Positions 1-64,000 of a stretch of 64,000 nt of DNA are shown here, piece by piece. The translations under genes and the position numbers were made by a program. The stretch is taken from positions 64,001 to 128,000 of the forward strand of contig CBDDFZ010000002.1 of NCBI GenBank assembly GCA_965227515.1. The letters run 5' to 3'. Origin of the DNA: Alphaproteobacteria bacterium (lineage in GTDB: Bacteria; Pseudomonadota; Alphaproteobacteria; CALKHQ01). Under the pieces are notes generated by a model. The model worked only from the letters and a program-made list of their open reading frames with translations, did no database searches and was not told the origin of the DNA. Every line of letters starts with the position of its first letter. Within the stretch, counting starts at the first letter, position 1.

Positions 1-2426
<2,426 letters not shown>

Positions 2427-2672
2427 GGGCGTATCACTCTTGGATCTGTAGGGCGGCGCCACCCGGTGGGGCAGGAAGGCTGCCAGCGATTGCGCAGCGC
2501 CAAGAGACCGGTCGCCACGCGGGCGCCAGCCCGTTTCAGATAGGCATCGCGGGGCGCAATGTCAACGCGCGCTTGGGTGCGTCCTGCTCTGACGCGGGCG
2601 GCGGCGGGGTGCCGCGGCCGGCCCATATGGCGCAGATCGCGCGGCGCGGATCGCGCGCCAGCCGAGGCCGGC

Positions 2673-4388
2673 CTATACCTTCGGAGCGCCGGTGAACAGC
2701 TGCGCCTTGGGCGCATCGAAGCGGGAAACGTCGGCGTTCGGGCGGCCGAGCAGGTAGCCCTGGCCGAGCTGGATGCCGGCCTCCTTGACCATCTGCAACG
2801 TGGGCTTGTCGGTGATCATTTCGGCCACCGTCACCGCGCCCAGCTCCCGGCACATGCTGACGATCGCCTTCAGGAACAGGCGGGTGCGCATGGACGACAC
2901 CGCGTCGGCGACGAAGGCGCCGTCGATCTTGATCACGTCCACGTCGAAGGCGCGCAGGTAGCGCATGGACGCCGCGCCGGCGCCGAAGTCGTCCAGGCAG
3001 ATGCGGTGGCCGGCGCTGCGCAGGCGGTTCAGGAACCGGCGCACGCGGTCGATGTCGCGGATCTCGGCACTTTCGGTCAGTTCGAAGATCACCTGGCCGC
3101 GAACGTCGTCATAGTCGCTCAGCAGGGTGAAGAAGCGCTGGATGAAGCGGTCCGAGGCGGGCGAGTTGCCGGACAGGTTGACCGCCACCTCGTAGCGATG
3201 GCCCTGGCGCGACAATGCGCGCAGCCAGTCCAGCACCTTGTTGCACATGGCCAGATCGAACTCGCCGATCAGGCCGACATTCTCGGCAAAACGAATGTCC
3301 TCGTAGGGGGATTCGATGGTGCCGGTATCGTCGAACCGGGTCAGCGCCTCGAAATGATGCGGGCGATTGTCGTGCAGGTTCACGATCGGCTGGAACACCG
3401 GCGAGAAGCTGCCATTGGCAATGACGTCGCGGAACCGCGCGATACGGTCGACTGTGCGCCGGGTGATGCCGCTCAGCTCCCGCGACAGGTCGGCCACGGC
3501 CACGTTGTCGCCCTGCTGGGTGCAGAACACGTCCATGGCGTGGATCAGGGCGCGGGTCAGCTCGGTGCCAGAGATGTTCGGGCGGCCGACGCCGATCTCC
3601 TCGGCCGACATCGTCGCGGTGTCGATGCTGACGCCTTCGCCGTCGGGGTCGATGACGCGGGCATAGTCGGCAAGGCGCTGCTCGACATCGTCCAGGTCGG
3701 TCGCCTCGTGGTGCAGCACGCCGAAGCGCTCGCTGTCCAGGGCGCCGGCGCTGTCGCCGTCGACGGAACTCGCCCGCAGATAGGCGCCGATGGTCTCGTT
3801 CAGCGTCTCGCGCGTCTCGTCGTCCAGCTTGGCGCGCAGGCTGTCCAGCCGGTTCATCTGCACGAACGAAATCTTGACGTCGTCCGGGCCGGTGCGCAGG
3901 CGTTTGGCCGCGGCGGCGGCGAAGCTGTCGGGCTGGAGCAGGCCGGAGGTGGTGTCGCGCGAGACCGTGTCGCCGAAATGGGCCGTATCGAGCCGGAGCG
4001 AGATGTAGTAGCGGCCGCCCAGCTTCGGCAGGTCCGCCAGGTGATAGCCCATTGCGTTCAGGCGCGGGGTCTGGCCGTTCGGGCCGCGCAGGCGCATCGG
4101 CACCGGGTGCATGCGACTTTCGCGCCGGGCCGCGTCCAGCACGGTGCGGATCATGCTGGCGTATTCGGGTGTGACCAGGTCGACCAGCGAGCTGCCGATC
4201 AGGCTGTCGCCGTCGCATCCCAGCAGCGCATGTACCGCGCCGGTGGCGAACGAGATGTCGTACTGGTCGTCCAGTTCCAGCAGGATGTCGGCGGCGCAGA
4301 ACGCGAACGCGACAAACCGATCGCGCTCGCGGCGCGTCAGTTCGGCGGAATCGATTTCAACGGTATGCAGGATGGCTGGTTCGGACAT
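2673..4388 (-). CDS. PAS + degenerate GGDEF-like + EAL domain protein (c-di-GMP phosphodiesterase)
   Basis: C-terminal EAL motifs FEAL, AVNLS, IFELTES, LDDFGAG, IKIDG, AE, QGY; N-terminal PAS-like region. Confidence 0.9.
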   Translation of the reverse strand: MSEPAILHTVEIDSAELTRRERDRFVAFAFCAADILLELDDQYDISFATGAVHALLGCDGDSLIGSSLVDLVTPEYASMIRTVLDAARRESRMHPVPMRLRGPNGQTPRLNAMGYHLADLPKLGGRYYISLRLDTAHFGDTVSRDTTSGLLQPDSFAAAAAKRLRTGPDDVKISFVQMNRLDSLRAKLDDETRETLNETIGAYLRASSVDGDSAGALDSERFGVLHHEATDLDDVEQRLADYARVIDPDGEGVSIDTATMSAEEIGVGRPNISGTELTRALIHAMDVFCTQQGDNVAVADLSRELSGITRRTVDRIARFRDVIANGSFSPVFQPIVNLHDNRPHHFEALTRFDDTGTIESPYEDIRFAENVGLIGEFDLAMCNKVLDWLRALSRQGHRYEVAVNLSGNSPASDRFIQRFFTLLSDYDDVRGQVIFELTESAEIRDIDRVRRFLNRLRSAGHRICLDDFGAGAASMRYLRAFDVDVIKIDGAFVADAVSSMRTRLFLKAIVSMCRELGAVTVAEMITDKPTLQMVKEAGIQLGQGYLLGRPNADVSRFDAPKAQLFTGAPKV

Positions 4389-4567
4389 CCGTTCACTTCT
4401 TTCGGGCGCTCATCTGAGCCAAGATCGTTGATTTTCGCTAACGAACCCTTTCGTGCGGCGACTATTCCTCCGCCGGCGCGTTTCCGTCATCGGCTAATCA
4501 TGTGACGGCCCGGGCGAATTATCGTATGACGCGTGCTGCCCGATAACCAGGATGTTGTTGCTGCACC

Positions 4568-5263
4568 ATGGTATCTGACCCGATGCTCGCCGGCAGGGAT
4601 TGCTGGATATTCGATCTCGACAACACGTTGTACCCGTCCGGCAACGCGTTTTTCGATGCCGTGCGCCGGCGGATGACCGAATTCATTCGCGATCACTTGG
4701 ACCTGCCGCACGAGGCCGCGTTGGCCTTGCAGCGCCGCTATTACCTGGAGCACGGCACCACGCTCAACGGGCTGATGCGCCACAACCAGGTCGATCCCGA
4801 GGCGTATCTGGAGTTCGTCCACGACGTGGACCTGAGCTGGCTGGAGCCTGACCCGGCGCTGAATGCCGTATTGGCCGCGCTGCCGGGGCGCAAGACGATC
4901 TACACCAACGCCTCCACCGGCCATGCGGAGAAGGTGGCGGAACGCCTGGGCATCCTGGATCATTTCGACGAGATCTTCGATATCGTGGCCGCCGACTACG
5001 CGCCGAAGCCCGATTCAGACGCGTTCGACGCCATGCTGGCGCGCAAGGCGATCGACCCGCGCCGGGCGGTGTTCTTCGAGGATATCGCGCGCAATCTGGA
5101 ACCGGCTGCGGCCCGCGGCGTCACCACGGTGCTGATCGTGGGGGGCGAGGGGCCCAACCAGCCGGAGGACGAGCGCCACGCGCATTACGTCACCGAGGAT
5201 CTGGCGAGCTGGCTGGAGGGTGTGGTGGCCGGGCGGGCGCCCGAACGACGCAAGGCGACGTAA
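4568..5263 (+). CDS. HAD-family pyrimidine 5'-nucleotidase
   Basis: WIFDLDNTLY (HAD motif I), HGTTLNGL, YTNA, PKP, FFEDIARNL. Confidence 0.9.
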   Translation: MVSDPMLAGRDCWIFDLDNTLYPSGNAFFDAVRRRMTEFIRDHLDLPHEAALALQRRYYLEHGTTLNGLMRHNQVDPEAYLEFVHDVDLSWLEPDPALNAVLAALPGRKTIYTNASTGHAEKVAERLGILDHFDEIFDIVAADYAPKPDSDAFDAMLARKAIDPRRAVFFEDIARNLEPAAARGVTTVLIVGGEGPNQPEDERHAHYVTEDLASWLEGVVAGRAPERRKAT

Positions 5264-5264
5264 T

Positions 5265-5447
5265 CTAGCCTGAGATGATCAGGACGGCGGTGGCGACGAC
5301 CCCGGCCGCCGCCCACGCGCACGCCATCAGCGTCGCGGCGAGCTTGACCGGTGCGCGCAGGGGCACAGCCGCGGCATGCGCGCCGGACCCGACCCTTGGC
5401 GCGGGCGCGGAGATCGTCAGGTCAAACAGGCGCGGCATCTCGTGCAT
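5265..5447 (-). CDS. Small hypothetical membrane protein
   Basis: 60-aa ORF with a hydrophobic C-terminal helix that fills the gap between two genes; no motif recognised. Confidence 0.4.
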   Translation of the reverse strand: MHEMPRLFDLTISAPAPRVGSGAHAAAVPLRAPVKLAATLMACAWAAAGVVATAVLIISG

Positions 5448-5497
5448 GTGGCTAGTGAACCACGGAATGGTTTCCGAACCCTTGCATTCGCCGCGGT

Positions 5498-6082
5498 TTG
5501 TGCCAGCCTTGCCGCGTGAACAATGGACCGCAAAGACCGCGCTTCAGCCGCCGCACCCCTGCCGGCGAGGACCGGGAACGTCTGGTCTGCGATGCGTGTG
5601 GGCATATCGCCTACGAAAACCCGAAAGTGGTCGTCGGATCGGTGGCAACGTGGCAGGGGCGCATCCTGCTTGTGCGGCGCGCGATCCCGCCGCAGATCGG
5701 CTTCTGGACCTTGCCGGCCGGCTATCTGGAACTGCACGAAAGCCCGCAGGACGGCGCGATGCGCGAGGCGCGGGAGGAGGCGTGTGCCGACATCGCGCTG
5801 GAGGGGTTGCTGGCGGTCTACAGCATTCCGCGGCTCAGCCAGGTGCAGCTCATCTTCCGGGCACGGCTGGCGACGGCGGACATCGCCGCCGGCGAGGAGA
5901 GCCAGGAGGTCGGCCTGTTCGGCTGGGACGACATTCCGTGGGACGAGATCGCGTTTCCCTCGGTGCGCTGGGCGCTCGGTCATCACCGCGAGGTCGGCGA
6001 CGCCGCGGCGTTCGCGCCGCGCGGCAACCCGCCGGGCGAATGGGGCGACTACATGCCCGGTGCGCGGTCGCCAGAGACCTGA
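5498..6082 (+). CDS. NUDIX hydrolase with N-terminal zinc ribbon
   Basis: CDACG...YENPK and Nudix box GYLELHESPQDGAMREAREEA. Start codon uncertain. Confidence 0.9.
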   Translation: MCQPCRVNNGPQRPRFSRRTPAGEDRERLVCDACGHIAYENPKVVVGSVATWQGRILLVRRAIPPQIGFWTLPAGYLELHESPQDGAMREAREEACADIALEGLLAVYSIPRLSQVQLIFRARLATADIAAGEESQEVGLFGWDDIPWDEIAFPSVRWALGHHREVGDAAAFAPRGNPPGEWGDYMPGARSPET

Positions 6083-6921
6083 GCCGCGTTCCACCGCCAC
6101 CAGCCGTGCGGGCCGGTGCGGTTCGGGTCCAGCCAGCAGCGGATCACCACCACCGAGAGTGCGGCGAGCAGCATGCCGGCCAGCACGTCGCCCAGGAAGT
6201 GCGCGGCCAGCACGGTGCGGGTGGCGCTGGCGAAGGCGGCGATGGGCACCGCGATCAGCCCCCAGCGCCCGAAGATCGCGATCAGCGCGAAGGCCACCGC
6301 CCAGGTGGTGGTGGAATGCCCCGACGGGAACGAGCCGAAGTCGCCGCTGGACGCGAAGGTGAAGGGGTGGAAGCCGGTGACGTCGTCGCGGAACATCATC
6401 CGCGGGCGGGCGCGGCCGAACACCATCTTGAGCAGGATCGAGGCGAGGCCGCTGCCGATCACCGCCAGCGCGAAGAACTGTGCCCGGTGCAGCCAGCGCC
6501 AGGCATTCAGGCTGTGGGCGCGTTCCGGCCAGCGCGCGATCATGGCATAGAGGACGACGATGGCGGCGACCGAGCCGATGATGTAGCCGGCGGAATCGCC
6601 TAGCTGGGTGACCAGCTCGTAAAACGCCTTCTCGTCCTCGGTCAGGGTGCCGGCGGCGTGCGCAATGCCGAGGTCTATGTCCGAAGCGGCAACGACGACG
6701 ATCAGGACCACCAGGACGGCGAGGGCGATGAGGCCGGCCGGCCCGAGCATCCTGACCGCGCGACGGGTCGTCTCCGCAACCGCCCGCCCGCCATGCAGCC
6801 CAACATGAAGCACGGTCGCCATCGCCGCCTCGATCACGGCGTCGACCGCCAGCGTGCCGGCCACCCGTCCGGTCACCCGCAGCCGCGCGGCGCCCCGACC
6901 GGTCGTCGATGCACTGGTCAT
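6049..6921 (-). CDS. PAP2-family membrane phosphatase (LpxE/BcrC-like)
   Basis: KMVFGRARP, SFPSGH and RTVLAAHFLGD (PAP2 motifs C1-C3) plus TM helices. Confidence 0.88.
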   Translation of the reverse strand: MTSASTTGRGAARLRVTGRVAGTLAVDAVIEAAMATVLHVGLHGGRAVAETTRRAVRMLGPAGLIALAVLVVLIVVVAASDIDLGIAHAAGTLTEDEKAFYELVTQLGDSAGYIIGSVAAIVVLYAMIARWPERAHSLNAWRWLHRAQFFALAVIGSGLASILLKMVFGRARPRMMFRDDVTGFHPFTFASSGDFGSFPSGHSTTTWAVAFALIAIFGRWGLIAVPIAAFASATRTVLAAHFLGDVLAGMLLAALSVVVIRCWLDPNRTGPHGWWRWNAAQVSGDRAPGM

Positions 6922-6931
6922 GCAGGCACGC

Positions 6932-8029
6932 TCATGAGCCAGCCCGCGCGCGGCCGGCCCACAGCAGGGTCAGCATCGCGGTCACCGCGACCGCGCCGGC
7001 CTGGTGGCCGATGGCGGCATGGAACGAGACGCCCGTCAGCACGGTTGTCGCGCCCAGGGCGTATTGCGCCAGCACAACGACGGCGAGCCCATGGACGGCG
7101 CCGGGGCAGCGCGCGGCTGATATCGCCGCCCGCAGCCAGTAGGCCAGCACCGCCAGCAAGGTCAGCGTCGCGATAAGTCGATGGGCCCACTGGATCGCGA
7201 CCATGTTCTCGAAGAAGTTCAGCCAACCCGGCTCGATGGCGATCAGATCGAGCGGCACAAGCCTGCCACCCATCGTCGGGAACTCGGGATAGACCATGCC
7301 GGCATTGGCGCCGGCGGTGAGCCCGCCCCACACCAGCGTCACCAACGCCAGCACGGTCAGCAGCAGGCGGTGGCCCGGTCCGACAAAGGTCGCCGCCACC
7401 GGCGCTGCTGGCGGCGCGCGCATGCGCCACGCAATACCGAGCATGTAGGCGAAGATCGCCAGCGCCATCATCAGGTGCACGGTCAGGCGGTACTGGCTGA
7501 CGTCGGTGCGCCCGGTCAGCCCGCTCTGCACCATCCACCAGCCGATCACGCCCTGCACGGCGCCGAGCCCGAACACGGCCCACAGGTGCGGCTTCGCCCA
7601 TCCCGGCACCCGCCGCCGCCACAGGAACCAGACGAAGGGCACCAGGAACACCAGGCCGATGGTGCGGCCCCACAGCCGGTGCACGAACTCCCACCAGTAG
7701 ATCGACTTGAACTCGTCCAGCGTCATGCCCTGGTTGAGCTGCTGGTACTCGGTGGTGGTCCGGTAGTCGGCGAATGCCTCCTGCCACGCAGCGTCGCTGA
7801 ACGGCGGCACGATGCCGCTGACCGGCTGCCAGTCGGTGATCGACAGGCCGGATTCGGTCAGCCGGGTGATGCCGCCGATCACCACCATCGCCGCCACCAT
7901 GGCGCAGCAGATGCCGAGCCAGACGATCAGCGCGCGGTGGCCGCCGGTCGCCGTGGCCGATGGCACGTAGTGTGTGCCGGCTGGCTCGCGGCTGGCGGTA
8001 TCGGGACCGCTAGTTGAGAGCGACGACAT
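6932..8029 (-). CDS. ctaA: Heme A synthase (COX15/CtaA)
   Basis: GGITRLTESGLSITDW, FKSIYWWEFVHRLWGR, QGVIGWWMVQSGL, VSQYRLTVHL. Start trimmed to the ATG at 8029. Confidence 0.93.
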   Translation of the reverse strand: MSSLSTSGPDTASREPAGTHYVPSATATGGHRALIVWLGICCAMVAAMVVIGGITRLTESGLSITDWQPVSGIVPPFSDAAWQEAFADYRTTTEYQQLNQGMTLDEFKSIYWWEFVHRLWGRTIGLVFLVPFVWFLWRRRVPGWAKPHLWAVFGLGAVQGVIGWWMVQSGLTGRTDVSQYRLTVHLMMALAIFAYMLGIAWRMRAPPAAPVAATFVGPGHRLLLTVLALVTLVWGGLTAGANAGMVYPEFPTMGGRLVPLDLIAIEPGWLNFFENMVAIQWAHRLIATLTLLAVLAYWLRAAISAARCPGAVHGLAVVVLAQYALGATTVLTGVSFHAAIGHQAGAVAVTAMLTLLWAGRARAGS

Positions 8030-8801
8030 GGTTGAGCGGTCCGCTGCCTTCGCCCAGTCCGGGCGCGGTCTCGATGGCGCGGCGCACATAGGCGCGGGCG
8101 CGGCGCACGGCATCCAGCACCGGGCGGCCCTGGGCAAGGCCGGTCGCAATCGCCGATGCCAGCGTGCAGCCGGTGCCGTGGGTGTCGCGGGTGTCGAAGC
8201 GGGTATCTTCCATGGTTTCGTCGATATCGGCGCCGAACAGCCGGTCGACCACGGTGTCGCCCTCCAGGTGGCCGCCCTTCAGCAGCACGTACTTGGCGCC
8301 ATGCGAGCGCAGAATCTCGGCCACCGCCGGCATGTCCGCAGCCGTCTTCAACGGCCGCTTCGCCAGCACTTCGGCTTCTGGCACGTTCGGCGTCACCACG
8401 GTCGCCAGCGGCAGCAGGCGGCGGCGCACCCTGTCCACCGCGGCATCGTCCAGCAGCTTGTGGCCGCCCTTGGCCACCATCACGGGATCGAGCACGATGG
8501 GGATGCGGTTGGCGAGCGGGGCCAGGCACTCCGCGACCGCGCCGACAATCTTCTCATTGGCCAGCATGCCGATCTTGATGGCGTCGGCGCCGATGTCCGA
8601 TAGCACGACGGTGATCTGGTCGACCACGAACTCCGCCGGCACCTCGTGCACGCCATGTACGCCCAGCGTGTTCTGCGCCGTCAGCGCGGTGATGGCGGTT
8701 GACGCATAGCCCGACAACGCGGTCACCGTCTTGATATCGGCCTGGATGCCGGCGCCGCCCCCGCTGTCGGACCCGGCGATGATCAATACGCGCCCGTTCA
8801 C
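8010..8801 (-). CDS. thiD: Hydroxymethylpyrimidine/phosphomethylpyrimidine kinase
   Basis: [51 protein letters not shown]. Confidence 0.97.
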
Positions 8802-10144
8802 GAGGCCGCGCGCTCCAGGGCGCCCGAAACGTCCGCGACCACGGCGTCGACCAGGGTCGGGTCGTTGCTTTCCGCCATCACCCGGATCACCGGCTCGGTG
8901 CCCGACGGGCGGATCACCAGCCGGCCCTCGGCGCCGAGCTGCGCGCGCGCGGTGTCGATGGCATGCTGCACCTTGGGGTCGTCCAGCGGCCGGCCGGCGC
9001 CATAGCGCACATTGCGCAGTACCTGCGGCACCGGGGTGAAGACGTTCAGCACCTCTGCGGCCGGCTTGTCGGCGGCGACCAGGGCCGCCAGCACCTGCAG
9101 CGCGGCGATCAGGCCGTCGCCGGTGGTGGCGAAGTCGGTGAAGATGATGTGGCCGGATTGCTCGCCACCGACGTTACAGCCGCGGCTGCGCATCTCCTCC
9201 AGCACGTAGCGGTCGCCGACCTTGGTGCGGAAGAGGTCGAGGCCCAGGCCGCGCAAGTGCAGCTCCAGGCCCAGGTTCGACATCACGGTCGCGACCACGC
9301 CGCCACCGGCGATGTCGCCATTGCTCAGCCAGCTTGCCGCCGCCACCGCCATAAGCTGGTCGCCGTCGATGATGCGGCCCTCGGCATCGGCGACGATCAG
9401 GCGGTCGGCGTCACCGTCGAGCGCCAGCCCGATGTCGGCCTGGTGGCGCACCACCGCCTCGCGCATCGCATCCGGCGCGGTCGCACCGCACATCGCGTTG
9501 ATATTGCGCCCATCCGGCTCGACGGCGATCGGGATCACCTCGGCGCCCAGTTCCCACAGCACCGTCGGCGCCACCTTGTAGGCGGCGCCGTTGGCGCAGT
9601 CGACCACCACCTTCAGCCCGTCCAGCGACATGCCGCGCGGGAAGGTGCGCTTGACGAACTCGATATAGCGGCCCGGCGCATCGGCCAGCCGGACGGCGCG
9701 GCCCAGGTCGGCGGCGGCGGCCAGCTCGATGGCGGCCTCGTCGTCGATCAGCGCCTCGATCTCGGCCTCGACTTCGTCGGACAGCTTGAAGCCGTCCGGC
9801 CCGAACATCTTGATGCCGTTGTCCTGGTAGGGGTTGTGCGAGGCGGAGATCATCACGCCCAGGTCGGCGCGCATGGACCGCGTGAGCTGGCCCACGGCGG
9901 GCGTCGGGATAGGCCCGAGCAGGGTCACGTCCATGCCGACCGAGATGAACCCGGCGGTCAGCGCCGGCTCCAGCATGTAGCCGGACAGCCGCGTGTCCTT
10001 GCCGATGATCACCCGGTGGCGGTGCCCGCCGTTCTGGAAATAGCGGCCGGCGGCCATCGCCACCATCAGCATGGTGGGGGCCGTCATCGGCATCGCGTTG
10101 GCGGTGCCGCGGATGCCGTCGGTGCCGAACAGACGTCGTGTCAT
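8798..10144 (-). CDS. glmM: Phosphoglucosamine mutase
   Basis: [51 protein letters not shown]. Confidence 0.98.
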
Positions 10145-10325
10145 CTAGAGCCTTTGCCATTGCCTGCGTCGGGTCTATTCCGGCGCTTGGCGGCGCGTAG
10201 CTTGCACCTTGCACAATGAATGTGCGCAATCCGGCACGGTTACCCGAAGACGCGGGCGAGGGCAAGGCGCGCCCGGTGCGGCATAGGGCCTTGGTCTAAG
10301 TGACGCTTGCGCGAAGCCTGCTCCA

Positions 10326-10391
10326 GCCCTCTCCCCCACCCGGCCACCCGCTGAGCATACTGTCGTCGGGCGGTCGGGTGGGGGCGAGGGC
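10326..10391. repeat. Intergenic palindrome (REP-like hairpin)
   Basis: gccctctcccccacccggccacccg pairs with cgggcggtcgggtgggggcgagggc (22/25 complementary) around a 16-nt loop. Confidence 0.7.
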
Positions 10392-10412
10392 CGGTGCCGA
10401 CTGGGATGATCC

Positions 10413-11552
10413 CTAGTGCGCGCCGGCGAACTCCAGATAGGTCACCAGCGCGACGAACACGTGGTACAGCGAGCTGGCCGGCGCGTTCGGCGCGATGTTG
10501 TTCTGGTCGGTGTCGAGCTGGTCGCGCCAGGTGCCGCGTTCCTCGTCCAGATAATGCTCGAACAGGTGCTCCACGAAGGCCTCGATCTGGTCGCGGGTCA
10601 CCGCCTGGCTACCGCGCCGGTAGAGCGTGACCATGGCCTTCAGCGCCTCGGTCTGCGGCCACAGCCGCTTGGTGGCGCGGCGCACGGTGCCGTCCGGCGC
10701 GATCTCGTCGAAGGCGAAGCCGGTGCCGGCCTCCAGGCCGTGGCTGGCGACGGCACGATAGATCGCCTCCAGGCTGATGCCGGAACGCCCGGCGCCGCGC
10801 TCGTACTGGTCGATCAGCCAGATCCACTCCAGGTGATGGCCCGGCTCCAGGATCTGTCCCGGGTCGCCCTTGGCCCGCTGCCAGTCGTCGGTGAAGTACT
10901 CGAACAACTGATGCCGCCTGCTGTCGAGGAAGTGCTCGGAGAACAGCTCCATGATGGCGGTCGCGCGGTCCAACGCCCGGCCGTCATGGGTCGCCCAATA
11001 GAGCGCGAGGAACGCCTCCAGCAGGTGCATATGCGGGTTCTGGCGCCGCGGCGTCTCGTCGGGCACGCCTTCGCGAAAGCCGCCATGGGCCGGGTCGGCC
11101 AATGTGTTGTCGAGGAAATCCAGCACCTGGTTGATGCACAGCAGCGCCTCGCGCGAGCGGGTCAGGCGGTAGTACCAGGCAAGCGCCAGGATCGAGAACG
11201 CCTGCTCGTACGTCGACCGCCGCTCGTCGGCGATCGTGCCATCGGGTCCGGCGGAGAACATGTAGCCGCCGTCCCGGTGCCAGTACGGCCCGTGGGCCAA
11301 GGTGGCGAAGCCGGCGTGCGCCGCCTCGATGAACACGTGGTGGTCGGTCAGCACCGCGGCGTGGGCGAAGGTGTAGAACTGGCGCGCCTGCACCCTGAAC
11401 CGGCGCGGCAGGTCCGGCAACGGATTGCCGGCCATGTCCATCGCTTCCACGAAGCACGCGTCGCGGCGGTCGCGGCCCTTGGCCGCCCACAGCGGCAGCG
11501 CCACTTCATAGAGCCAATGGCGCGCGCGTTGTGCGGTCTCGCTCGCTGCCAT
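10413..11552 (-). CDS. AGE-family epimerase/isomerase (rhizobial-type mannose-6-phosphate isomerase)
   Basis: RFRVQARQ, YEQAF, RQNPHMHLLEA, EPGHHLEW, RLWPQTEALKA, ASSLYH; lies next to manC and glmM. Confidence 0.85.
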   Translation of the reverse strand: MAASETAQRARHWLYEVALPLWAAKGRDRRDACFVEAMDMAGNPLPDLPRRFRVQARQFYTFAHAAVLTDHHVFIEAAHAGFATLAHGPYWHRDGGYMFSAGPDGTIADERRSTYEQAFSILALAWYYRLTRSREALLCINQVLDFLDNTLADPAHGGFREGVPDETPRRQNPHMHLLEAFLALYWATHDGRALDRATAIMELFSEHFLDSRRHQLFEYFTDDWQRAKGDPGQILEPGHHLEWIWLIDQYERGAGRSGISLEAIYRAVASHGLEAGTGFAFDEIAPDGTVRRATKRLWPQTEALKAMVTLYRRGSQAVTRDQIEAFVEHLFEHYLDEERGTWRDQLDTDQNNIAPNAPASSLYHVFVALVTYLEFAGAH

Positions 11553-11574
11553 GAGTGGCCGGTCTCCCTGCTGT

Positions 11575-12660
11575 CTAATTGCCGCCGCGCCGTTCCAGCT
11601 CGGCAATCACTTCACGGACGTCCTGGCTGCGGTCGCGCCGGCAGACCAGGATCGCGTCCGGTGTCTCCACCACTACGATATCATCGACGCCGACCATCGC
11701 CACAGTTCTGTGTCCGCGCCCGCCGCCGGCCTCGCTGTGCACCAGGCAGTTTGCGGCATCGTGGAACACTGCGGCCGATCCGCCGACATTGCCCGCGCCG
11801 TCCTTGTCCGCGTACTCCCACAACGCCGCCCACGAGCCGACATCGGTCCAGGGGGCGTTGAGGTCGACGACGACGGCACGCGCGGTCTTCTCCATCACCG
11901 CCACGTCGATGGCGACCGACGGCGCGGCGGCGAAGGCGTCGGCATCGGGATGGATGGACCGGTCGACGTGCGCGCTGTCGATGGCGCGGACGGCGGCGGC
12001 ATGGATCTCCGGCGCCAGCACCGCCAGCTCGTCCAGGAACGTCGCGGCGCGGAACACGAACATGCCGCTGTTCCAGGCGTATTCGCCGCTGGCGACCCAG
12101 GCCTCGGCGGTCGCGCGGTCCGGCTTCTCGACGAACTGGGCGACCTGGCAAACGGCCGGGTCGTCGGCCAGGGCCGGGCCGCGGCGGATATAGCCATAGC
12201 CGGTGTGGGGCTCGCGCGGCACGATGCCGAAGGTGACCAGCCGGTCCGTGGCGGCAACGGGCGCGGCTCTTGCCACCGCGTCGGCCAGTGCGGCATCGTC
12301 GCCGATCAGGTGATCGGCCGGCATGATCCAGAGCGTGGCATCGGCATCGCGATTGGCGGCATGCCGGGCGGCCAATGCCACGGCCGCGGCTGTGTTGCGC
12401 GCGCACGGTTCCAGAATCACGGTCGCGTCGGCGATACCAAGGGCTGCCAGTTCGGCGGCCACGAGCTCGCCGTGCGCCGCGCCCGACACGACGATCGGCG
12501 GCGCGGATGCGATCTGCTGCGCGCGCTTGATAGTGGCGGTGAGCAGGCTGTCGTCGCCAACCAGCGCATGGAACTGCTTCGGCATGTCGGGGCGCGACAC
12601 CGGCCACAACCGGGTGCCTGCCCCGCCGCACAGGATGACAGGGGTGACGTCTAAGCTCAT
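11575..12660 (-). CDS. manC: Mannose-1-phosphate guanylyltransferase
   Basis: VILCGGAGTRLWPVSR, PKQF, EPCARNTA, PADHLI, TGYGYI, FVEKP, WNSGMF, DVGSW. No C-terminal cupin domain. Confidence 0.92.
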   Translation of the reverse strand: MSLDVTPVILCGGAGTRLWPVSRPDMPKQFHALVGDDSLLTATIKRAQQIASAPPIVVSGAAHGELVAAELAALGIADATVILEPCARNTAAAVALAARHAANRDADATLWIMPADHLIGDDAALADAVARAAPVAATDRLVTFGIVPREPHTGYGYIRRGPALADDPAVCQVAQFVEKPDRATAEAWVASGEYAWNSGMFVFRAATFLDELAVLAPEIHAAAVRAIDSAHVDRSIHPDADAFAAAPSVAIDVAVMEKTARAVVVDLNAPWTDVGSWAALWEYADKDGAGNVGGSAAVFHDAANCLVHSEAGGGRGHRTVAMVGVDDIVVVETPDAILVCRRDRSQDVREVIAELERRGGN

Positions 12661-12743
12661 GCCGATGATCGCCGCGCCGTTTTGCCCGGCGCGACTATAT
12701 CAGACGGCGGTGCGCCCGCGATCCGCGATCGCACACTGGCGTC

Positions 12744-12947
12744 CTACATACCAAACAGGTCGGCGACATTGATTTCCGCGACGTCGGGCTCGTCAACGAT
12801 GATCGGCCGTGGCTTGGCGTAGAGGTGAACCTCCGTCTCGGCCGAGGCGCCGTCATCGGCGAGCCGTGCATCCGCCTGCGACTGGGTCAGGGGCTCGCCA
12901 TGGTTCATGGTGTAGGCGTGGCTGTAGAAGAAGTTGTCCTTGGCCAT
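12744..12947 (-). CDS. Small acidic hypothetical protein (67 aa)
   Basis: Isolated intergenic ORF with a GGAGG RBS upstream and host-like codon usage. Confidence 0.6.
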   Translation of the reverse strand: MAKDNFFYSHAYTMNHGEPLTQSQADARLADDGASAETEVHLYAKPRPIIVDEPDVAEINVADLFGM

Positions 12948-13033
12948 GTCGAGGACCTCCGTGGTTCGGCTTGGCGCAACCGTCTATCCATGGGTCGCGC
13001 GTGCCGGCCGACGGGTTCAATTGGCCCAACAAG

Positions 13034-14374
13034 CTAAACGTTCAGCAGCAGGTGCTCGCGCTCCCACGGGCTGACCACGCTCTGATAGGCCTCCCACTCG
13101 TGGGCCTTCACCTCCAGCAGCGCATCGACGAACCGGCTGCCCAGCACCTCGCGTATCTGCTTCGACGCCGACAACCGGGCCAGCGCATCGGGCAGGTGGC
13201 GCGACAGCGAATGCGCCAGGCGGTAGGCGCTGCCCTCCACAGCCGGTTTCGGCTTCATCCGTCCGGCCATGCCCAGATAGCCGCAGGCGAGCGACGCCGC
13301 GATCGCCAGATAGGGGTTGACGTCGGCGCCGGCGACCCGGTTTTCCACCCGCCGGCCCTCGGGCCCCGACAGCGGCACCCTCAGCCCGACCGTGCGGTTG
13401 TCGCGCCCCCAGTGGGTATTGATCGGCGCGTCGGAGTTCTTCACCAGCCGCCGGTACGAGTTCGGGTTGGGGGCGAAGATCGGCATCACCGCGGGAATGA
13501 ACTTCTGCAGGCCGGCGATATGGGCCCGGAACAGGGCGGAGTCGGTGCCGGCCTTGGTGGCGAACAGGTTGACGCCGTCGTCGTCGACCACCGACTGGTG
13601 CACGTGCATGGCGCTGCCGGGCTGGTTCTGCATCGGCTTGGCCATGAAGGTGGCATAGACGCCGTGCTTCACCGCGGCATGGCGCAGGGTGCGCTTGAAC
13701 AGGAACACCTGGTCGGCCAGTGCCATCGGCTCGCCATGCTCGAAGTTGATCTCCAGCTGCGCGGCGCCGGACTCGTGGTTCATGGTGTCGACGTCGATCT
13801 CCTGCGCCTCGCAGAAGGCGTAGACGTCCTCCATGAACGGGTCGAACTCGTTGGCCGCCTCGATGCCGAAGGCCTGGCGGCCGGTTTCCTGCCGGCCGGA
13901 TTTGCCGATAGGGGGCTCCAGCGGGTAGTCCGCGTCGTCGTTCACCTTGACCAGGAAGAACTCCAGCTCGGGTGCGACGACCGGGTGCCAGCCGCGCTCG
14001 CGGTAGAGGTCCAGCACGCCGCGCAGAACCTGCCGGGGCGCGATATCGACGGTGGTGCCATCGCGGTAGAAGGCGTCGCAGATCACCTGGCCGGTCACTT
14101 CCTCGTACCACGGCACGAACCGTTTGGTGGCCGGGTCGGGGTGCAGGTAGATGTCGATGGCGACGGGATCGACGACGGTGCTGTTGGCGAAGTCCCCGGT
14201 CACCGTCTGGGCGAACACATACTCCGGCAGCCTGAGGCCGCGCTCGGCCAGGCTGGCGTGGAACTTGTCCGCCGGCAGGATCTTGCCGCGCGCGATGCCC
14301 GACATGTCGGGCACCAGGCATTCGACCTCGGTGATGACGTTCTGCTGCAGCCAGTCGGTGAAGGCGCTGGTCAT
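13034..14374 (-). CDS. Glutamine synthetase-like gamma-glutamyl-amine ligase (PuuA/SpuI/PauA type)
   Basis: DMSGIARGK, APELEFFL, HESGAAQLEIN, ATFMAKP, GSAMHVHQS, WGRDNRT, RVENR; adjacent to an omega-transaminase. Confidence 0.9.
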   Translation of the reverse strand: MTSAFTDWLQQNVITEVECLVPDMSGIARGKILPADKFHASLAERGLRLPEYVFAQTVTGDFANSTVVDPVAIDIYLHPDPATKRFVPWYEEVTGQVICDAFYRDGTTVDIAPRQVLRGVLDLYRERGWHPVVAPELEFFLVKVNDDADYPLEPPIGKSGRQETGRQAFGIEAANEFDPFMEDVYAFCEAQEIDVDTMNHESGAAQLEINFEHGEPMALADQVFLFKRTLRHAAVKHGVYATFMAKPMQNQPGSAMHVHQSVVDDDGVNLFATKAGTDSALFRAHIAGLQKFIPAVMPIFAPNPNSYRRLVKNSDAPINTHWGRDNRTVGLRVPLSGPEGRRVENRVAGADVNPYLAIAASLACGYLGMAGRMKPKPAVEGSAYRLAHSLSRHLPDALARLSASKQIREVLGSRFVDALLEVKAHEWEAYQSVVSPWEREHLLLNV

Positions 14375-14432
14375 GGCGCGCTAGGATGCGGGGCGCGCCG
14401 GACGAACCGGCCGCACGCCCCGCAAGCCAGGC

Positions 14433-15779
<1,347 letters not shown>

Positions 15780-16033
15780 GCACTGATCCTCGCGAGTTTT
15801 CGGGCCCTGCCGGCACGGTGCCGGCGCGGGGCGACGTCGAATGTGGGCTTGGGCGACCTTGGCGCCGTATCAAACAGCCATACAATCACGGCCCCGGCAC
15901 GATGGAAAGCGCCGAATCCGCGCGCCCCGCCGTCCGCCGCTTTTTGCAGGTCATTACAACCAATTCAGGATACAATGGCGCATCCCCTGGGCTGGCAGCC
16001 AAAGCCGGCCCGCCGTACGTCGTGTGGATCGCC

Positions 16034-17173
16034 ATGGCGTTGACGCCGGAAGAACAACGGGTGCTGGCCGAGGTCCGCGCCAACCCGTTCCTTGCTCAGT
16101 CCGAGCTGGCCGAGCGGTTGGGCCTGCCGGAGGAACACGTCCGCGCCCTGGTCCGCCGCCTGCAAGAGGCCGGTGAGATCCTGGGCCGCGCCTATGTGCT
16201 GCCGCAGTCCGACGCGGTGTGCTGCATGGGCGGCATGAACCTGGACCGGGTGGTGCGGCTGGCCGCACCCGGGCAGCTCGCCACCTCCAACCCCGCGCGA
16301 TCGACCACCGCGCGCGGCGGCGTGGCGCGCAACGTGGCCGAGAATCTGGTCCGTCTGCGGGTGCCGGCCCGCATAATCTCCATCGTTGGCGACGATCCGG
16401 CGGGCCACACGCTGATCGAGGAGACACAGGCGGTCGGCGTCGATGCTAGCCAGGTTTCGGTCATCTCCGGCGCCACCACCGGCTCCTACACCGCCATCAT
16501 GCAGCCGAACGGCGAGCTGTGGGCCGGCATTGCCGAAACCGAGATTTGCGATGCGCTGATCCCGTTCATGCTGGCCGGCCGCTGGAGCCACATCGCCTCG
16601 GCCAGCATGGTGTTCGCCGAGGCCAATCTGCCCGCCGAGACACTGGCCCGGCTGGTGGAAAAGAGCCGCGACTATGGCTTGCGGCTGGCCCTCGACACGG
16701 TGTCGGTTGCCAAGGCCAAGCGGCTGCCGCGCGACCTTTCGGGCTGCGAGGTGGTGTTCTGCAACCGCGACGAGGCGGCGGCCCTGGTCGACGGCGATCC
16801 CGACACCCGGTGCGCCGTGCTGGCTGGTGCTGTAAAGGCGCTTGGCCCGCGCATCGTCGTGCTGTCGCACGGTGCGGAGGGCGTCTGGTGCGCGCGCTCC
16901 GGCGGCGTCACCCATTTGCCGGTCCCTGCCACTGGCATCGTCGACGTGTCCGGCGCCGGCGACGCGATGATCGCCGGCACGCTCTATGGGTTGATCAAGG
17001 GGGCCGCGCCGGAATATGCCTGCCAGCTGGGAATCAACACGGCACGGCTGGCGCTGCAATCGGTCGACCGCTGCCCGCCGGAACTGGCGCCGGAGCGGAT
17101 CGGCGCCGCGCCGCAGAACGCGGACAAGACGGGCATCTACTCCATGGAGAGCCTGGCCGAGGACGACGCGTAG
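16034..17173 (+). CDS. psuK: Pseudouridine kinase (N-terminal HTH + PfkB domain)
   Basis: HTH (QSELAERLG), GGVARNVAENL, VGDD, DVSGAGDA; co-oriented with psuG. Confidence 0.82.
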   Translation: MALTPEEQRVLAEVRANPFLAQSELAERLGLPEEHVRALVRRLQEAGEILGRAYVLPQSDAVCCMGGMNLDRVVRLAAPGQLATSNPARSTTARGGVARNVAENLVRLRVPARIISIVGDDPAGHTLIEETQAVGVDASQVSVISGATTGSYTAIMQPNGELWAGIAETEICDALIPFMLAGRWSHIASASMVFAEANLPAETLARLVEKSRDYGLRLALDTVSVAKAKRLPRDLSGCEVVFCNRDEAAALVDGDPDTRCAVLAGAVKALGPRIVVLSHGAEGVWCARSGGVTHLPVPATGIVDVSGAGDAMIAGTLYGLIKGAAPEYACQLGINTARLALQSVDRCPPELAPERIGAAPQNADKTGIYSMESLAEDDA

Positions 17174-17200
17174 CAGCCTCACAAGAATTAGCGAGGGGAC

Positions 17201-17664
17201 ATGAAAATCGCCATCGCGGCGGATCATCTGGGCGTTGCCCTGAAGCGCGATCTGGTGCCGCATCTGGAGGGGAAGGGCCACGAGGTCATCGACCTCGGCG
17301 TCGACAGCGACGCCACCCGCGCCGACTATCCCGATATCGCCCAGCGCATCGGGGCGGCCATCCACGGCAGCGATGCCGAGCGCGGCATCGCCATCTGCGG
17401 CAGCGGCGTCGGCGTGGTGATCGCCGCCAACAAGATCCACGGCGTCTATGCCTCGGTCTGCCATGACACCTATTCCGCCGCCCAGGGCGTGCGCCACGAC
17501 AACATGAACGTGCTCTGCCTCGGTGGCATGATCATCGGCCGCAATTTGGCGCTCGAAATCGTCGATGCGTTCCTGGGTGCCTCCTTCGACACCGAGACCC
17601 CGCGCTATGCGGCGCGCTTCGACAAGGTGCTGGAGATGGAGCGGTCGCTGAGGAAGAACCCGGT

Positions 17665-17668
<4 letters not shown>
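17201..17668 (+). CDS. rpiB: Ribose-5-phosphate isomerase B
   Basis: IAADH, DYPD, ICGSGVG, ANKIHG, HDNMNVLCLG. Confidence 0.9.
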
Positions 17669-18576
<908 letters not shown>

Positions 18577-18590
18577 TCGTTCCAAGAAAC

Positions 18591-18703
18591 TTGTCACCCT
18601 CGGCCGAAGCGCCGAGGGTCCATTCCGGCCATTGCGCGAACGGCGCCATGGATCCCCGGCGCTTCGCCCCAGGCACGCCTGGAGCTTCGGCCGAGGATGA
18701 CAA
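18591..18703. repeat. GTCAYCC...GGATGAC-type alphaproteobacterial intergenic palindrome between convergent genes
   Basis: Terminal arms ttgtcaccctcggccgaagc and gcttcggccgaggatgacaa are 19/20 complementary, with internal hairpins. Confidence 0.8.
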
Positions 18704-18739
18704 CTCAGGAAAGGGGCATTCCTCGCGAGGACGGTCGGT

Positions 18740-19405
18740 TCAATCCCGCGGGAACACGATGATCGACAGGAAGCGTGCCGGCAGCTTGATCAGCGCCTCC
18801 GGCCCGTGCGCGACGTCGGCGTCGAACAGCAGGCTGTCGCCCGGTTTCAGCACGAACTGCCGGTCGCCGTGGCGGTAGCCGACCTCGCCTTCCAGCATGT
18901 AGAGGAATTCCAGCCCCTCGTGGCGGAACTCGGTATAGGGCACCGCGTCGTGGGCCAGCGTGATCAGGTAGGGCTCCAGCGCGGTGTCGCTGCCGACCGA
19001 ATGGCCCAGCAACTCATAGCGGTGGCCCGACTTGGTGCCACGCCGCTCGATGGTCAGCCCGTGGCCGGCGGCGACGTGGGAGGCATCGCGGCTGTCGTCG
19101 ACCTCGGCGAACAGGCTGCCGATGGGCACGCTCAGCGCCTCGGCGAGCGCCTGCAGGCTGGCGAGCGAGGGCGAGATGGCGCCGTTCTCGATCTTTGACG
19201 CCATGCCGACCGAGATGCCGGCACGGGTCGCCATCTCGGTGACCGTCAGGTCGCGGCGCTTGCGCAGGGCGCGCACCTTGGCGCCGAGCATGGCCTCGAT
19301 CCGACGCGGGGCATCGCGCTTCGGCGCGCTGGAGCCGGTGGCGTACACGGTTTCGTCGCCGTTGGCGGTCGCCGGTTTCTTGTCGTCGTCGTTTGCGGGT
19401 GCCAT
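18740..19405 (-). CDS. XRE-family HTH + cupin transcriptional regulator (PuuR-like)
   Basis: HTH_3 (ASKIENGAISPSLASL) followed by a cupin domain (HEGLEFLYMLEG...PGDSLLFDADVAHGP). Confidence 0.9.
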   Translation of the reverse strand: MAPANDDDKKPATANGDETVYATGSSAPKRDAPRRIEAMLGAKVRALRKRRDLTVTEMATRAGISVGMASKIENGAISPSLASLQALAEALSVPIGSLFAEVDDSRDASHVAAGHGLTIERRGTKSGHRYELLGHSVGSDTALEPYLITLAHDAVPYTEFRHEGLEFLYMLEGEVGYRHGDRQFVLKPGDSLLFDADVAHGPEALIKLPARFLSIIVFPRD

Positions 19406-19413
19406 GGCCGGCC

Positions 19414-21642
19414 TCAGTCGCCGAAGCGGTTATTGCGCGGGAATCCGGTGGGCAGCATGCGCCCGGCCTGGGCGCGCTTGCCGAGCCACGGGGTCAGGTC
19501 CATCTCGCGCCGCTCCCTTTCGCCGAGCTTCCAGGCCAGGCCCTCTTCCAGGGCGAAGACCTTGGCGTCGGCAAGCCCGCCGTCTCGGAAACGCTGCAGC
19601 ATCACGCCGCGCCCGCGGGTCATCTCAGGCACCTCGGCCAGCGGGAACACCAGGAGCTTGCGGTTCTCGCCGACCACCGCCAGGTGATCGCCCTCCGCGG
19701 GCCGGCAGATCGCCGCCTCCACGTCGCCGGAGACGTTCAGCACCTGCTTGCCGGCGCGGGTCTGGGCGACGATATCGTTCTCGTTGACGACGAAACCGCG
19801 CCCGTCGCTGGCGGCGACCAGCAGCCGCCCGCCGGGCCGGTGTACCCGGATCGCGGTCACGTCGTGGTCGTTGCCCAGGTCGATGGTCAGCCGGATCGGC
19901 TCGCCGAAGCCGCGCGCGCCGGGCAGCTTGTCGATGCCGATGGTGTAGAAGCGCCCGTTGGTGGCGAAGACCAGAAGCTTGTCGGTGGTCTGGGCGTGCA
20001 GCCGGAAGAGCTCGCCGTCGCCGTCCTTGTAGCGCTGCTCGGCATCGTCGGCCAGGTGGCCGCGCGCCGCCCGCACCCAGCCCTTGCGCGACAGCAGCAC
20101 CGTCACCGGCTCGCGCTCGACCATGGCGTCCAGCGGCACCTCGGTCATGACCGGGGCGGTGGCGATCTCGGTGCGGCGGGCGCCCAGTTCTGTCCCGGTG
20201 CCGAAGTCGGCGCGGATCTTCTCCAGCTCCTCCACGATGCGCGCGGCGCGTTTCGCCGGGTCGCCGACCAGCGCCTTCAGTTCCTTCTGCTCGCGTTTGA
20301 GCGCCTTTTCTTCCTTGACGATGGCGATCTCGTCGACGCGGCGCAGTGCGCGCAGGCGCATGTTCAGGATCGATTCCGCCTGCATGTCGGTCAGCTCGAA
20401 CCGGGCGATCATCGTCGCCTTCGGGTCGTCGTCCTCGCGGATGATGCGGATCACCTCATCCAGATTGAGGTAAACCACCATCATGCCGGCCAGCACCTCC
20501 AGCCGGTTGGCGATCTTGCCGAGGCGGAAGTCGGTGCGGCGCACCAGCACTTCGTCGCGGTGGGCCAGGAAGGCGGCGAGCACCTGCTTCAGGTCCATCA
20601 CCTGCGGCGTGCGCGTGCGGTCGAGCACGTTCATGTTGAGCCCGATGCGCGATTCCAGGTCGGTGGACCGGAACATCTGCTCCATCAGCACGGCGGGGTC
20701 GACGTTGCGGCTCTTCGGCTCCAGCACCAGCCGCACGTCCTCCGCCGACTCGTCGCGCACGTCGGCCAGCAGCGGCAGCTTGCGGTTGTTCAGCAGTTCC
20801 GCGATCCGCTCCACCAGCCGCGACTTCTGCACCTGGTACGGTATCTCGGTGATCACGATGACGTAGGTGCCGCCCTTCTGCTTCTCCTCCTGCCAGCGCG
20901 CGCGCACCCGGAACCCGCCGCGCCCGGTGCGATAGGCCTCCAGGATCGCCTCGCTGTCCTCGCAGATCACGCCGCCGGTGGGCAGGTCCGGCCCCGGCAT
21001 GCGCGCGACCAGATCCTCGATCGAGGCGTCGGGATTGCCGATCAGGTGGATCAGCGCGTCGCAGATCTCGCCGGCATTGTGCGGCGGGATCGAGGTCGCC
21101 ATGCCGACGGCGATGCCGGACGCGCCGTTGGCCAGCAGATTGGGGAAGGCGCCGGGCAGCACCTCCGGCTCCATGCCCTCGCTGTCGTAGGTGTCGCGGA
21201 AGTCGACCGCATCCTCGTCGATGCCTTCCAGCATCGCCTCGGCAATCGCGGTCAGCCGCGCCTCGGTGTAGCGCATGGCCGCCGGGTTATCGCCGTCGAC
21301 ATTGCCGAAATTGCCCTGGCCGTCGACCAGCGGATAGCGCTGGGCGAAGTCCTGCGCCAGCCGGACCATGGCGTCGTAGATGGCGGTGTCGCCGTGCGGG
21401 TGGTACTTGCCCATCACGTCGCCGACGATGCGGGCGCACTTCTTGAAGCCGGAACGCGGGTCGAGCTTGAGCTCGCGCATGGCAAAGAGGAGGCGGCGGT
21501 GGACGGGTTTCAGCCCGTCGCGCACATCCGGCAGCGAGCGCGCGGTGATGGTGCTGAGCGCATAGGCGAGGTAACGCTCGCCGAGCGCGTCGGCCAACGG
21601 CACGTCGCGCACGTCGCGGGCGATCAGATCGTCTGGGGCCAT
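19414..21642 (-). CDS. parC: DNA topoisomerase IV subunit A
   Basis: [45 protein letters not shown]; short C-terminal domain without a GyrA box. Confidence 0.96.
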
Positions 21643-21762
21643 ATCAGGACTTTCGATTGCGCGTGCACGCTGAATGAGTGCGACGCACGCTTATCGACGA
21701 ATTTACTGGCGATTCGGCCCAACAATACCTGTTTTTTGACCGCCGAGCCTAAGCGCGATCGC

Positions 21763-22695
21763 TCAGGTTAGCGCCATGTCCATGCACCAGGCCAGGATCG
21801 CCTTTTGTGCGTGCAGGCGGTTTTCGGCCTCGTCCCACACCACCGATTGCGGGCCGTCGATGACCTCGGCCGTCACTTCCTCGCCGCGATGGGCGGGCAG
21901 GCAGTGCATGAACAGGGCATCCGGCTTGGCCCGCGCCATGGCGGTCGCGTCGACCTGATACGGCGCCAGCAAGTTGTGGCGCGAGCCGGCGTCGGCATCG
22001 CCCATCGAGACCCAGGTGTCGGCAACCACGCAATCGGCGCCGGCCAGCGCCTCGTCAGGATCGTCGACAATTCGTACCGCACCGTCGCTACCGGTTTGGC
22101 CGTTCGCTTTTTCGCCCTGGGCCCAGTCCAGCACCTCCTGGCGCAAGCGAAGCTGTTCGGGGCACGCCACGTCGAGCGTGAAACCGAATCGCATGGCGGC
22201 GTGCGCCCACGATGCGGCGACATTGTTGCCGTCGCCCATCCAGGCCACCTTGGCGCCGGCGATGGCGCCGCGATGCTCCTCGAACGTCATCACGTCGGCC
22301 ATGATCTGACACGGATGGCTGTCGTCGGTCAGCCCGTTGATCACCGGCACGGTCGCGTTGTCGGCCAGCTCCAACAGCTTGGAATGCGCGTCGGTGCGGA
22401 TCATGATCGCGTCGACATAGCGCGACAGCACGCGCGCGGTGTCGGCGATGGTCTCGCCACGGCCGAGCTGGCTGGTCGTGTTGTCGAGCAGCAGCACTTG
22501 GCCCCCCAGGTGCTGCATGGCGACGGTGAATGACGTGCGCGTACGGGTCGACGGCTTTTCGAAGATCATCGCCAGCGTGCGCCCTTCCATCGGGCGGCCG
22601 GCGGTGCGGTCGCCGTCCTTGCAGGCGCGCGCGTCGTCGATCAGCCCGCGCAGGGTGCCCGCGTCGAGCTGATCCAGGTCCAGGAAATGGTGCAT
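21763..22695 (-). CDS. argF: Ornithine carbamoyltransferase
   Basis: [40 protein letters not shown]. Confidence 0.97.
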
Positions 22696-22698
22696 GGG

Positions 22699-23889
22699 CT
22701 ATTCAGCCGCCGAGGAGGCGGCGTTCCAACCCTCGGCCACCGCGTTCAGGTGGCGCATGGCGTCTTCCACTTCCGCGTCCCCGATGGTCAGCGGCGGCAG
22801 CAGGCGCAGCACATTCTCCGCCGCGCCGACCACCAGCATGCCGTGGTCCATCAACGCCGCGCCGACATCGGCTGCCGGCGGTACGCAGTGCAGGCCCAGC
22901 ATCAGGCCGTAGCCGCGCACCTCGTCGAAGACGTTGCGGTGGCGGCTGACCAGCCCTTCCAGTTCCTTGCGCAGCCGCTCGCCGGTCTGGGCCACGTGCC
23001 CCAGGAATCCGGGCTCAAGCACCACGTCAAGCACCGCATTGGCGACTGCGGTGGCGAGCGGGTTGCCGCCGAAGGTGGAGCCGTGGGTGCCGGCGACCAT
23101 GCCGGAAGCGGCGTCCTCGGTTGCCAGGCAGGCGCCCATCGGGAAGCCGCCGGCGATGCCCTTGGCGATCGCCATCACGTCCGGTGTCACGCCGGCCCAT
23201 TCGTGGGCGAACAGCTTGCCGGTGCGGCCCATGCCGGTCTGCACCTCGTCGAACATCAACAGCAGGCCGAACTCGTCGGCGACCTTGCGCAGCCCCTTCA
23301 GGTAGTCCATCGAGGCGGCACGGATGCCGCCCTCGCCCTGGATCGGCTCGACCAGCAGGCCCGCCGTCTCGGGCGTGATCGCCGCGCGCAGCTCGTTCAG
23401 ATTGTTGAAGCCGACATGGTCGAAGCCGTCCACCGGCGGGCCGAAGCCGGCCAGCATCTTCTCCGACCCGGCGGCCGAGATGGTCGCCAGCGTGCGGCCG
23501 TGGAACGCGCCATCGGTGCAAATGATGCGGTATTTCTCCGGCGCGCCCTTGGCGGCGTGGTACTTGCGCACGACCTTGATGCCGCATTCCACCGCCTCGG
23601 CGCCGGAATTGCAGGTGAACACCGTGTCGGCGAACGAGGCCGCCGCGATGCGCTCGGCGAACCGGCGCTGGTTCGGCACGTGGTACAGGTTCGACGTGTG
23701 CCACAGCTTGCCGGCCTGCTCCTGCAGCGTCTTCACCAGGTGCGGGTGGCAGTGGCCCAGCGCGGTGACGGCGATGCCGCCGCCGAAATCGAGGAATCGT
23801 CGCCCGTCGTCCGCATACACATAAGCGCCTTCGCCGCGCTCGAAAGCGACAGCGGCCCTGTTGTATGTCGGCATGACTGCGGGAATCAC
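22699..23889 (-). CDS. argD: Acetylornithine aminotransferase
   Basis: GIAVTALGH, NSGAEAVE, FHGRT, EPIQGEGG, DEVQTGMGRTG, HGSTFGGNP. GTG start at 23889 with a GAGGAG RBS; directly upstream of argF. Confidence 0.95.
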   Translation of the reverse strand: MIPAVMPTYNRAAVAFERGEGAYVYADDGRRFLDFGGGIAVTALGHCHPHLVKTLQEQAGKLWHTSNLYHVPNQRRFAERIAAASFADTVFTCNSGAEAVECGIKVVRKYHAAKGAPEKYRIICTDGAFHGRTLATISAAGSEKMLAGFGPPVDGFDHVGFNNLNELRAAITPETAGLLVEPIQGEGGIRAASMDYLKGLRKVADEFGLLLMFDEVQTGMGRTGKLFAHEWAGVTPDVMAIAKGIAGGFPMGACLATEDAASGMVAGTHGSTFGGNPLATAVANAVLDVVLEPGFLGHVAQTGERLRKELEGLVSRHRNVFDEVRGYGLMLGLHCVPPAADVGAALMDHGMLVVGAAENVLRLLPPLTIGDAEVEDAMRHLNAVAEGWNAASSAAE

Positions 23890-24175
23890 GACTGTTCTCC
23901 TCAAGATTTTCGGTGGTGTGCGCAGGAATGTGGCTGCGCAATCGGTCCTGCCCGGGGCGTTCCCGGCGGGGGGCCCCAGCGCGCGGCGGAGTATCGGGCG
24001 ACGCCCGACCCGCTGTCAAATATCGTCTGTGTGCCGATACGTCATCGCGCGACCTCAGCCGGCCAGGCGATGCCCGGCGCGGGCCACGCCGTCGGCGCGC
24101 GCAGCCGTATTCCGGCGCGCCTCGCGCATACTCTGGTATTCTGTAACTATCGAAAATCATTGGATTTTTTCAATT

Positions 24176-24190
24176 GTTCATAATATGTTC
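24176..24190 (+). promoter_or_regulatory. Alphaproteobacterial LexA (SOS) box GTTC-N7-GTTC
   Basis: GTTCataatatGTTC in an AT-rich promoter about 30 bp upstream of the SNase gene. Confidence 0.75.
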
Positions 24191-24221
24191 TAGAAACTAG
24201 GTACTGTCGGGACGCGCGGTC

Positions 24222-24719
24222 GTGTCGCTCTTCAGATCAGGTGCGTGGGGTGCGTTGTGCGGGCTGGTGCTGGCCGACGTGTCGGCCGGCGCCGCCGTCG
24301 CGAGCGCCGACGAACTGCTGCCCGGGCCGTTCGACGCCGAGCTGATCGAGGTGATCGACGGCGACACCGTGCGGGTGCGGGTGCGCATCTGGCTTGGCCA
24401 GGACCTGCAGACCGACGTGCGGCTGCGCGGCATCGACACGCCGGAGCTGCGGACCTCGTGCGATGCCGAGCGCGTGGTCGCGGCGTTCGCGCGTGCCCAG
24501 CTTGTCGAACTGCTGGCGGTGGCGGAGGCCGTGACGCTGCACAATGTGGAGCGCGGCAAGTTCGCCGGCCGGGTGGTCGCCGATGTCTGGGCTGGCGATG
24601 GCCGTGCCGTGGCGCCGTTGATGATCGCCACCGGTCTCGCCCGGCCCTATGAGGAAGGCGCGCGCCGTGCGCCCTGGTGCGATGACGACGGCGTGCTGCT
24701 GGCCGCTGTGGCGGAGTGA
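24222..24719 (+). CDS. Thermonuclease (SNase-like) family protein
   Basis: VIDGDTV, VRLRGIDTPE, KFAGRVVA, GLARPY; N-terminal signal-like segment. Confidence 0.9.
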   Translation: MSLFRSGAWGALCGLVLADVSAGAAVASADELLPGPFDAELIEVIDGDTVRVRVRIWLGQDLQTDVRLRGIDTPELRTSCDAERVVAAFARAQLVELLAVAEAVTLHNVERGKFAGRVVADVWAGDGRAVAPLMIATGLARPYEEGARRAPWCDDDGVLLAAVAE

Positions 24720-24790
24720 CACCGGCGGTGCCGGACCCGCGTTTCCGGCGGGCCCTTGGCGCGCGCGGCGGTTCATGCCATAGCTCTGGC

Positions 24791-25039
24791 ATGGACGACA
24801 CCAGCGAGACACTGCCCACCAACCGCACGTCGGAAGACTCGACGGACCCCACGCCGGAAGAAGCGACGGACGATCCGGTGCCGGCTGCGGAAGGCGGCGA
24901 CGACACCGGCGACACCGGTGGCACGGCTGCCGACAAGCCAACCGACGACGCGGACTCGAAGGAAGTTGGCGGCCGCGATGGCCCGGAGCCGACACGCTAT
25001 GGCGACTGGGAGGTCAATGGGCGGTGTGTGGACTTTTGA
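24791..25039 (+). CDS. DUF1674 / SdhAF4-like protein
   Basis: C-terminal KEVGGRDGPEPTRYGDWEVNGRCVDF signature. Confidence 0.88.
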   Translation: MDDTSETLPTNRTSEDSTDPTPEEATDDPVPAAEGGDDTGDTGGTAADKPTDDADSKEVGGRDGPEPTRYGDWEVNGRCVDF

Positions 25040-25081
25040 GGTGTGGGGGCAGGTCTTTGAGGGATAGGGGCACGGACTAAA

Positions 25082-25894
25082 ATGGGTGAATTCAGCGGCA
25101 AGGTCGCGATCGTCACCGGCGGTGCGATGGGTATTGGCGGGGCAACGTCGCGGGCGTTCGGGGCGGCCGGCGCATCGGTGGTGGTCGCCGACCTGGCGGT
25201 GGCGGAGGCGGAAGCGACCGTGGCGGAAATCCAGGCTGCCGGCGGCACCGCCATGTTTGTCGCCACCGACATCTCCAAGGCCGACGACTGCGCCGCTCTG
25301 GTCAAGCGCACGGTGGAGGCGTATGGCGGCCTCGACATCGTGTTCAACAACGCCGGCATCCAGCCGGCTACGTCCTACACCAATGTCGAGGACATGCCCG
25401 AGGAGGTGTGGGACCGCATCATCGCGGTGAACCTGAAGAGCCGCTTCCTGGTCGCCAAGTATGCGATCCCGGAAATGCGCAAGCGCGGCGGCGGGGTGAT
25501 CGTCAACAACGCCAGCGTGCAGGGCCTGCAGTCCATGCCGCTGGTGCCGGCCTACGCGGCCAGCAAGGGCGGCGACCTCTCGCTCACCCGCCAGATGGCG
25601 CTCGACTACGCGGCGGAGAACATCCGCGTGGTGGCGGTGTGCCCGGGCGCCATCGACACGCCGATGGTGCGCGCCTCGATCGCGGCGGAGACCGACGACA
25701 TGGCGAAGGGGCTGGCCGATTCCGGCAAGATCCATCCGCTGGGCCGCATCGGCCAGGGCGAGGATATTGCCAATGCGGTGCTGTTCCTGGCCAGCGACCG
25801 GGCGAGCTTCATCACCGGGTCGTACATATTGGTCGACGGCGGCCTGATGGCGCTGGGCGCGTGGGCCGAGGGTCCCGGCGGCATGGACAACTGA
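25082..25894 (+). CDS. Short-chain dehydrogenase/reductase
   Basis: TGGAMGIG, NNAG, YAASK, CPGAIDTPM, ITG..VDGG. Confidence 0.95.
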   Translation: MGEFSGKVAIVTGGAMGIGGATSRAFGAAGASVVVADLAVAEAEATVAEIQAAGGTAMFVATDISKADDCAALVKRTVEAYGGLDIVFNNAGIQPATSYTNVEDMPEEVWDRIIAVNLKSRFLVAKYAIPEMRKRGGGVIVNNASVQGLQSMPLVPAYAASKGGDLSLTRQMALDYAAENIRVVAVCPGAIDTPMVRASIAAETDDMAKGLADSGKIHPLGRIGQGEDIANAVLFLASDRASFITGSYILVDGGLMALGAWAEGPGGMDN

Positions 25895-26011
25895 CGGCGT
25901 CCCGCACGCGTTCGCGGAAATTGCAACCGGGCGCTGCGATCATTAGGTATGGTCGCCGGTCCGCGCGCCGTTGCCGGGTGCGCCCATGTCCGATGCGGAT
26001 TACGCCCGCAC

Positions 26012-26088
26012 GGGCCCGTAGCTCAATTGGTTAGAGCCGGCCGCTCATAACGGTCTGGTTGCAGGTTCGAGTCCTGCCGGGCCCACCA
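26012..26088 (+). tRNA. tRNA-Ile2 (CAT anticodon, lysidine type)
   Basis: Cloverleaf with acceptor stem GGGCCCG/CGGGCCC, anticodon loop CTCATAA, T-loop GTTCGAG and encoded CCA. It lacks the initiator C1:A72 mismatch and resembles ileX-type tRNAs; elongator Met is the less likely alternative. Confidence 0.9.
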
Positions 26089-26099
26089 CCCAGTCTCGC
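26083..26099 (+). repeat. attL core, overlapping the tRNA CCA end
   Basis: CCACCACCCAGTCTCGC, identical to 59766-59782. Confidence 0.9.
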
Positions 26100-26289
26100 A
26101 CATTGTCGTCTGCGCTGCTGTTGTTGCCAGAAGTGGCGGAACTCTGGGCTTTCTGGCGCGCTGTTTGGCCAAGAACGTGCGGAACGCGTCTCCGTTTGCG
26201 CGGTCTCCGGCGCGAATTCCAGGCGCGTCTCTGTTCGGCATTATTGACGACCAAACCATCGCTTTGAATTGGCGGCGCGGTGACCGGGC

Positions 26290-27954
26290 TCAGTCGAATC
26301 CAAGTGCTTGGCGTTGGTTGTGCCAGTCGAGCGGCAGCTTGGGCAACCGCTTCAGACGTTCGGCTGTTAGCCCAATGGGCTGGCGACCATCGACGATCGC
26401 CTCAACGATGGACGGCGCGAGAAAGGCGAGTGGCAGGAACCTGCTGACGTCGCTTTCGTCGACCTCAAATACCGAAGCGATCTCTCGAACCGTACCGCAC
26501 GCCCCTGACGCCAGTGCGTCGAACCATAGCCGTGCTCGCGCGATCAACATCACGAGGTTTCGATCGGGCGAGACACTCGCACTGTCGGCATGGGCCAGTA
26601 TGATTTTTGTTTCGACTCCACGTCGGCGGAGGGTGATTGGGGCCTCGATCTGGTGTGTCGCCTGTTGGTCGGACACTGTCGATGCGCCGAGCAGCCGTGC
26701 AAGTTCTGCCAGGCCGATGGCAATTCGCAGATACGAATTCGTGACGTCGATTCGTCGAACGACTGGCCGGAGGGCGATCAGCGCGTCGTGTTCGGGCTGA
26801 GCCAGGACGCGATCTATGGAGGCGGTCGCGCGTACGATGTCGTTCGCATCGGTGACCCCGATTAGGTCGATCGTTGCTGCCTTGTCGCTTAGTGCATTTC
26901 TGAGGATCGATAGAATTGCCTGCTCGATCTTGGGTGCCGGCAATCGACATCCGTCACCACGTTGTCGCTCCCCAGTCATCAGTCGATGTGAGGCGTAGTA
27001 GCGATAGCGCCGGCCGTTCTTGCTGGCATGGGTGGGGCTCAGGCAATCGCCTGTCTCGTCGAACATCATGCCTGCGAGCGGAGCTGCCGATGTGGTGTTC
27101 CCGGCACGGCGGCGGGGCGCAGCGTTGTCCGTCAGCCGCGTCTGGACCGCGTGCCACAGCTCTGGATCAATGATGCGCTCGTGCCGCCCATCGAAGGTCT
27201 CACCCTTGTGCGGGATCTTGCCGGCATAAATGGGGTTCGCGAGGAGCTGATAGAGGTTGCCGCGACTGAATATCTTGCCACCGCTGTTTTGCCCGTTCTT
27301 CAATCTGCGGCGCTTTGTGTGGATGCAATCCGTCTCAAGCCGTTGTTGCAGCAGGCGTACCGAACCAAGTTCGAAGTAGAGCTCGAATATCCGCCGCACA
27401 TCGGCGGCCTCTCGTTTATTGATGATGAGCGCCTTGTCTCGCACGTCGTAGCCGAGGGGTGCTGGCCCGCCCATCCACATTCCCTTGCGTTTGGATGCCG
27501 CGATCTTGTCGCGAATGCGTTCCGCCGTGACCTCGCGTTCGAACTGGGCGAACGACAGCAACATGTTTAGCGTTAGCCGGCCCATCGATGTGGTGGTGTT
27601 AAACTGCTGGGTTACGGAGACGAACGAGACCTGCGCCGTGTCGAACCGCTCGACAATCTTGGCGAAGTCGGCAAGGGAGCGGGTCAGGCGGTCGACCTTG
27701 TAGACGACAACCACATCTATGCGGTTGGCTGCTATGTCCTCCAGCAGGTTGCGAAGGCCAGGTCGATCCATGCTTCCGCCAGAGAAGCCGCCATCATCGT
27801 ATCGGGTGGACACCAAGCGCCAGCCCTCACCAGTCTGGCTCCTGATGTAGGCCTCACAGGCGTCTCGTTGCGCGTCCAGGGAGTTGAACTCTTGCTCCAG
27901 TCCATCGTCTGTCGACTTGCGCGTATAGATCGCACAGCGCAGGGCATGGCGCAT
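26290..27954 (-). CDS. Large serine recombinase (resolvase + recombinase domains)
   Basis: CAIYTRKST (catalytic Ser), SLDAQR, YDDGGFSG, RPGL, VYKVDRLTRS, TSMGRLTLNMLLSFAQFERE, PLGY, LANPIYAG. Start trimmed to 27954. Confidence 0.96.
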   Translation of the reverse strand: MRHALRCAIYTRKSTDDGLEQEFNSLDAQRDACEAYIRSQTGEGWRLVSTRYDDGGFSGGSMDRPGLRNLLEDIAANRIDVVVVYKVDRLTRSLADFAKIVERFDTAQVSFVSVTQQFNTTTSMGRLTLNMLLSFAQFEREVTAERIRDKIAASKRKGMWMGGPAPLGYDVRDKALIINKREAADVRRIFELYFELGSVRLLQQRLETDCIHTKRRRLKNGQNSGGKIFSRGNLYQLLANPIYAGKIPHKGETFDGRHERIIDPELWHAVQTRLTDNAAPRRRAGNTTSAAPLAGMMFDETGDCLSPTHASKNGRRYRYYASHRLMTGERQRGDGCRLPAPKIEQAILSILRNALSDKAATIDLIGVTDANDIVRATASIDRVLAQPEHDALIALRPVVRRIDVTNSYLRIAIGLAELARLLGASTVSDQQATHQIEAPITLRRRGVETKIILAHADSASVSPDRNLVMLIARARLWFDALASGACGTVREIASVFEVDESDVSRFLPLAFLAPSIVEAIVDGRQPIGLTAERLKRLPKLPLDWHNQRQALGFD

Positions 27955-27959
27955 CACCG

Positions 27960-28391
27960 TTAACCACCTGCGCTCAGGCCGAAGAAGCGCGGCCCAGACC
28001 AACGTGCACCGGTGATCTGACGCGCGACTGCCGACAAGGATCTGTACCGCGTGCCATTCCAGATGAACTCGCCGTCGGTGACATCGACGACGTGGCTGAT
28101 GCCGTTCCACTCGCGCACAAGTCGGGTGCCGGTTGGAAGGCGTTGAGTCATCTGAAGGGGAGGTTGGCATGGCGAACCTCGCCCGTCTGCCAGCTTCTCC
28201 AGCTTGCGCGCGACGGCGGGCCGGAGCCCGCCGTGTTGCTGACATTGAGTGTGGTAGGCAACCGCGTGGGCCAAGATGCGGCGGCTGATTCCCTTTGGCG
28301 GTGCTGTGCTGAAGTGCATACGCCAATGTGCGACGAGGCCTTTCCGCGCCATATCCGCGACACCAACTGCCTCTTGCTTGATCTCAGTCAT
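27960..28391 (-). CDS. DUF2924-family protein
   Basis: GTRLVREWNG...YRSLSAVARQITGARWSGPRFFGL signature; immediately upstream of the recombinase. Confidence 0.88.
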   Translation of the reverse strand: MTEIKQEAVGVADMARKGLVAHWRMHFSTAPPKGISRRILAHAVAYHTQCQQHGGLRPAVARKLEKLADGRGSPCQPPLQMTQRLPTGTRLVREWNGISHVVDVTDGEFIWNGTRYRSLSAVARQITGARWSGPRFFGLSAGG

Positions 28392-28406
28392 TGGAAGCGA
28401 TTTGGC

Positions 28407-28967
28407 TCAGGCGCTGACGATGCGGTAAACGCGCCCGCGATCCTCAGCTCGCTCGCTGGCGACTTCGTAACCGAGCTTCTTCTTGACGGTGCCGCTGATC
28501 GCTCCGCGGATCGAGTGATGTTGCCAGCCCGTGGCAGCCGCAATCTCGTCGATTGATGCGCCATCCGGTCGTTGCAGTAGCTGGATCAATGCTGCCTGCT
28601 TCGTTGGCTTCTTGTCCGAAGTGGCGTGCGGGGTACTGGATGCGGCCTTGCCGTTTGCAGCCAGGTTGCCAACGCTGTTTGAGCGGTCACTCGAAGCTGG
28701 TTCTGGTGACTCGTCGATGCCGAGGGCTTCTCGACCCACGCTCGTCAATACCAGCGCAAGACCATCGTCACCGTCACGGCGCCAGATCTGTTCCTTCACA
28801 GTTGTTGGTTGCTCGACCAGGAGCCCGCGCTTGACCAGGCTCCTCAGCACGGTGGCGGCGGAACCCTTGTTGAGCTTGAGGCGGGATGGCAATGGGAGGG
28901 CGGCGCCGTCATCCCTCGCCGCGGCCGCTGACAGAATGACGAGTTGCGTGTCGGTGAGTTTGGGCAT
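28407..28967 (-). CDS. DUF3489-family protein (winged-helix-like)
   Basis: MPKLTDTQLVILSAAAARDD...TKQAALIQLLQRPDGASIDEIAAATGWQHHSIRGAISG...RVYRI; GGAGG RBS. Confidence 0.88.
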   Translation of the reverse strand: MPKLTDTQLVILSAAAARDDGAALPLPSRLKLNKGSAATVLRSLVKRGLLVEQPTTVKEQIWRRDGDDGLALVLTSVGREALGIDESPEPASSDRSNSVGNLAANGKAASSTPHATSDKKPTKQAALIQLLQRPDGASIDEIAAATGWQHHSIRGAISGTVKKKLGYEVASERAEDRGRVYRIVSA

Positions 28968-29213
28968 GTAAGCCTCCTGGTGTGAAGCGCCGCGGGATTG
29001 CGGCGCTCCCACCTTCCACAGCCCCGCCGGTCAGCCGGTCGGGGCGGGGCCGGAGGCGGCCCTTAACTCCTGCACACCATCCATGCTTGCCGTGCGGTGG
29101 AAGTCCAACGAAATAATGCGGGAGCTAACTTCAAGTCGACAGCAATCTATGCTAGAAGGCTGATTGCCTTAGATTAATTATTGCCTTTGTGCTGTTGTCT
29201 GTGGTGAGGAGCA

Positions 29214-30506
29214 TTGGGCGGAAATACTGAATCGTGCCACTGCAGGCTACAGCCGCATAAAGGGATTCAGTTGTCACAGTCGCGCTATACACGCACACTA
29301 AAGACGGTCATCGACGTCGATACGATGAAGACTATTTCTGCTGAAAACTTAATGGCAGCATCGCCAACGGAATACAATTTTATCCGTCGTGCCGCGACAC
29401 GATCCTGGCAGCGCGGCGATCCTCGCTTTGTGTGCGTTCGCTGCGGTCACCCAGTTTACGCACCATTGCTCTTCAAGCGACCGTATTGGAAGCACTTCGC
29501 TGGGGCCCCCTCCAATTGCCGGTGGTGGACAGGTCGAACCCAGTCTCCAGAGGCCGTCTCTGCGCGGCAGTTCCTGGGCAATCAAGAAAGCGCTTTGCAC
29601 CTCCGCATCAAGAACATAATCGCTGAACTCCTTGGTCTCGATCCCGAGACAGACGACATTGTCGTCGACAGGTTCATCGTCGCCGACGGAGGTCGGCGGC
29701 GTCCGGATGTCCGCGCCCGTTACGGGGGAAAAGGCGTCGCATTCGAAATTCAGCTTGCCACAACTCAGCTGCCTATAATACTAGCAAGAGAAGAATTCTA
29801 CGAACGACATGGCGTGCATTTGATTTGGGTAACATGGAATTTTGAGCCGGGAAATTTCGAAGATATACCACAATCAATAAAAGACATCTATACTGGTCAT
29901 AATGAGAATATTTTTTCCCTCGATATTGAAACTATAAACCAATCCAGACGTGAAGCGACTCTTGTGATTCGGGCGCACCACCTTGGTTCGCAAGGTTGGA
30001 TCAGTCGGTTGGTGACACTGGATCAACTGACTTGGCCAATTGAAGCGTTACCCTACGCAATTGCACCAGTCGAAGATTGGTCCGAAAAATTCAAGAAAAA
30101 ATGGATATCTAACCATGCAGCCGGGCGTATGACGTGGCAAACAGAGTGTGAATTTCTGGCTACGTTAATTAATTGCCTCCAATTGCCATGCACGCCCTCC
30201 GACTTACAATCCTGCGACCTCACGTCACTAATCAATTGTCTTCTCTCTCTGGAGACCGGTCATCCTATCGGCAGCGCCCAATCAAATATTCTAGAGGTCT
30301 TAAATACCTTTTTATATGCGAAAAGACGGCACCAGTATGCAAAAATTCTTCAGTTCGCTGCGCAAAGGACAGGACATTCAAATCTGTTGAGCGCTAAATC
30401 TGTAGTTGACAAGCTTGAGGTGGCGCTCGCCGCCAAACAAGTCGAAAGATCAACATATGCTGCCAGAATTGTGCGAGCTCTCTTTCCCAATTGGCTCTCT
30501 CAATGA
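29214..30506 (+). CDS. CoiA-like / DUF6035-type zinc-finger PD-(D/E)xK nuclease
   Basis: CVRCG...KHF...C zinc finger, QESALH, RRPDV...AFEIQL nuclease core, FYERHGVHLIWV. Visibly lower GC; start uncertain. Confidence 0.72.
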   Translation: MGGNTESCHCRLQPHKGIQLSQSRYTRTLKTVIDVDTMKTISAENLMAASPTEYNFIRRAATRSWQRGDPRFVCVRCGHPVYAPLLFKRPYWKHFAGAPSNCRWWTGRTQSPEAVSARQFLGNQESALHLRIKNIIAELLGLDPETDDIVVDRFIVADGGRRRPDVRARYGGKGVAFEIQLATTQLPIILAREEFYERHGVHLIWVTWNFEPGNFEDIPQSIKDIYTGHNENIFSLDIETINQSRREATLVIRAHHLGSQGWISRLVTLDQLTWPIEALPYAIAPVEDWSEKFKKKWISNHAAGRMTWQTECEFLATLINCLQLPCTPSDLQSCDLTSLINCLLSLETGHPIGSAQSNILEVLNTFLYAKRRHQYAKILQFAAQRTGHSNLLSAKSVVDKLEVALAAKQVERSTYAARIVRALFPNWLSQ

Positions 30507-31174
30507 TTCCCGTCTGCATCCACAACGAACTTGAACTCAACCTTTAGGACGTCTGCCCCGCGCTCGAAGTGTAAGCGCGGCCGGGCTCTCGTGAACCGGA
30601 CCCCGCTGCGGCGCGCGCACCGCACCCGGTCCCGGCCATTCGGCTTCGATCTCTGGCAGGCTATTGTCGCAGCCGGGGACTGACATGTCCGCCCCCGGCC
30701 ACTTCTCTGCTCCGCACCGCAAGCGGTGCGCTTGGCACCCTCTTTACCAGCTTACATTGAGACGCGGCGGCCTGACCCAATAGCCCCGTCCGGGCTGGCC
30801 CGCAAAACCGTGTGGCCCGGACGCCTTCGGCGCCGCAAGCGGCGGAGCTTTGGGGCCGCAGCCCTTCGATCTCGCGCCAGGAAAGCCCCGCGCAGCATGC
30901 GGGGCTTTCTTTCGTTCTGACGCTCGGCGCTGGCCAGGGGTGTATGCGCACTTTTGCGTCCAAAGCGAAGGGGATGAACCCACAAATCAGGACGACGGCC
31001 AGCGTCAGTCCGACTCCTGGCTGCCGGAAGCGATGGAATTTCGTTCGGCTGAGCCAAATCCTTTGGCCGAGTTCTGGCGATTGGGGCTGAGAGCTCAGAC
31101 TACGCTGAATGAACCGGCCGCTGGCACAGGCGAGCGGCCGGCTCTCTCTTGCCAACTGACAGCAACAATATCTC

Positions 31175-32062
31175 TTAGCAGCTGAAGAAACCGCGATAGC
31201 CTACGGTCAACCCCTCGTCGAGCTGAAACAAGAGCTCCGCATTCAACCGGCCCCACGTGTCGGCTTCATCGTCGGAAAGGGCGTGAACCGTAATGGCGAC
31301 TCCTTCCGCTTCGAACGTCGCATCACCGCTAGCTGCGTCGGCGCGCGCTTCAAGCGGCACGATAACACCGTTGAGCTCCATCACTGCCTGGGTCGCCGCA
31401 TCGTCCTCGGGCGATTGTGTCCACAGGATGGGGTCGGACTCCACGGTGCGCCGGAAACCGCAATGCGGCCCCGCTCCCAGCACATCGTCCGCCTGGTCCG
31501 GCGTTAATGGCCCCGGGTCCAGGGTGGAAATCAGCGTATTCGAAAGAGCATCCGCGATGGTGCCGACTTGCGGAGGTGGATCACGGAAGATGTCCGCCTG
31601 TTTCGCGGAATCGTTGCCGGAAAGATCGGCGATGAGGTAGCGCATTTCCGCGATCTCGCGCTCCTGCGCCTCGATGATCCCGTTGGCCAGCTTGCGCACC
31701 CGTGCGTCTTCAATGCCGGCTCGCTCCGAGGTCATGATCGCGATCGAATGGTGCGGGATCATCGCACGCATGTAGCTGGGCCCGCTCACCGTCACCTGGC
31801 TTCGCACCAGCCACAAGGAGCCGGCGAACACCACGATAGCGCCGAGGAAAATCGCCACATTAGCCTTATTGTTCGCGTACATGCCGAGCATGAAGGCCAG
31901 CATCACGAACGCCATGGTGGCGCCCATCAGAACGGCCATGTAGGCGCGTGTCTCGCTGAAGAAAACATGCTCCCAGGCGTAGGTGTTCAGGTACATGAGG
32001 ACGAACATCACCACCGTGGAGGTGGCGATCATCGCCGCAAATCGGAGATATGAACCCTTCAT
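31175..32062 (-). CDS. DUF305-domain membrane protein
   Basis: Three N-terminal TM helices, then YMRAMIPHHSIAIMTSE...IIEAQEREIAEM (DUF305 ferritin-like fold). Confidence 0.85.
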   Translation of the reverse strand: MKGSYLRFAAMIATSTVVMFVLMYLNTYAWEHVFFSETRAYMAVLMGATMAFVMLAFMLGMYANNKANVAIFLGAIVVFAGSLWLVRSQVTVSGPSYMRAMIPHHSIAIMTSERAGIEDARVRKLANGIIEAQEREIAEMRYLIADLSGNDSAKQADIFRDPPPQVGTIADALSNTLISTLDPGPLTPDQADDVLGAGPHCGFRRTVESDPILWTQSPEDDAATQAVMELNGVIVPLEARADAASGDATFEAEGVAITVHALSDDEADTWGRLNAELLFQLDEGLTVGYRGFFSC

Positions 32063-32077
32063 GTTGGCTGCCTTCCG

Positions 32078-32593
32078 CTAGACGAACAGCAGAACCGCGG
32101 CCATGGCGATCATGCCGAGACCCTCGGTCAGAGTGACGGTGGAGAGCGGCACGCTCAGCACATTGCCCATGCACGGGCAATCGATGTCCAATCCCTTATG
32201 CATTGCATTCAGGACGCCCAGCGTGCCGAACCCGAACACGACGATGGTCGCGATGTAGCTGACCGTGGGCTCGAAGAACGACAGATAGGCAAGCCCTAGT
32301 GCCAGCTCGATGAATGGGTAAACGTAGCCGTAGGCGTGGACCGGTTGCGCCAGCAGGTCGTACATGGCGAACCCGTCCTTGAAGCCCTCCAGGTCGAACA
32401 GCTTCAAGAGCGCAAACACCAGCAGGAACACGCCCATGTAGGCATGCATGAAGGTGCGCATGGTGAAGTCCTGGAAGCCGGCGGAGATCGCCCAGGCGCC
32501 CAGACCGGAAACCAGAACCAGGGATATCAGCGGCCAGTAGTCACCGATCGAGGTGCCCCGGCCCTCCTCGCGGACATGTACGCCTTCGCTCAT
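32078..32593 (-). CDS. MauE/DoxX-family redox-associated membrane protein
   Basis: FALLKLFDL..F..GFAMYDLLA...YPFIELALG...DCPCMG...PLSTVTLTE. Confidence 0.82.
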   Translation of the reverse strand: MSEGVHVREEGRGTSIGDYWPLISLVLVSGLGAWAISAGFQDFTMRTFMHAYMGVFLLVFALLKLFDLEGFKDGFAMYDLLAQPVHAYGYVYPFIELALGLAYLSFFEPTVSYIATIVVFGFGTLGVLNAMHKGLDIDCPCMGNVLSVPLSTVTLTEGLGMIAMAAVLLFV

Positions 32594-32647
32594 GTGCCCA
32601 TCCATTTGTTTGGAACTGGAAGGAGAACGAAGCGCAGTGCAGAGCGG

Positions 32648-32676
32648 TTCCACCTTTCGCCTACTGGAAGGTGGAA
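32648..32676 (-). promoter_or_regulatory. CueR-type operator upstream of the MauE/DoxX and DUF305 genes
   Basis: Minus strand reads ACCTTCC-agtaggc-GAAAGGT, inside the longer palindrome ttccacctt...aaggtggaa. Confidence 0.7.
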
Positions 32677-32721
32677 TCGCACATTGCCGGCATGCGAGGG
32701 ATCGGTTGTCCGTCCAGCCGC

Positions 32722-33234
32722 TCAGGCACGGTCCAGATGGCGTTCTGGCTGCCCTTGAGTGGCCGGCATGCAATCCAGTCGAACGATCATGGCGGTCAAC
32801 ACCTCACATGCATCCCGTACCTGTTGCAGATCGAGCTCGGCTGCGAGCGTGCCGGCGGTTTGGAGTTCCAATGGGCGTAGAGCACCAATCACACGCCGCC
32901 CGCTTTCGCTCAGAGTCACGGTCTTGGCACGACGGTCTTCGGGCGCCGACCGCAACTCAACCAGCCCCTGCGTCCGCAGTTCGGCCACAAGGCGCTGGAT
33001 GTACTGACGGCTGACCGAGGGCCGCATCCGCACCATGTCCGCCAGCGTATGCGGCCCCTTCGCGGCGAGATCGTTGAGCAAGCTACGCTTTCCTGGGGTC
33101 AGGCCGTGGGGCGCGTACAACACTTCGGCGGCCGCTGTGAGGCGATGGTAGAGCGGCGGCACCTGCCAGATGATGCGCAACATCGCCTCCGCGGCGTGTT
33201 GATCGCCCGCCGTCGACTGCTCCTTGCCTGCCAT
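32722..33234 (-). CDS. MarR-family transcriptional regulator
   Basis: Winged helix VSRQYIQRLVAELRTQGLVE...EDRRAKTVTLSESG. Confidence 0.88.
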   Translation of the reverse strand: MAGKEQSTAGDQHAAEAMLRIIWQVPPLYHRLTAAAEVLYAPHGLTPGKRSLLNDLAAKGPHTLADMVRMRPSVSRQYIQRLVAELRTQGLVELRSAPEDRRAKTVTLSESGRRVIGALRPLELQTAGTLAAELDLQQVRDACEVLTAMIVRLDCMPATQGQPERHLDRA

Positions 33235-33267
33235 CGCACCGCCCCCTTTGGAATGACATCGAAATTT

Positions 33268-33287
33268 TTGACAACTGGAGTTGACAA
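33268..33287. promoter_or_regulatory. Probable MarR operator in the divergent promoter
   Basis: Near-palindrome TTGACAAC-tgga-GTTGACAA between the marR-like gene and the methyltransferase gene. Confidence 0.45.
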
Positions 33288-33317
33288 TATTGCCAAGTCG
33301 AGACCACACTCACAAGC

Positions 33318-33785
33318 ATGGTGACCACGGAGGAAGCGCCCGGTATTCGCATCATTCCGCCGCTGCTGTTCCTGGCGGCGCTGGGGGTCGGATTCGGGCT
33401 CGACGCACTGTGGCCAGCTGCAATATTGCCGGATGCGGTGCAATACCCGCTGGGCGCTGTGCTGATCGCGGCGAGTCTTGTCGTGCTGGCGCCGACCCTG
33501 CTGGCCTTCCGCCGCGCTGGCACCCCGTTCGACGTCAGGCGCCGGGCCGAAAGCCTGGTCACCGGCGGGCCGAACCGGTTCTCGCGCAATCCCGGCTACG
33601 TGGCGATGATCGCGACCTGCATCGGCATCGCCATCATGGCCGACCTGGTGTGGGCCCTGCCCTTCCTGGCGCTGGCCACCGTCATCCTCGACCTTGCCGT
33701 GGTGCGGCGGGAGGAGCGGCACCTGGCGGCGCGCTTCGGCGCGGACTATGCGGCCTACCGAAACCGCGTGCGCCGCTGGCTCTGA
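33318..33785 (+). CDS. Isoprenylcysteine carboxyl methyltransferase / PEMT-family membrane protein
   Basis: IPPLLF, LVTGGPNRFSRNPGY, REERHLAARFGADYAAYRNRVRRWL. Confidence 0.9.
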   Translation: MVTTEEAPGIRIIPPLLFLAALGVGFGLDALWPAAILPDAVQYPLGAVLIAASLVVLAPTLLAFRRAGTPFDVRRRAESLVTGGPNRFSRNPGYVAMIATCIGIAIMADLVWALPFLALATVILDLAVVRREERHLAARFGADYAAYRNRVRRWL

Positions 33786-33806
33786 GCCGTTTCCGTCAGT
33801 TGCATC

Positions 33807-33928
33807 TCAGTGGAGCGGCATGCCGCGCGCGATGGCCAGATGATGCGCTTGGTGATGCGCGCCGGTCGCCATCAGCCCAAAGAAGCCCAGCGCCTGGATG
33901 CGGGCCACGTCGGCCGCATCGGCGGCGG
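33807..33928 (-). pseudogene. 3' fragment of a paralog of the 37546-38118 gene
   Basis: Encodes AADAADVARIQALGFFGLMATGAHHQAHHLAIARGMPLH*. 107 bp (33822-33928) match 37564-37670 with 5 mismatches. Confidence 0.85.
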
Positions 33929-34025
33929 CGCCTAAATCGATCGTGCGTTGTGGCGGCCTGGGCCTCGCATATCTTGCTCAAAGCAATGGGTGCCGGCCAA
34001 CCATCGGTCGCCGGCACCCGAAGCT

Positions 34026-34730
34026 TTAGAACATTAGCCGAAGGCCGGTCAGGAGGAAGAACTCGCCCGCCTCGTTGCCGTCTTCCCGGGCCAGCGACGC
34101 CGTTTCGCCGAACGCCCGCTCGTAGTGGACGCCGACGTAGGGTGCCACCGAGCGGTCGATCAGGTCGTAACTGAGCCTGGCGCCCACCTCCAGTTTCGGC
34201 CCCCAGGCGCCGAGTCCGACCTCATGATCGTCGGTCAGCGGCAGGTCGACTTCCAGGGACGGGGTCAGGATCAGGTAGTTGGTGATGAGCGCCTCGTACT
34301 CAGCTTCCATACGCAGAATGGCCTCGTCGGCAACGAGCAGGTCGGCCCCGATGTCGACCCATTGCGGGGCCAGGCCCCGGATTCCGATGAGGCCGTACGC
34401 TCGATCGGGTCCGCTTGGCGCGTCATAGCTCACTCCCGCCGTAATGTCGGCGAAATCCGAGATTGGCATCTGAACCCGCAATTGAGTTTCCAGGGTCTCG
34501 AATTCGTCTTCGTGGGTAGCGAAATTCGCCTCGCTGCCGAGAAAGAGCTTGATCTCGTCGGTGCCGATCAGCGCCTCACCCTCCCAGTAGAGCTGGTCGG
34601 TGTCGTCGCCGAAGCGGTATTCCACCCGGTCGACCTTCACGCCCCAAATCAGTGGCTCTTCCGCCGCATGCGCGACGGCGGGCAGATATGCGGTGGCGGC
34701 GACAGCCGCCAGTGGTGCAAGCCGTGCCAT
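34026..34730 (-). CDS. copB: Copper resistance protein B (outer-membrane CopB/PcoB type)
   Basis: Signal peptide, GIRGLAPQW, EAEYEALIT, APYVGVHYERAFGETA, terminal Phe; downstream of the CopA-type oxidase. Confidence 0.88.
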   Translation of the reverse strand: MARLAPLAAVAATAYLPAVAHAAEEPLIWGVKVDRVEYRFGDDTDQLYWEGEALIGTDEIKLFLGSEANFATHEDEFETLETQLRVQMPISDFADITAGVSYDAPSGPDRAYGLIGIRGLAPQWVDIGADLLVADEAILRMEAEYEALITNYLILTPSLEVDLPLTDDHEVGLGAWGPKLEVGARLSYDLIDRSVAPYVGVHYERAFGETASLAREDGNEAGEFFLLTGLRLMF

Positions 34731-34733
34731 CGC

Positions 34734-36443
34734 TCAACCTCCGGGTACGTGAGAAACGGAGGTCGGGCTCCCGTCCGGCCCGCCTTCCACGATGACCTCG
34801 CGGAACATGCCCGCGTTCATGTGGTAGCTGAGGTGGCAATGGAACGCCCACCGCCCTGGCGCGTCCACCTCCGTCTCCATCGACAGGGTGGACCCGGGGG
34901 CCACGCTCACCACGTGCTTGGCCGGGTTGGACGCGCCATTGCCCGTGTCCAGGATCGACCACATGCCGTGCAAGTGCATCGGATGCGCCATCATCGTCTC
35001 GTTTACGAAGGTGAATCGGACACGCTCTCCGTACTGCAGGCGGATCGGCTCGGCATCGCTGTACTTGATGCCGTCGAACGACCAGATGTAACGCTCCATG
35101 TTGCCGGTCAGCCGGATGGTGATTTCGCGGGTGGGCGGGCGCTGATCATAGAGCGGCGCCTGCGCGACGAGATCGCGATAGGAGAGCATGCGGCCGCCGC
35201 CGGCTGCCACCGGCGCGAGACCGCTGCCGGCGGCGTAGAACGGGTCTGCCGAGGGCTCCGACGGCATGTCGTGGCCCATTGCGGCATGATCCATGCCATC
35301 CATGGGCCCCTGCATCACCGTCCCGTCCGACATGACGTGGTCACCGCCACCCATTTCCATATCGCCGTGATCCATCCCCTCATGCGCCATGCCCATGTCG
35401 GCCATAGTCAACAGTGGGGGCTCGCGCAGGTCTGGCACCTCGCCTGCCAGGCCCTCGCGCGGTGCAAGCGTGCCTCTGGCAAACGCCGTACGTCCCACTG
35501 ACTCGGCAAATAGGGTGTAGGGGCGATCCTCCTCGGGCCGGACGACCACGTCATAGGTTTCGGCGACCGAGATCCGCAGTTCGTCCACCACCACTGGGCG
35601 AACATTGTTGCCGTCTGCCTGCACCACGGTCATCTGCAGGCCCGGGATGCGGATATCGAAGTATGCCATTGCGGAGGCGTTGATGAACCGGAGCCGAATC
35701 CGCTCACCTGGCGTGAACAGGCCCGTCCAGTTCTGCACCGGGTCCATGCCGTTGATCAGCGGCACGTACCCGTGGACGTCCTCGATGTCCGTTGGCGCCA
35801 TTCGCATTTCACCCCATTCCAACCGATCGGCCAGCGCCGCGTCGAATCCGAGCTCGGTCATTTCGCCGAGAAAGTCGACCAGCGTGCGTTGCTGCCGGTT
35901 GTAGTAGTCCGACATCAGCTTCAAATTCCGCATGACTCGTTCGCCGGAATGCGGATGGGCGTCGGTCAGCAGCACCACATAGTCACGATCAAAGCGGAAC
36001 GGTTCAGACCCGGCGGGCTCGATGACGATGGCGCCATAAGCGCCGTCCGGTTCCTGAAGGCCGCTGTGACTGTGGTACCAGTACGTGCCGGCCTGAACGA
36101 TGGGGAAGCGATAGGTGAAGGTTTCGCCGGGTGCGATGCCGGGAAAGCTGATACCCGGCACACCGTCCTGGTTTGGCGGCAGTATCAATCCGTGCCAGTG
36201 GATCGAGGTGTCTTCGCTGAGGGTGTTGGTGACATTGATCGTCACTTCCTCACCCTCGGTGAATCGTAGCACCGGGCCGGGGCTGGCGCCGTTGAAGCCA
36301 ATGCCGGTGCGCTGGAAGGCTTCGGTGGTGATGGGAACATAGCCCACGGTGAGGTCGATTTCGGCGCCGCTTGCCGGCAGCATCGCGGCTAGCAAGGCGC
36401 CGAGGCCGAGCAGGCACGCGGGCACAACGGGATGGCGTTGCAT
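34734..36443 (-). CDS. copA: CopA/PcoA-type multicopper oxidase
   Basis: IHWHG, YWYHSHSG, HPMHLHG, WAFHCHLSYHM, and a Met/His-rich insert. Confidence 0.95.
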   Translation of the reverse strand: MQRHPVVPACLLGLGALLAAMLPASGAEIDLTVGYVPITTEAFQRTGIGFNGASPGPVLRFTEGEEVTINVTNTLSEDTSIHWHGLILPPNQDGVPGISFPGIAPGETFTYRFPIVQAGTYWYHSHSGLQEPDGAYGAIVIEPAGSEPFRFDRDYVVLLTDAHPHSGERVMRNLKLMSDYYNRQQRTLVDFLGEMTELGFDAALADRLEWGEMRMAPTDIEDVHGYVPLINGMDPVQNWTGLFTPGERIRLRFINASAMAYFDIRIPGLQMTVVQADGNNVRPVVVDELRISVAETYDVVVRPEEDRPYTLFAESVGRTAFARGTLAPREGLAGEVPDLREPPLLTMADMGMAHEGMDHGDMEMGGGDHVMSDGTVMQGPMDGMDHAAMGHDMPSEPSADPFYAAGSGLAPVAAGGGRMLSYRDLVAQAPLYDQRPPTREITIRLTGNMERYIWSFDGIKYSDAEPIRLQYGERVRFTFVNETMMAHPMHLHGMWSILDTGNGASNPAKHVVSVAPGSTLSMETEVDAPGRWAFHCHLSYHMNAGMFREVIVEGGPDGSPTSVSHVPGG

Positions 36444-36506
36444 CCAGGAATCTCCAGTTATAGTGAGAAGATGCGGCCAGCACGCGGCTGGCCGCAACTC
36501 GACTTG

Positions 36507-37031
36507 TTAGTGCTGAATGTTGACCTGACCGACCATGCCGACCTGATAATGGCCGGGAATGTTGCAGGCGAACTCTAGATCGCCTGAGCCCGAGAAGGTC
36601 CAGGTCAGCTCAGTGGACTGACCGGGCTCCAGCAGGACGCTGTTGGGGTCGTCATGGTCCATCGAGCCGCCATCCATGCCCATCATGTCATGATTGATGC
36701 GATCGACCGCGATCATCCCGTGCTGGACCATGACCATCATCTCAGCCTGATGTTCCACGTGCATGGCGGGCGTGCCAATGTTGAATTCATGCAGTGCTAC
36801 ACCCTGATTAGCGATGACGAATCGGATGGTTTCGCCCTGGCTGACGGAAATCGACTCCGGTTCGAAGTAGTTGTCCTGCAAAACGATTTCGACGGTCCGA
36901 CTGGCAGAAGCGGGGTCGCCCGGCTGGCCGATCTGAGTATTGTTGACGGCATCGGCCTGAGCCACGCTGGCAAGGGTGCCCGCGGCGGCAATCGAGCACG
37001 CGCAAGCAAGGATAGACTTGGCAATAGTCAT
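36507..37031 (-). CDS. Periplasmic cupredoxin (CopI-like)
   Basis: Signal peptide, HEFNIG, Met/His-rich loop, FACNIPGHYQVGM. Confidence 0.9.
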   Translation of the reverse strand: MTIAKSILACACSIAAAGTLASVAQADAVNNTQIGQPGDPASASRTVEIVLQDNYFEPESISVSQGETIRFVIANQGVALHEFNIGTPAMHVEHQAEMMVMVQHGMIAVDRINHDMMGMDGGSMDHDDPNSVLLEPGQSTELTWTFSGSGDLEFACNIPGHYQVGMVGQVNIQH

Positions 37032-37116
37032 GGGTATTCCTCGTAAGTCTGATGATGTAGCAGAGCACGCCCGTCCGACGGCGAACCGCAGGATGGGGCA
37101 AGTGGGCTGTTACGCC

Positions 37117-37443
37117 TCAGACTCGAGGAGGTGGCGGACTGACTTCGCTGAACAACTGGTGGCACGCGTTGTCGTCATGACCGGGCGACAACCCGGCCAA
37201 CGAAACGCAGCTTGCGGCAAACGATGCACGCAATGGCATCACGAGCCCGCCTGAACAACGCTCAATCGATATATCGCACGTGGGGCCGGAATCGCCGGTG
37301 TCGCCACGATGATGAAGATCCGCTGCCGACATGGCTGCCGCGACCACGCTGCCGTTACCCGCCATGGCGGGAGTCCCATACGTCGCGATAGCGACGGCGG
37401 TCCAGAACATCAGGGTCAGGGCAAGTCCGAGCAGGCGGTTCAT
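37117..37443 (-). CDS. CutF/CruR (DUF2946-like) leader peptide with signal sequence, Cys motif and C-terminal PPPPR
   Basis: Hydrophobic N-terminus, HH...C-x6-C, ends EVSPPPPRV*; first gene of the cupredoxin-copA-copB unit. Confidence 0.72.
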   Translation of the reverse strand: MNRLLGLALTLMFWTAVAIATYGTPAMAGNGSVVAAAMSAADLHHRGDTGDSGPTCDISIERCSGGLVMPLRASFAASCVSLAGLSPGHDDNACHQLFSEVSPPPPRV

Positions 37444-37456
37444 TTCGCCTCTATCC

Positions 37457-37480
37457 GGCCCTCCCGTGCTGGAAGGTCAA
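37457..37480 (-). promoter_or_regulatory. Imperfect CueR-type promoter/operator
   Basis: Minus strand reads TTGACCTTCCagcacgGGAGGG: a -35 TTGACC overlapping the ACCTTCC half-site. The spacer is one base shorter than in the other boxes. Confidence 0.55.
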
Positions 37481-37545
37481 TATCAAAAATGAGCTGGATC
37501 ACCAAAAAATCAGCCAGGCGGTCTGTAGGGGCCCATGAGCCAGCG

Positions 37546-38118
37546 CTAGTGCGCGCCCGAACCGCCGCGCGCGATGGCCAGATGATGCGCCTGGTGGTGG
37601 GCGCCTGTCGCCATCAGCCCGAAGAAGCCCAGCGCCTGGATGCGGGCCACGTCGGCCGCATCGGCGGCGGTAACGCGCCAAACGATCCCGCCGTCCGACA
37701 CCTCGGCCTGCGACATCCAGCCGGTCTCGCCAGCCAACACCGGCGCATGGGCGGGCACCATCCGGCCAGCGGCCGCACCGCCGTAGCCGGCGACATCGAT
37801 GCGCATTTCCAGGCCGTCCGCCAGCTTGGCCTCCTGGACCGTCGCCTGCATCAGCATGTCCATATCGGCCAGGTGCGCGGCCAGGGCACCGATGTCGACC
37901 GACGACCAGTCGGTCTGCGGGTCGGTTTCCAAGATCGCCACGATCTCGGCGATGGCGGCAAAGGCGCTCTGCCCCGTTTCGGCCGGCGCACTCGGCCCGG
38001 CACCCATCATCTGAGCATGGTCGCCATGTAGGTGCTCCTGGGCCTTATGCTCCTGAGCATTTGCCGGCCACGCCAGGACGGCGACGATCGCGGGCAGAAC
38101 AGCGGCTGCAATTCTCAT
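37546..38118 (-). CDS. Exported His/Met-rich hypothetical protein (putative copper-binding)
   Basis: Signal peptide, EHLHGDHAQMM, HLADMDMLM, MVPAHA, C-terminal HHQAHH; GGAGG RBS. Confidence 0.78.
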   Translation of the reverse strand: MRIAAAVLPAIVAVLAWPANAQEHKAQEHLHGDHAQMMGAGPSAPAETGQSAFAAIAEIVAILETDPQTDWSSVDIGALAAHLADMDMLMQATVQEAKLADGLEMRIDVAGYGGAAAGRMVPAHAPVLAGETGWMSQAEVSDGGIVWRVTAADAADVARIQALGFFGLMATGAHHQAHHLAIARGGSGAH

Positions 38119-38184
38119 GAGACCTCCTCCGTGAGCATCATTCGCTTCTACCCGACCGCATCCCCACGCCATATGATCTGGATC

Positions 38185-38796
38185 ATGTCGGATGTCTTTT
38201 CCGCGATTGAGCTTGCGGTTGGCCCGTCGGGCGTCAGCACGGTGTCGTTGGCCCCGCAACAGGCACTGTTCCGCCAGGACGACCCGACAAGGGGCATGTT
38301 CCTGTTGAGGTCGGGGCGCGTCGACCTGATGCGGCACACGGCATCGGGCATCACCGCGCGCATCCATGCGGCACGCGCCGGCGAGACGTTCGCGGAAGCG
38401 TCGCTATACAGCGACCGCTACCATTGCGATGCGGTGGCGGTGTCGGCCAGCGAAGCGATCCAGTTCCACAAGGCGGCCGTGCTGGCCGCCCTCGCTCGCC
38501 AGCCCGAGCTGGCAAGCGCCATGTCGCATCACCTGGCCGCCTCGTTGCGCGAGACGCGGCGGCGCATCGAGCTGCTGTTCGTGACGCCGTTGTCCGAGCG
38601 CCTCCATCAGCGTCTGGCCGATCACGCCAACAGCGACGGCGCGCTCCCGCCCCATACAACGACAAAGACCATCGCGGAGGAAATCGGCGCCACGCCGGAA
38701 GCCACCTATCGCGCACTTGCGCAACTCGAACGCCAGGGTCGGGTCGAGCGGGTCAGGTGCGGGACAATCAGGCTTCGGGCGATCCCGCGATCCTGA
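38185..38796 (+). CDS. Crp/Fnr-family transcriptional regulator
   Basis: cNMP-binding-like domain (LFRQDD...[10 protein letters not shown]...YHCDAVA) and HTH ([16 protein letters not shown]). Confidence 0.88.
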
Positions 38797-41098
38797 CCGA
38801 CCTCAGCCTTAGCGCGTTGCCGATCACCGACACCGACGACAGGCTCATGGCGGCGGCGGCCAGCATCGGGGAGAGCATGACCTCGAGGAACGGGTAGAGG
38901 ATGCCGGCGGCGATCGGCACCCCGGCGGCATTGTAGAAAAACGCGAAGAACAGGTTCTGGCGGATATTGCGCATGGTCGCCTGCGCCAGGTGGCGCGCGC
39001 GCAGGATCGCGTTGAGGTCGCCCTTGACCAGAGTGATGCCGGCGCTCTCCACCGCTACGTCGGCGCCGGCCCCCATGGCGATGCCGACATCGGCCGCGGC
39101 CAAAGCCGGCGCGTCGTTTACCCCGTCACCGGCCATGGCGACACCATGTCCATCCGCCTGGAACCGGCTCACCAGGTCCGCCTTGGTCTGCGGGCTTGCC
39201 TCCGCGTGCACTTCGTCGATGCCGAGCGTGCCGGCCACCGCCTCGGCGGTGCGCCGGTTGTCGCCGGTGGCCATCACGATCCGGAGCCCCGCTTCGTGCA
39301 GGGCGGCGATTGCGGCGGGCGTGGTTTCCTTGACTGGGTCGGCCACAGCGAGGATGCCGGCGGCCTTGCCGTCGACACCGACGAACATCGCGGTCTTGCC
39401 CTCGCCGGCCAGTTCCGCCGCGCGCTCCGAGAGCGACCCAAGTTCGACCCCGAGATCATCCATCAGCGCGGCATTGCCAAGCGCCACCTCGCGCCCGTCC
39501 ACCGTACCGCGTACGCCCTTGGCAGTGATCGCCTGGAAGTCATTGGCCGACGATAGGGTCAATTGCCTTTCCTTCGCCCCTGCCAGGATCGCCGCCGCCA
39601 GCGGATGCTCCGAGCCCTGCTCCAATGCGGCGGCCAGTGCCAGCATCTCCCCTTCGTCATCCGAGGCGATAACATCGGTCAGCTTGGGCTTGCCCTCGGT
39701 CAGGGTGCCGGTCTTGTCGACCACCAGCACGTCCACCTTGGCGAACCGCTCCAGCGCCTCGGCATCGCGGATCAGCACGCCGAGCCCGGCACCGCGCCCG
39801 GTCGCCACCATGATCGACATCGGTGTGGCCAGCCCCAGCGCGCACGGGCAGGCGATGATCAGCACGCTAACCGCGGCGATGAGCGCGAACGCGAATGCCG
39901 GCGACGGTCCGAAAATCAGCCACACGACAAAGGCGATGACGGCGATGGCGAGCACCAGCGGCACGAACCAGCCCGCGACCCGGTCGGCCAGCGCCTGGAT
40001 CGGCGCGCGGCTGCGCTGGGCTTTCGCCACGAGGTCGACGATCCGAGCCAGCATGGTATCGGCGCCGACTCGTTCGGCTTGCATGACGAAGCTGCCGGTG
40101 GTGTTGAGCGTGCCGCCGGTGACCGCATCGCCGTCCGCCTTCTCCACCGGCATCGGCTCGCCGGTCAGCATACTCTCGTCGACCGCCGAGCGGCCCTCGA
40201 TCAACACGCCGTCCACCGGCACGCTCTCGCCCGGACGCACGCGCAGACGATCGCCGGCCTGGACTTGGTCCAGCGGCACGTCGATTTCGTCATCGCCCTC
40301 AATGCGGCGGGCGGTCTTTGGAGCAAGGTCCAGCAGGGCCCGGATTGCATCGCCGGTGCGCTCACGCGCGGCGAGCTCTAACACCTGGCCGACCAGCACC
40401 AGGATGATGATGACCGCGGCGGCCTCGAAATAGATCGGCGGGCCGCCATGCCCATCACCCATGTGACCGGGAAAGAGGCCCGGCGCCACCATCGCTACCA
40501 CGCTGAACACATAGGCGGCACCGGTGCCGATGGCGATCAGGGTCCACATGTTGGTGTTGCGGGTGACGATGGAGCGCCATCCGCGGCGGAAGAAGGGTGC
40601 GGCAGCCCACAACACGACGGGCGTTGCCAGCGCGAACTGCAGCCAGCGGGCCACCTCGACGCCAAGCCAGTCGGCGAACGGGATGCCGATGTGGCTGCCC
40701 ATCTCCAGCGCGAACACGCCGATCGCCAGCGGCGCCCCGACCCACAGCCGGCGCCGGAAATCCACCAGCTCGGGATTAGGACCGGCGTCGGCGCTCGGCG
40801 TCATCGGCTCCAGCGCCATGCCGCAGATCGGGCAGTCGCCGGGCGCGTCGCGCACGATCTCCGGGTGCATCGGGCAGGTGTAGCGCGTGCCCGGCGCAGC
40901 GGGAGCCGGCGTCCCCGACGAGCGCTCGCCAGCCTCGAACCGCTCCAGGCACTTGCGCGAGCAGAAGTAGTAAGTCTCTCCTTCGTGCTCTGAGACATGC
41001 TCCGCAGTTGAGGGGTCGACGGTCATGCCGCAGATCGGGTCACGAACCGCGGTTCCCTCAGGATGACTATGGTCGTGGTGATGCGCTTGCACGGACAT
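38768..41098 (-). CDS. P1B-type Cu(I)/Ag(I)-exporting ATPase with YHS and heavy-metal-binding domains
   Basis: DPICGM/YYFCS (YHS), [54 protein letters not shown]. Confidence 0.97.
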
Positions 41099-41147
41099 GG
41101 GCTTGCCCCCAGCCGCGGAGCCGGACAATCCCGCCGCGGTGTGTCCA

Positions 41148-41178
41148 TATATGGAGTTTCCAGTCACTGGAAGCTCAA
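41148..41178 (-). promoter_or_regulatory. CueR-dependent promoter of the Cu-ATPase
   Basis: TTGAGC-19 bp-CATATA, with the perfect dyad TTCCAGT-n-ACTGGAA (41158-41172) in the spacer. Confidence 0.8.
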
Positions 41179-41205
41179 GCCAATTCTGAATCGACAATCA
41201 CTGTA

Positions 41206-41236
41206 TTGACATTCCAGCAACCGGAACCCTTATTCT
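41206..41236 (+). promoter_or_regulatory. CueR-type promoter of the cueR operon
   Basis: TTGACA-19 bp-TATTCT containing ACATTCC-agcaacc-GGAACCC. Confidence 0.8.
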
Positions 41237-41261
41237 TTGATATGAAGGAGAGTGTGGCTCG

Positions 41262-41663
41262 ATGAACATCAGCGATGCGGCCGGCCTGAGCGGATTGCCC
41301 AACAAGACCATCCGCTATTATGAGGACATCGGGCTGGTGCAGCCACAGCGCAGCGGTAATGGATACCGCGCATTCACCGAGAGCGACGTGCATAAACTTC
41401 GCTTCTTGTGTCGCGCACGCTCGCTTGGATTTTCGATCGAGGATTGCCGCGCGCTTCTGGACCTATATGAAGAGCGGCATCGATCAAGCGCCGACGTAAA
41501 ACGGATCGCCAAGGCCAATCTGGCGCAAATCGACATGAAGATCGGCGAGTTGCAGGCGATGCGTCATACGCTGGTCCATCTGATTGACAGTTGTCATGGC
41601 GACGACAGGCCCGATTGCCCAATACTCGATGATCTGGCCGGTGCCGCATGGGCATCGCCCTGA
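41262..41663 (+). CDS. cueR: Cu(I)-responsive MerR-family regulator
   Basis: KTIRYYEDIGL, NGYR, RARSLGFS, and the C-terminal SCHGDDRPDCPIL metal loop. Confidence 0.96.
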   Translation: MNISDAAGLSGLPNKTIRYYEDIGLVQPQRSGNGYRAFTESDVHKLRFLCRARSLGFSIEDCRALLDLYEERHRSSADVKRIAKANLAQIDMKIGELQAMRHTLVHLIDSCHGDDRPDCPILDDLAGAAWASP

Positions 41664-42001
41664 TGCCCATGGGCTTGTCTCGCCTGATTGCAGGTGCGAT
41701 TGTCGCACTGGTCTTGTCTCTGCTACAGACCGCTCCGACATCAGCGCATGAAGGCGTTCATTCGATGGTCGGTATAGATAAGCGTGGCAGCGCTGACGTC
41801 GGCCAGTCGTTCGCATTGCATGAGGCGCAGACTTGTCACAGCGGAGCGGCGGGCGCCATTTGCGCGTCGCTAGCTGCAGCGCCATTGGAGGCTGGCAGTT
41901 GGTTGCCTCCAATGGCTGATGCTCGATGCTGGTCGCAAGGTCAGCAGCTGTGGCGCAGCAAAGCCCTTTCAGCCCCGCCAACGCCACCACCGATGGCTTG
42001 A
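41663..42001 (+). CDS. Second CutF/CruR-like leader peptide
   Basis: ATG overlaps the cueR stop (TGATG). Signal peptide, HEGVH, C-x8-C, ends SAPPTPPPMA*. Confidence 0.65.
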   Translation: MPMGLSRLIAGAIVALVLSLLQTAPTSAHEGVHSMVGIDKRGSADVGQSFALHEAQTCHSGAAGAICASLAAAPLEAGSWLPPMADARCWSQGQQLWRSKALSAPPTPPPMA

Positions 42002-42055
42002 TCCTGGTCGATTGAAGAACCGATCTTCAAACACGGGATCCAGTACAGGTGAAAG

Positions 42056-42607
42056 ATGATGCGAACAGCGGCAGCAATTGCAGCGACCGCAGCTGTAGCG
42101 GCAGCAACTTTGAGTGCGTATGGCCATACGGGCGCCTCCGGCGTCGTGAAGAAACGCATGGACGCCATGGGAGTTCTTGGCGACGCTATGGAAGCGTTGA
42201 CAGGCATGATGCGCGAGGAGACGCCTTACGACGCTGAGCGCGTGCGTTTGTTGGCTCAAGATATTGCGATCCACGGCGGCGCGGCTCTGACGGAATTGTT
42301 TCCCGAGGGCAGCGCCGACCCGCCATCCGAGGCCTTGCCTCAAATCTGGGGCGAATGGGATCGCTTCGCGGGTCTCGCGGATCAACTTGCTTTGGTGGCT
42401 CGAGCGCTCGAAGCCGTAGCCGACAGTCCGCGGTCCGATGGAGACGATATGATGTCAGGCGGCGGCATGATGTCGGGTGGTGGCATGATGGGCAGCCCCA
42501 TGACACCGGACTATGACATGTTGATCGAAATGCCCCCGGACATGGTGTTTCGACAACTCGCCCAGACCTGCACAGCCTGCCATCAGGACTATCGCCGGGA
42601 GGAATAA
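42056..42607 (+). CDS. Cytochrome c' / c556-type protein with Met-rich insert
   Basis: Signal peptide, SEALPQIW..WDRF, C-terminal CTACH, MMSGGG repeats. Confidence 0.88.
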   Translation: MMRTAAAIAATAAVAAATLSAYGHTGASGVVKKRMDAMGVLGDAMEALTGMMREETPYDAERVRLLAQDIAIHGGAALTELFPEGSADPPSEALPQIWGEWDRFAGLADQLALVARALEAVADSPRSDGDDMMSGGGMMSGGGMMGSPMTPDYDMLIEMPPDMVFRQLAQTCTACHQDYRREE

Positions 42608-43510
42608 ATGTCTCGACGCAAAGTTCTTGGCGTCGGGGCACTTGTTATTGTGATTGTCGGAACCGGCACGGCGTACATGGTCGTGCGCGGCCCCGACATT
42701 CCGCTCCGCCGCCTAGACGGTCTGACCGGCAACATTGATCGCGGTGCCTACGTCGCGAGGTTGTCCGGATGCATCGCCTGCCACACCGATGCCCGCAATA
42801 ACGGTGCGGTTCTCGCGGGTGGCGGGGCGACCGAGACCGCCTTCGGCACCTTCTATGCGCCGAATATCACGCCCCACCTGGAAGATGGTATCGGCGGATG
42901 GTCGATCGATGATTTCAGTCGAGCGCTGACGGCCGGCCTGTCTCCCGATGGCAGCCACTACTTCCCGGTGTTTCCGTACGCTTTCTACACACGGATGTCC
43001 GATCAGGACATCGTCGACTTATGGGCTGCGGTCAATTCCGTGCCGCCGGTGGCCAGCGGCCCGCCCGAACACGAGCTGGATTTTCCGTACAGCGTAAGAG
43101 CCGGCGTTGGCCTATGGAAATGGTTGTATCTCGATAACGGCGAACTGGCACCTGACCCGTCCCGGCCCGAGTCCTGGAATCGCGGTCGCTACCTCGCGCT
43201 CGGTCCGGCTCATTGCGGCGCATGCCACACGCCCCGTGACTTTCTCGGCGGTCGGCAGCTCGAATTGCGTTGGACCGGCGGCGAAGGGCCTGATGGCGAG
43301 GCGGTGCCGCCGATCACCGGTACCGCATTGAGCGACGCTGGTTGGACGGAAGAGGATCTGGCCTTTGCATTGAGAACCGGCATCGTCCCGGGCGGCGATG
43401 CCTTTGGCGGCTCAATGGCAGAAGTTGTCAGGGATGGCTCGCAATTCTGGAGCGGTGACGATCTGTCAGCCATCGCCACATACGTATTTTCTGTGGAGAG
43501 CGCGGAATGA
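42608..43510 (+). CDS. Diheme cytochrome c (membrane-anchored)
   Basis: CIACH and CGACH, APNITP...GIGGWS, RGRYL. Confidence 0.9.
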   Translation: MSRRKVLGVGALVIVIVGTGTAYMVVRGPDIPLRRLDGLTGNIDRGAYVARLSGCIACHTDARNNGAVLAGGGATETAFGTFYAPNITPHLEDGIGGWSIDDFSRALTAGLSPDGSHYFPVFPYAFYTRMSDQDIVDLWAAVNSVPPVASGPPEHELDFPYSVRAGVGLWKWLYLDNGELAPDPSRPESWNRGRYLALGPAHCGACHTPRDFLGGRQLELRWTGGEGPDGEAVPPITGTALSDAGWTEEDLAFALRTGIVPGGDAFGGSMAEVVRDGSQFWSGDDLSAIATYVFSVESAE

Positions 43511-44910
43511 CGTTGACCCGTCGAGATTTCCTGACTGCAGGCGCGGCACTGGTAACGGCATCGGCCATCGCTCGTCGCTCCGCCACAGCGGATGTGGCAA
43601 CGGATCCGGATGTACCAACCATCCGGGCACAGCGTGGCGGTGCGTGGATGGTGCCTGGGGAATCCCTGCGGACAGAAATCTGGGGCTATGAGGGGCTGGT
43701 TCCCGGGCCGGACTTGAGACTGCCGCGAGGTGGTCGCTTGATCCGGAGGTTCGTGAACGAGCTGCCTCAGCCGTCAACCATACATTGGCATGGTATTCGC
43801 CTTCAGAACGCCATGGACGGTGTGCCGGAACTGACACAGGCGGTGGTGCAACCCGGTGAGGAGTTCCTTTACGACTTTACAGTGCCGGATGCGGGGACCT
43901 TTTGGTACCACTCCCACAATCAGTCGTGGGAGCAAGTGGCACGCGGCCTATATGGCGCGATCGTCGTCGACGAGCCCGATCCGCCTGAGGTCGACCGTGA
44001 CGACGTGTTGCTGATCGATGATTGGCGACTGACGGCCGAAGGCGAGATCGACGAAAGTTTTGGCGCGATGTCCGACTGGTCGCACGCTGGCCGTCTCGGA
44101 AACTGGCTCACCGTCAACGGCAATGGCGCTTGGCATGCAGCGGTTGGACACAATTCACGGCTGCGGCTGCGCTTGGTAAATACGGCAAACGCGCGGGTAT
44201 TCACGCTGACAATGAAGGGCCTCGAAGGCTGGATGGTCGCCCAAGATGGCCAACCGCTCGACGCACCAGTACCTGCAAATTGGATCACTTTGGCGCCGGG
44301 TCAACGGACCGACTTGATCGTCGACGTGATGGCAATGCCGGGGGAAGAAGGCAGCCTGGCAGCCGTCGATCGCAATCAAGTGTTTCGGTTGGCGACGTTC
44401 ATGGTTGCCGGAGAATCGCGGACCGTACGACTTGGCGAACCCGAGCCGCTACCTGCAAATCCGAACCCCGCACTCGGCAGCATCGAAACCGCAAGAAGAG
44501 TGACGCTGACAATGTCCGGCGGAGCCATGGGCCGAATGACCGGCGCCACCTTGTCCGGACAGTACCTCGGCATGGCCGATCTTGTGGAACGCGGAAAGGT
44601 GTGGGCCCTGAACGGCAGCGCCGATATGCCCGACAAGCCACTTATAGATGCAGCGTTAGGGGAGACGGTCCGGCTGACGATTGTCAATGAGACGGCGTTT
44701 CCGCACGGCATGCACCTGCACGGCCATCACTTCAGGCAGGTCTTCGCCAACGGTTCGACCGGCCCATGGCGAGACACGATCTTGCTGCAGGGCGCTGAAA
44801 CGCTCGAAGTGGCCTTTGTCGCTGACAATCCCGGAGATTGGCTGTTGCACTGCCATATGCTCGAACACGCTGTCGCCGGAATGAACACCTGGATACGCGT
44901 GTCCGGATGA
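43507..44910 (+). CDS. Tat-exported multicopper oxidase (CutO/CueO-like)
   Basis: TRRDFL Tat motif, IHWHG, WYHSH, HGMHLHGH, LLHCHMLEH..M. Confidence 0.95.
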   Translation: MTLTRRDFLTAGAALVTASAIARRSATADVATDPDVPTIRAQRGGAWMVPGESLRTEIWGYEGLVPGPDLRLPRGGRLIRRFVNELPQPSTIHWHGIRLQNAMDGVPELTQAVVQPGEEFLYDFTVPDAGTFWYHSHNQSWEQVARGLYGAIVVDEPDPPEVDRDDVLLIDDWRLTAEGEIDESFGAMSDWSHAGRLGNWLTVNGNGAWHAAVGHNSRLRLRLVNTANARVFTLTMKGLEGWMVAQDGQPLDAPVPANWITLAPGQRTDLIVDVMAMPGEEGSLAAVDRNQVFRLATFMVAGESRTVRLGEPEPLPANPNPALGSIETARRVTLTMSGGAMGRMTGATLSGQYLGMADLVERGKVWALNGSADMPDKPLIDAALGETVRLTIVNETAFPHGMHLHGHHFRQVFANGSTGPWRDTILLQGAETLEVAFVADNPGDWLLHCHMLEHAVAGMNTWIRVSG

Positions 44911-45377
44911 CACGTGTAACGCTAATCGCAATTTGCGCGCTCGGCGCCGCGCTCGTCAGTGCGTTTGGCTATTGGTATCTCAGCGATAACGGCTCTGAGA
45001 CACCGCCTTCAGCCATGCTGCCGGCCTTTGGCCTGGAAGAGGGAGCCGGTCTTTACGCCCGGTTTTGTGCGGACTGCCATGGTGACAATTTGGAAGGCCA
45101 ACCCAACTGGCAGGTAGCAGGCAACGACGGTGTATTGCCCGCACCGCCGCACGACGACTCAGGCCACACATGGCACCACCCAGACACAATGTTGTTCGAC
45201 TACACCAAGTACGGCGGGCAGGAGATGGCTGAGCGGATGGGCCTGGATGGCGTGGCCAGCGGCATGCCAGGTTTCGCCGATGTGATGACCGACGAGGAAA
45301 TCTGGACCGTCCTGGCCTTCATCAAGTCTCGTTGGTCGGAGCGGAACCGTCAGGCGCAGGCGCAACGGTCCCAATGA
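44907..45377 (+). CDS. Monoheme cytochrome c
   Basis: CADCHG, PAPPHDDSGHTWHH, SGMPGF. Confidence 0.9.
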   Translation: MTRVTLIAICALGAALVSAFGYWYLSDNGSETPPSAMLPAFGLEEGAGLYARFCADCHGDNLEGQPNWQVAGNDGVLPAPPHDDSGHTWHHPDTMLFDYTKYGGQEMAERMGLDGVASGMPGFADVMTDEEIWTVLAFIKSRWSERNRQAQAQRSQ

Positions 45378-45412
45378 CGCGGAAAGATCGATTGCAGCGC
45401 GGCCATGTCGAT

Positions 45413-45443
45413 TAGACCTTCCAGCAACCGGAAGCCGCAGAAT
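45413..45443 (+). promoter_or_regulatory. CueR-type promoter upstream of DUF411-dsbA-ldt
   Basis: TAGACC-19 bp-CAGAAT containing ACCTTCC-agcaacc-GGAAGCC; shares the 15-mer TTCCAGCAACCGGAA with the cueR promoter. Confidence 0.78.
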
Positions 45444-45498
45444 GAACTTCGGGAAACCTTGTAGGCGCGTGTCGCCTCAGCAACCAAGGGCATCAATA

Positions 45499-45954
45499 AT
45501 GGTCAGCAGATTCGCGAAATTGGTGACGGCGATTCTTACGCTGTTCGCTAGCCAGCAAGTGTACGCCGAACCTGAGGAGATGACGGTCTACAAGACACCC
45601 TGGTGTGGATGTTGTGCAGGCTGGGCGGACCATATCGAAGCTGGTGGTATGTCCGTGCAAATTGTCGAGCTTGAGGATCTGGAATCGATCAAGACGCTAG
45701 CCGGCGTGCCTGAGAGCCTCCGATCCTGCCACACCGCCATGGTCGGCGACTATGTCATCGAGGGCCACGTCCCGTTGGCGACTATCAGGGACTTGCTGGC
45801 GAGTCAGCCTGCGATCGCAGGCATAGCGGTGCCCGGCATGCCAATCGGCTCGCCCGGTATGGAAGGCCCCAACCCGCAACCGTACGAGGTCATCACCATC
45901 GAGGATGGCAAAGCCGGTGAAGTGTTCGCCTATATCATACCTTCGGAGAACTGA
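45499..45954 (+). CDS. DUF411 / CopG-type periplasmic copper protein
   Basis: YKTPWCGCC, SCHTA, IEGHVP, AVPGMPIGSPGME. Confidence 0.92.
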   Translation: MVSRFAKLVTAILTLFASQQVYAEPEEMTVYKTPWCGCCAGWADHIEAGGMSVQIVELEDLESIKTLAGVPESLRSCHTAMVGDYVIEGHVPLATIRDLLASQPAIAGIAVPGMPIGSPGMEGPNPQPYEVITIEDGKAGEVFAYIIPSEN

Positions 45955-45958
45955 TGTC

Positions 45959-46696
45959 ATGTTGAAACTTGGAACTGTATTGGCGCTTGCTGCGGTACTT
46001 TATGGCTCGTCGGCACTTGCTGACGACATAAGCCCGGAAGCTGAAGCCGAGATTCGGCAGATCGTCCGAGAGTATCTTCTCGAACACCCCGAGGTCATTC
46101 TTGAGGCCGTTGCGGTATTAGAGCAGCGACAGGCCGCGGAAGCAGCCGAGGCGCAAGCGCAAGCGTTGGGCGAGTTGCGGGACGCATTGGAACGCAATCC
46201 CGACAGCCCGGTATCCGGCAATCCCGACGGTGACGTAACCATCGTCGAGTTCTTCGACTACAATTGCAGTTTTTGCCGACGCGCTGTGCCAGTCATTCAT
46301 GCTCTCTTGGAAAGCGACGCTCAAATAAGGTACGTCTACAAAGAATTTCCAATCCTGGCTGAAAGCTCCATGTATTCTGCGCGGCTTGCCCTCGCCGTTA
46401 GTCGGTTGCAGCCACAACTCTATGAACCGCTACACAATGCACTGTTGTCAACCAGTGGTGCGCTCGACGAGGGTATCATAGATTCAATCGCTGAAAGCGT
46501 AGGCGTCGATCTTGAGTTGACAAAAGCAGAAATTGCGGACCCGTCTATTCAAGAGGAAATCGACAGAAATCTACAATTGGCCCAACTTCTTGGTATTAAT
46601 GGAACTCCAACATTTGTCATCGGGGACGCCGTCCTCGCTGGATTGCAGGACATCCGCGTGTTGGAACAAGCCGTAGATGATGTGCGTAATAAATGA
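45959..46696 (+). CDS. DsbA-family thiol-disulfide oxidoreductase (ScsC/Com1-like)
   Basis: Signal peptide, YLLEHPEV helix, EFFDYNCSFC, KEFPIL, GINGTPTF. Confidence 0.92.
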   Translation: MLKLGTVLALAAVLYGSSALADDISPEAEAEIRQIVREYLLEHPEVILEAVAVLEQRQAAEAAEAQAQALGELRDALERNPDSPVSGNPDGDVTIVEFFDYNCSFCRRAVPVIHALLESDAQIRYVYKEFPILAESSMYSARLALAVSRLQPQLYEPLHNALLSTSGALDEGIIDSIAESVGVDLELTKAEIADPSIQEEIDRNLQLAQLLGINGTPTFVIGDAVLAGLQDIRVLEQAVDDVRNK

Positions 46697-46867
46697 CGAC
46701 CAAACACTTTAGGGCATCAAAATTTCGTACGATGTTCAACTTCGCCCACCATCATTCATTCTCGGGTCAGAGAACCCATGTTTGGCTCGAGAATTCATGC
46801 GGAAATCGGACAGCAGTACGATGGCAAATGCTGTGCCGCGTCAGAAACGTCAACGGAGGATGATCAA

Positions 46868-48586
46868 ATGCACCAAGCAACCACGACAGACCATCCGAAC
46901 TTACGACAGAGGTTGATTAGCTCGACAGTTGCCACTCTGTCATTTGCCTGCCTCTCGACAATCAGCCTAGCCATGCAATCGGCCTACGCAAACGAGGAAA
47001 TGGAGCTGGTGGATGAGCCGCCGCATGAGGCAGTCGCGCTGATCGATATCGTCGAAAGTTTGGCTATTGCCGACAATGAAGGTGCCGAGAGTCTGGGGGC
47101 TCTATCTAGTTTCTATGAGCATAGAAACTATGCACCTGCCTGGGTAACCGAGGAGGGACCAACGGCCAATGGCCAAGCACTGTTGGCAGCCTTGCGCTCC
47201 GCCGACTCACATGGCCTAAATCCTGCAATTTATCGATTAGCTGAGATCGAGCAATTGGCGACCGCAACAGCAACAGACGACTTAGCTAAGTTAGATCGCA
47301 TGCTATCAGCCGCGTTTATTCAGTATGGCGGTGATCTAATGCAGGGCCGGTATCGGCAAGGAGAGGCGGCAGGCTCGGTCCAGTCCTACAGTACCGATTT
47401 GGATTTGTTGCAGCCATTGCGGTTCGCTGCCCAGTCTGGTGCGATTGACGAAGTTCTTCATGCCTTCACGCCTCCGCAGGAACAGTATCATCGGATCGTG
47501 GAGGCGCTTTCTCGCTACCGGGCGATTGCCAACGCTGGCGGCTGGCCACTCGTTGATATCAGCGGAAGTCTAGAACCGGGTGATTGGAGCGATGCGGTTG
47601 CTACGCTTAGGGAGCGTTTACGTGTAAGCGGAGACTACTCCGTCAACGTCGATCAAGTCGCAGATGCCAGTTTCTATGACCAAACACTCGCCGATGCTGT
47701 GAGGTTGTTCCAGGAACGACATGGTTTGTTGGTCGATGCTGTCGTTGGACCTCGAACGCTAGGTGAACTGAATACGACAGTCGAAATGCGGATCGCGCAA
47801 CTTGAGATTGCACTGGAGCGTTGGAGATGGTTGCCTCGGGATTTGGGGCAGCGCTACGTCATGGTGAATGTGCCAGCGTTTCACCTAACTGCTGTGGATG
47901 ATACACGCGGTGAACCCCTTACAATGCGAGTGATTGTAGGAACTAGGGAACATCAGACTCCAGTATTCAATGATACCATTGAGTATGTTCAAATGAACCC
48001 CTACTGGAACGTTCCATACAGCATCGCAACGGAAGAGTATCTACCGCAACTCATTCGCGATCCATTTTATCTTCTCAACCGAAATATCCGGATATTCTCC
48101 GGTAGTGGCGAAGTCAATCCGGTGCTCGTTGACTGGGCAGCTTATGGCGGGGGTGGCTTCCCTTACCATTTGCGGCAAGACCCTGGTGCGGGCAATGCTT
48201 TGGGCGACATCAAGTTCATGTTTCCCAATGGACATGCTGTGTACCTCCACGACACGCCAACACAGCCATTGTTCAATCGTACAACCCGCGCGTTTAGCCA
48301 TGGATGCGTTCGTGTGCATGACCCCATTGCATTGGCTGAGTTTGTGCTCGGTGTTGATCCTTCATACACGCGCGAAAGGATTACCTCGATGATTGGCTCC
48401 GAGCGCACTATTGATGTGAACCTGCCGGAAGAGATACCGGTTTATATCACTTATCAGACCGCTTGGGTCGATGATCATGGCAGTGTTCATTTCCGTCAGG
48501 ACATATACGACCGCGACTCTAGACTTCTGGCCAAGATGATGGACGACATACCAGAGGCGGGTGATGCGCAAATGGCGGCAAACTAA
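46868..48586 (+). CDS. YcbB/LdtD-type L,D-transpeptidase with peptidoglycan-binding domain
   Basis: HGLNP, FQERHGL (PG-binding), ERWRWL, VNVPAF, NPYWNVP, NALG.IKF, YLHDTP, SHGCVRV (catalytic His/Cys). Confidence 0.95.
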   Translation: MHQATTTDHPNLRQRLISSTVATLSFACLSTISLAMQSAYANEEMELVDEPPHEAVALIDIVESLAIADNEGAESLGALSSFYEHRNYAPAWVTEEGPTANGQALLAALRSADSHGLNPAIYRLAEIEQLATATATDDLAKLDRMLSAAFIQYGGDLMQGRYRQGEAAGSVQSYSTDLDLLQPLRFAAQSGAIDEVLHAFTPPQEQYHRIVEALSRYRAIANAGGWPLVDISGSLEPGDWSDAVATLRERLRVSGDYSVNVDQVADASFYDQTLADAVRLFQERHGLLVDAVVGPRTLGELNTTVEMRIAQLEIALERWRWLPRDLGQRYVMVNVPAFHLTAVDDTRGEPLTMRVIVGTREHQTPVFNDTIEYVQMNPYWNVPYSIATEEYLPQLIRDPFYLLNRNIRIFSGSGEVNPVLVDWAAYGGGGFPYHLRQDPGAGNALGDIKFMFPNGHAVYLHDTPTQPLFNRTTRAFSHGCVRVHDPIALAEFVLGVDPSYTRERITSMIGSERTIDVNLPEEIPVYITYQTAWVDDHGSVHFRQDIYDRDSRLLAKMMDDIPEAGDAQMAAN

Positions 48587-48750
48587 GAAGGTGCGTGGGG
48601 TGCTGCAGTTGAGATGTGACAGGTTATCAGCAAGCCATTAATCCAGTGATCGCTGATGCCGGTTCAGTTAAGACAGACAGAAAACTAGAGTTGTCAATGT
48701 ATGCGTGTGTGAGCCAAGGGATCCTGGCCGATTGATCAGGGTGGGTAGAA

Positions 48751-49419
48751 GTGGAAATACTTGGTCAGTCTCTCTTGCTCGCATTCGCCCTCGGTCTGTT
48801 GGGCTTCATCGAACCCTGCACAATTGGTGCTCACTTGCTTTTCTTGAGCAGTCACAAGGCCCGACCGTTGGGTCAGCGGCTCGGGGCAGCAGTGATATTT
48901 CTGATTGCCAGACTTGTGGTTATGGGTGGGTTTGGCGGCTTGGTCGTTGTTATTGGGCAGCAACTCATAAGTGTGCAGACGGGAGCATGGCTGGTCGTCG
49001 GCGTAATTTATCTTGCTCTTGGAGTTGCAATTATCGCGGGTTGGGACAAGTCGATGCAGCATCGTATTGGCCTTGGCCCGGAAAGCTGGAAGGCTGCCAC
49101 CAACCCACTTTTGCAGGGATTGGCATTCGGCCTCATCATACCAGCTTGTGCCGCGCCGATCCTGTTTGGCCTCATGGGCACCGCGACCGTGAGCGGATCT
49201 GCCGCTTCCGGATTTTTGATGATGGCGGTCTTCGCACTTGCATTGTCACTACCCCTTCTTCCGCTTTCGGCCGTGCCTAGCATTTCAGGCCCTCTTGACC
49301 GGCTCGGAGATTGGTTGCGGCCGCGTCGCTGGCTTCTCGGCGCAATTTTTGTGGCGCTGGGAATTTGGTCCATATGGTTTGGATTGTTCGTTGATCCAGT
49401 TGACTGGAGTGGGACGTGA
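48751..49419 (+). CDS. CcdA/DsbD-type transmembrane electron transporter
   Basis: Six TM helices with two conserved cysteines (FIEPCT, IPACAAPIL). Confidence 0.8.
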   Translation: MEILGQSLLLAFALGLLGFIEPCTIGAHLLFLSSHKARPLGQRLGAAVIFLIARLVVMGGFGGLVVVIGQQLISVQTGAWLVVGVIYLALGVAIIAGWDKSMQHRIGLGPESWKAATNPLLQGLAFGLIIPACAAPILFGLMGTATVSGSAASGFLMMAVFALALSLPLLPLSAVPSISGPLDRLGDWLRPRRWLLGAIFVALGIWSIWFGLFVDPVDWSGT

Positions 49420-50657
49420 CCCCGCGCCGCCGATTCTGGCATGTGGCGGGCGCGGGTACCGCGTTTCAGGCAGGATCGGCCGCGGTGGACAGCGCAACGG
49501 TGATGTCGGCGCTGGTTTTCCAGCTAACGGGAAGCGCAATTGCCGTCGGCGCAGTTCCCACTATTCTTCGGCTTGGCTGGCTTCTACCGCAGATTTTCGT
49601 TGGCTACTTGGCCGGCTGTGCCGTCTCCTCGATGCCGTTCTACATCCTGGGAGCATTTGGGCGAAGCGCGGCGATTGCTTTCTTAGCGATCGTACTCTGG
49701 ATTGGGTCAGCGGCAGGCTGGTCAAATGCTACGATCGGCGCGGCAACATTGGGAATATGGGTGCTGTATGCGTTTCTGAGCGGTGTCGTTGGCGTTCCGT
49801 ACAACGACATCGTCGCCCGATCGGTCCCGTCTGAACTCCGTAGTCGGCTGCTCTCGGTTCGCTTTCTCGGAGGCGGAATAGCTGCGCTCTTGGTCGCAGT
49901 GCTGGCTGACAGACTAATGCGATCGCTCGACTTTCCCGTCTCTTACGCCGCTATACTGGGGATTGCGGCGGTTCTAATGATGCTCTCATCCATAGTTTTT
50001 GTAGTGATGGGAGAACCGGAAAAAACGGCACCACTTAAAGCAGCCGAGAATTTCAAGGCCTATCTGAGCGACGGTGTGGCAGTGTTCAGAGGCGACACAG
50101 TCTTCCGTCACTTTTTATTTGCTCAGTGGTGCGGTAGCGCCGTTCTCATCGCCGCTCCTTTTTTTATCGTTGCAGCCGCCGCGCTGGGCATGTCCTTGGA
50201 AAACGTGGCGCTTCTGCTCGTCGCCCAGACTGCCGGCACGCTCGCCAGCAATCCGCTTTGGGGGTGGTGGGGCGATCGCCTTGGCAAAATGAGCCTGATG
50301 CGAAGCATTGCGGTTGCGCGTGCGGCCCCGCCAACAGTCATTCTGAGCGTGCTATTCATCCCAGTGTCGCACGATTGGCTCATGGCGATCTTGCTGGTGG
50401 TCTTTTTTGTTATCGGAGCATTGGCGAGTGGGCTTACAATCGCGGTCATCGGACTCCTGATGGAAATATCTCCAGAAGACCGTCGCCCAGCCTACAGCGG
50501 CTATTTCAGTGCGCTTACGGCGCCCGCATACATTTTTCCAATTTTCGGAGGCCTTACTGCAGTCACCTTTGGGATATGGTTTGTGTTCGCGATATCGCTC
50601 CTTGCCACATTTGCTCAGACCGTAGCTCTCTCAAGAATAGACATGACAGAAAGTTAG
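49416..50657 (+). CDS. MFS transporter
   Basis: About 12 TM helices, WGDRLG loop motif, EISPEDRRPAY; 4-bp overlap with the ccdA-like gene. Confidence 0.85.
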   Translation: MTPRRRFWHVAGAGTAFQAGSAAVDSATVMSALVFQLTGSAIAVGAVPTILRLGWLLPQIFVGYLAGCAVSSMPFYILGAFGRSAAIAFLAIVLWIGSAAGWSNATIGAATLGIWVLYAFLSGVVGVPYNDIVARSVPSELRSRLLSVRFLGGGIAALLVAVLADRLMRSLDFPVSYAAILGIAAVLMMLSSIVFVVMGEPEKTAPLKAAENFKAYLSDGVAVFRGDTVFRHFLFAQWCGSAVLIAAPFFIVAAAALGMSLENVALLLVAQTAGTLASNPLWGWWGDRLGKMSLMRSIAVARAAPPTVILSVLFIPVSHDWLMAILLVVFFVIGALASGLTIAVIGLLMEISPEDRRPAYSGYFSALTAPAYIFPIFGGLTAVTFGIWFVFAISLLATFAQTVALSRIDMTES

Positions 50658-51493
50658 GTAAGGTACTATTTCGCAACTCTAAATCTAGTAGCGTATTGTC
50701 TGATCTTATCGCTGATTTGGTCTCCGTCTAGATATTGTTTTTCTGGGCACAGAGTATCCTGGCGATTATGATCCTGACAAAGTAGAATGCGTTTCGCTGG
50801 GCCGAGATCATTGGTGAGCGCCTAGCCGAGATGTGATGGCGCGTAGGCGAGGCGGCCCAATATCTCTTCCAGGACGTGTTCGGCGACTGACCAACTCGTT
50901 GCCACCCGGCCGATGCGCTGCATTTTTCGTCGGTAGGCGTGCTGCAGATGCTGTGAAAGGCCATGTCGCAAACTCGGAAGATGCCAGAGAAGCGGAAAGA
51001 GGCCGAACCCGGGGCGTTCGTGCGGTTCACGGCAGCGACGGCCAAGGTTGCGCCGTCCCGGCGGCCTAAGCCAAAGACAGAGAACGAGTAGGCTGTCACC
51101 GGCCGCCGGGGCGTAAATCCCGGTGTTAAAGCGGTAAGACATACTGGCGCGGCCAAGATCGCGTGTGTGCGCAGATACGCGTCCAGCGACCGTGGCAGCG
51201 ACGAAGGTGAGCGCGTACGTACACTCTCACGCCTTCAGCGCGTGTCATTGCCACTACTCCGATTGTCAAAGCAGGGGGTGGAGCCCCTGCCGCTCCGGAC
51301 CGCACTTCGCGGTCCGCGGCCTACAGCGAGCCCGGCCAGAGGCCGGTGACAGTCAGAGCCGGCGGCAGCTTGCTCGAAGCATACCAGATTTGGTGTGCGG
51401 AGTCTCGATTCGGTCCAGAAATGCTAATTGGGCCAACGCCGTGCCAGGTGGCGCAGCAGCGCCTGGCGGATGGTGAGGCGGCGGGTGGCCCGC

Positions 51494-52174
51494 TTACCGC
51501 TGATCAGGCCGCCGATAGGTGAGGCGCTTGCCGGCGATGCCCTTGGCGGCCAGTGCGGCGCGTTCGAGGTCGGAGACATCGCGGCTGTTGAAGCGGAAGT
51601 CGAACTCGCCGAGGTAGCAGCGCAGGTGCTTCTGGCTGACGTGGTGGTAGTTACCGCTGATGCCGCGCTTGAGCAGCGAGAACGCGTTCTCGATGGTGTT
51701 GGTGTGCCAGAACTGGCCGCGCACGTATTCCTTGGCGCTGTGGTTGACCGAGCCGTGGCCGCTGAATTCCTCACCGGGTGCGGCGTAGGTCTTGGACTCG
51801 TCGGTCATGAGATAGGAGCCAGGGTCGATGTGGCTGGTGAGGATGGGGCGCAGGGTCTTGGCGGTGACGTCCGGCACATGGAACGAGCGCAGCTTGCCGT
51901 CACGCTCGACCAGCGCCATGACTGCCTCTTTGTTGCGCGGCGCGCGGTGAGCGCGATCCTGGAGCGCTCGAACTCGCTTGAACAGAGTGTCGACTGTCAG
52001 CGGATGGCGGCAGGCAATACTCTGTTAGAGGCCAAGTCGATGGGACTTGCCTTCGAGGGGGCGGCAGCTCAGTATGCCGTGGCGCGGGCAGATGGGCCAG
52101 TTGGTCAGGCTTGGTTGCAGCCAACCGCGTCCCTTGTGTTCGGTGTGGAGGATGGGATTGGCATGGTCGTTCAT
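51494..52174 (-). pseudogene. Decayed IS1595-family transposase
   Basis: The C-terminal part is intact (ALVERDG, LMTDE, VNHSAKEY, HTNTIEN, YLGEFDFRFN). The in-frame N-terminus is degenerate (PICPRHG, GKSHRLGL*) with TAA at 52025-52027 and a deletion of the central region. Confidence 0.85.
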
Positions 52175-52418
52175 GGCGATTTCCCTTTACCTCTAGAGAT
52201 AGTCGGTCTTAATCATTGCACTCTTTGTCAAAATTGGCGCTACTGATAATATACAAGTGGGAACCGAGGTCGAGAGCATGTGCTGGTAGTGACAGCCGCG
52301 CCCGGCCAAAACACCACTATGCGGTTTGTTTCAAGTCTCGAACTTATTTTATTGTCTTGTTTTTTTCATTAAATCTAAGTTGTCTTTACTTTTCTTCATA
52401 TGCAGACAAAGTTCTCCT

Positions 52419-54164
52419 TCAAACCTCCTTGGCCGTAACGACTGCGCCTTCGCTGGATATATGAGCCTTCAGACGTTCAGCCTGGCTCTTGGGTGTCGCG
52501 ATCGCCAGCAGCCTTTTGGCTCTTGAGGCGGCCACATATAGTTTTCGTGCATCCTCGGCCTTGTCGGCCGGCTCGCCTGTTTCCAAGAAATCCAAGATAC
52601 CCTTGAGAGTGGATGTCGTGACGACACAGACAGCCGGATACTCCTTACCTTTGACCGAATGAATCGTCCGGGGCATCGCTGTTTCGGCTGGTACAGCCGC
52701 AAGCGCCGCATTCAACCCGGCATTCCAAGCCAGCTTTTGAGAAATAGATTTTCCGTCTTCAATCGTTAGTTCGCTTGATAAGAAATCCTTGGCAGCGTCG
52801 TGCCACGCCTTTGCCCCTGCATATTTTATCGGATCAAACCTAAGGGACCTGAGAACAGAGATAACTTTCGGACGCCAGCTAGCAGGTTCTATTTCATTAT
52901 CTGTGAGATATTGATGGTACGACCGGTCGCCTAGGCGCCCCTCCAGTTCCAGGAGAATCCGGTGGACGCTCTCGATGGCCGTTTTCATGTCACTAAAGCC
53001 CGCAGCGAAATGAAAGTCGGTTACGGCTTCGGCAAGCCGGATAGTCCGTTGGCCTGAATTGGTGGGCCGCGGCTGACCCGCGGCGGCCGCACCGCTTGCC
53101 TTTGTTGCCGCGACGATGGGCGCAGATGAAACATCGACACCGGCCTCTCTTAGCAGGGCACAAAATGCCGTGCCAATTGAAGCCGGAACTCCTTTGCCCG
53201 GATAGGACAGAATCTGAACCGGCGCGGTTTCATCCTTCAATTGCCCGAGAGCATCGTCGGGTGCGCCGCGAGCAGCGGGTGGCCTGAACTGGGCGAGGGC
53301 CTTGCAGATATTAGGCGTAGATCGGAAGTTGCCGGTCAAATCCTTGCGCTGGTCGGAGGGAAACGTATCCGCGAACTCAAAAAGATGATCGGTGACGCCG
53401 CCGCGAAATTCATAAATCGATTGATGGGGATCGCAAACGACTTTCACGGGCAGGCCGGAATCACGCAACCATGAGATGACAGTCAGATCGTCGGGGTTGC
53501 AGTCCTGCGCTTCATCTACGATGACCTCGCGAAACCGACCCCTGAGCGCACCGGCGATCCGGCTCGCAAGCGTCTGGTCATTGAGGCGTTCAAGCGCGAC
53601 AGCACGCGCTTCGTCAAAGCCCAACTGGCCCCGTTCGCGTAAGCTGGCACGGAGCCGGGTAGCGGCTGTCGTATACGCTTGAAGCTGATAGTCCTGCTTT
53701 TGGGATACGTCAAAGCCCTTGCGCTTGGCCGCCAAATCAATAATCGCGCCTGTTTGTGGGCAAAAACAGGATAGGGGCAGAGCGTGAGCGCCATTGAACG
53801 GCTCGACTGCAAGATGCGCGATGTCGGCAAGCAGGCGCGGGCGTGCATCGCAATCCTTGAGGCTAAACGGCGCAACTAGGAACTGCCAGACGAAACTGTC
53901 GAAGGAGCCGACAAAGCTCGGAAAGAGGGGCGTGGAAAGCAGTCCTTCCTGCCTGAGCCGGGTATCGAGTTCAATAACGGCGGCTTGCGTAAAGGATATG
54001 AACGCCACGCCGCGTCCCGGCAACATACTCCGAAACACCCGGCGGGCGCGTTCGGTCATCACCCTCGTTTTTCCGGCGCCAGGACAGGCCGTTACAAAGG
54101 CCGAGCCGTCATGACCGATAACAGCGCGTTGCTCGTCGGTGGGATTGAAGGGTAGCTGGCTCAT
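52419..54164 (-). CDS. gajB: UvrD-like helicase (Gabija GajB type)
   Basis: ACPGAGKT, VDEAQD, DPHQSIYEFRG, NFRS, TIHSVKGKEY, YVAASRAK; 4-bp overlap with the upstream OLD nuclease. Confidence 0.82.
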   Translation of the reverse strand: MSQLPFNPTDEQRAVIGHDGSAFVTACPGAGKTRVMTERARRVFRSMLPGRGVAFISFTQAAVIELDTRLRQEGLLSTPLFPSFVGSFDSFVWQFLVAPFSLKDCDARPRLLADIAHLAVEPFNGAHALPLSCFCPQTGAIIDLAAKRKGFDVSQKQDYQLQAYTTAATRLRASLRERGQLGFDEARAVALERLNDQTLASRIAGALRGRFREVIVDEAQDCNPDDLTVISWLRDSGLPVKVVCDPHQSIYEFRGGVTDHLFEFADTFPSDQRKDLTGNFRSTPNICKALAQFRPPAARGAPDDALGQLKDETAPVQILSYPGKGVPASIGTAFCALLREAGVDVSSAPIVAATKASGAAAAGQPRPTNSGQRTIRLAEAVTDFHFAAGFSDMKTAIESVHRILLELEGRLGDRSYHQYLTDNEIEPASWRPKVISVLRSLRFDPIKYAGAKAWHDAAKDFLSSELTIEDGKSISQKLAWNAGLNAALAAVPAETAMPRTIHSVKGKEYPAVCVVTTSTLKGILDFLETGEPADKAEDARKLYVAASRAKRLLAIATPKSQAERLKAHISSEGAVVTAKEV

Positions 54165-55981
54165 TTGACCAGCGCTTTGATGGCGTCCTGGATATAGTCG
54201 GGAACGTTAAATGTATCGCTTGCGCCAACCTTCTCCGCCAGGAGCTGGGCAAAGTCACCCTTCGGCGTGTTCTTGAATAGCTCCTGTATGGCTTTGGCGC
54301 GGATATCGCCATCATTGGCGACCGCTGCGTCCCATTTCGCGGCGGATCGGGGATGAAGCGCCAGATACACGTCTTTCATACATGCGGCATTGCCAGCAGC
54401 GACCAGTTCGGTTTCCAGTGAGTACGTATTCACGCAAACATCGAGAACTTCTGCCGCGCCATTACCTGCTGCCAGCGCATCAAGATCGGCCTTCCGCTTG
54501 TCGCCAGACGCCGCCTCCCCTTCATCTGCTGTGTGCTTGTCGCCGTCCGTTACAATGACTAAACGGTCGGCGATCCGTACTCCGTCATAGGGGGCCAAGA
54601 GGGCCTTGGCGTATGGCACAAAATCAACACCGTCAATCGGCACGAAGACGGCTGAACGAAATATCCGAAAGTCCGCTGGATGGTCTTTGAGGACATAATG
54701 CTTGGCGAGAACGGGCAACAGCAACGCTTCGGCAATGCCTTCGACCAGCAGCACCCTGCCGCCAAACAGCAGGGCAGATTTGGTAACGTCGAGATAGCGG
54801 TCAATCTTCCTGCGGTCGGGCTCAGTAAGGTCAAGTTTGGCAAGAGGGATACACCGGGATTCGGGCCGCGGTGGCGGCTTCTCTGCTGCCTGTGTTTCAG
54901 CGGCCTCATCGGGTGCAGGCTTGTCCGCCGCTTCACCACCCATCACCACTGGCGCGATCGATCGGACGAAAACGAGGCTCTTGCTAGGGACCCATGCGGA
55001 CAGGTTAGGAGAATGCGTCGCGACGATGACCTGCAAATGCCCGGCGGGTGCGTCCTTGTCGTCCTTGGCTTTAAGGGAATGTTCGGCCCGCTCTTCCAGG
55101 AAGTTCAATACGGCGGCCTGGAGCTGCGGATGCAGATGGGCTTCCGGCTCTTCGACAAGGAACATCGTCAGTTCGGCATTATCGGTCCTTTCAAGCTCGA
55201 CGGCGATGGTGGCGATGTACAGAAGGTTCGCAAATCCGTGTCCGGAATATTGCAGGTCTTCTGGCGTAAAACTGTGATCGGCGAGTTTGAAGCGTAGGTC
55301 ACGCGCGATGTCGATAAGCTTTTCATCCGTGCTAAAACCGAGCGTCGCGCCCTGCCGCCGGACACCGGCAGTCAGAATGTCTAGTCCTGTCGCAACGGCG
55401 GTATCAACATCGGTCAGAATGGGATGCTCGCTTGTCCGGGCGAGGCTCTTCGCTACGTCCTCGGGATCACGCTTGCCGAGAAAGTGGTTGAGCAAAGCGT
55501 GAATGCGTGAGGGGTGGCCGGAGGCAAGTGCGTGCTTGGCGTCTCGCAGCGGCGGCAGATAGACATGGCGGATCATATCGTGGGCGCCCGCCTCGGGAAC
55601 GCTCCTAAAGCGGCCCGCCCAAAGAGTAGGCCGAATATGTCCTGGATGGCCTGTTGCATCGTAGGTCAGCCCAAAACATGCCTCCTGCAGCGTGTCGTCT
55701 GTCGTTGCGGAAATCAGCCTTCCTTGTTGCGGTGCGGATAGTTCACAAAATTTGGCGCAAATCTCGAAACTGTGTGGTATTGCGCCAAAGCGAATATCAG
55801 TTGGGTCGCAATATAATTCTCGGCGCCCGCTCAAAGGTCTAGATAAGAGTCGAATGGCATCTATGATATTACTCTTGCCGCCGTTATTTTCTCCAACCAA
55901 AATGGCAAGTCCTTTTTGAAATTCAATTGTATCGCTTGAAAACGACCGGAAGTTTGATAACTGCAGTTGTGCCAAATGCAT
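54161..55981 (-). CDS. gajA: OLD-family ABC-ATPase + TOPRIM endonuclease (Gabija GajA type)
   Basis: GENNGGKS (Walker A), VEEPEAHLHP (Walker B/D-loop), ATHS, LVEGIAE and TDGD (TOPRIM). Confidence 0.85.
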   Translation of the reverse strand: MHLAQLQLSNFRSFSSDTIEFQKGLAILVGENNGGKSNIIDAIRLLSRPLSGRRELYCDPTDIRFGAIPHSFEICAKFCELSAPQQGRLISATTDDTLQEACFGLTYDATGHPGHIRPTLWAGRFRSVPEAGAHDMIRHVYLPPLRDAKHALASGHPSRIHALLNHFLGKRDPEDVAKSLARTSEHPILTDVDTAVATGLDILTAGVRRQGATLGFSTDEKLIDIARDLRFKLADHSFTPEDLQYSGHGFANLLYIATIAVELERTDNAELTMFLVEEPEAHLHPQLQAAVLNFLEERAEHSLKAKDDKDAPAGHLQVIVATHSPNLSAWVPSKSLVFVRSIAPVVMGGEAADKPAPDEAAETQAAEKPPPRPESRCIPLAKLDLTEPDRRKIDRYLDVTKSALLFGGRVLLVEGIAEALLLPVLAKHYVLKDHPADFRIFRSAVFVPIDGVDFVPYAKALLAPYDGVRIADRLVIVTDGDKHTADEGEAASGDKRKADLDALAAGNGAAEVLDVCVNTYSLETELVAAGNAACMKDVYLALHPRSAAKWDAAVANDGDIRAKAIQELFKNTPKGDFAQLLAEKVGASDTFNVPDYIQDAIKALVK

Positions 55982-56109
55982 GAAAAATATCCTAGCGCAT
56001 TCCGTCGGCTGCTACCATGCGTGGTCATGGGGGGGCGCTATTCTTTGGTGGTACTTAGGCTATGGCACCGTCATTGGTTTGGGCCGAGGGATAGCATGGT
56101 GTGTTCGGC

Positions 56110-56619
56110 TTACTCGCGGAACTCGCGATCCGAATCCAACAAGGCATCAACAGCAATTCGCACAGCCGCAACTGCATCTGCCGGCGTGACAGTAGAGTAG
56201 TGCCGCATCCGATGTACCGCGGTGCTCGCATTCGTGACGATGTGTTGGAGATCCTGAGGAGCATTTTCATAGAATAAGTCGCTACTGTCGAGATAGATGG
56301 GCCCCACGCGCTCGAGATGCTTTCGGCACCAGGCGTCTACGCCGTGCGCAACCGCAAGGCTGAGGTCATCCGCGTCGCTCGTCGAAGCCATGCAATTGCT
56401 CCCAATTCTATTTGCAGCACGACGAAGATTGTCCCTGGCCTGATCTATATCCCACTGTAACCTGACACTATCGGTCAGGGGGGCACCGACACGGACTTTC
56501 CAGGTCAGCTCCAAATTGACTGCTTCCCCTCGACCGGTTGTGGTCTTCTCAGCCGGCAAGACCACTTGGAACGAGCGACTTCCTTCTTCCCAATAGGGTC
56601 GGGATTTTCGCTCAGACAT
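56110..56619 (-). CDS. Hypothetical protein
   Basis: ORF with a GAGGAGG RBS before the ATG at 56619; no motif recognised. Confidence 0.6.
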   Translation of the reverse strand: MSERKSRPYWEEGSRSFQVVLPAEKTTTGRGEAVNLELTWKVRVGAPLTDSVRLQWDIDQARDNLRRAANRIGSNCMASTSDADDLSLAVAHGVDAWCRKHLERVGPIYLDSSDLFYENAPQDLQHIVTNASTAVHRMRHYSTVTPADAVAAVRIAVDALLDSDREFRE

Positions 56620-56797
56620 GGCTGACCTCCTCGGATCGTTGCGGCTCATCGATGTCCTCGTTCGTTTGCGATCGACCTTCAGAGGAATTGTCGGTGACGC
56701 TCCTGCCAGCACCGTATGGCCTGACTCGACCGTGGACGCCACTCAATTCGGTGGCGTTTTCAAGCCCAAACCGATGGCGCTGCGATCGACCCGCTGT

Positions 56798-57748
56798 CTA
56801 TCCGGCGTCGTTGTGGTTATCTGATGAGGATGCCTCGTTTTCGGCGTTCTGACGAGACGCCTCGGCAGCTGCGGCTGCCTTTTCGAAGCCCTCTGCGAAT
56901 AGACCCATTCCGAGGGCTGCACCCTTGTGCCGCGCCAGCTGCGCCTCGATCGTTTCAGGGAGATCGCCGACCTCCCTTAGCATTGTTTTCAACCGCTTTC
57001 GAAGTTCAGACTTAGTCATTGTCTTGAGGTCCATCATGAAGCACACCGACGAGAACTCGTCACGACGGAAGCTGGGCGGTAGCGCCATCTCGCACCAGCT
57101 CGCTAAAAAAAGTGCACCGGATACATCCTTGCCTTCTATGGTCCATATCAAAGGCTCGCCGCATTTGTCTTCAAGTGCGGAGCAGACATAGAACCAGTCT
57201 CGCATCAGTGCGCCTTGCTTGAATGGGGTGGATTCGTCCTCGGTCAGCGGGCCAAGCAGATGGACTTCGACCTTGGCCTCATCGAGCAGAATGTCGTCGG
57301 GGTGGGGGTATAGGCGGGGTGGTTCACGTCGTTGCTGCTTATATTGGGCCAGGAGGCGCTGCCCCTCCAACTTTCTCCGAGCGAAGTACTCAAAGTTTTT
57401 TAGAGCACGCTTCTGTGCTTTGCGCTCTTCTTCTTTCAAAAGCTCCATCGCGTATCTTTTCGCTAGGCGATTGCCTTTGATGCCATCAAGGACAATACTT
57501 CGCGCGATAGCGTTCGCCGCACTCATTTCAACAGCTTGGCCGTTCTCATTCAGAGTCAGACGACGGAATGCCTCTTGCTCCAACAAACGTTCGAGGCTCC
57601 CATCGCGGAACCGCTTCGGTTCTGGGGCCTGCTTTGCCTTCTTAGGCCGCCCCTTTGGATTGCCGGACTGGCCCTTCCTGAATCTATGCTCTGCCGGCGG
57701 CTTGCCGTAGCCCACCGAGTAGGTCGCATCCTTGCGTTGCCTGCTCAT
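56798..57748 (-). CDS. DUF5681-domain protein (terminase-small-subunit-like N-terminus)
   Basis: YSVGYGKPPAEHRFRKGQSGNPKGRPK signature. Confidence 0.85.
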   Translation of the reverse strand: MSRQRKDATYSVGYGKPPAEHRFRKGQSGNPKGRPKKAKQAPEPKRFRDGSLERLLEQEAFRRLTLNENGQAVEMSAANAIARSIVLDGIKGNRLAKRYAMELLKEEERKAQKRALKNFEYFARRKLEGQRLLAQYKQQRREPPRLYPHPDDILLDEAKVEVHLLGPLTEDESTPFKQGALMRDWFYVCSALEDKCGEPLIWTIEGKDVSGALFLASWCEMALPPSFRRDEFSSVCFMMDLKTMTKSELRKRLKTMLREVGDLPETIEAQLARHKGAALGMGLFAEGFEKAAAAAEASRQNAENEASSSDNHNDAG

Positions 57749-59076
57749 TCGGCTGCCTCCACAGACAGTTGTTGTGTCCGCTCCGCCTCTGTGTCCTCGA
57801 ACGTCGAGCCAGTTGCCCCGAGTGTGGCAGCCTTGCCGGTGAAGCGCTCAAACCGACGCAATATGGTGTCGCAGTAGAGGGGATCGATTTCGATGACGCG
57901 GGCAGTCCGTCCAGTCTTTTCGGCCGCGATCAGCGTTGTGCCGGCGCCCGCAAATGCATCCAACACAATGCCGCCCCGCTCCGAGCAGTCACGTATTGCA
58001 TCGGCAACCAACGCAACTGGCTTGACCGTGGGGTGCATCGCCTGCTCTTCGGCACGCGTCGCAGAAAGACTGCTGATCCCTGCATAGTCCCAGACATTGG
58101 TGCGATATCGTCCCTGGTCGCCCAGACCGAACGTGTTGATATGCGGCGCAGAGCCGACCTTGAACACGAACACCAGCTCGTGCTTGGACCTGTAGAAGGT
58201 GCCCATGCCGCCATTGGTCTTGTTCCAAACGCACAGGTTCTTCAACTCGGTGAACACCTGTTGTCCCGCCGACAGCAGTTCGCCCATGTGACGCCAGTCC
58301 ATGCACACGAACGCAATGGCGCCGTCTCGGCAGGCGGTGGCCGCGGCACCCAGGGTTTCCGCCAGAAATGACGTGAAGGCCGTCTCAGACATTTCGCCGA
58401 CGCCCATGGCGAACTCGCGATGTCTCACGCGGCCCAGGCCGGAGACGTGCCCGTCGATGGGAACATTGTAGGGTGGATCGGTGAAGATCAGATCGACACG
58501 CTCACCTCCAAGGAGAGCCACATAGCTCTCGTGTTGCCTGGCGTCGGCGCAGATGAGCCGGTGACGTCCTAGATCCCAAAGGTCACCCGGCCGTGACACG
58601 GCCGCCTCGGGCGTCTCTGGTATCCAGTCCTCGCCAGCCTCTCGGCGATCCGGCGTTGCTTCGCTCGCGGCGTCAAGGACCAGGTCGATTTCGCCGACCG
58701 AGAAGCCGGTCACTGACAGGTCGAAGTCGAGGTCGATCAGCTCCTGCAGTTCAAGCGCCAAAGTCTCCTGATCCCATCCTGCATTGAGTGCCAACTTGTT
58801 GTCGGCCAGCACATAGGCCCGCCGCTCAGTGGCAGAGAGATGTGAGAGGCGAATGGTTGGGACCGTCTTCAGTCCTAACAGGCGAGCAGCTTCAACCCGA
58901 CCATGGCCGGCAACGATCTCACCGTCGTCGCTGACTAGGACCGGATTGGTGAAGCCGAATTTCTTGATGCTGTCGGCAATCTGGCGAATCTGTTTCTTCG
59001 AGTGTCGGCGCGCATTCCTCTTATAGGGCCGAAGCGTACCGACTGACTGGTCGACAATGCGATGTTCAAAGGCCAC
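57745..59076 (-). CDS. ParB-N-terminal domain + beta-class N4/N6 DNA methyltransferase
   Basis: ParB domain (NARRHS...FGFTNPVLV...AGHGRVEAA...ADNKL), DPPY, HPTVKP, DAFAGAGTT. Confidence 0.93.
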   Translation of the reverse strand: MAFEHRIVDQSVGTLRPYKRNARRHSKKQIRQIADSIKKFGFTNPVLVSDDGEIVAGHGRVEAARLLGLKTVPTIRLSHLSATERRAYVLADNKLALNAGWDQETLALELQELIDLDFDLSVTGFSVGEIDLVLDAASEATPDRREAGEDWIPETPEAAVSRPGDLWDLGRHRLICADARQHESYVALLGGERVDLIFTDPPYNVPIDGHVSGLGRVRHREFAMGVGEMSETAFTSFLAETLGAAATACRDGAIAFVCMDWRHMGELLSAGQQVFTELKNLCVWNKTNGGMGTFYRSKHELVFVFKVGSAPHINTFGLGDQGRYRTNVWDYAGISSLSATRAEEQAMHPTVKPVALVADAIRDCSERGGIVLDAFAGAGTTLIAAEKTGRTARVIEIDPLYCDTILRRFERFTGKAATLGATGSTFEDTEAERTQQLSVEAAE

Positions 59077-59765
59077 TGCGGACTCCTCTAACTAAAGTCA
59101 GCGCGTATCGTCGGCTGGGCGACTCGGAATCGACCCCGCGCCATTCCTCAATAATGATCCGGATGGTGGCGCGAATCAAACATGAACATGCTCGCGCGGC
59201 ACAGACTAAGGGCGTTATTCATCCCGCCGATAGCAGTGAAATAGGTCATCACACTGTTAGGAGGTATGGTTTTATCCCAGTATAGTGGTGTTTCATCCCA
59301 CAATTATCCCATGCTACTGTAGAAACTTCCCAAAATTGTCTGCATCTTCGCTGTGTTATCCCACCGACTATCAGCCAATCCCGTGGTTGGCGCGGGGTTC
59401 AAGCCGAGGAGAATCTGAGGTATCGGTCAGTGGATCGCACCCTTGTGGGCACGGGAATAGCGCCACATCAATGAGATATGCGTGTGACGCGAAGGGGATG
59501 AGCGGCTGTTGGGCCGGCAAATTCATAAAGCGATATGCCCCCGCGCCAACATCCGTAATAGCGCACGGTTCACTGTTCTTGGCCGAGACGACGCTTAGAT
59601 TTCCCTGTTTGTTTGCCTAGGGAAATTGTGGCTAAGTCACTGAAAACACGGGATGAATGGTCGTTGGAATCCCGAGATTCGGGCAGGAATCAATCGAGAT
59701 TTCTGTATATTCCCTGTTATCAGGGACTAACAGGGTAGAGACGAGTTCGCAGAAGACTGCAACCA

Positions 59766-59782
59766 CCACCACCCAGTCTCGC
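59766..59782 (+). repeat. attR core
   Basis: CCACCACCCAGTCTCGC, identical to 26083-26099. Confidence 0.9.
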
Positions 59783-59813
59783 CCTTGATAACCCGCGTTG
59801 CCGCACTTGCGAC

Positions 59814-59906
59814 AAGTGGCAGAACTACGGGCTTCTTGACGCCGTGTTTGGTCTGGGACGTGCGGAACGCGTCTCTGCTTGCGCGATCTATGGCGCGGTT
59901 TCCAGG
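59814..59906 (+). repeat. Diverged copy of the island's left arm (26131-26223)
   Basis: Ungapped alignment at the same offset as the att cores (33,683 bp); 74/93 identical by hand count. Confidence 0.88.
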
Positions 59907-60008
59907 ACGCGAGGGGGCCAGTCCGTGTTCGCCCTTGGCGGCAGCGGTACCGCCTTCGGGGCCGGCCCGGGCATGACGTGGGTGGTTGGCACCTAACTCG
60001 GGCGAACG

Positions 60009-60827
60009 TCAGGCCGACGCGCCGTCGCTAGCGTCTGCCCCTTGCCCGCGCGCCAGCGCCTGGTCGGCGCTGAGGGCGGCCTCCGGCGTGCCGGTGACGA
60101 TCATCTCCAGCACCTCGTGCTCGGTAGTGTTGGCGATGTAGCGGTCGCCGACATTCTCGCCACGCTTCAGCACCATCACCCGGTCGCCGACCTCGAAGAT
60201 ATCGGTCAGGCGGTGCGAGATGATGATCTGCGCCACCCCCTGCTTCTTAAGCTCGACCATGGTCTCCAGCAGGCGCTGGGTCGCCATCACCGACAAATTG
60301 GCGGTCGGCTCGTCCAGGATGATCACCTTCGGCTCGAACGAGATCGCGCGGCTGATCGCGACCGACTGCTGGCGGCCGCCGGACAGGCTTTCCACTTTCT
60401 GGTAGACCGAGTTGACGTCGACCTTGAGGCGCTGCAGCACCGCGCTCGCCTCGCGGTACATCTTCTTGCGGTCGACGAACGGGCCCTTGCGCGGCCAGCG
60501 CCCGAGGAAGATGTTCTGGCCGACGTCCAGGTTCCCGCACAGCGCGAAGTCCTGGTAGATCATCTCGATGCCGAGTTCGCGGCTCTCGTGCGGCCCATGG
60601 AAGTGGGTCTTGCGGCCGTCGACGATGACGTCGCCGCTGTCGCGGTGATAGGCGCCGGTCAGGATCTTCATCAGGGTCGACTTGCCGGCCGAGTTGTCAC
60701 CGACCAGCCCGAGCACTTCGCCCGGCATCAGGTGCAGGTCGACATTGACCAGCGCATTCACCGCGCCGAACGATTTGCTGATCTGCTTCATGTCGATGAT
60801 CGGTGTCGCGGATGGGGCGTCGTTCAT
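60009..60827 (-). CDS. Sugar ABC transporter ATP-binding protein (single NBD)
   Basis: GDNSAGKST, LSGGRQQ, ILDEPT, ISH. Confidence 0.93.
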   Translation of the reverse strand: MNDAPSATPIIDMKQISKSFGAVNALVNVDLHLMPGEVLGLVGDNSAGKSTLMKILTGAYHRDSGDVIVDGRKTHFHGPHESRELGIEMIYQDFALCGNLDVGQNIFLGRWPRKGPFVDRKKMYREASAVLQRLKVDVNSVYQKVESLSGGRQQSVAISRAISFEPKVIILDEPTANLSVMATQRLLETMVELKKQGVAQIIISHRLTDIFEVGDRVMVLKRGENVGDRYIANTTEHEVLEMIVTGTPEAALSADQALARGQGADASDGASA

Positions 60828-63112
60828 GAGGTTGTGCTCCGAACCGGCGTTCGTTTTCGTCCAGTGAGGCGTGTCCACAGGGTGCCGAACATGTTGGCCT
60901 GGCGCACCCAGATATCGACCAGCACGGCGACGATCAGGATGCCACCGATGAAGGTGTTGACCCAGTGCTGCGGCAGCGCGACGGCCTCACCGCTCTCGGT
61001 CACGATGTTGAGTTGCAGCAGCGCGCGGATCAGGGTGATGACCGCAGCACCCGCCAGCGCGCCGATGATGGTGCCGAACCCGCCGAAGATGGACCCGCCG
61101 CCGATGATGACCGCGGCGATCGCGTCCAGTTCTCGGAACTGGCCCGCGACGGGATTGAAGCTGCGGAAATAGGCGACGTTGATGACGCCGGCGACAGCCG
61201 CTCCAAGTGAACAGAGCAAGAGCGCGCTGGCCCGCACGCGCTTGGTGTTGATGCCGGCATAGTCGGCGGCGCGGCGGTTGCCGCCGGTGGCGTAGATGCG
61301 CTGGCCGTAGGTGGTGTAGGCAAGCGCAACCCCGGCCAGGATTGCCAGCACCAGCATCAGAATGGTCTGCACGCTGATGACGTCGGCGATCTCGCCGATC
61401 ACGCCGCCGGGCGGGGCAATATCCAGGTAGGCCAGAATGTCACCGACCTTGCGGCCGATCAGGTTGAACGGCTCGTCCCATCCCGTGAGCTGCTGGCCGG
61501 TGGTGATCCACGAGGCCGCACCGCGCGCGATGTAGAACATGCCGAGGGTTGCGATGAACGCCGGCAGGCCGAACGCAACCGTAACGACGGCGTTGACCAT
61601 GCCGGCGGCCAGCCCGGCGAGTAGCCCGATCAGGATCGCCGAGCCCGGGTCGAGGCCCAGCACCTTCAGGCTGTAGGCGGCCGCACTTCCCGCCAGCGCC
61701 AGCACCGCGCCAACCGACAGGTCGATGTCGCCGCAGGCAATGACGTAGGTCAGCCCCAGGGTCAGGATCGCCAGCTCGGTGTAGTTGAGCATGATCGCGA
61801 ACGTGTTCGGCAGGCCGGCCCAGTAGTCGGGCCGCAGGTAGAGCCCGACCAGCCACAACAGACCGACCAGGATGATCGCCAGCGCGTCGCGCCGGACCAG
61901 GAAGCGCATGATGCCGCGCGCGCCGACCGCGCGGTCGGTCGTCGAAGAACCGCGGGTCTGCGCGCCGACCGAGGCGATGCCGCCAATCTCCGGCACCCTG
62001 GGCGGCGGCTTGCCGCGCAGGCGCGCCCAGGTGCGCTGGATCAGCTTGCGGCGAATGACATAGGGCTCGATCAACACGGCGAGCACCAGCAGCGCACCGA
62101 TGAAGGCGGGAATGGCGCCGGCTGGCAGGGTAGAGGTGGCCCGCACCTCGACCAGTTCGCCGTTGACTTCGACCGTGCGGGTGATCGGCACGCCTTCGCG
62201 CAAGACCTTGTGCAAGAGGGCGGTCAGCATCGCGCCCAGATAGCTGCCGATGACGCGCCCACGGCCGCCGAGGATCGACGCGCCGCCGATGATGACCGAT
62301 GCGATCACGATCAGCTCGGTCAACAAGCCGGCCTGGGAAGTGATGCCCTTGTCCTGGGCCACCGTCATCAGCCCAGCGAGCGTCGCGCACAGAGATGAGA
62401 TGATATAGGCGCGGATGCGCACCCAATTGGTGGGGATGCCGGCATAGACCGCGGCCTGGGCGTTGCCACCGGTGGCGAACGTCTCATAGCCCCAGCGCGT
62501 CTTGGCCAGCACAAGCGCGCCGAACACCACCACCAGGACCGCGATGGCGATCTGGTTGTTGAAGCCCCAGCCATTGGTTTCGCCGAGGCCGAAGAACCAC
62601 TCCTCGCCCTCCACGGCGGTGCGGTAGTAGATCGAACGCCCGCCCGTCAGCCCCAGGATGACGCCGCGGCCGATAAGCAGCATGGTCAGCGTGGCAATGA
62701 ATGCCGGCACGCGCAGATAGGTGACCAGAAGGCCGTTGACCACGCCGATCAGGGTGCCGAGCCCGACGCAAATGACGATCGCCGCCCCGATGCCGAGGTC
62801 GAGGCGGTCCGGGCTGAAACAGATGGAAAAGACCACGCCGATCACGCCCAGGGTGGACCCGATGGACAGGTCCAGGTCCTTGTTGGCGATGACGAATGTC
62901 ATGCCGACGGCCATGATCCCGAAACGCGCGGAGTCCCGCAGAAGGGCGTGCAGTGCCTCGGACGTCCCGAAGAAATCGGGGTTCAGCAGCGTACCGCCCA
63001 GGTACAGAACCGCCATCAGCGCAAGCAGCCCCACCTCCCATCCGCCGATGAGTTGCAGGGGCGCGCGCGGGAGCGATGTCGGCGCGGACGGTGAGGGCGT
63101 TGTAACGGTCAT
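60824..63112 (-). CDS. Sugar ABC transporter permease with two fused RbsC-like domains
   Basis: Two copies each of DLDLSIG/DIDLSVG, PAFIATL, ATGGN..AA.YAGI and IA.VIIGG.SI.GG.G. Confidence 0.92.
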   Translation of the reverse strand: MTVTTPSPSAPTSLPRAPLQLIGGWEVGLLALMAVLYLGGTLLNPDFFGTSEALHALLRDSARFGIMAVGMTFVIANKDLDLSIGSTLGVIGVVFSICFSPDRLDLGIGAAIVICVGLGTLIGVVNGLLVTYLRVPAFIATLTMLLIGRGVILGLTGGRSIYYRTAVEGEEWFFGLGETNGWGFNNQIAIAVLVVVFGALVLAKTRWGYETFATGGNAQAAVYAGIPTNWVRIRAYIISSLCATLAGLMTVAQDKGITSQAGLLTELIVIASVIIGGASILGGRGRVIGSYLGAMLTALLHKVLREGVPITRTVEVNGELVEVRATSTLPAGAIPAFIGALLVLAVLIEPYVIRRKLIQRTWARLRGKPPPRVPEIGGIASVGAQTRGSSTTDRAVGARGIMRFLVRRDALAIILVGLLWLVGLYLRPDYWAGLPNTFAIMLNYTELAILTLGLTYVIACGDIDLSVGAVLALAGSAAAYSLKVLGLDPGSAILIGLLAGLAAGMVNAVVTVAFGLPAFIATLGMFYIARGAASWITTGQQLTGWDEPFNLIGRKVGDILAYLDIAPPGGVIGEIADVISVQTILMLVLAILAGVALAYTTYGQRIYATGGNRRAADYAGINTKRVRASALLLCSLGAAVAGVINVAYFRSFNPVAGQFRELDAIAAVIIGGGSIFGGFGTIIGALAGAAVITLIRALLQLNIVTESGEAVALPQHWVNTFIGGILIVAVLVDIWVRQANMFGTLWTRLTGRKRTPVRSTTS

Positions 63113-63215
63113 TGGGATGCCGCGCGGTCAGTCAATTGGTCTCGGCAAACAAACAGGCTTGCGGCGGCCGATGCCACCGCAAGCCCAAGTTGAGATCAGT
63201 CGTACGCGAATGCCG

Positions 63216-64000
63216 TCAGTTCTCGAACCGGCTGCCGACTGTGCCGACCGTCTCGCCGGTCACCAGCTGGGCGCGGGTGTCCAGGTTGGCGGCGGAAATG
63301 CCACGGTCGATTTGCAGGTAGAGCTGCATCACCGGCCAGAAGCCCTGCAAGAACGGCTGCTGACCCAGCGCGCCGGTCAGGTCGCCGGAAGCAAGCGCTT
63401 CCTGCTGGGCCGGGCCAAGGTCGAAGCCGTAGGCGCAGATCTCTCCGGTCATGCCGGTCTGTGCCACCGCACTCGCCAGCGCCGGGGTGAAGACGTTGTT
63501 GCCGGCAAATGCGCCGACCACATTGCCACGGGATTCCATCAGCGAGATGATTGAGTTCACCGGATCGTTCATGTCGGCGGACACGCCCACGTTCTCAGGA
63601 CCCGCGTCGACCTCGAAATTGCCCAGCATGCCATTGGCCTGCAGCGACCCGACAATGGCGTTGAAGGCCGAGGTCACACGGTTGTTGACCTCGATATTCC
63701 CCATCGCGGTGTCGTTGGGCAGGATGATCGAACCGCTATCCACGCCCCGGTCGATCAGACACTGGACCAGCGCCTCGCCGGCGATCGCGGCGGCGGAGGC
63801 ATCCTGGCCGGTGTGGCTGATACCGTTGCGGTCGAAGATCTGCGGGTCGAACGAGTTGGTCGTCGCGACCGGGATGCCGTTGTCGTAGGCGGTGCGGACG
63901 ATGTCGTCATAGGCGCCGACCTGCGGCGTCGTCATGATGATGCCGTCGATGGTTGGGTCGTTGATGATCTGGTTCAGGATCTCGATCTCGCGCGCCGGAT
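63216..64000 (-). CDS. Sugar ABC transporter periplasmic binding protein (5' end outside the window)
   Basis: RbsB-like fold: IDGIIMT, GIPVAT, YGFDLG, QQPFLQGF. Confidence 0.88.
   Translation of the reverse strand, partial: PAREIEILNQIINDPTIDGIIMTTPQVGAYDDIVRTAYDNGIPVATTNSFDPQIFDRNGISHTGQDASAAAIAGEALVQCLIDRGVDSGSIILPNDTAMGNIEVNNRVTSAFNAIVGSLQANGMLGNFEVDAGPENVGVSADMNDPVNSIISLMESRGNVVGAFAGNNVFTPALASAVAQTGMTGEICAYGFDLGPAQQEALASGDLTGALGQQPFLQGFWPVMQLYLQIDRGISAANLDTRAQLVTGETVGTVGSRFEN

Follow-up and report, generated by a model that had tools for sequence, protein, structure and literature searches.

A tRNA-Met-associated serine-recombinase island as a possible terminase-less, satellite-like branch of a phage-derived element family

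Within the window, a 64,000-nucleotide stretch of an alphaproteobacterial contig, positions 26083-59782 form what we read, tentatively and at a little under even confidence, as a terminase-less, satellite-like branch of a phage-derived, tRNA-targeting element family. On this reading it is an integrated mobile island of a widespread lineage marked by a large serine recombinase (LSR) and a DUF2924 protein. It probably moves between bacteria in the shell of another phage; transfer by other routes is nearly as likely as helper-phage packaging. The island is a low-GC block of 33.7 kb at the 3' end of a tRNA-Met gene, on a 1.45-Mb second replicon. Its backbone runs, all on the minus strand, from a ParB-methylase through DUF5681, a cargo region, DUF3489 and DUF2924 to the LSR. 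This order and strand had been given in an initial annotation, and Pfam confirms all five gene identities; that the backbone is phage-derived is likewise borne out by PHROG families for five of five genes. Among the 40 island ORFs scanned, 15 of which have no Pfam match at all, Pfam finds no capsid, portal, tail, terminase, Rep/primase, relaxase or T4SS family, in agreement with the earlier description of a serine-integrase island devoid of virion, replication and conjugation genes. Having neither a relaxase nor a T4SS or coupling family among these ORFs (an oriT is hard to exclude from sequence), the island does not class as an integrative conjugative or mobilizable element. Nor does it class as a PICI: it has an integrase and no virion genes, but the 40 ORFs include no primase or Rep family.

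The boundaries can be read from the sequence. GC content is 0.68 at 24001-26000 and 0.66 at 60001-62000 outside the block, and 0.53-0.69 inside it, mostly 0.53-0.66, with a minimum of 0.527 at 46001-48000. The tRNA-Met (anticodon CAT; ARAGORN; Rfam RF00005, 66.8 bits) occupies 26012-26088 on the plus strand. A 17-nt direct repeat, CCACCACCCAGTCTCGC, forms the attL core at 26083-26099 and recurs identically as the attR core at 59766-59782 (blastn-short, 17/17). The first 6 nt of the repeat, CCACCA, are the tRNA's 3' end and the remainder lies outside it. The initial annotation had put the overlap with the tRNA at CCACCA only, which holds; what had to be revised was the extent of the repeat, which is exact over 17 nt and then continues imperfectly to 141 nt at 76% identity (26083-26223 vs. 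59766-59906), with no further copy anywhere in the genome. The left copy, between the tRNA and the recombinase stop, carries a CAGTCT motif right after the CCA, as other islands do, and would be the element-borne arm P'; the right copy, from the repeat and genome searches, is presumed to be the native tRNA trailer (B'). The element would thereby bring a look-alike trailer for the tRNA. On the other side, the P arm (59077-59765) is 689 bp of non-coding, lower-GC DNA from the methylase start to attR, whose sole ORF (59285-59620) has no Pfam match and which contains no Rfam family.

LSR attachment sites were taken to be ~40-50 bp long and imperfectly dyad-symmetric about the crossover dinucleotide at their centre. 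The putative attP spans 50 bp and consists of the identical 17-nt core flanked by 10-nt inverted arms, GTCGTCTGCG at 26105-26114 pairing with CGCAGAAGAC at 59748-59757 within the P arm, with one mismatch; equally good pairs arise in 8% of 500 shuffles, and arms of this kind were not found in relative G402. Crossover would fall within CCACCACCCAGTCTCGC just past the tRNA CCA, which would leave the tRNA whole. Related modules point to the same geometry: in 12 of 25, an oppositely oriented tRNA (Met, Ser, Ala or Val) has its 3' end 186-441 bp from the end of the LSR gene, a count that rises to 14 of 25 at distances up to 1.1 kb, and the motif directly after the CCA is conserved as CAGTCT or TAAGTCATTGA. 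The LSR would place the element precisely at the 3' end of tRNA genes.

The LSR gene (26290-27954, minus strand) encodes 554 aa with both a catalytic serine domain (Pfam Resolvase, 5.6e-40) and a recombinase domain (Recombinase, 4.8e-14); across 32 aligned relatives, residues Y10, R12 and S14 do not vary. The ORF as listed, at 678 aa, starts too early: the domain begins only at residue 132 of it, and phrog_95 aligns with the 554-aa form from residue 1 (5.5e-97). A family-specific domain makes up the C-terminus, about residues 430-553, with a match to phrog_14161 at residues 430-553. Five nucleotides upstream of the LSR start lies the gene for the 143-aa DUF2924 protein (27960-28391, minus strand; Pfam 3.8e-39). 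Three runs modelling the DUF2924-LSR complex gave ipSAE values of 0.71, 0.71 and 0.72, against 0.00 for the best of three controls. Of 80 solved complexes, 58 reach the mark applied, as do 2 of 110 mismatched pairs; these counts hold only roughly because the model was run on alignments of our own. The runs share at least 56% of their contacts and partner pLDDT is at least 68. In the predicted interface, the N-terminal half of DUF2924 (residues 8-68) docks on the LSR C-terminal domain (residues 468-544), suggesting that DUF2924 may be a targeting or directionality subunit of the recombinase. In the earlier proposal DUF2924 or DUF3489 would act as directionality factor or regulator; what is supported of it is the predicted binding of DUF2924 to the recombinase (ipSAE 0.71 vs. 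0.00), which would suit control of direction and targeting alike. Next to it, the 201-aa DUF3489 protein (28407-29012, minus strand; Pfam 1.3e-28; phrog_10315 over its full length) has a weak MarR-like winged helix at its N-terminus (MarR_2, 1.6e-4) and is a candidate regulator.

Between DUF3489 and DUF5681 lies the cargo. A 430-aa protein with a DUF6035/CoiA-like nuclease domain (29214-30506, plus strand; DUF6035 7.4e-19, CoiA_nuc 1.2e-5) is followed by a copper/metal-resistance block at 31175-50657. By Pfam, this block encodes CopB, two multicopper oxidases, a cupredoxin, a P-type ATPase, a MerR/CueR regulator, cytochromes c, DUF411, ScsC/DsbA and DsbD-like proteins, an L,D-transpeptidase and an MFS transporter. 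A 141-aa fragment of an IS1595-family transposase (51494-51919, minus strand; DDE_Tnp_IS1595 1.4e-28) covers profile positions 42-153 only. A Gabija defence pair (52419-55981, minus strand) consists of adjacent genes overlapping by 4 nt, GajA (54161-55981; PADLOC 3.5e-286) and GajB (52419-54164; 3.2e-247), both matched over their full length. Copper resistance and Gabija would pay the host for carriage. The 210-aa ORF directly after DUF5681 (56110-56742, minus strand) has no Pfam, PHROG, NCBIfam or PADLOC match and no homologue in 160 loci.

The two remaining backbone genes bear on how the island might travel. The first encodes a 443-aa fusion of ParB_N (9.9e-07) and an N6_N4 DNA methyltransferase (5.5e-29) at 57745-59076 on the minus strand, matching phrog_498 (1.3e-130) and PADLOC MTase_II (9.5e-100). 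It overlaps by 4 nt the start of the second, which encodes a 316-aa long-form DUF5681 protein (56798-57748, minus strand; Pfam 1.5e-19). The DUF5681 N-terminal basic Gly/Pro motif and core are common to this long form and to short, terminase-linked forms of about 130-190 aa in compact relatives (hhalign 99.8% over 99 columns). A C-terminal domain of 200 aa is private to the long form and confined to proteins of ~270-340 aa, save shorter fragments and two longer multi-stretch matches. The initial annotation had considered DUF5681 TerS-like, to be checked by structure prediction; no TerS family, TerS fold or other known fold emerged. Pfam returns DUF5681 only, with none of the TerS families Terminase_2, 4 and 5 at E ≤ 0.01, and its PHROG match, phrog_26239, is of unknown function in PHROG. 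AlphaFold2 models (pLDDT 80 for the long form, 75 for the short) gave no Foldseek match at E ≤ 0.001. The best VIA Z-scores were 6.0 for the long form, on long helices, and 3.7 for the short form; the NV1 small terminase came at rank 21 with Z 2.9 and an rmsd of 11 Å. By sequence family DUF5681 is not a recognised TerS, and on fold neither Foldseek nor VIA gave a convincing match. Gene position alone would suggest a TerS role: a TerS gene lies directly upstream of the large terminase, a place that DUF5681 takes in relatives, and the window has no terminase.

Those relatives come in two kinds. IMG/VR contigs hold the five genes side by side, and 45 of 80 loci have the order and orientation of the window. 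Directly upstream of DUF5681 lies the ParB-methylase, in 72 of the 80 IMG/VR loci and in 68 of the 80 loci from genomes. In 66 of the 80 IMG/VR loci the gene directly after DUF5681 is a large terminase (Terminase_6C/6N); among the 49 with a short DUF5681 this holds for 44. The association with the short form is confounded, because IMG/VR selects contigs with viral hallmarks and likeness to the long DUF5681 set the ranking of the genome loci. These loci support the link of the pair to terminase genes put forward earlier. In the isolated Leptospira phages LE3 and LE4, DUF5681 alone directly precedes the annotated large terminase. Relatives with the long DUF5681 lack phage modules: a terminase lies downstream of DUF5681 in 0 of 71 long-form loci, and the 25 families commonest among 145 downstream ORFs include no structural one. 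Three relatives share the split layout of the window, with DUF5681-DUF2924 cargo of 11.8, 17.5 and 25.6 kb that is partly metal resistance; their identities to the window proteins are 71-74% for the methylase, 48% for the LSR and 36% for DUF5681.

From this distribution we infer that the ParB-methylase/DUF5681 pair may be the remnant of a phage packaging-initiation module, and that the branch in the window would have lost the terminase while its DUF5681 gained the private C-terminal domain. The excised circle or its concatemers would be recognised through the pair, after which a helper phage would lend its terminase and capsids, satellite fashion; the methylase may protect the island DNA when it enters a new cell. 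A plausible alternative, to which we give roughly one chance in three, accepts the same LSR/DUF2924 island and confines its phage-derived genes to integration, excision, regulation and establishment. The ParB-methylase would then be an anti-restriction methylase, DUF5681 and DUF3489 would be DNA-binding regulators, and passage between cells would occur by generalized or lateral transduction, conjugative mobilisation or transformation, none of them directed by the island. It accommodates a DUF5681 of no detectable TerS family or fold, a long-form branch devoid of terminase, the PADLOC type II MTase call and the place on a second replicon. Phage AcaML1 and a Ralstonia prophage agree with it too: their methylases accompany a Nu1-type or unnamed small terminase and no annotated DUF5681, so the methylase is not tied to DUF5681. 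Element size, which varies widely, also fits: backbone spans are 16.6, 21.8, 30.1 and 32.8 kb, with DUF5681-DUF2924 spacing from 0.35 kb upward, and because size is not conserved, the earlier suggestion that 33.7 kb could fit a capsid carries no weight. Against this alternative, 68 of 80 long-form loci keep the pair adjacent and intact in the absence of a terminase, which speaks for the pair having a function of its own; 66 of 80 compact relatives have it directly before the terminase, the classical TerS position; and no relaxase, oriT-type protein or T4SS family occurs among the 40 ORFs.

Decay of an AcaML1- or WO-like temperate prophage that shed its structural and replication genes and filled with cargo, leaving a remnant immobile or moved by chance, we regard as improbable. 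Complete phages of this make-up do exist: AcaML1 (JX507079) and the Ralstonia prophage combine LSR, DUF2924 and methylases with a terminase; AcaML1 further encodes portal, capsid and tail, and the Ralstonia megaplasmid prophage adds DUF3489 next to the terminase. Wolbachia WO records hold DUF2924, once beside an annotated resolvase-family integrase, and the IS1595 fragment in the island is in keeping with decay. However, none of the five backbone ORFs is broken, the two 17-nt repeats match exactly, and the split layout recurs at 36-74% protein identity, with the gene pair in dozens of loci, a recurrence not to be expected from independent decay. In addition, near-identical pieces of the island, with 0-4 differences each, occur in contigs from runs of three other studies (X2, X3 and X4) on differently named organisms, which we count in favour of recent spread. 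Flanks are available from X2 only, with 19 differences over 909 positions in one piece and, in the other, 41 over 894 plus 33 gaps; contig joints are unreliable, and these flank and island pieces may stem from different organisms in the run.

Packaging by a host gene transfer agent, also raised in the initial annotation, is very improbable: the host is, by its relatives, an alphaproteobacterium, and many of these carry RcGTA-like clusters, but neither a PF05065 capsid nor a PF04860 portal was found in the 99.67% complete genome, with searches that matched in Caulobacter and three other control genomes, and RcGTA-type heads hold about 4 kb, far below 33.7 kb. Three genes of the Terminase_6C family and a single T7-type portal are present in the genome; nothing in it matches the terminase that the compact relatives carry. 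As regards helper packaging, the absence of a terminase and a replication gene from the island weighs against it, as does the fact that no helper was identified in the genome. Of the satellite-like element first proposed, the phage-derived backbone free of virion genes is confirmed and a TerS-like DUF5681 is suggested by gene position; the GTA route and the capsid-fit size have fallen away.

How does the island compare with known systems? It resembles PICIs and VEIMEs as an integrative element beside a tRNA that carries packaging-related and defence genes and no virion genes. It differs from them in lacking a replication module, AlpA and a recognised TerS family. Classical PICIs are roughly 10-15 kb, and at 33.7 kb the island is larger. 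According to the main text of the VEIME description, over 80% of VEIMEs have an integrase, in some cases a serine recombinase, and small terminases and methyltransferases occur in some; in that main text the set of ParB-methylase, DUF5681, DUF3489, DUF2924 and LSR is not named, and "ParB" and "large terminase" occur 0 times each. With AcaML1 and WO the island shares DUF2924 directly upstream of a serine recombinase at one genome end, and with AcaML1 also DNA methylases preceding the terminase region. AcaML1 is nevertheless a complete phage with a Nu1/GpA-type terminase, portal, capsid, tail and primase, all of which the island lacks, having DUF5681 instead; the Ralstonia stretch as read ends at its large terminase, and the island has none. 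Closest in content are the compact IMG/VR and alphaproteobacterial modules, which have the same five genes and, in relative G301, the same tRNA-end geometry, but a short DUF5681, and a large terminase at the place that 27 kb of cargo takes up in the window. We found no description in the literature of these compact ParB-methylase/DUF5681/TerL/DUF3489/DUF2924/LSR modules. Finally, SCCmec-type cassettes, which Ccr LSRs move, likewise carry resistance cargo and lack genes for their own transfer, and they insert at a conserved gene's 3' end. The catalytic half of the island's LSR has partial NCBIfam matches to CcrB and CcrA, and a Ccr identity was rejected because these scores lie far below the family cut-offs (126 vs. 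900 bits). From SCCmec the island is further set apart by its other accessory genes, its tRNA target and its phage-derived backbone.

The initial annotation had described positions 26083–59782 as an island with a five-gene minus-strand backbone, and ARAGORN, the GC profile and Pfam all show this block to be real. The single tRNA in the window is tRNA-Met(CAT), at 26012–26088 on the plus strand, and an Rfam scan of 25500–60500 returned no family other than tRNA. GC content is 0.68 at 24001–26000, 0.53–0.69 within the block (mostly 0.53–0.66) and 0.66 at 60001–62000. All on the minus strand, the backbone genes are a ParB-methylase (57745–59076; Pfam ParB_N 9.9e-07, N6_N4_Mtase 5.5e-29), DUF5681 (56798–57748; 1.5e-19), DUF3489 (28407–29012; 1.3e-28), DUF2924 (27960–28391; 3.8e-39) and a large serine recombinase (LSR; 26290–27954; Resolvase 5.6e-40, Recombinase 4.8e-14). 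The 678-aa ORF of the LSR is too long at its N-terminus: the Resolvase domain begins at ORF residue 132 in Pfam, and a 554-aa form matches phrog_95 from residue 1. The genome (5.5 Mb) has one copy of the module, on the second contig (1.45 Mb). Pfam found no capsid, portal, tail, terminase, primase/Rep, relaxase or T4SS family in any of the 40 island ORFs, 15 of which have no Pfam match at all. Scanning the attR-side region for promoters and terminators yielded no signal above shuffles. Upstream of the ParB-methylase in 11 genome loci (L022, L030, L031, L037, L041, L048, L053, L059, L061, L082 and L083), an XRE-type HTH gene (where present) and a Peptidase_M78 (ImmA/IrrE-like) gene are divergently oriented. 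This pair looks like an ImmR/ImmA-type induction switch and is absent from the window.

The overlap with the tRNA had been given as CCACCA only, which holds for the tRNA itself; the exact direct repeat, however, is 17 nt long, CCACCACCCAGTCTCGC, at 26083–26099 (attL, on the tRNA side) and 59766–59782 (attR). It extends as a 141-nt repeat of 76% identity, with just these two copies in the genome. Two 10-nt inverted arms with one mismatch (59748–59757 and 26105–26114) flank the core and would define a 50-bp attP whose dyad centre lies just past the terminal A of the tRNA, an arrangement that is no more than suggestive, since equally good arms occur in 8% of shuffles. The candidate att site of comparison genome G402 showed no inverted arms. 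Beyond the core, the presumed native trailer (59783–59906) and that of the element (26100–26223) are 75% identical over ~124 nt, and both contain an AAGTGGC(A/G)G motif, which recurs in the element arms at L191 and L202, two further islands at tRNA-Met. The likeness of the trailers could reflect mimicry that preserves tRNA 3′ processing, acquisition from a former host, or a trace left by a previous occupant of the site. A search for the empty site with the right flank in 41 genomes found none; in the two nearest relatives, which belong to another genus, the ABC-transporter gene is retained with no tRNA beside it.

Targeting of tRNA 3′ ends is usually credited to tyrosine integrases. In the window, the tRNA 3′ end and the LSR stop face each other at 205 bp. 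Facing tRNAs were found at 253 bp in G402 (tRNA-Ser) and 257 bp in G401 (tRNA-Ala), and a tRNA-Ser 3′ end lies 302 bp from the LSR stop of the compact, terminase-bearing module in G301. Among 18 further colinear modules, 10 have a facing tRNA at 186–1068 bp, eight of these within 450 bp. Genomes G404, G077 and G376 have no tRNA at the LSR end, and the G105 module stops at a contig end. Overall, a tRNA lies less than 450 bp from the LSR in 12 of 25 modules, the targets being Met, Ser, Ala and Val. Directly after the CCA, on the element side, a CAGTCT-like motif is present in the window and in loci L191, L202, L200 and L198; TAAGTCATTGA occupies this position in G301, L190 and L203, with a near match in G402. 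Judged from these sequences, the motifs fit a putative conserved element half-site with crossover at the tRNA end. A non-exhaustive literature search found no account of tRNA-end targeting by this LSR family. The compact module of G077, which is without the terminase of ORF family F3, abuts the 3′ end of repB, and a 480-nt copy of the repB end (92% identity) lies 23 kb away; the LSR family may also target plasmid partition genes. The 480-nt repeat is a partial repB duplication; it was rejected as an element boundary because the enclosed 17 kb includes a cyclic-glucan-synthase-like gene.

Structure prediction supports binding of DUF2924 to the LSR. Models of the complex gave ipSAE values of 0.71, 0.71 and 0.72, with 0.00 for the best of three controls; of 80 solved complexes, 58 attain the ipSAE mark, as do 2 of 110 mismatched pairs, counts that are only rough here because our own alignments (A2, A3) were used. 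At least 56% of contacts agreed across runs, and partner pLDDT was at least 68. The predicted interface brings DUF2924 residues 8–68 against LSR residues 468–544, which fall in the C-terminal extension matched by phrog_14161.

In Pfam annotation, the cargo includes a block of copper/metal genes for CopB, two multicopper oxidases, a cupredoxin, a P-type ATPase with HMBD/YHS domains, a MerR-type regulator, cytochromes c, DUF411, ScsC/DsbA, a DsbD-like protein, an L,D-transpeptidase and an MFS transporter. A Gabija pair is full length (GajA 3.5e-286, GajB 3.2e-247), and a DUF6035/CoiA-like nuclease and an IS1595 transposase fragment are also present. Within the copper genes, a 107-nt direct repeat of 95% identity (33822–33928 and 37564–37670, 3.7 kb apart) may be a recombination joint between two metal-resistance modules. 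Many of the variant positions seen in other sequencing runs cluster at 37.6–38.5 kb.

We compared gene layouts around DUF5681 in relatives. A single DUF5681 protein retrieved no related locus from genome contigs, and an alignment was required. For the long form in the window (316 aa), 248 homologues were found at E ≤ 1e-5; the best are 45–56% identical to it, ~300 aa long and mostly metagenomic. The alignment of these homologues (A1) was the query for locus scans. The best 80 of 333 confirmed loci in genome contigs and the best 80 of 134 in IMG/VR were kept, and layouts were called by tblastn with the window backbone proteins and all-vs-all ORF clustering. Within these best 80 of each set, a ParB-methylase lies directly upstream of DUF5681 in 68 genome loci and 72 IMG/VR loci. 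A large terminase follows DUF5681 in 0/80 genome loci (0/71 with at least 2 kb downstream) and in 66/80 IMG/VR loci (52/59 with at least 2 kb downstream; 44/49 with a DUF5681 shorter than 200 aa). DUF5681 reaches at least 230 aa in 59 of the 68 genome loci measured, out of the 71 with at least 2 kb downstream, and in 4 of the 58 measured in IMG/VR. The contrast between a short form with terminase and a long form without is clear but confounded, the two collections being differently selected. The five backbone genes are contiguous in IMG/VR loci, 45 of which have the colinear order ParB-methylase, DUF5681, large terminase (TerL), (DUF3489), DUF2924, LSR, and 20 a divergent layout. The ORF family after DUF5681 in these loci is a large terminase (Terminase_6C, 3.3e-16 and 5.8e-14), and a second family matches Terminase_6N at 3e-10. 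Among 96 flanking ORFs on these short contigs there was one capsid-family match, Phage_cap_E.

No phage structural or terminase family is among the 25 commonest of the 137 families seen in 145 ORFs downstream of long DUF5681 (60 loci), the commonest being Resolvase/Recombinase, MerR, HlyD, Pyr_redox_2 and transposases. In three genomes with the best long-form matches, DUF2924 is colinear and lies 11.8, 17.5 and 25.6 kb downstream of DUF5681. Methylase start to LSR stop measures 16.6, 21.8 and 30.1 kb, compared with 32.8 kb in the window; their cargo has MerR, P-type ATPase and multicopper-oxidase families in common with the window (ORF families F9, F14 and F28). Across a class sample of 401 alphaproteobacterial genomes, DUF5681 was matched in 43 and DUF2924 in 97 (including two unpublished genomes, G043 and G242). 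A hand count across both tables gives ~27 colinear DUF5681–DUF2924 pairs, spaced 0.35 to 28 kb apart, plus one at 71 kb. This spread indicates that the slot between the two sub-modules can be empty, or hold a terminase or tens of kb of cargo.

The short and long forms have their N-terminal 100 residues in common (hhalign 99.8%, 99 columns). Among 1.84 billion cluster representatives, 121 match the long form over its C-terminal 206 residues. They are mostly proteins of 270–340 aa with the domain in the same placement, the remainder being shorter fragments or two longer multi-stretch hits; none suggests a further fused domain. The predicted long form has a mean pLDDT of 80 and a disordered N-terminus of 50 residues, which holds the invariant motif GYGKPP..RF.KGQSGNP.GRP; we take its KGRPK core to resemble an AT-hook. 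The short form was predicted at a mean pLDDT of 75. Neither model had a convincing match to a small terminase (TerS) or any other solved fold in Foldseek searches (PDB and BFVD for the long form, PDB for the short) or in VIA wide searches with both. The A1 profile retrieved only Roquin-2 from PDB sequences (E 0.45), and an ESM Atlas search with DUF5681 gave no usable match. A literature search found no functional account of DUF5681, DUF2924 or DUF3489; a 139-aa DUF5681 protein is reported among those detected in the virion proteome of Salmonella phage STGO-35-1.

All five backbone genes match PHROG families. Of 50,697 phage records, only 9 contain DUF2924: those of Acidithiobacillus phage AcaML1, Wolbachia phage WO and two 5–6-kb faecal contigs. 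In AcaML1, an LSR and DUF2924 at one end are followed by two methylases, a Nu1/GpA-type terminase, and portal, capsid and tail genes. A prophage on a Ralstonia megaplasmid combines LSR and DUF2924 with two methylases, DUF3489 and a large terminase. By annotation, this R. solanacearum prophage (L189; CP076122.1, 1,901,761–1,928,558) has its LSR and DUF2924 at one end and a type III effector gene between the methylases and the DUF3489/terminase genes. In Leptospira phages LE3 and LE4, a DUF5681-like ORF directly precedes the annotated large terminase. From these gene orders, the backbone corresponds to the integration end plus the methylase/packaging-start region of such phages, minus the virion genes. 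Long DUF5681 itself gave one weak tblastn match in the 50,697 phage records and six matches in 72,556 plasmid records, and both island ends, searched as DNA against plasmids, gave partial matches only (66–77%). The two human faecal records, labelled ‘Bacteriophage sp.’ (MT839917.1, 5,365 nt; MT837927.1, 5,961 nt), both have DUF2924, the former DUF5681 as well; the compact module may be present in virome data as ~5–6-kb units. We conclude that the island is real and probably active, and that it belongs to a conserved phage-derived family.

That a terminase-less branch keeps the ParB-methylase/DUF5681 pair is most economically explained by helper-phage packaging, a reading to which we give somewhat less than even credence because it draws on gene position and ancestry. 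Contig 1 of the same genome (C1) has three Terminase_6C genes. Two belong to duplicated clusters that also encode a Terminase_2 small subunit, the large terminase there being split into two ORFs, and the third adjoins a T7-type portal (PF12236). The duplicated clusters (L179) are small, phage-like inverted copies at C1 ~1,755,000–1,761,000 and 3,331,000–3,337,000, each with an AAA_25 protein, Terminase_2, the split large terminase (276 + 248 aa), an 848-aa ORF without Pfam match and an Asp-protease-like ORF. The third locus (L180; C1 ~2,634,500–2,639,700) contains the C-terminal half of a large terminase, with the T7-type head-tail connector (PF12236, 5e-129) and an RTX-repeat protein as neighbours, and may represent a podovirus-like prophage or what remains of one. 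Queried with the terminase of the compact relatives, this genome gave no match, and no helper could be named among its terminase and portal genes. Transfer by a route that the island does not direct is a possibility to which we give roughly a third of our belief. Packaging by a gene transfer agent was rejected: neither the PF05065 capsid nor the PF04860 portal is in the genome, and controls were positive for both.

Public sequencing runs bear on recent spread. One run holds all of a 4-kb query and is probably its source; X2, X3 and X4, runs from three other studies of differently named organisms, contain 27–43% of the query words. Over 24100–44099, their contigs include island pieces with 0–4 differences each, and X2 covers 7,405 nt of the island with 8 differences. 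Only two flank pieces were found, both in X2: one of 894 nt has 41 differing positions plus 33 gaps, the other, of 909 nt, has 19 differing positions. By these counts, the island is more conserved than the flank, the X2 flank and island contigs possibly coming from different organisms. Contig joints (e.g. 26086 to 35077, depth 1088, side 31) were rejected as evidence of excision, as they look like repeat or foreign-organism artefacts. No RNA run was among the listed matches to the query.

Extended to the whole class, the helper-packaging reading becomes a broader proposal that we regard as less likely than not. The LSR and an obligate DUF2924 would constitute a tRNA-3′-end integration system, on which a large and so far undescribed class of capsid-less phage parasites would be built. 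Compact members would have their own terminase; the present branch, without one, would use long DUF5681 (with its basic N-terminal arm) and the ParB-methylase as a new packaging adaptor that fills helper capsids with 15–35 kb of cargo for resistance and defence. If true, no satellites of this kind would have been described before in Alphaproteobacteria, and copper resistance and anti-phage systems in this class, including algal and aquaculture associates, would travel on phage-dependent islands. Current satellite finders would miss them, since the islands are without the marker genes such tools use. The LSR/DUF2924 pair may target the conserved tRNA 3′ end, which bears on site choice by serine integrases and their use in genome engineering. 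For the three DUFs, the hypotheses are a packaging adaptor (DUF5681), an integrase subunit (DUF2924) and a regulator (DUF3489). Our searches found no published description of this gene set. The closest published concept is that of the VEIMEs (PMC9618062), whose supplementary gene tables could contain it. Compared with phage AcaML1, which has portal, capsid, tail and terminase genes, the island is without any of these.

Follow-up and report, generated by a model that had tools for sequence, protein, structure and literature searches.

Introduction

In control of the CutF type, a nascent chain undergoing export senses an extracytoplasmic metal at the level of translation; the published accounts drawn on here dissect it in a single organism and predict it, by bioinformatics, in many others. 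Rhodobacter capsulatus CutF is described as a protein of 118 amino acids with the motif C69xxH72C73 and the C-terminus P109EPEGPPPRL118; by the residue numbers quoted, C73 lies 42 residues from P115 (PMC8456105). In that report (2021) CutF was considered a possible chaperone that interacts through a region rich in proline, whereas later descriptions are of action confined to cis, a protein that could not be detected and a stall that depends on PPP (PMC9973294; bioRxiv 10.1101/2025.02.05.636593), with PPP demonstrated as the stalling element in the preprint (bioRxiv 10.1101/2025.02.05.636593). The requirements given in the same two accounts are a leader that is translated and acts in cis, a signal peptide, a Cys motif, the PPP stall and a stem-loop masking the Shine-Dalgarno (SD) sequence. 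The stem-loop between cutF and cutO is also reported to influence how stable the cutFOG mRNA is (PMC8456105; PMC9973294). The authors of the CutF work further count CopL of Xanthomonas and Stenotrophomonas among CutF-like proteins (PMC9973294), and the Discussion of the preprint mentions SecM-type monitoring substrates (bioRxiv 10.1101/2025.02.05.636593).

The locus considered here lies in a window of 64,000 nucleotides, the whole stretch of alphaproteobacterial DNA that was analysed. An open reading frame of 108 codons (ORF108) precedes the operon copI-copA (multicopper oxidase, MCO)-copB and is probably an unannotated regulatory leader peptide of the CutF type (Table 1). A sequence-only reading of the region had proposed a copper-sensing, ribosome-stalling leader whose terminal proline and arginine codons form an anti-SD for the operon; the parts of that interpretation within reach of sequence analysis all came out favourable, which supports it at that level.

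Table 1. Features of the leader and its operon (positions in the window)
Feature	Position	Strand	Details and basis
CueR/MerR-type promoter	37450..37480	-	-35 TTGACC, 37480-37475; -10 GATAGA, 37455-37450
Leader ORF (ORF108), CutF-like	37117..37443	-	108 aa; absent from gene calls
Cys56 to Cys63 codons (C-x6-C), putative periplasmic Cu-binding motif	37255..37278	-	alignment A1
Four proline codons CCG CCA CCT CCT, putative ribosome-stalling site	37126..37137	-	PP invariant in A1
Stem 5' arm with anti-SD, UCCUCGAGUCUGA	37117..37129	-	last base of Pro105, Pro106, Arg107, Val108, UGA stop
Imperfect inner hairpin within the 85-nt intergenic region	37053..37116	-	MFE and centroid
Stem 3' arm UCAGACU-UA-CGAGGA, including the copI SD	37038..37052	-	folding and read sequence
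copI, periplasmic cupredoxin, 174 aa, putatively regulated first gene	36507..37031	-	Pfam Cupredoxin_1 4.6e-9, Copper-bind 7.7e-9
copA/pcoA-type multicopper oxidase	34734..36497	-	Cu-oxidase_3, Cu-oxidase_2, Cu-oxidase; maximal ORF, true start perhaps downstream of 36497
copB, outer-membrane copper resistance protein	34026..34730	-	PF05275 CopB, 4.5e-55
MerR/CueR gene (cueR-like)	41262-41663		in the window; domain search

The Leader and the Operon Downstream

The ORF is as first described, with its His and Cys residues and an SPPPPRV end before the stop. Its N-terminus, MNRLLGLALTLMFWTAVAIATYGTPAMA/G, likewise reads by eye as signal-peptide-like over residues 1-28, with a basic start (MNR), a 17-residue hydrophobic core and AMA/G, and a hydrophobic N-terminus is common to its aligned relatives (alignment A1). 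Histidines stand at positions 44, 45, 89 and 95 and cysteines at 56, 63, 79 and 94. The C-terminus consists of P103-P106, R107 and V108, encoded with the stop by CCG CCA CCT CCT CGA GTC TGA (37137-37117), and Cys63 lies 42 residues from Pro105. GC content by codon position (0.615/0.578/0.679) gives a weak coding pattern. The exact product is missing from a collection of 15 billion proteins in which copI of the same contig is found.

On the same strand, copI starts 85 nt downstream. Pfam and NCBIfam identify copI, the multicopper oxidase and CopB, which bears out the cupredoxin-copA-copB operon named in the sequence-only reading; the match of copI to the NCBIfam CopI model (1e-63) scores 214 bits, under the equivalog cut-off of 280 bits.

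A Family of Syntenic Leaders

Direct searches with ORF108 were uniformly negative. Pfam gave no match at E <= 0.01 or up to E = 10, which places the protein outside DUF2946 (PF11162), and NCBIfam gave none; neither a word-indexed search through 5.8 billion proteins nor a phmmer run on 1.84 billion representatives returned a homologue, the genomes of 60 relatives did not contain it (0/60), and blastn of 37000-37560 against plasmids found nothing. Position relative to copI was more informative. Among 30 other copI loci from the source class (L083-L111 and L051), 28 have an ORF upstream of copI, on the same strand, that ends [P/R]PP[R/K]-x(0-5)-stop; the exceptions are L090, where upstream DNA is lacking, and L098, where there is no such ORF. 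These syntenic leaders are about 105-145 amino acids long, with a hydrophobic N-terminus and a middle containing His and Cys. When a hidden Markov model of 23 of them, built with ORF108 left out, was run on the 57,507 ORFs of the genome, ORF108 was the sole significant match (E 2.9e-8; next best 0.3). Among 401 genomes from this class, 36 contain a match to the leader profile, and a comparison of the genome lists shows that 30 of the 36 also have a copI match.

Overall sequence conservation within this family is low. Mean column identity in A1 is just 21%, yet C63, P105 and P106 (ORF108 numbering) are invariant in all 24 sequences, the distance from the invariant Cys to the invariant Pro-Pro pair is 38-42 residues in every one (for each sequence, the probability of some Cys lying within a window of 5 residues by chance is 0.14), and PP[R/K] lies 2-5 residues before the stop in the 24 aligned leaders. 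One Cys alone is invariant across the family. A search of a large protein collection with the A1 profile retrieved 13 proteins, all unnamed or "hypothetical" and none with Pfam domains. Six of the 24 aligned leaders match DUF2946 weakly (best E 0.015), and an hhalign comparison between A1 and the DUF2946 ORF present in the genome itself gave a probability of 5.5%, which is not significant. A set of 80 Pseudomonas and Marinobacter copI loci showed no comparable leader, the exception being L051, which comes from an alphaproteobacterial MAG; copI is thus not universally accompanied by the leader.

The Stem Over the copI Shine-Dalgarno

According to the sequence-only reading, the leader's last codons and stop are complementary, apart from a 2-nt bulge, to the SD region of the cupredoxin gene, and the sequence between them can form an inner stem. 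Both points hold. UCCUCGAGUCUGA (37129-37117) pairs with 37052-37038 through 7 + 6 pairs flanking the 2-nt bulge, and RNAfold of 37020-37160 on the minus strand returns exactly this outer stem and the inner imperfect hairpin at a minimum free energy (MFE) of -51.8 kcal/mol, against -37.9 +/- 3.75 kcal/mol for shuffled sequences (z = -3.70; 1 of 200 shuffles as good). The copI SD, GAGGA (37042-37038), stands 6 nt upstream of the ATG at 37031, and in the MFE structure five of the six SD-core bases are paired with positions -7 to -11, counted back from where the leader's stop ends. The stem is kept in both the MFE and the centroid structure of the full 456-nt leader transcript, the fold of which is unremarkable overall (z = -1.06). 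In this GC-rich genome (66.7% GC) the energy of the duplex alone is unexceptional: an equal or stronger duplex between the end of one ORF and the start of the next occurs in 213 of 1,419 (15%) crudely called same-strand ORF pairs of the same genome.

An intrinsic terminator or attenuator was rejected as an identity for the hairpin, its 3' arm having no U-tract after it, and a simple promoter and terminator scan of 36400-38400, which does not cover MerR promoters with 19-bp spacers, gave nothing. Coupling by termination and reinitiation was rejected on account of the 85-nt intergenic distance.

Comparison across loci is more telling than energy. Pairing, defined as at least 4 of 6 SD-core bases paired within the leader's last 20 nt in the MFE structure, links the copI SD to the leader's end in 14 of 29 loci, compared with 25 of 612 (4.1%) SD-bearing control gene pairs (G000). 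This is an enrichment of about 12-fold over the genome background (Fisher p 8e-11, for relatives that are not independent), and the proportion with near-duplicates removed is 13/26; in the other 15 of the 29 loci the MFE structure lacks the pairing. The two arms also co-vary from locus to locus. The mean duplex between the leader end and the copI upstream region of the same locus is -12.8 kcal/mol, as against -9.9 +/- 0.5 kcal/mol for permuted partners, and in 20,000 permutations a mean as strong as the one observed never arose.

The register of the pairing is looser than its presence. For 12 of 26 loci, the window that makes the best partner is no more than 9 nt away from the leader terminus, and in many relatives the pairing falls at -1 to -7 from the leader stop. 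The anti-SD consists of Pro-Pro-Arg codons in only 6 of the 14 pairing loci (this one, L091, L096, L100, L108 and L109). Thus the earlier idea that the PPPPR codons themselves are the anti-SD stands for this locus, where Pro and Arg codons pair together with Val and the stop, and does not extend to most of the pairing loci; what the relatives conserve is a pairing that involves the last codons of the leader, its stop codon, or both. RNAalifold, applied to 15 intergenic regions, yielded no consensus structure (0 pairs). Since the anti-SD shifts register between loci, no column-wise common structure is recovered, and for this reason duplex permutation within and between loci, together with positional tests, was used in place of covariation counts. 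Folding and comparison thus establish computationally the stem, the sequestration of the SD and the conservation of both.

The Promoter and Its Putative Regulator

A promoter of the CueR type, also anticipated from the sequence alone, was found as TTGACC-N19-GATAGA, and its position is kept in eight other loci. The 19-nt spacer carries an imperfect dyad, CCTTCCAGCACGGGAGGG (CCTTCC...GGGAGG); the first base of the -35 element is 37 nt from the leader ATG and the -10 element 6 nt before it. The site occurs once in the window, and its left half-site matches the box in the intergenic region between cueR and the ATPase gene. The hexamers, the 19-bp spacer, the dyad operator and a cognate regulator gene are all present, as in MerR/CueR promoters, a class assignment made at the level of sequence. 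The eight loci sharing the box TTGACCTT[CT]C...GGAAG at an ATG offset of 37-38 nt are L091, L095, L096, L102, L103, L104, L106 and L108, and no SD motif precedes the leader ATG in any of these eight. The spacing between promoter and ATG, from which the transcription start is placed, implies a leader mRNA that is leaderless or nearly so.

Proposed Mechanism and Rival Explanations

In the mechanism proposed, CueR would activate the MerR-type promoter to give a transcript that, judging from the spacing, begins at or beside the AUG. A ribosome would translate the leader, and the signal peptide would presumably take the nascent chain through SecYEG. With the ribosome at the PPPP codons, Cys56-x6-Cys63 lies about 42 residues back and, if the topology is as supposed, would just have emerged on the periplasmic side. 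When periplasmic copper is absent, translation would pass the prolines and terminate fast, the 13-bp stem would re-form, and initiation on copI would stay low. Copper bound to the nascent chain would lengthen the polyproline stall, as demonstrated for CutF; the paused ribosome would cover or unwind 37129-37117, and the freed GAGGA could then recruit a second ribosome to copI. Stalling, copper binding and copper dependence, and export are attributed to ORF108 by analogy with R. capsulatus CutF. A more ambitious version is offered tentatively, as a possibility somewhat short of probable: a two-compartment AND gate written in dual-coded sequence. CueR, responding to cytoplasmic Cu(I), would produce a leaderless mRNA on which 70S ribosomes start a nascent-chain sensor of periplasmic copper; its final codons (Pro-Pro-Arg; in relatives also Ser/Leu plus UGA) would be under selection both as anti-SD in the RNA and as stall motif in the peptide; a ruler of about 40 residues would place the Cys at the periplasmic exit of SecYEG on stalling; and the leaders would make up an alphaproteobacterial subfamily of their own, linked to copI, for the most part unannotated and outside Pfam DUF2946.

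Several other explanations must be weighed against this one. The stop codon forms part of the 5' arm, so that any ribosome that terminates there opens the stem, and the anatomy would also be explained by plain translational coupling, with copI translated whenever, and as many times as, the ORF before it. The 108-residue product would then be a secreted copper-binding protein or chaperone, its prolines would serve protein function, and no copper-modulated stall would be needed; the pairing so often seen close to the stop in relatives fits this, as does the initial interpretation of CutF (PMC8456105). Such coupling is nevertheless unlikely. The mature part evolves fast while one Cys, the Pro-Pro pair and the spacing between them are fixed, a pattern more in keeping with a ruler in the nascent chain than with a protein that folds, and the later CutF work, as described in PMC9973294 and bioRxiv 10.1101/2025.02.05.636593, points to a stall acting in cis. 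The long and stable hairpin could alternatively serve mainly to shield a processed copI-copA-copB transcript at its 5' end, or provide an RNase site, with occlusion of the SD incidental; the effect reported for the cutF-cutO stem-loop on message stability gives this some precedent (PMC8456105; PMC9973294). It is improbable, however, in that it leaves unexplained why the SD should so often be the paired partner (14/29 against 4% of controls) and why the 5' arm should lie in the last 20 nt of the ORF, and the scan of 36400-38400 found no terminator-like site.

The CutF-type reading could also be right in its parts and wrong in its sign. CruR, an exported upstream ORF with Cys and PP, is described as stalling by default until copper relieves it, so that copper lowers downstream translation (PMC9973294, citing PMC9426467). 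Inverse logic of this kind is very improbable here: shut-off by copper would be self-defeating in a copper-detoxification operon under a copper-activated promoter of the CueR type, and the C-terminal motif and spacing of ORF108 match CutF. Finally, the 108 codons might be a chance ORF, never translated, in a long structured 5' UTR. The lack of the exact product from the 15-billion-protein collection, the failure of direct searches and the weak codon-position GC signal would all be expected in that case, and yet it deserves hardly any credence beside a syntenic ORF family of the same architecture, a profile that singles out ORF108 in its genome (E 2.9e-8), a conserved offset between promoter and ATG, and a Cys and Pro-Pro pair that are invariant at fixed spacing.

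Implications

The locus adds a probable, unannotated example of CutF-type control before a different first gene, copI. Nothing is overturned; the finding is expected in kind and useful in detail for specialists. The roughly 28 syntenic relatives supply constants, namely a Cys-PP distance of 38-42, PP[R/K] near the stop, an anti-SD in the last 20 nt and a promoter offset of 37-38 nt, and the locus yields ready predictions for mutagenesis. More broadly, such leaders escape gene callers and Pfam, and copper-resistance operons annotated from copI may lack their true first cistron and its regulatory logic.

Comparison with Known Systems

ORF108 is probably an additional member of the known CutF-like stalling leaders, with copI as a different first gene. 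Set beside the rules for CutF-like proteins in section 10 of PMC9973294, it has 108 residues (limit, fewer than 150), prolines at P103-P106 of 108, a Cys/His motif (C56-x6-C63, H44/H45) and a downstream gene, copI, 85 nt away on the same strand; a predicted stem-loop shields the downstream SD, as in the CutF mechanism. Both proteins are small leaders, of 118 and 108 residues, with a Cys motif in mid-protein, exported in CutF and putatively so in ORF108. Their C-termini, GPPPRL and PPPPRV before the stop, are both PPPR-x-stop, and in each a distance of 42 residues separates the last Cys of the motif from the PP ahead of Arg, a comparison made from the quoted CutF residue numbers and C-terminal decapeptide (PMC8456105). 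At both loci the intergenic region is short and a stem shields the SD of the next gene, and both operons combine copper detoxification, a multicopper oxidase and CueR-type transcriptional control. The two also differ. The first regulated gene is copI here, followed by the oxidase and copB, whereas in R. capsulatus cutO and cutG follow; the Cys motif is C-x6-C rather than CxxHC (CxxxC); the intergenic region measures 85 nt as against 40 bp between cutF and cutO; the 5' arm of the stem lies inside ORF108, in its Pro-Arg-Val-stop codons, while the cutF-cutO stem-loop is described as intergenic; and the predicted leaderless mRNA is a feature of this locus, unlike CutF.

CopL of the copLAB operon is similar in being a small ORF just upstream of copA (multicopper oxidase) and copB, and CopL is needed in cis for copper-regulated expression; its hosts are gammaproteobacterial and no copI stands between CopL and copA, a comparison made from descriptions. 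CruR of Bordetella pertussis likewise resembles ORF108: a small upstream ORF encodes a product with Cys and PP motifs, which is exported in CruR and putatively so in ORF108, and with CruR the next gene is under post-transcriptional control in response to copper. That gene, however, encodes a TonB-dependent transporter, and relief of stalling by copper is the opposite of the logic proposed here (PMC9973294, citing PMC9426467). CruR is also a member of Pfam DUF2946, and ORF108 is not.

In SecM, MifM and VemP, nascent-chain arrest, modulated by the chain's own export, opens a hairpin that sequesters the SD of the downstream gene. These systems monitor Sec or YidC and regulate secretion factors through specific arrest peptides, not PPP[R/K], and sense no metal; the gene downstream of ORF108 encodes a cupredoxin and no protein-localisation factor. 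The ORF108 locus would work like the SecM, MifM and VemP systems but is not a member of them.

An unannotated leader gene upstream of copI

The product of ORF108, the 108-codon frame immediately 5' of the copI operon, reads MNRLLGLALTLMFWTAVAIATYGTPAMA followed by GNGS...HH...C56DISIERC63...C79...H89...C94H95...SPPPPRV-stop, in agreement with the signal peptide (judged by eye), His/Cys cluster and proline-rich end that the sequence-only reading had ascribed to it. ORF108 has no match in Pfam, even at E = 10, in NCBIfam, in a word-indexed search of 5.8 billion proteins or, by phmmer, among 1.84 billion representatives, and it was found in none of 60 relatives' genomes. Given that the exact product is absent from a 15-billion-protein collection in which copI of the same 1.45-Mb contig is present, ORF108 seems to have escaped gene calling, or at any rate calling from this start. 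Its coding pattern is weak (GC by codon position 0.615/0.578/0.679). As judged from sequence comparison, synteny settles the matter in favor of a real gene.

Features of the leader-copI locus and its upstream neighbors (window coordinates)
Feature	Position	Strand	Basis or remark
MerR/CueR-type promoter (predicted)	37480-37450	minus	sequence reading
ORF108, 108 codons	37443-37117	minus	sequence reading, translation
Intergenic region ORF108/copI, 85 nt	between 37117 and 37031	minus	
copI, cupredoxin, 174 aa	37031-36507	minus	Pfam Cupredoxin_1 and Copper-bind; NCBIfam CopI 1e-63, under the equivalog cut-off
Multicopper oxidase	36497-34734	minus	three Cu-oxidase domains
copB	34730-34026	minus	domain match
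273-codon ORF, adjoining the leader promoter upstream	37546-38367	minus	no Pfam or NCBIfam match
Crp/Fnr-family regulator gene	38032-38796	plus	listed ORF

When 400 genomes of the class were searched for copI together with the window's own, 56 of the 401 had a match. Thirty loci were examined, namely 29 others among the matches listed (L083-L111) and one from an alphaproteobacterial MAG (L051), and in 28 of them a same-strand ORF of roughly 105-145 aa lies upstream of copI; of the two exceptions, L098 has no such ORF and L090 has no upstream DNA. Each of the 28 ORFs is hydrophobic at its N-terminus, carries a Cys motif and a His-rich stretch, and ends in [P/R]PP[R/K]-x(0-5)-stop, as in TPPPRV, PPPPRLS, LRPPRV and RPPKLVS. 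Across an alignment of 24 leaders mean column identity is 21%, and only Met1, one Cys (C63 in ORF108) and a PP pair (P105, P106) are invariant. The other 23 leaders were then made into an HMM, with a column layout carried over from an alignment in which ORF108 took part. Run on every stop-to-stop ORF of 50 aa or more in the window's genome (57,507 in all), this HMM matched ORF108 alone (E 2.9e-8, 36.3 bits; next best E 0.3). A profile that also takes in ORF108 matches 36 of the 401 class genomes, 30 of which also have a copI match when the genome lists are compared; among further profile loci, L138 and L140 have leader and copI, and L141 has another small periplasmic His-rich ORF. The best 80 copI loci of a species-level collection, almost all Pseudomonas or Marinobacter, have no such leader, L051 excepted.

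Different small ORFs also occur. In the Pseudomonas nitroreducens group (L037, L042, L058, L065, L069, L070 and L075-L077, at about 2160-2330) an ORF of 43-57 aa, MHLIISTLFAVLFFP...GGDITFQRMQEQ..., lies 5' of copI and lacks a C-terminal PP motif. At L083:8-45 and L089:840-877 the ATG that follows a CueR box, at offset 34, opens a frame other than that of the PP-ending ORF; the cause may be a frameshift or a non-canonical start, or this may be a second small ORF.

The promoter and the start of the message

The leader promoter, TTGACC-TTCCAGCACGGGAGGGCCG-GATAGA-GGCGAA-ATG (37480-37441), is of the MerR type by its dyad and its 19-nt spacer, in line with the CueR-type promoter named in the sequence-only reading. 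Its left half-site recurs in the CueR-type box TTGAGC-TTCCAGTGACTGGAAACTC (41150-41200, minus strand) between cueR and the Cu ATPase gene. A TTGACCTT[CT]C...GGAAG box is present in eight other loci (L091, L095, L096, L102, L103, L104, L106 and L108), where the first base of the -35 stands 37 or 38 nt from the leader ATG and no SD motif precedes that ATG in any of the eight. With this spacing, transcription starting about 7 nt past the -10 would yield an mRNA that begins at or next to the AUG and is thus leaderless. The accessible text of PMC8456105 does not mention "leaderless", and titles retrieved for leaderless, CueR and copper include nothing about cutF.

Farther upstream of the leader promoter lie the 273-codon ORF, the opposite-strand Crp-family gene, a Cu-type P1B ATPase gene and a divergent cueR-like gene. 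The 273-codon ORF, with a later start probable at MRIAAAVLPAIVAVLAWPANA, resembles a periplasmic His-rich protein. As listed, the Crp/Fnr ORF overlaps its 5' part and also the 3' end of the P-type ATPase ORF (38768-41197); true starts would probably lessen this overlap. GC content is 63.5% in the window and 66.6-66.8% in the two contigs, copI finds its best relatives beyond the class in Marinobacter and Pseudomonas (about 55% identity), neither copI nor leader occurs in any of three same-family genomes, and a run labelled as another organism contains 92% of sampled words of 36400-37600. Taken together, these observations suggest that the 1.45-Mb replicon acquired the copper genes as an island.

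A stem that hides the copI Shine-Dalgarno sequence

At this locus the 5' arm of the stem (37129-37117, UCCUCGAGUCUGA) comprises the last base of Pro105, Pro106, Arg107, Val108 and the UGA stop, and it is complementary to 37052-37038 (UCAGACU-UA-CGAGGA) by 7 + 6 pairs around a 2-nt bulge, the GAGGA lying 6 nt from the copI ATG. RNAfold of 37020-37160 returns this outer stem and an inner, imperfect hairpin at -51.8 kcal/mol, where 200 dinucleotide shuffles average -37.9 +/- 3.75 (z = -3.70; one shuffle as good). The complementarity, its bulge and the inner stem described in the sequence-only reading are therefore all borne out. The whole predicted leader transcript (456 nt) retains the stem in both MFE and centroid, and its overall fold is ordinary (z = -1.06).

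When the region from stop-45 to start+12 was folded in 29 loci, 14 of them had at least 4 of the 6 copI SD-core bases paired to the final 20 nt of the leader ORF, as had 13 of 26 once the near-duplicates L089, L105 and L106 were dropped; in the other 15 of 29 this pairing is absent from the MFE. Among same-strand ORF pairs of the window's genome with an SD and a 44-240-nt spacer, 25 of 612 (4.1%) show it (Fisher p 8e-11, overstated because relatives are not independent). Duplexes of the leader end (24+3 nt) with the 26 nt immediately preceding the copI start average -12.8 kcal/mol in cis and -9.9 +/- 0.5 with permuted partners; since none of 20,000 permutations reached the cis mean, the arms co-vary locus by locus, although a GC level shared within genomes could add a little to the difference. 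When the 5' window was slid along the leader's last 150 nt and the spacer, 12 of 26 loci had their best partner no more than 9 nt from the end of the leader, where about 2.4 such loci would be expected. The covariation to be looked for in homologous loci is present between the arms. Three results count against the reading: the 15 loci whose MFE lacks the pairing; a duplex energy of -19.3 kcal/mol that, taken by itself, is equalled or bettered by 213 of the 1,419 crudely called ORF pairs of the GC-rich genome; and the failure of RNAalifold to detect a shared structure in 15 spacers, because the register differs between loci.

That the proline-arginine codons themselves form the anti-SD holds for the window locus and for L091, L096, L100, L108 and L109 (CCUCCUCG and similar), but not family-wide, given that the other 8 of 14 pairing loci (L051, L087, L088, L094, L101, L102, L103 and L106) use the last sense codons and stop (UCCUGA, CUCUGA, ACCUGA). 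The family-wide constant is an anti-SD within about 20 nt of the stop, overlapping or downstream of the PP codons, which is where a PP-paused ribosome would cover it. Counted from the sequences, the stop is UGA in 25 of 29 leader-copI loci, usually as YCUGA, and with its preceding base often pairs with UCAG immediately 5' of the SD. The Ser-UGA ending of several leaders (UCCUGA) looks as if selection had acted on the RNA.

Mechanism and relation to CutF

We favor, with some confidence, a mechanism like that of CutF, the exported, proline-stalling leader of the Rhodobacter capsulatus cutFOG operon. CueR-driven transcription would give the putatively leaderless message; the leader would be exported co-translationally; periplasmic copper bound at C56/C63 would lengthen the polyproline stall; and the stalled ribosome would hold 37129-37117 open, freeing GAGGA for a second ribosome to initiate copI, whose start lies 85 nt downstream and therefore clear of the first. 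The main rival, plain translational coupling without a copper-dependent pause, draws on the stop codon lying within the stem, such that each terminating ribosome opens it; we consider it rather unlikely.

The CutF-like mechanism agrees with what is common to the two leaders. CutF-like proteins are defined by fewer than 150 aa, PP in the last 15 residues, a signal peptide and a same-strand downstream gene within 1000 nt (accessible text of PMC9973294), and ORF108 has the length, the PP and the downstream gene, together with a putative signal peptide judged by eye. CutF, as presented in the available part of PMC8456105, has 118 aa, C69xxH72C73 and a terminal P109EPEGPPPRL118, and from its last motif Cys to the PP before Arg is 42 residues, with two residues after that PP; ORF108 likewise has 42 from C63 to P105, then R, V and stop. 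The 24 aligned leaders keep this spacing at 38-42 residues (mean 39.8, sd 1.1), with a tail of 2 to 5 residues after the PP. The chance of some Cys within a 5-residue window is 0.14 per sequence, and the aligner may prefer the fitting Cys, yet all 24 have one there. So constant a ruler of about 40 residues amid unconserved sequence may reflect the need for a chain spanning ribosomal tunnel and translocon, and the CutF model has the Cu motif periplasmic while PPP is in the tunnel (bioRxiv 10.1101/2025.02.05.636593, Discussion). For CutF, translation in cis, signal peptide, Cys motif, PPP stall and anti-SD have all been shown to be needed (PMC9973294 and bioRxiv 10.1101/2025.02.05.636593, in their accessible text).

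ORF108 is not a member of Pfam DUF2946, having no match to it; the family matches 6 of the 24 aligned leaders weakly (best E 0.015), and hhalign of the leader profile against the genome's own DUF2946 ORF gives a probability of 5.5%. A second CutF-like ORF of 136 aa lies elsewhere in the genome (L112:1492-1902, minus; contig C1, about 2303608-2303982), with DUF2946 at 23.5 bits (about the cut-off), an internal CLTCC motif and the end RSPPLV-stop. It sits between a SCO1/SenC-like ORF (1925-2539) and a PCuAC-like ORF, a neighbor class named for CutF-like proteins in the accessible text of PMC9973294. The available main text of that paper mentions none of "cupredoxin", "CopI" and "plastocyanin"; its File S1 and Figs S5-S7 may already list the leaders described here or copI as a neighbor class.

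The leader is thus an unannotated addition to the known CutF-like kind. At this locus copI is the first gene under its putative control, the Cys motif is C-x6-C, the anti-SD falls within the terminal codons, the message is predicted to start leaderless from a CueR promoter, and the leader stands apart from Pfam DUF2946; these details introduce no new principle and help to test the CutF model.

Follow-up and report, generated by a model that had tools for sequence, protein, structure and literature searches.

An L,D-transpeptidase and a ScsC-type protein behind a CueR-type promoter in an alphaproteobacterial copper island: a candidate arm for resupplying a copper-blocked enzyme

Why would a copper island carry, behind what appears to be a copper-sensor promoter, the gene of a peptidoglycan cross-linking enzyme? 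Copper acts on the catalytic cysteine of L,D-transpeptidases (Ldts), a class of unusual importance in Alphaproteobacteria, and the ScsB-ScsC pair (suppressor of copper sensitivity) is known from Salmonella, Proteus and Caulobacter. According to the respective papers, Ldts are inhibited by copper (PMC9302775), copper alone among the metal salts tested inhibited them, with an effect across many species (PMC11390936), A. tumefaciens cannot do without LD-transpeptidation (PMC11527210), and ScsB-ScsC is a redox pair while DsbG preserves the catalytic Cys of Ldts (PMC10907172).

The DNA analyzed here (the window, 64,000 nt) contains five same-strand genes after a CueR-type promoter (Table 1), encoding a DUF411/CopG protein, a ScsC-type protein, a YcbB-type Ldt, a two-Cys DsbD-superfamily membrane protein and an MFS transporter. 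This stretch is best explained as the distal arm of a copper island of ~34 kb that is integrated beside tRNA-Met and is mobile; Gabija is an unrelated cargo of the same island. The backbone immediately upstream is collinear with the islands L026, L034 and L035 at 40-51% identity. A copper-sensor promoter before an Ldt and thiol-repair genes, recurring on related marine bacterial plasmids with unrelated Ldts, suggests that copper resistance has an arm which resupplies the target, and we lean, with some reserve, towards the reading that a CueR-driven island arm resupplies the copper-blocked Ldt, with redox care from ScsC. The initial annotation did not know of this as a described system, and our literature search likewise found no published description of the arrangement.

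Table 1. Positions of the promoters and genes of the copper island arm in the window.
Feature	Position	Strand	Evidence
CueR-type promoter facing copA (TTGAGC, 19 nt with TTCCAGTGACTGGAA, CATATA)	41148..41178	-	
CueR-type promoter serving cueR and the downstream cytochrome/MCO genes (TTGACA-19-TATTCT, same 15-mer core)	41206..41236	+	
cueR, presumed regulator of the 45413 promoter	41262..41663	+	TIGR02044 163.4 bits, cutoff 147.4
Cytochrome c', cytochrome c, multicopper oxidase (MCO), cytochrome c (upstream backbone)	42056..45377	+	domain search
MerR/CueR-type promoter (-35-like TAGACC, 19-nt spacer, -10-like CAGAAT)	45413..45443	+	sequence
DUF411/CopG-family periplasmic protein, CGCC motif	45499..45954	+	PF04214 90.4 bits
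ScsC-type thioredoxin-fold protein, CSFC active site, T-P cis-Pro loop	45959..46696	+	ScsC_N and DsbA-like domains
YcbB-type L,D-transpeptidase, HDTP...SHGC	46868..48586	+	Scaffold, PG_binding_1 and YkuD domains
CcdA-like DsbD_2-family membrane protein, Cys23 (EPC), Cys133 (PACAAP)	48751..49419	+	PF13386
MFS transporter, start 4 nt inside the CcdA-like stop	49416..50657	+	MFS_1 62.1 bits

Judged by its sequence, the CueR-type promoter proposed in the initial annotation is real, with a duplicated operator and a CueR equivalog encoded nearby. Its dyad core TTCCAGCAACCGGAA (45419-45433) lies within the spacer, and the only further exact copy of this 15-mer in the window sits in the same register in the cueR promoter (41212-41226), with 9e-5 further exact copies expected, given the first, over 64 kb on both strands. 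When up to three mismatches are allowed, six matches are observed; across 100 shuffles the mean is 1.53 and no shuffle exceeds 4. A third, related dyad (41158-41172) lies in the minus-strand promoter towards copA, which also has the 19-nt spacer.

The genes that follow also agree with the initial annotation in position, profile matches and motifs as far as DUF411/CopG, the CSFC thioredoxin-fold protein and a YcbB-type Ldt with intact HDTP/SHGC are concerned. The DUF411 reading frame opens at 45442, but since the ATG there would lie outside any transcript made from the promoter, the likely start is 45499, after which comes a signal-peptide-like segment. ScsC likely begins 4 nt past the DUF411 stop, with a signal-peptide-like N-terminus; it contains PF18312 ScsC_N (50.3 bits) and PF01323 DSBA (89.9 bits) domains, matches the PDB sequences 3gyk, 7rgv, 4xvw and 4gxz, and belongs to a family in which C103, C106, T216 and P217 are invariant (40 sequences). 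Its CSFC active site departs from the CPYC of 75 of 120 relatives. Assignment to DsbG was ruled out (NF008657, 17.5 bits vs. a cutoff of 124).

The Ldt frame opens at 46778, with a likely start at 46868 (GGAGG 7 nt before) and a signal-peptide-like N-terminus. All three domains are found (Scaffold 107.4, PG_binding_1 36.7 and YkuD 93.5 bits) and the protein matches PDB YcbB 7aj9 with an E of 9.7e-63, while on NF007891 it scores 268.4 bits, under the cutoff of 425. It is a singleton in a set of 5.8 billion proteins, its closest relatives being 50-56% identical. Copper neighbors (ScsC, DUF411, CcdA-like, MFS, MCO or CueR) were found in 0 of 23 loci of these relatives, one of which has a distant P-type ATPase nearby, and none of 82 plasmid records reaches 60% identity, the 40 listed lying at 29-39%. 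The fact that the Ldt's own relatives lie outside copper contexts and that plasmid records stay below 60% means that the exact arrangement is n = 1.

The gene adjacency is thus not conserved for this YcbB-type Ldt, but functionally it does recur, which speaks for the initial proposal, as other Ldt lineages stand beside the same kinds of partners. Four or more additional lineages of non-orthologous Ldts occur inside copper/metal islands of alphaproteobacterial plasmids, in the company of MCO, CopG, cytochromes c, ScsC and a DsbD/ScsB or CcdA gene. These lineages are 35-49% identical to one another, the YcbB type of the window standing apart, and the catalytic H...S-x-G-C is kept in 13/13 island Ldts aligned, as is the catalytic Cys in the window's Ldt. 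The Roseibium island (L026), collinear with the window, reads MCO-hyp-Ldt-DUF2933-Ldt-cyt c-ScsC...CcdA-like-MFS, that of Acuticoccus (L033) MCO-Ldt-DUF411-Ldt-cyt c-DsbD-domain protein (ScsB-like)-ScsC, and that of Hoeflea (L030) MCO-Ldt-DUF411-Ldt-cyt c. Mameliella (L034) and D. shibae pDSHI03 (L035) have Ldt-cyt c...MCO-cyt c-ScsC beside a CueR-box-driven DUF2933/DsbD-like pair; in Limimaricola (L024) an Ldt adjoins a CcdA-like gene, and Antarctobacter (L043) carries DUF411-LspA-Lnt on one strand and Ldts on the other.

The initial annotation had also raised the question of how often Ldt genes sit in copper islands. An Ldt-like gene lies within ~8 kb in 6 of the 20 loci fetched with non-Ldt queries, for which the chance probability is about 1e-4 to 1e-2 with 14 Ldts per genome (taken from PMC11527210) and assumed genome sizes, the positive loci being related islands rather than independent draws. 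The least biased sample, CopG-seeded loci spread over the ranking, has an Ldt in only 1/8, and the association of Ldts with copper islands is therefore not general.

A mechanism that seems reasonable from these genes would begin with cytoplasmic Cu(I) loading the island CueR, which would activate the three 19-nt-spacer promoters, i.e., those of copA, of cueR with the cytochrome/MCO genes, and at 45413. The last would yield three exported periplasmic proteins, of which CopG may take part in copper redox handling and the ScsC-type protein may act as a disulfide reductase/isomerase, while the induced Ldt would restore 3-3 cross-linking capacity during copper exposure, since copper blocks Ldts at the catalytic cysteine. 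ScsC would hold periplasmic cysteines reduced or correctly paired, among them the single Cys of the Ldt and those at the CxxCH sites in the c-type cytochromes that the island encodes, with electrons supplied by a DsbD-superfamily membrane protein, for which the CcdA-like protein is the window's only candidate. We infer copper induction, co-transcription over both gaps, enzymatic activity and every redox hand-over, and likewise that the benefit is resupply as opposed to an intrinsic copper tolerance of the Ldt.

The five genes may form a single operon. The gaps of 171 nt (46696-46868) and 164 nt (48586-48751) contain neither terminator-like hairpins nor recognizable promoters, although promoter types that escape recognition may sit there, and their folds are unremarkable (z of -1.09 and +1.17). 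ScsC and the Ldt share their GC/GC3 (0.524/0.524 and 0.528/0.532) and both of their neighbors differ, so these two genes look co-acquired by composition.

The redox genes could, alternatively, serve the island cytochromes and general disulfide repair, with ScsC and a membrane reductase fixing copper-catalyzed mis-oxidation, chiefly at the CxxCH of the three or four upstream c-type cytochromes, and with the Ldt as a spare that has no dedicated protector. We regard this as a strong contender falling slightly short of an even chance: a cytochrome c', two cytochromes c and an MCO are the window's upstream genes, ScsC directly follows cytochrome c/MCO with no Ldt between in L034 and L035 and overlaps a canonical CcdA in L036, a locus without an Ldt, and PMC10907172 presents the Scs system as serving general copper/redox quality control. 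The adjacency and like composition of ScsC and Ldt in the window argue against it, as does L033, which packs Ldts, CopG, ScsB-like and ScsC genes on one strand. It is compatible with resupply of the Ldt except for the ScsC-Ldt hand-over.

The two distal genes raise a separate question. Both are present as initially annotated, but the label "CcdA-type" is properly DsbD_2-type, CcdA-like: the protein passes the PF13386 DsbD_2 cutoff (33.7 bits vs. 24.9) and stays below that of PF02683 DsbD_TM (22.5 bits vs. 27.1), and a PDB sequence search gave no match. The CcdA-like and MFS genes together make up a mobile module of their own, conserved in L026, L027, L041 and, as a fragment, L025, so that a dedicated CcdA to ScsC relay, as first proposed, is only one of several readings. 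The pair could be a self-contained thiophilic-metal (Cu, Hg) module that landed downstream of the Ldt, unlinked to ScsC or Ldt, with a Cys pair that relays metal ions or reduces a metal-handling protein. It lies downstream of merA in L025, L027 and L041, as the CcdA-like gene alone does in L028; its own 19-nt-spacer CueR-like promoter precedes the CcdA-like gene in L026, L027 and L028; one of the 150 representatives listed has a signal peptide and a cupredoxin-like domain (37.2 bits vs. a cutoff of 27) fused ahead; the MFS partner elsewhere pairs with an LPG-synthase-like gene under a MerR-type regulator; and the pair's GC is unlike that of ScsC and Ldt. We nevertheless hold such a module to be somewhat doubtful here. 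The best PDB fold for the predicted structure (pLDDT 85.5) is the electron transporter CcdA (5vkv, prob 0.96, TM 0.42, E 0.11), C23 is invariant and C133 kept in at least 90% of 47 family sequences, both within motifs of the P-C type that the DsbD superfamily also has, no promoter of the pair's own is seen in the window, and a DsbD-superfamily gene lies within ~5 kb of ScsC in each ScsC-bearing island examined (window, L026, L033-L036).

Mosaic hitch-hiking, in which ScsC and Ldt entered the island horizontally without copper-related selection and share their orientation incidentally, would suit their GC3 of 0.52-0.53, clearly under the 0.65-0.70 of the upstream copper genes, the uniqueness of the arrangement and cargo such as Gabija, but is improbable given the repeated recruitment of different Ldt lineages into copper islands at different positions, the CueR operator directly upstream and the 4-nt DUF411-ScsC junction.

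Resupply of the Ldt with redox care from ScsC has partial parallels in known systems. E. coli LdtD (YcbB), a stress-induced peptidoglycan cross-linker of the Cpx regulon according to PMC12729407, has the three-domain architecture and catalytic motif of the window's Ldt, but this is only a distant relative by its NF007891 score and has a CueR-type promoter in place of a Cpx-type one, its gene lying by those of ScsC and CopG in a copper island that is mobile. In E. coli DsbG/DsbD the logic is similar, a membrane-fed thioredoxin-fold protein keeping a single-Cys Ldt usable (PMC10907172), whereas the window's protein is ScsC-type with an N-terminal oligomerization domain and its candidate membrane partner would be a small CcdA-like protein instead of DsbD. 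The Scs system shares the domains of ScsC (the PDB matches include PmScsC, StScsC and 7rgv) and the copper link, but the window has no ScsB, a DsbD-domain (ScsB-like) gene being present in L033-L035, and a CueR-type promoter where that of Salmonella is CpxR-dependent (PMC10907172).

The Roseobacter/Stappiaceae plasmid islands (e.g., on D. shibae pDSHI03 and a Roseibium sp. Sym1 plasmid) share cytochrome c', cytochrome c, MCO, cytochrome c and ScsC as well as CopA and CueR, at 40-68% identity, and contain Ldts; these are short, YkuD-only and in other positions, in contrast to the YcbB type after ScsC in the window, which adds the CueR promoter and CopG ahead of ScsC. The enterobacterial pco/sil island (CHASRI) lacks ScsC and CcdA, is under two-component regulation and has in PcoG a DD-endopeptidase rather than a transpeptidase, but it shares DUF411, also holds DUF2933 and, with this M23 metallopeptidase, places a peptidoglycan enzyme in a copper island (L046; PMC4824010).

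The five co-oriented genes form the distal end of a copper cluster in which they are preceded by copA (minus strand), cueR, a 117-aa ORF, a cytochrome c' gene, a cytochrome c gene, a multicopper oxidase (MCO) gene and a further cytochrome c gene, and the promoter ahead of them has the layout expected of a CueR target. Its elements TAGACC and CAGAAT are separated by 19 nt, with an operator of the form TTCC-N7-GGAA (dyad core TTCCAGCAACCGGAA) in the spacer. The identical 15-mer has one other exact site in the window, where it lies in the same register within TTGACA-19-TATTCT just 5' of cueR (chance expectation for another exact copy of a given 15-mer in the window, 9e-5), and a third promoter with a related dyad points at copA on the minus strand. 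The over-long spacer of 19 nt (criterion 19-20 nt) is common to all three promoters, and the nearby CueR scores 163.4 bits with the TIGR02044 equivalog, above its cutoff of 147.4 bits. From these elements the three promoters are predicted to constitute a CueR regulon. Because of the position of the promoter, the DUF411 gene is taken to start at 45499 and not at 45442. The copA ORF as listed overlaps its own CueR-type promoter, so its true start must be further in; alignments with copA relatives begin at residue 46 or later.

Coordinates of the promoters, genes and island features in the window
Feature	Position	Strand	Remark
tRNA-Met	26012-26088		island start; sole Rfam match
Large serine recombinase, 678 aa	26290-28326	-	next to tRNA-Met
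CopB	34026-34730	-	
PcoA-type MCO	34734-36497	-	
Cupredoxin	36507-37031	-	
copA ORF as listed	38768-41197	-	TTG start at 41197
copA promoter	41148-41178	-	CueR-type
cueR promoter	41206-41236	+	CueR-type
Promoter ahead of the five genes	45413-45443	+	CueR-type
DUF411/CopG	45499-45954	+	
ScsC	45959-46696	+	
L,D-transpeptidase (Ldt)	46868-48586	+	
CcdA-like	48751-49419	+	
MFS	49416-50657	+	
GajB	52419-54164	-	PADLOC 819.6 bits
GajA	54161-55981	-	PADLOC 948.8 bits
ParB_N-fused DNA methyltransferase	57745-59076		downstream of Gabija

The initial annotation had described the five products as a copper-island DUF411 protein, an ScsC-type thioredoxin-fold protein, a YcbB-type Ldt, a two-Cys CcdA-type transporter and an MFS protein, and Pfam and NCBIfam bear this out by returning DUF411, ScsC_N with DsbA-like, Scaffold with PG_binding_1 and YkuD, DsbD_2 and MFS_1, respectively, while the motifs it quoted (CGCC, CSFC, HDTP...SHGC and two membrane segments with a single Cys apiece) are all present in the translations. 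CopG/DUF411 matches PF04214 at 90.4 bits and carries the Cys-rich motif CGCC, CxCC being what we take to be the copper-cluster motif of the family. ScsC matches PF18312 (ScsC_N, 50.3 bits) and PF01323 (DsbA-like, 89.9 bits), with an invariant CXXC and cis-Pro loop (C103, C106, T216, P217); its active site reads CSFC, the corresponding site is CPYC in 75 of the best 120 homologues, and the nearest two have CAFC and CGFC. For the Ldt, 46868 (downstream of a GGAGG) is the most likely start, and its Scaffold (107.4 bits), PG_binding_1 (36.7 bits) and YkuD (93.5 bits) domains each score over their cutoffs. Its catalytic motif HDTP...SHGCVR is intact, and S-[HS]-G-C is found in 111 of the best 120 homologues (the window Ldt counted in), with S-A-G-C in one more. 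The enzyme is of the YcbB type but is not classed as LdtD, its score with the E. coli LdtD equivalog NF007891 being 268.4 bits where the cutoff is 425. An Atlas look-up places the MFS protein in generic MFS clusters, without a substrate lead.

ScsC starts 4 nt past the DUF411 stop, and the larger gaps are those between ScsC and Ldt (171 nt) and between Ldt and the CcdA-like gene (164 nt). Neither gap holds a terminator-like hairpin or, in a sigma-70 scan, a consensus promoter, and their folding energies are unremarkable (z of -1.09 and +1.17, respectively), which leaves co-transcription of the five genes possible but unproven. Composition splits the genes into three blocks: DUF411 (GC/GC3 0.583/0.704) resembles the copper genes upstream, ScsC (0.524/0.524) and Ldt (0.528/0.532) form the second block, and CcdA-like (0.556/0.570) and MFS (0.568/0.604) the third. 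The five-gene cluster is mosaic, and in it ScsC and Ldt look like a joint, single acquisition.

The window Ldt is a singleton among 5.8 billion proteins, with eight relatives at 50-56% identity and the others at 48% or below. For the nearest of them (P0002) and for a ScsC relative (P0419), the longest contig recorded has the same length, 1,515,980 bases. A contig scan with one genome per species returned 23 loci of Ldt relatives (30-48% identity), none of which has ScsC, DUF411, CcdA-like, MFS, MCO or CueR neighbours, and a P-type ATPase occurs, at a distance, in 1 of the 23. On plasmids, all 82 records matching the window Ldt fall below 60% identity (the 40 listed span 29-39%), and a search for near-identical DNA in plasmids gave nothing relevant, its single match being 52 nt long. 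The expectation that the gene adjacency would be conserved elsewhere finds no support among these distant relatives of the window Ldt itself (0/23, none closer than 48% identity) but holds at the level of function, with other Ldts occurring in plasmid islands.

These other Ldts came to light through plasmid queries with the CcdA-like, MFS and ScsC proteins, with Ldt not used as bait, and the islands so reached have the backbone of the window together with different Ldts (numbers such as L026 label the loci fetched for comparison). In Roseibium sp. Sym1 (L026) the order is cytochrome c', cytochrome c, MCO, hypothetical, Ldt, DUF2933, Ldt, cytochrome c, ScsC, CcdA-like and MFS, an order collinear with that of the window (43-66% identity), and the 1.1-kb stretch between its ScsC and CcdA-like genes contains no Ldt remnant. 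In Acuticoccus (L033) a single strand holds MCO, Ldt, DUF411, Ldt, cytochrome c, a 682-aa DsbD-domain (ScsB-like) protein and ScsC in close succession, and CopA and cueR are in the vicinity. The order Ldt, cytochrome c, ..., cytochrome c', cytochrome c, MCO, cytochrome c, ScsC is common to Mameliella (L034) and D. shibae pDSHI03 (L035), where a CueR-type box precedes a divergent DUF2933/DsbD-like pair. A Limimaricola copper island (L024) has an Ldt adjoining the CcdA-like gene, and in Aquibium (L036) ScsC overlaps a canonical CcdA, without an Ldt. The Limimaricola island Ldt (L024:7962-8549) has a His/Met-rich C-terminal tail, and 3 kb downstream of it lies a second, unannotated Ldt-like stretch (L024:11236-11625) that is 52% identical.

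With a single short island Ldt as query, seven contexts were hand-picked across genera, and six of them are clearly metal-related: Hoeflea, with MCO-Ldt-DUF411-Ldt, and A. pusense, Nitratireductor, Jiella, Rhizobium sp. and Martelella; the seventh, S. medicae, has no more than a cupredoxin gene close by. Further cargo of these islands includes LspA, Lnt, PBP2, peptidoglycan-binding proteins, DsbA/DsbB, SCO and PCuAC. The island Ldts belong to at least four lineages far from each other, in addition to the YcbB type, and the catalytic His and Cys are kept in all 13 that were aligned. Among alphaproteobacterial plasmid metal islands, L038-L040, L043 and L044 also encode signal peptidase II, apolipoprotein N-acyltransferase, PBP2, M23 peptidases and peptidoglycan-binding proteins, and the Klebsiella sil island (L046) combines an M23 endopeptidase with DUF411 and DUF2933.

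The strength of the association depends on the sampling. An Ldt-like gene was detected by tblastn in 6 of the 20 loci obtained with non-Ldt queries (mean 16.3 kb), and one more of these loci has an annotated Ldt cut at the locus edge. The chance probability of 6/20 is about 1e-4 to 1e-2, and conservative collapse to 4/17 gives 4e-3 to 8e-2, assuming 14 Ldts per genome (PMC11527210) and genome sizes supplied as assumptions; the positive loci are related islands, and these figures are therefore indicative only. The least biased set, seeded with CopG and spread down the ranking to take in all non-enterobacterial rows and the first K. pneumoniae row, has an Ldt at 1 of 8 loci, which argues for restraint. 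The association is not general to copper islands and is limited to a subset made up mainly of cytochrome/MCO/ScsC-type plasmids from marine Alphaproteobacteria.

The initial annotation had further proposed that the CcdA-like protein reduces ScsC, which in turn would serve the Ldt. Among the 42 ORFs scanned with Pfam, which cover the window beyond its first ~22 kb, there is no ScsB (a DsbD-like protein whose alpha and gamma domains are periplasmic), and the small CcdA-like protein is the sole DsbD-superfamily candidate; DsbD-domain (ScsB-like) genes do occur in L033-L035. The CcdA-like protein matches DsbD_2 (PF13386) at 33.7 bits, above the cutoff of 24.9, and canonical DsbD_TM (PF02683) at 22.5 bits, under the cutoff of 27.1. 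The family is small, with 258 representatives in a set of 1.84 billion proteins at E <= 0.001. Across 47 sequences C23 is invariant and C133 is kept in 90% or more; of 171 full-length relatives, 154 have EPC and 130 have PACAAP. A PDB search by sequence gave no meaningful match, and the top structural match of the confidently predicted model (pLDDT 85.5), CcdA 5vkv, is weak (prob 0.96, TM 0.42, E 0.11). A complex prediction that paired the catalytic domain of ScsC with the CcdA-like protein, run from alignments of both and without controls, scored 0.00 in both runs and counts neither way. A role as the electron donor of ScsC is plausible because, in every island examined that has ScsC, a DsbD-superfamily gene of some kind is close by.

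About equally plausible is a self-contained metal-handling role for the CcdA-like/MFS pair, which moves as a unit of its own. The pair sits after merA in L025, L027 and L041, as does the CcdA-like gene without MFS in L028, in mercury operons on Roseivivax, Roseibium and Leisingera plasmids. A CueR-like promoter of its own with a 19-nt spacer is found in L026, L027 and L028, in the latter two between merA and the CcdA-like gene, and is absent from the window. Within the family, the database representative P0324 carries, fused ahead of its CcdA-like membrane domain, a signal peptide and a periplasmic cupredoxin-like domain (37.2 bits), and a further one, P0272, ends in an HMA-like tail that scores below threshold. 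On a Ruegeria plasmid (L042:4959-7224), an MFS gene (product 47% identical to the window MFS) overlaps not a CcdA-like gene but one with a lysyl-phosphatidylglycerol-synthase domain, with a MerR-type regulator upstream and DUF411 beside it.

For the cluster as a whole, the best-supported reading is a CueR-driven arm for target resupply and thiol repair, in which rising copper would lead to CueR-driven synthesis of CopG, ScsC and an additional Ldt; every step beyond the DNA sequence is one that we infer. Its biochemical premises are taken from published work: Ldts are inhibited by copper (PMC9302775), which alone among the metal salts tested has this effect, seen across many species (PMC11390936); LD-transpeptidation is essential in A. 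tumefaciens (PMC11527210); the Ldt Cys is protected by DsbG, and ScsB works with ScsC as a redox pair (PMC10907172); and LdtD is stress-induced (PMC12729407). Full-text literature searches returned no description of Ldts within copper islands or the CueR regulon. In a 2025 Ldt review (PMC12729407) copper appears once, among the references. In a 2026 genome-mining paper on alphaproteobacterial metal islands (PMC13707694) a table has redox genes and no Ldt, and section 3.5 terms it "poorly understood" that redox genes co-localise with metal genes. The closest published precedent is PcoG, the M23 peptidase of the enterobacterial island.

We also consider it possible, if somewhat short of probable, that alphaproteobacterial copper and metal islands regularly carry sensor-wired spares of copper-poisoned thiol envelope enzymes beside a periplasmic reductase relay, and that the window Ldt is a copper-inducible peptidoglycan repair enzyme. 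The spares would be Ldts from several lineages, joined in some islands by LspA, Lnt, PBP2, M23 peptidases and DsbA/DsbB, and the relay would be ScsC with ScsB, CcdA or a CcdA-like protein. Copper resistance is usually accounted for by efflux, oxidation and sequestration. If island Ldts are copper-induced and needed under copper, a second principle would apply, in which the poisoned target is kept supplied and reduced, such that resistance arises from target resupply and repair instead of metal removal. This would join two literatures, on copper inhibition of Ldts and on Scs/Dsb periplasmic thiol repair, in the class where LD-cross-linking matters most, and would account for the frequent "redox" and cell-envelope genes in metal islands.

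The cluster lies within a genomic island (26012-~60000), a stretch of lower GC (~26-60 kb, 0.53-0.64) between flanks of 0.68-0.70, whose cargo comprises two copper clusters, a Gabija pair and a ParB-methylase. The other copper cluster (31175-37031, minus strand) encodes CopB, a PcoA-type MCO, a cupredoxin, DUF305, a MauE-like protein and MarR, and has no TTCC-N7-GGAA box. The Gabija pair (52419-55981, minus strand) is complete and shares the island with the copper clusters, and downstream of it lie a DUF5681 protein and the ParB_N-fused DNA methyltransferase.
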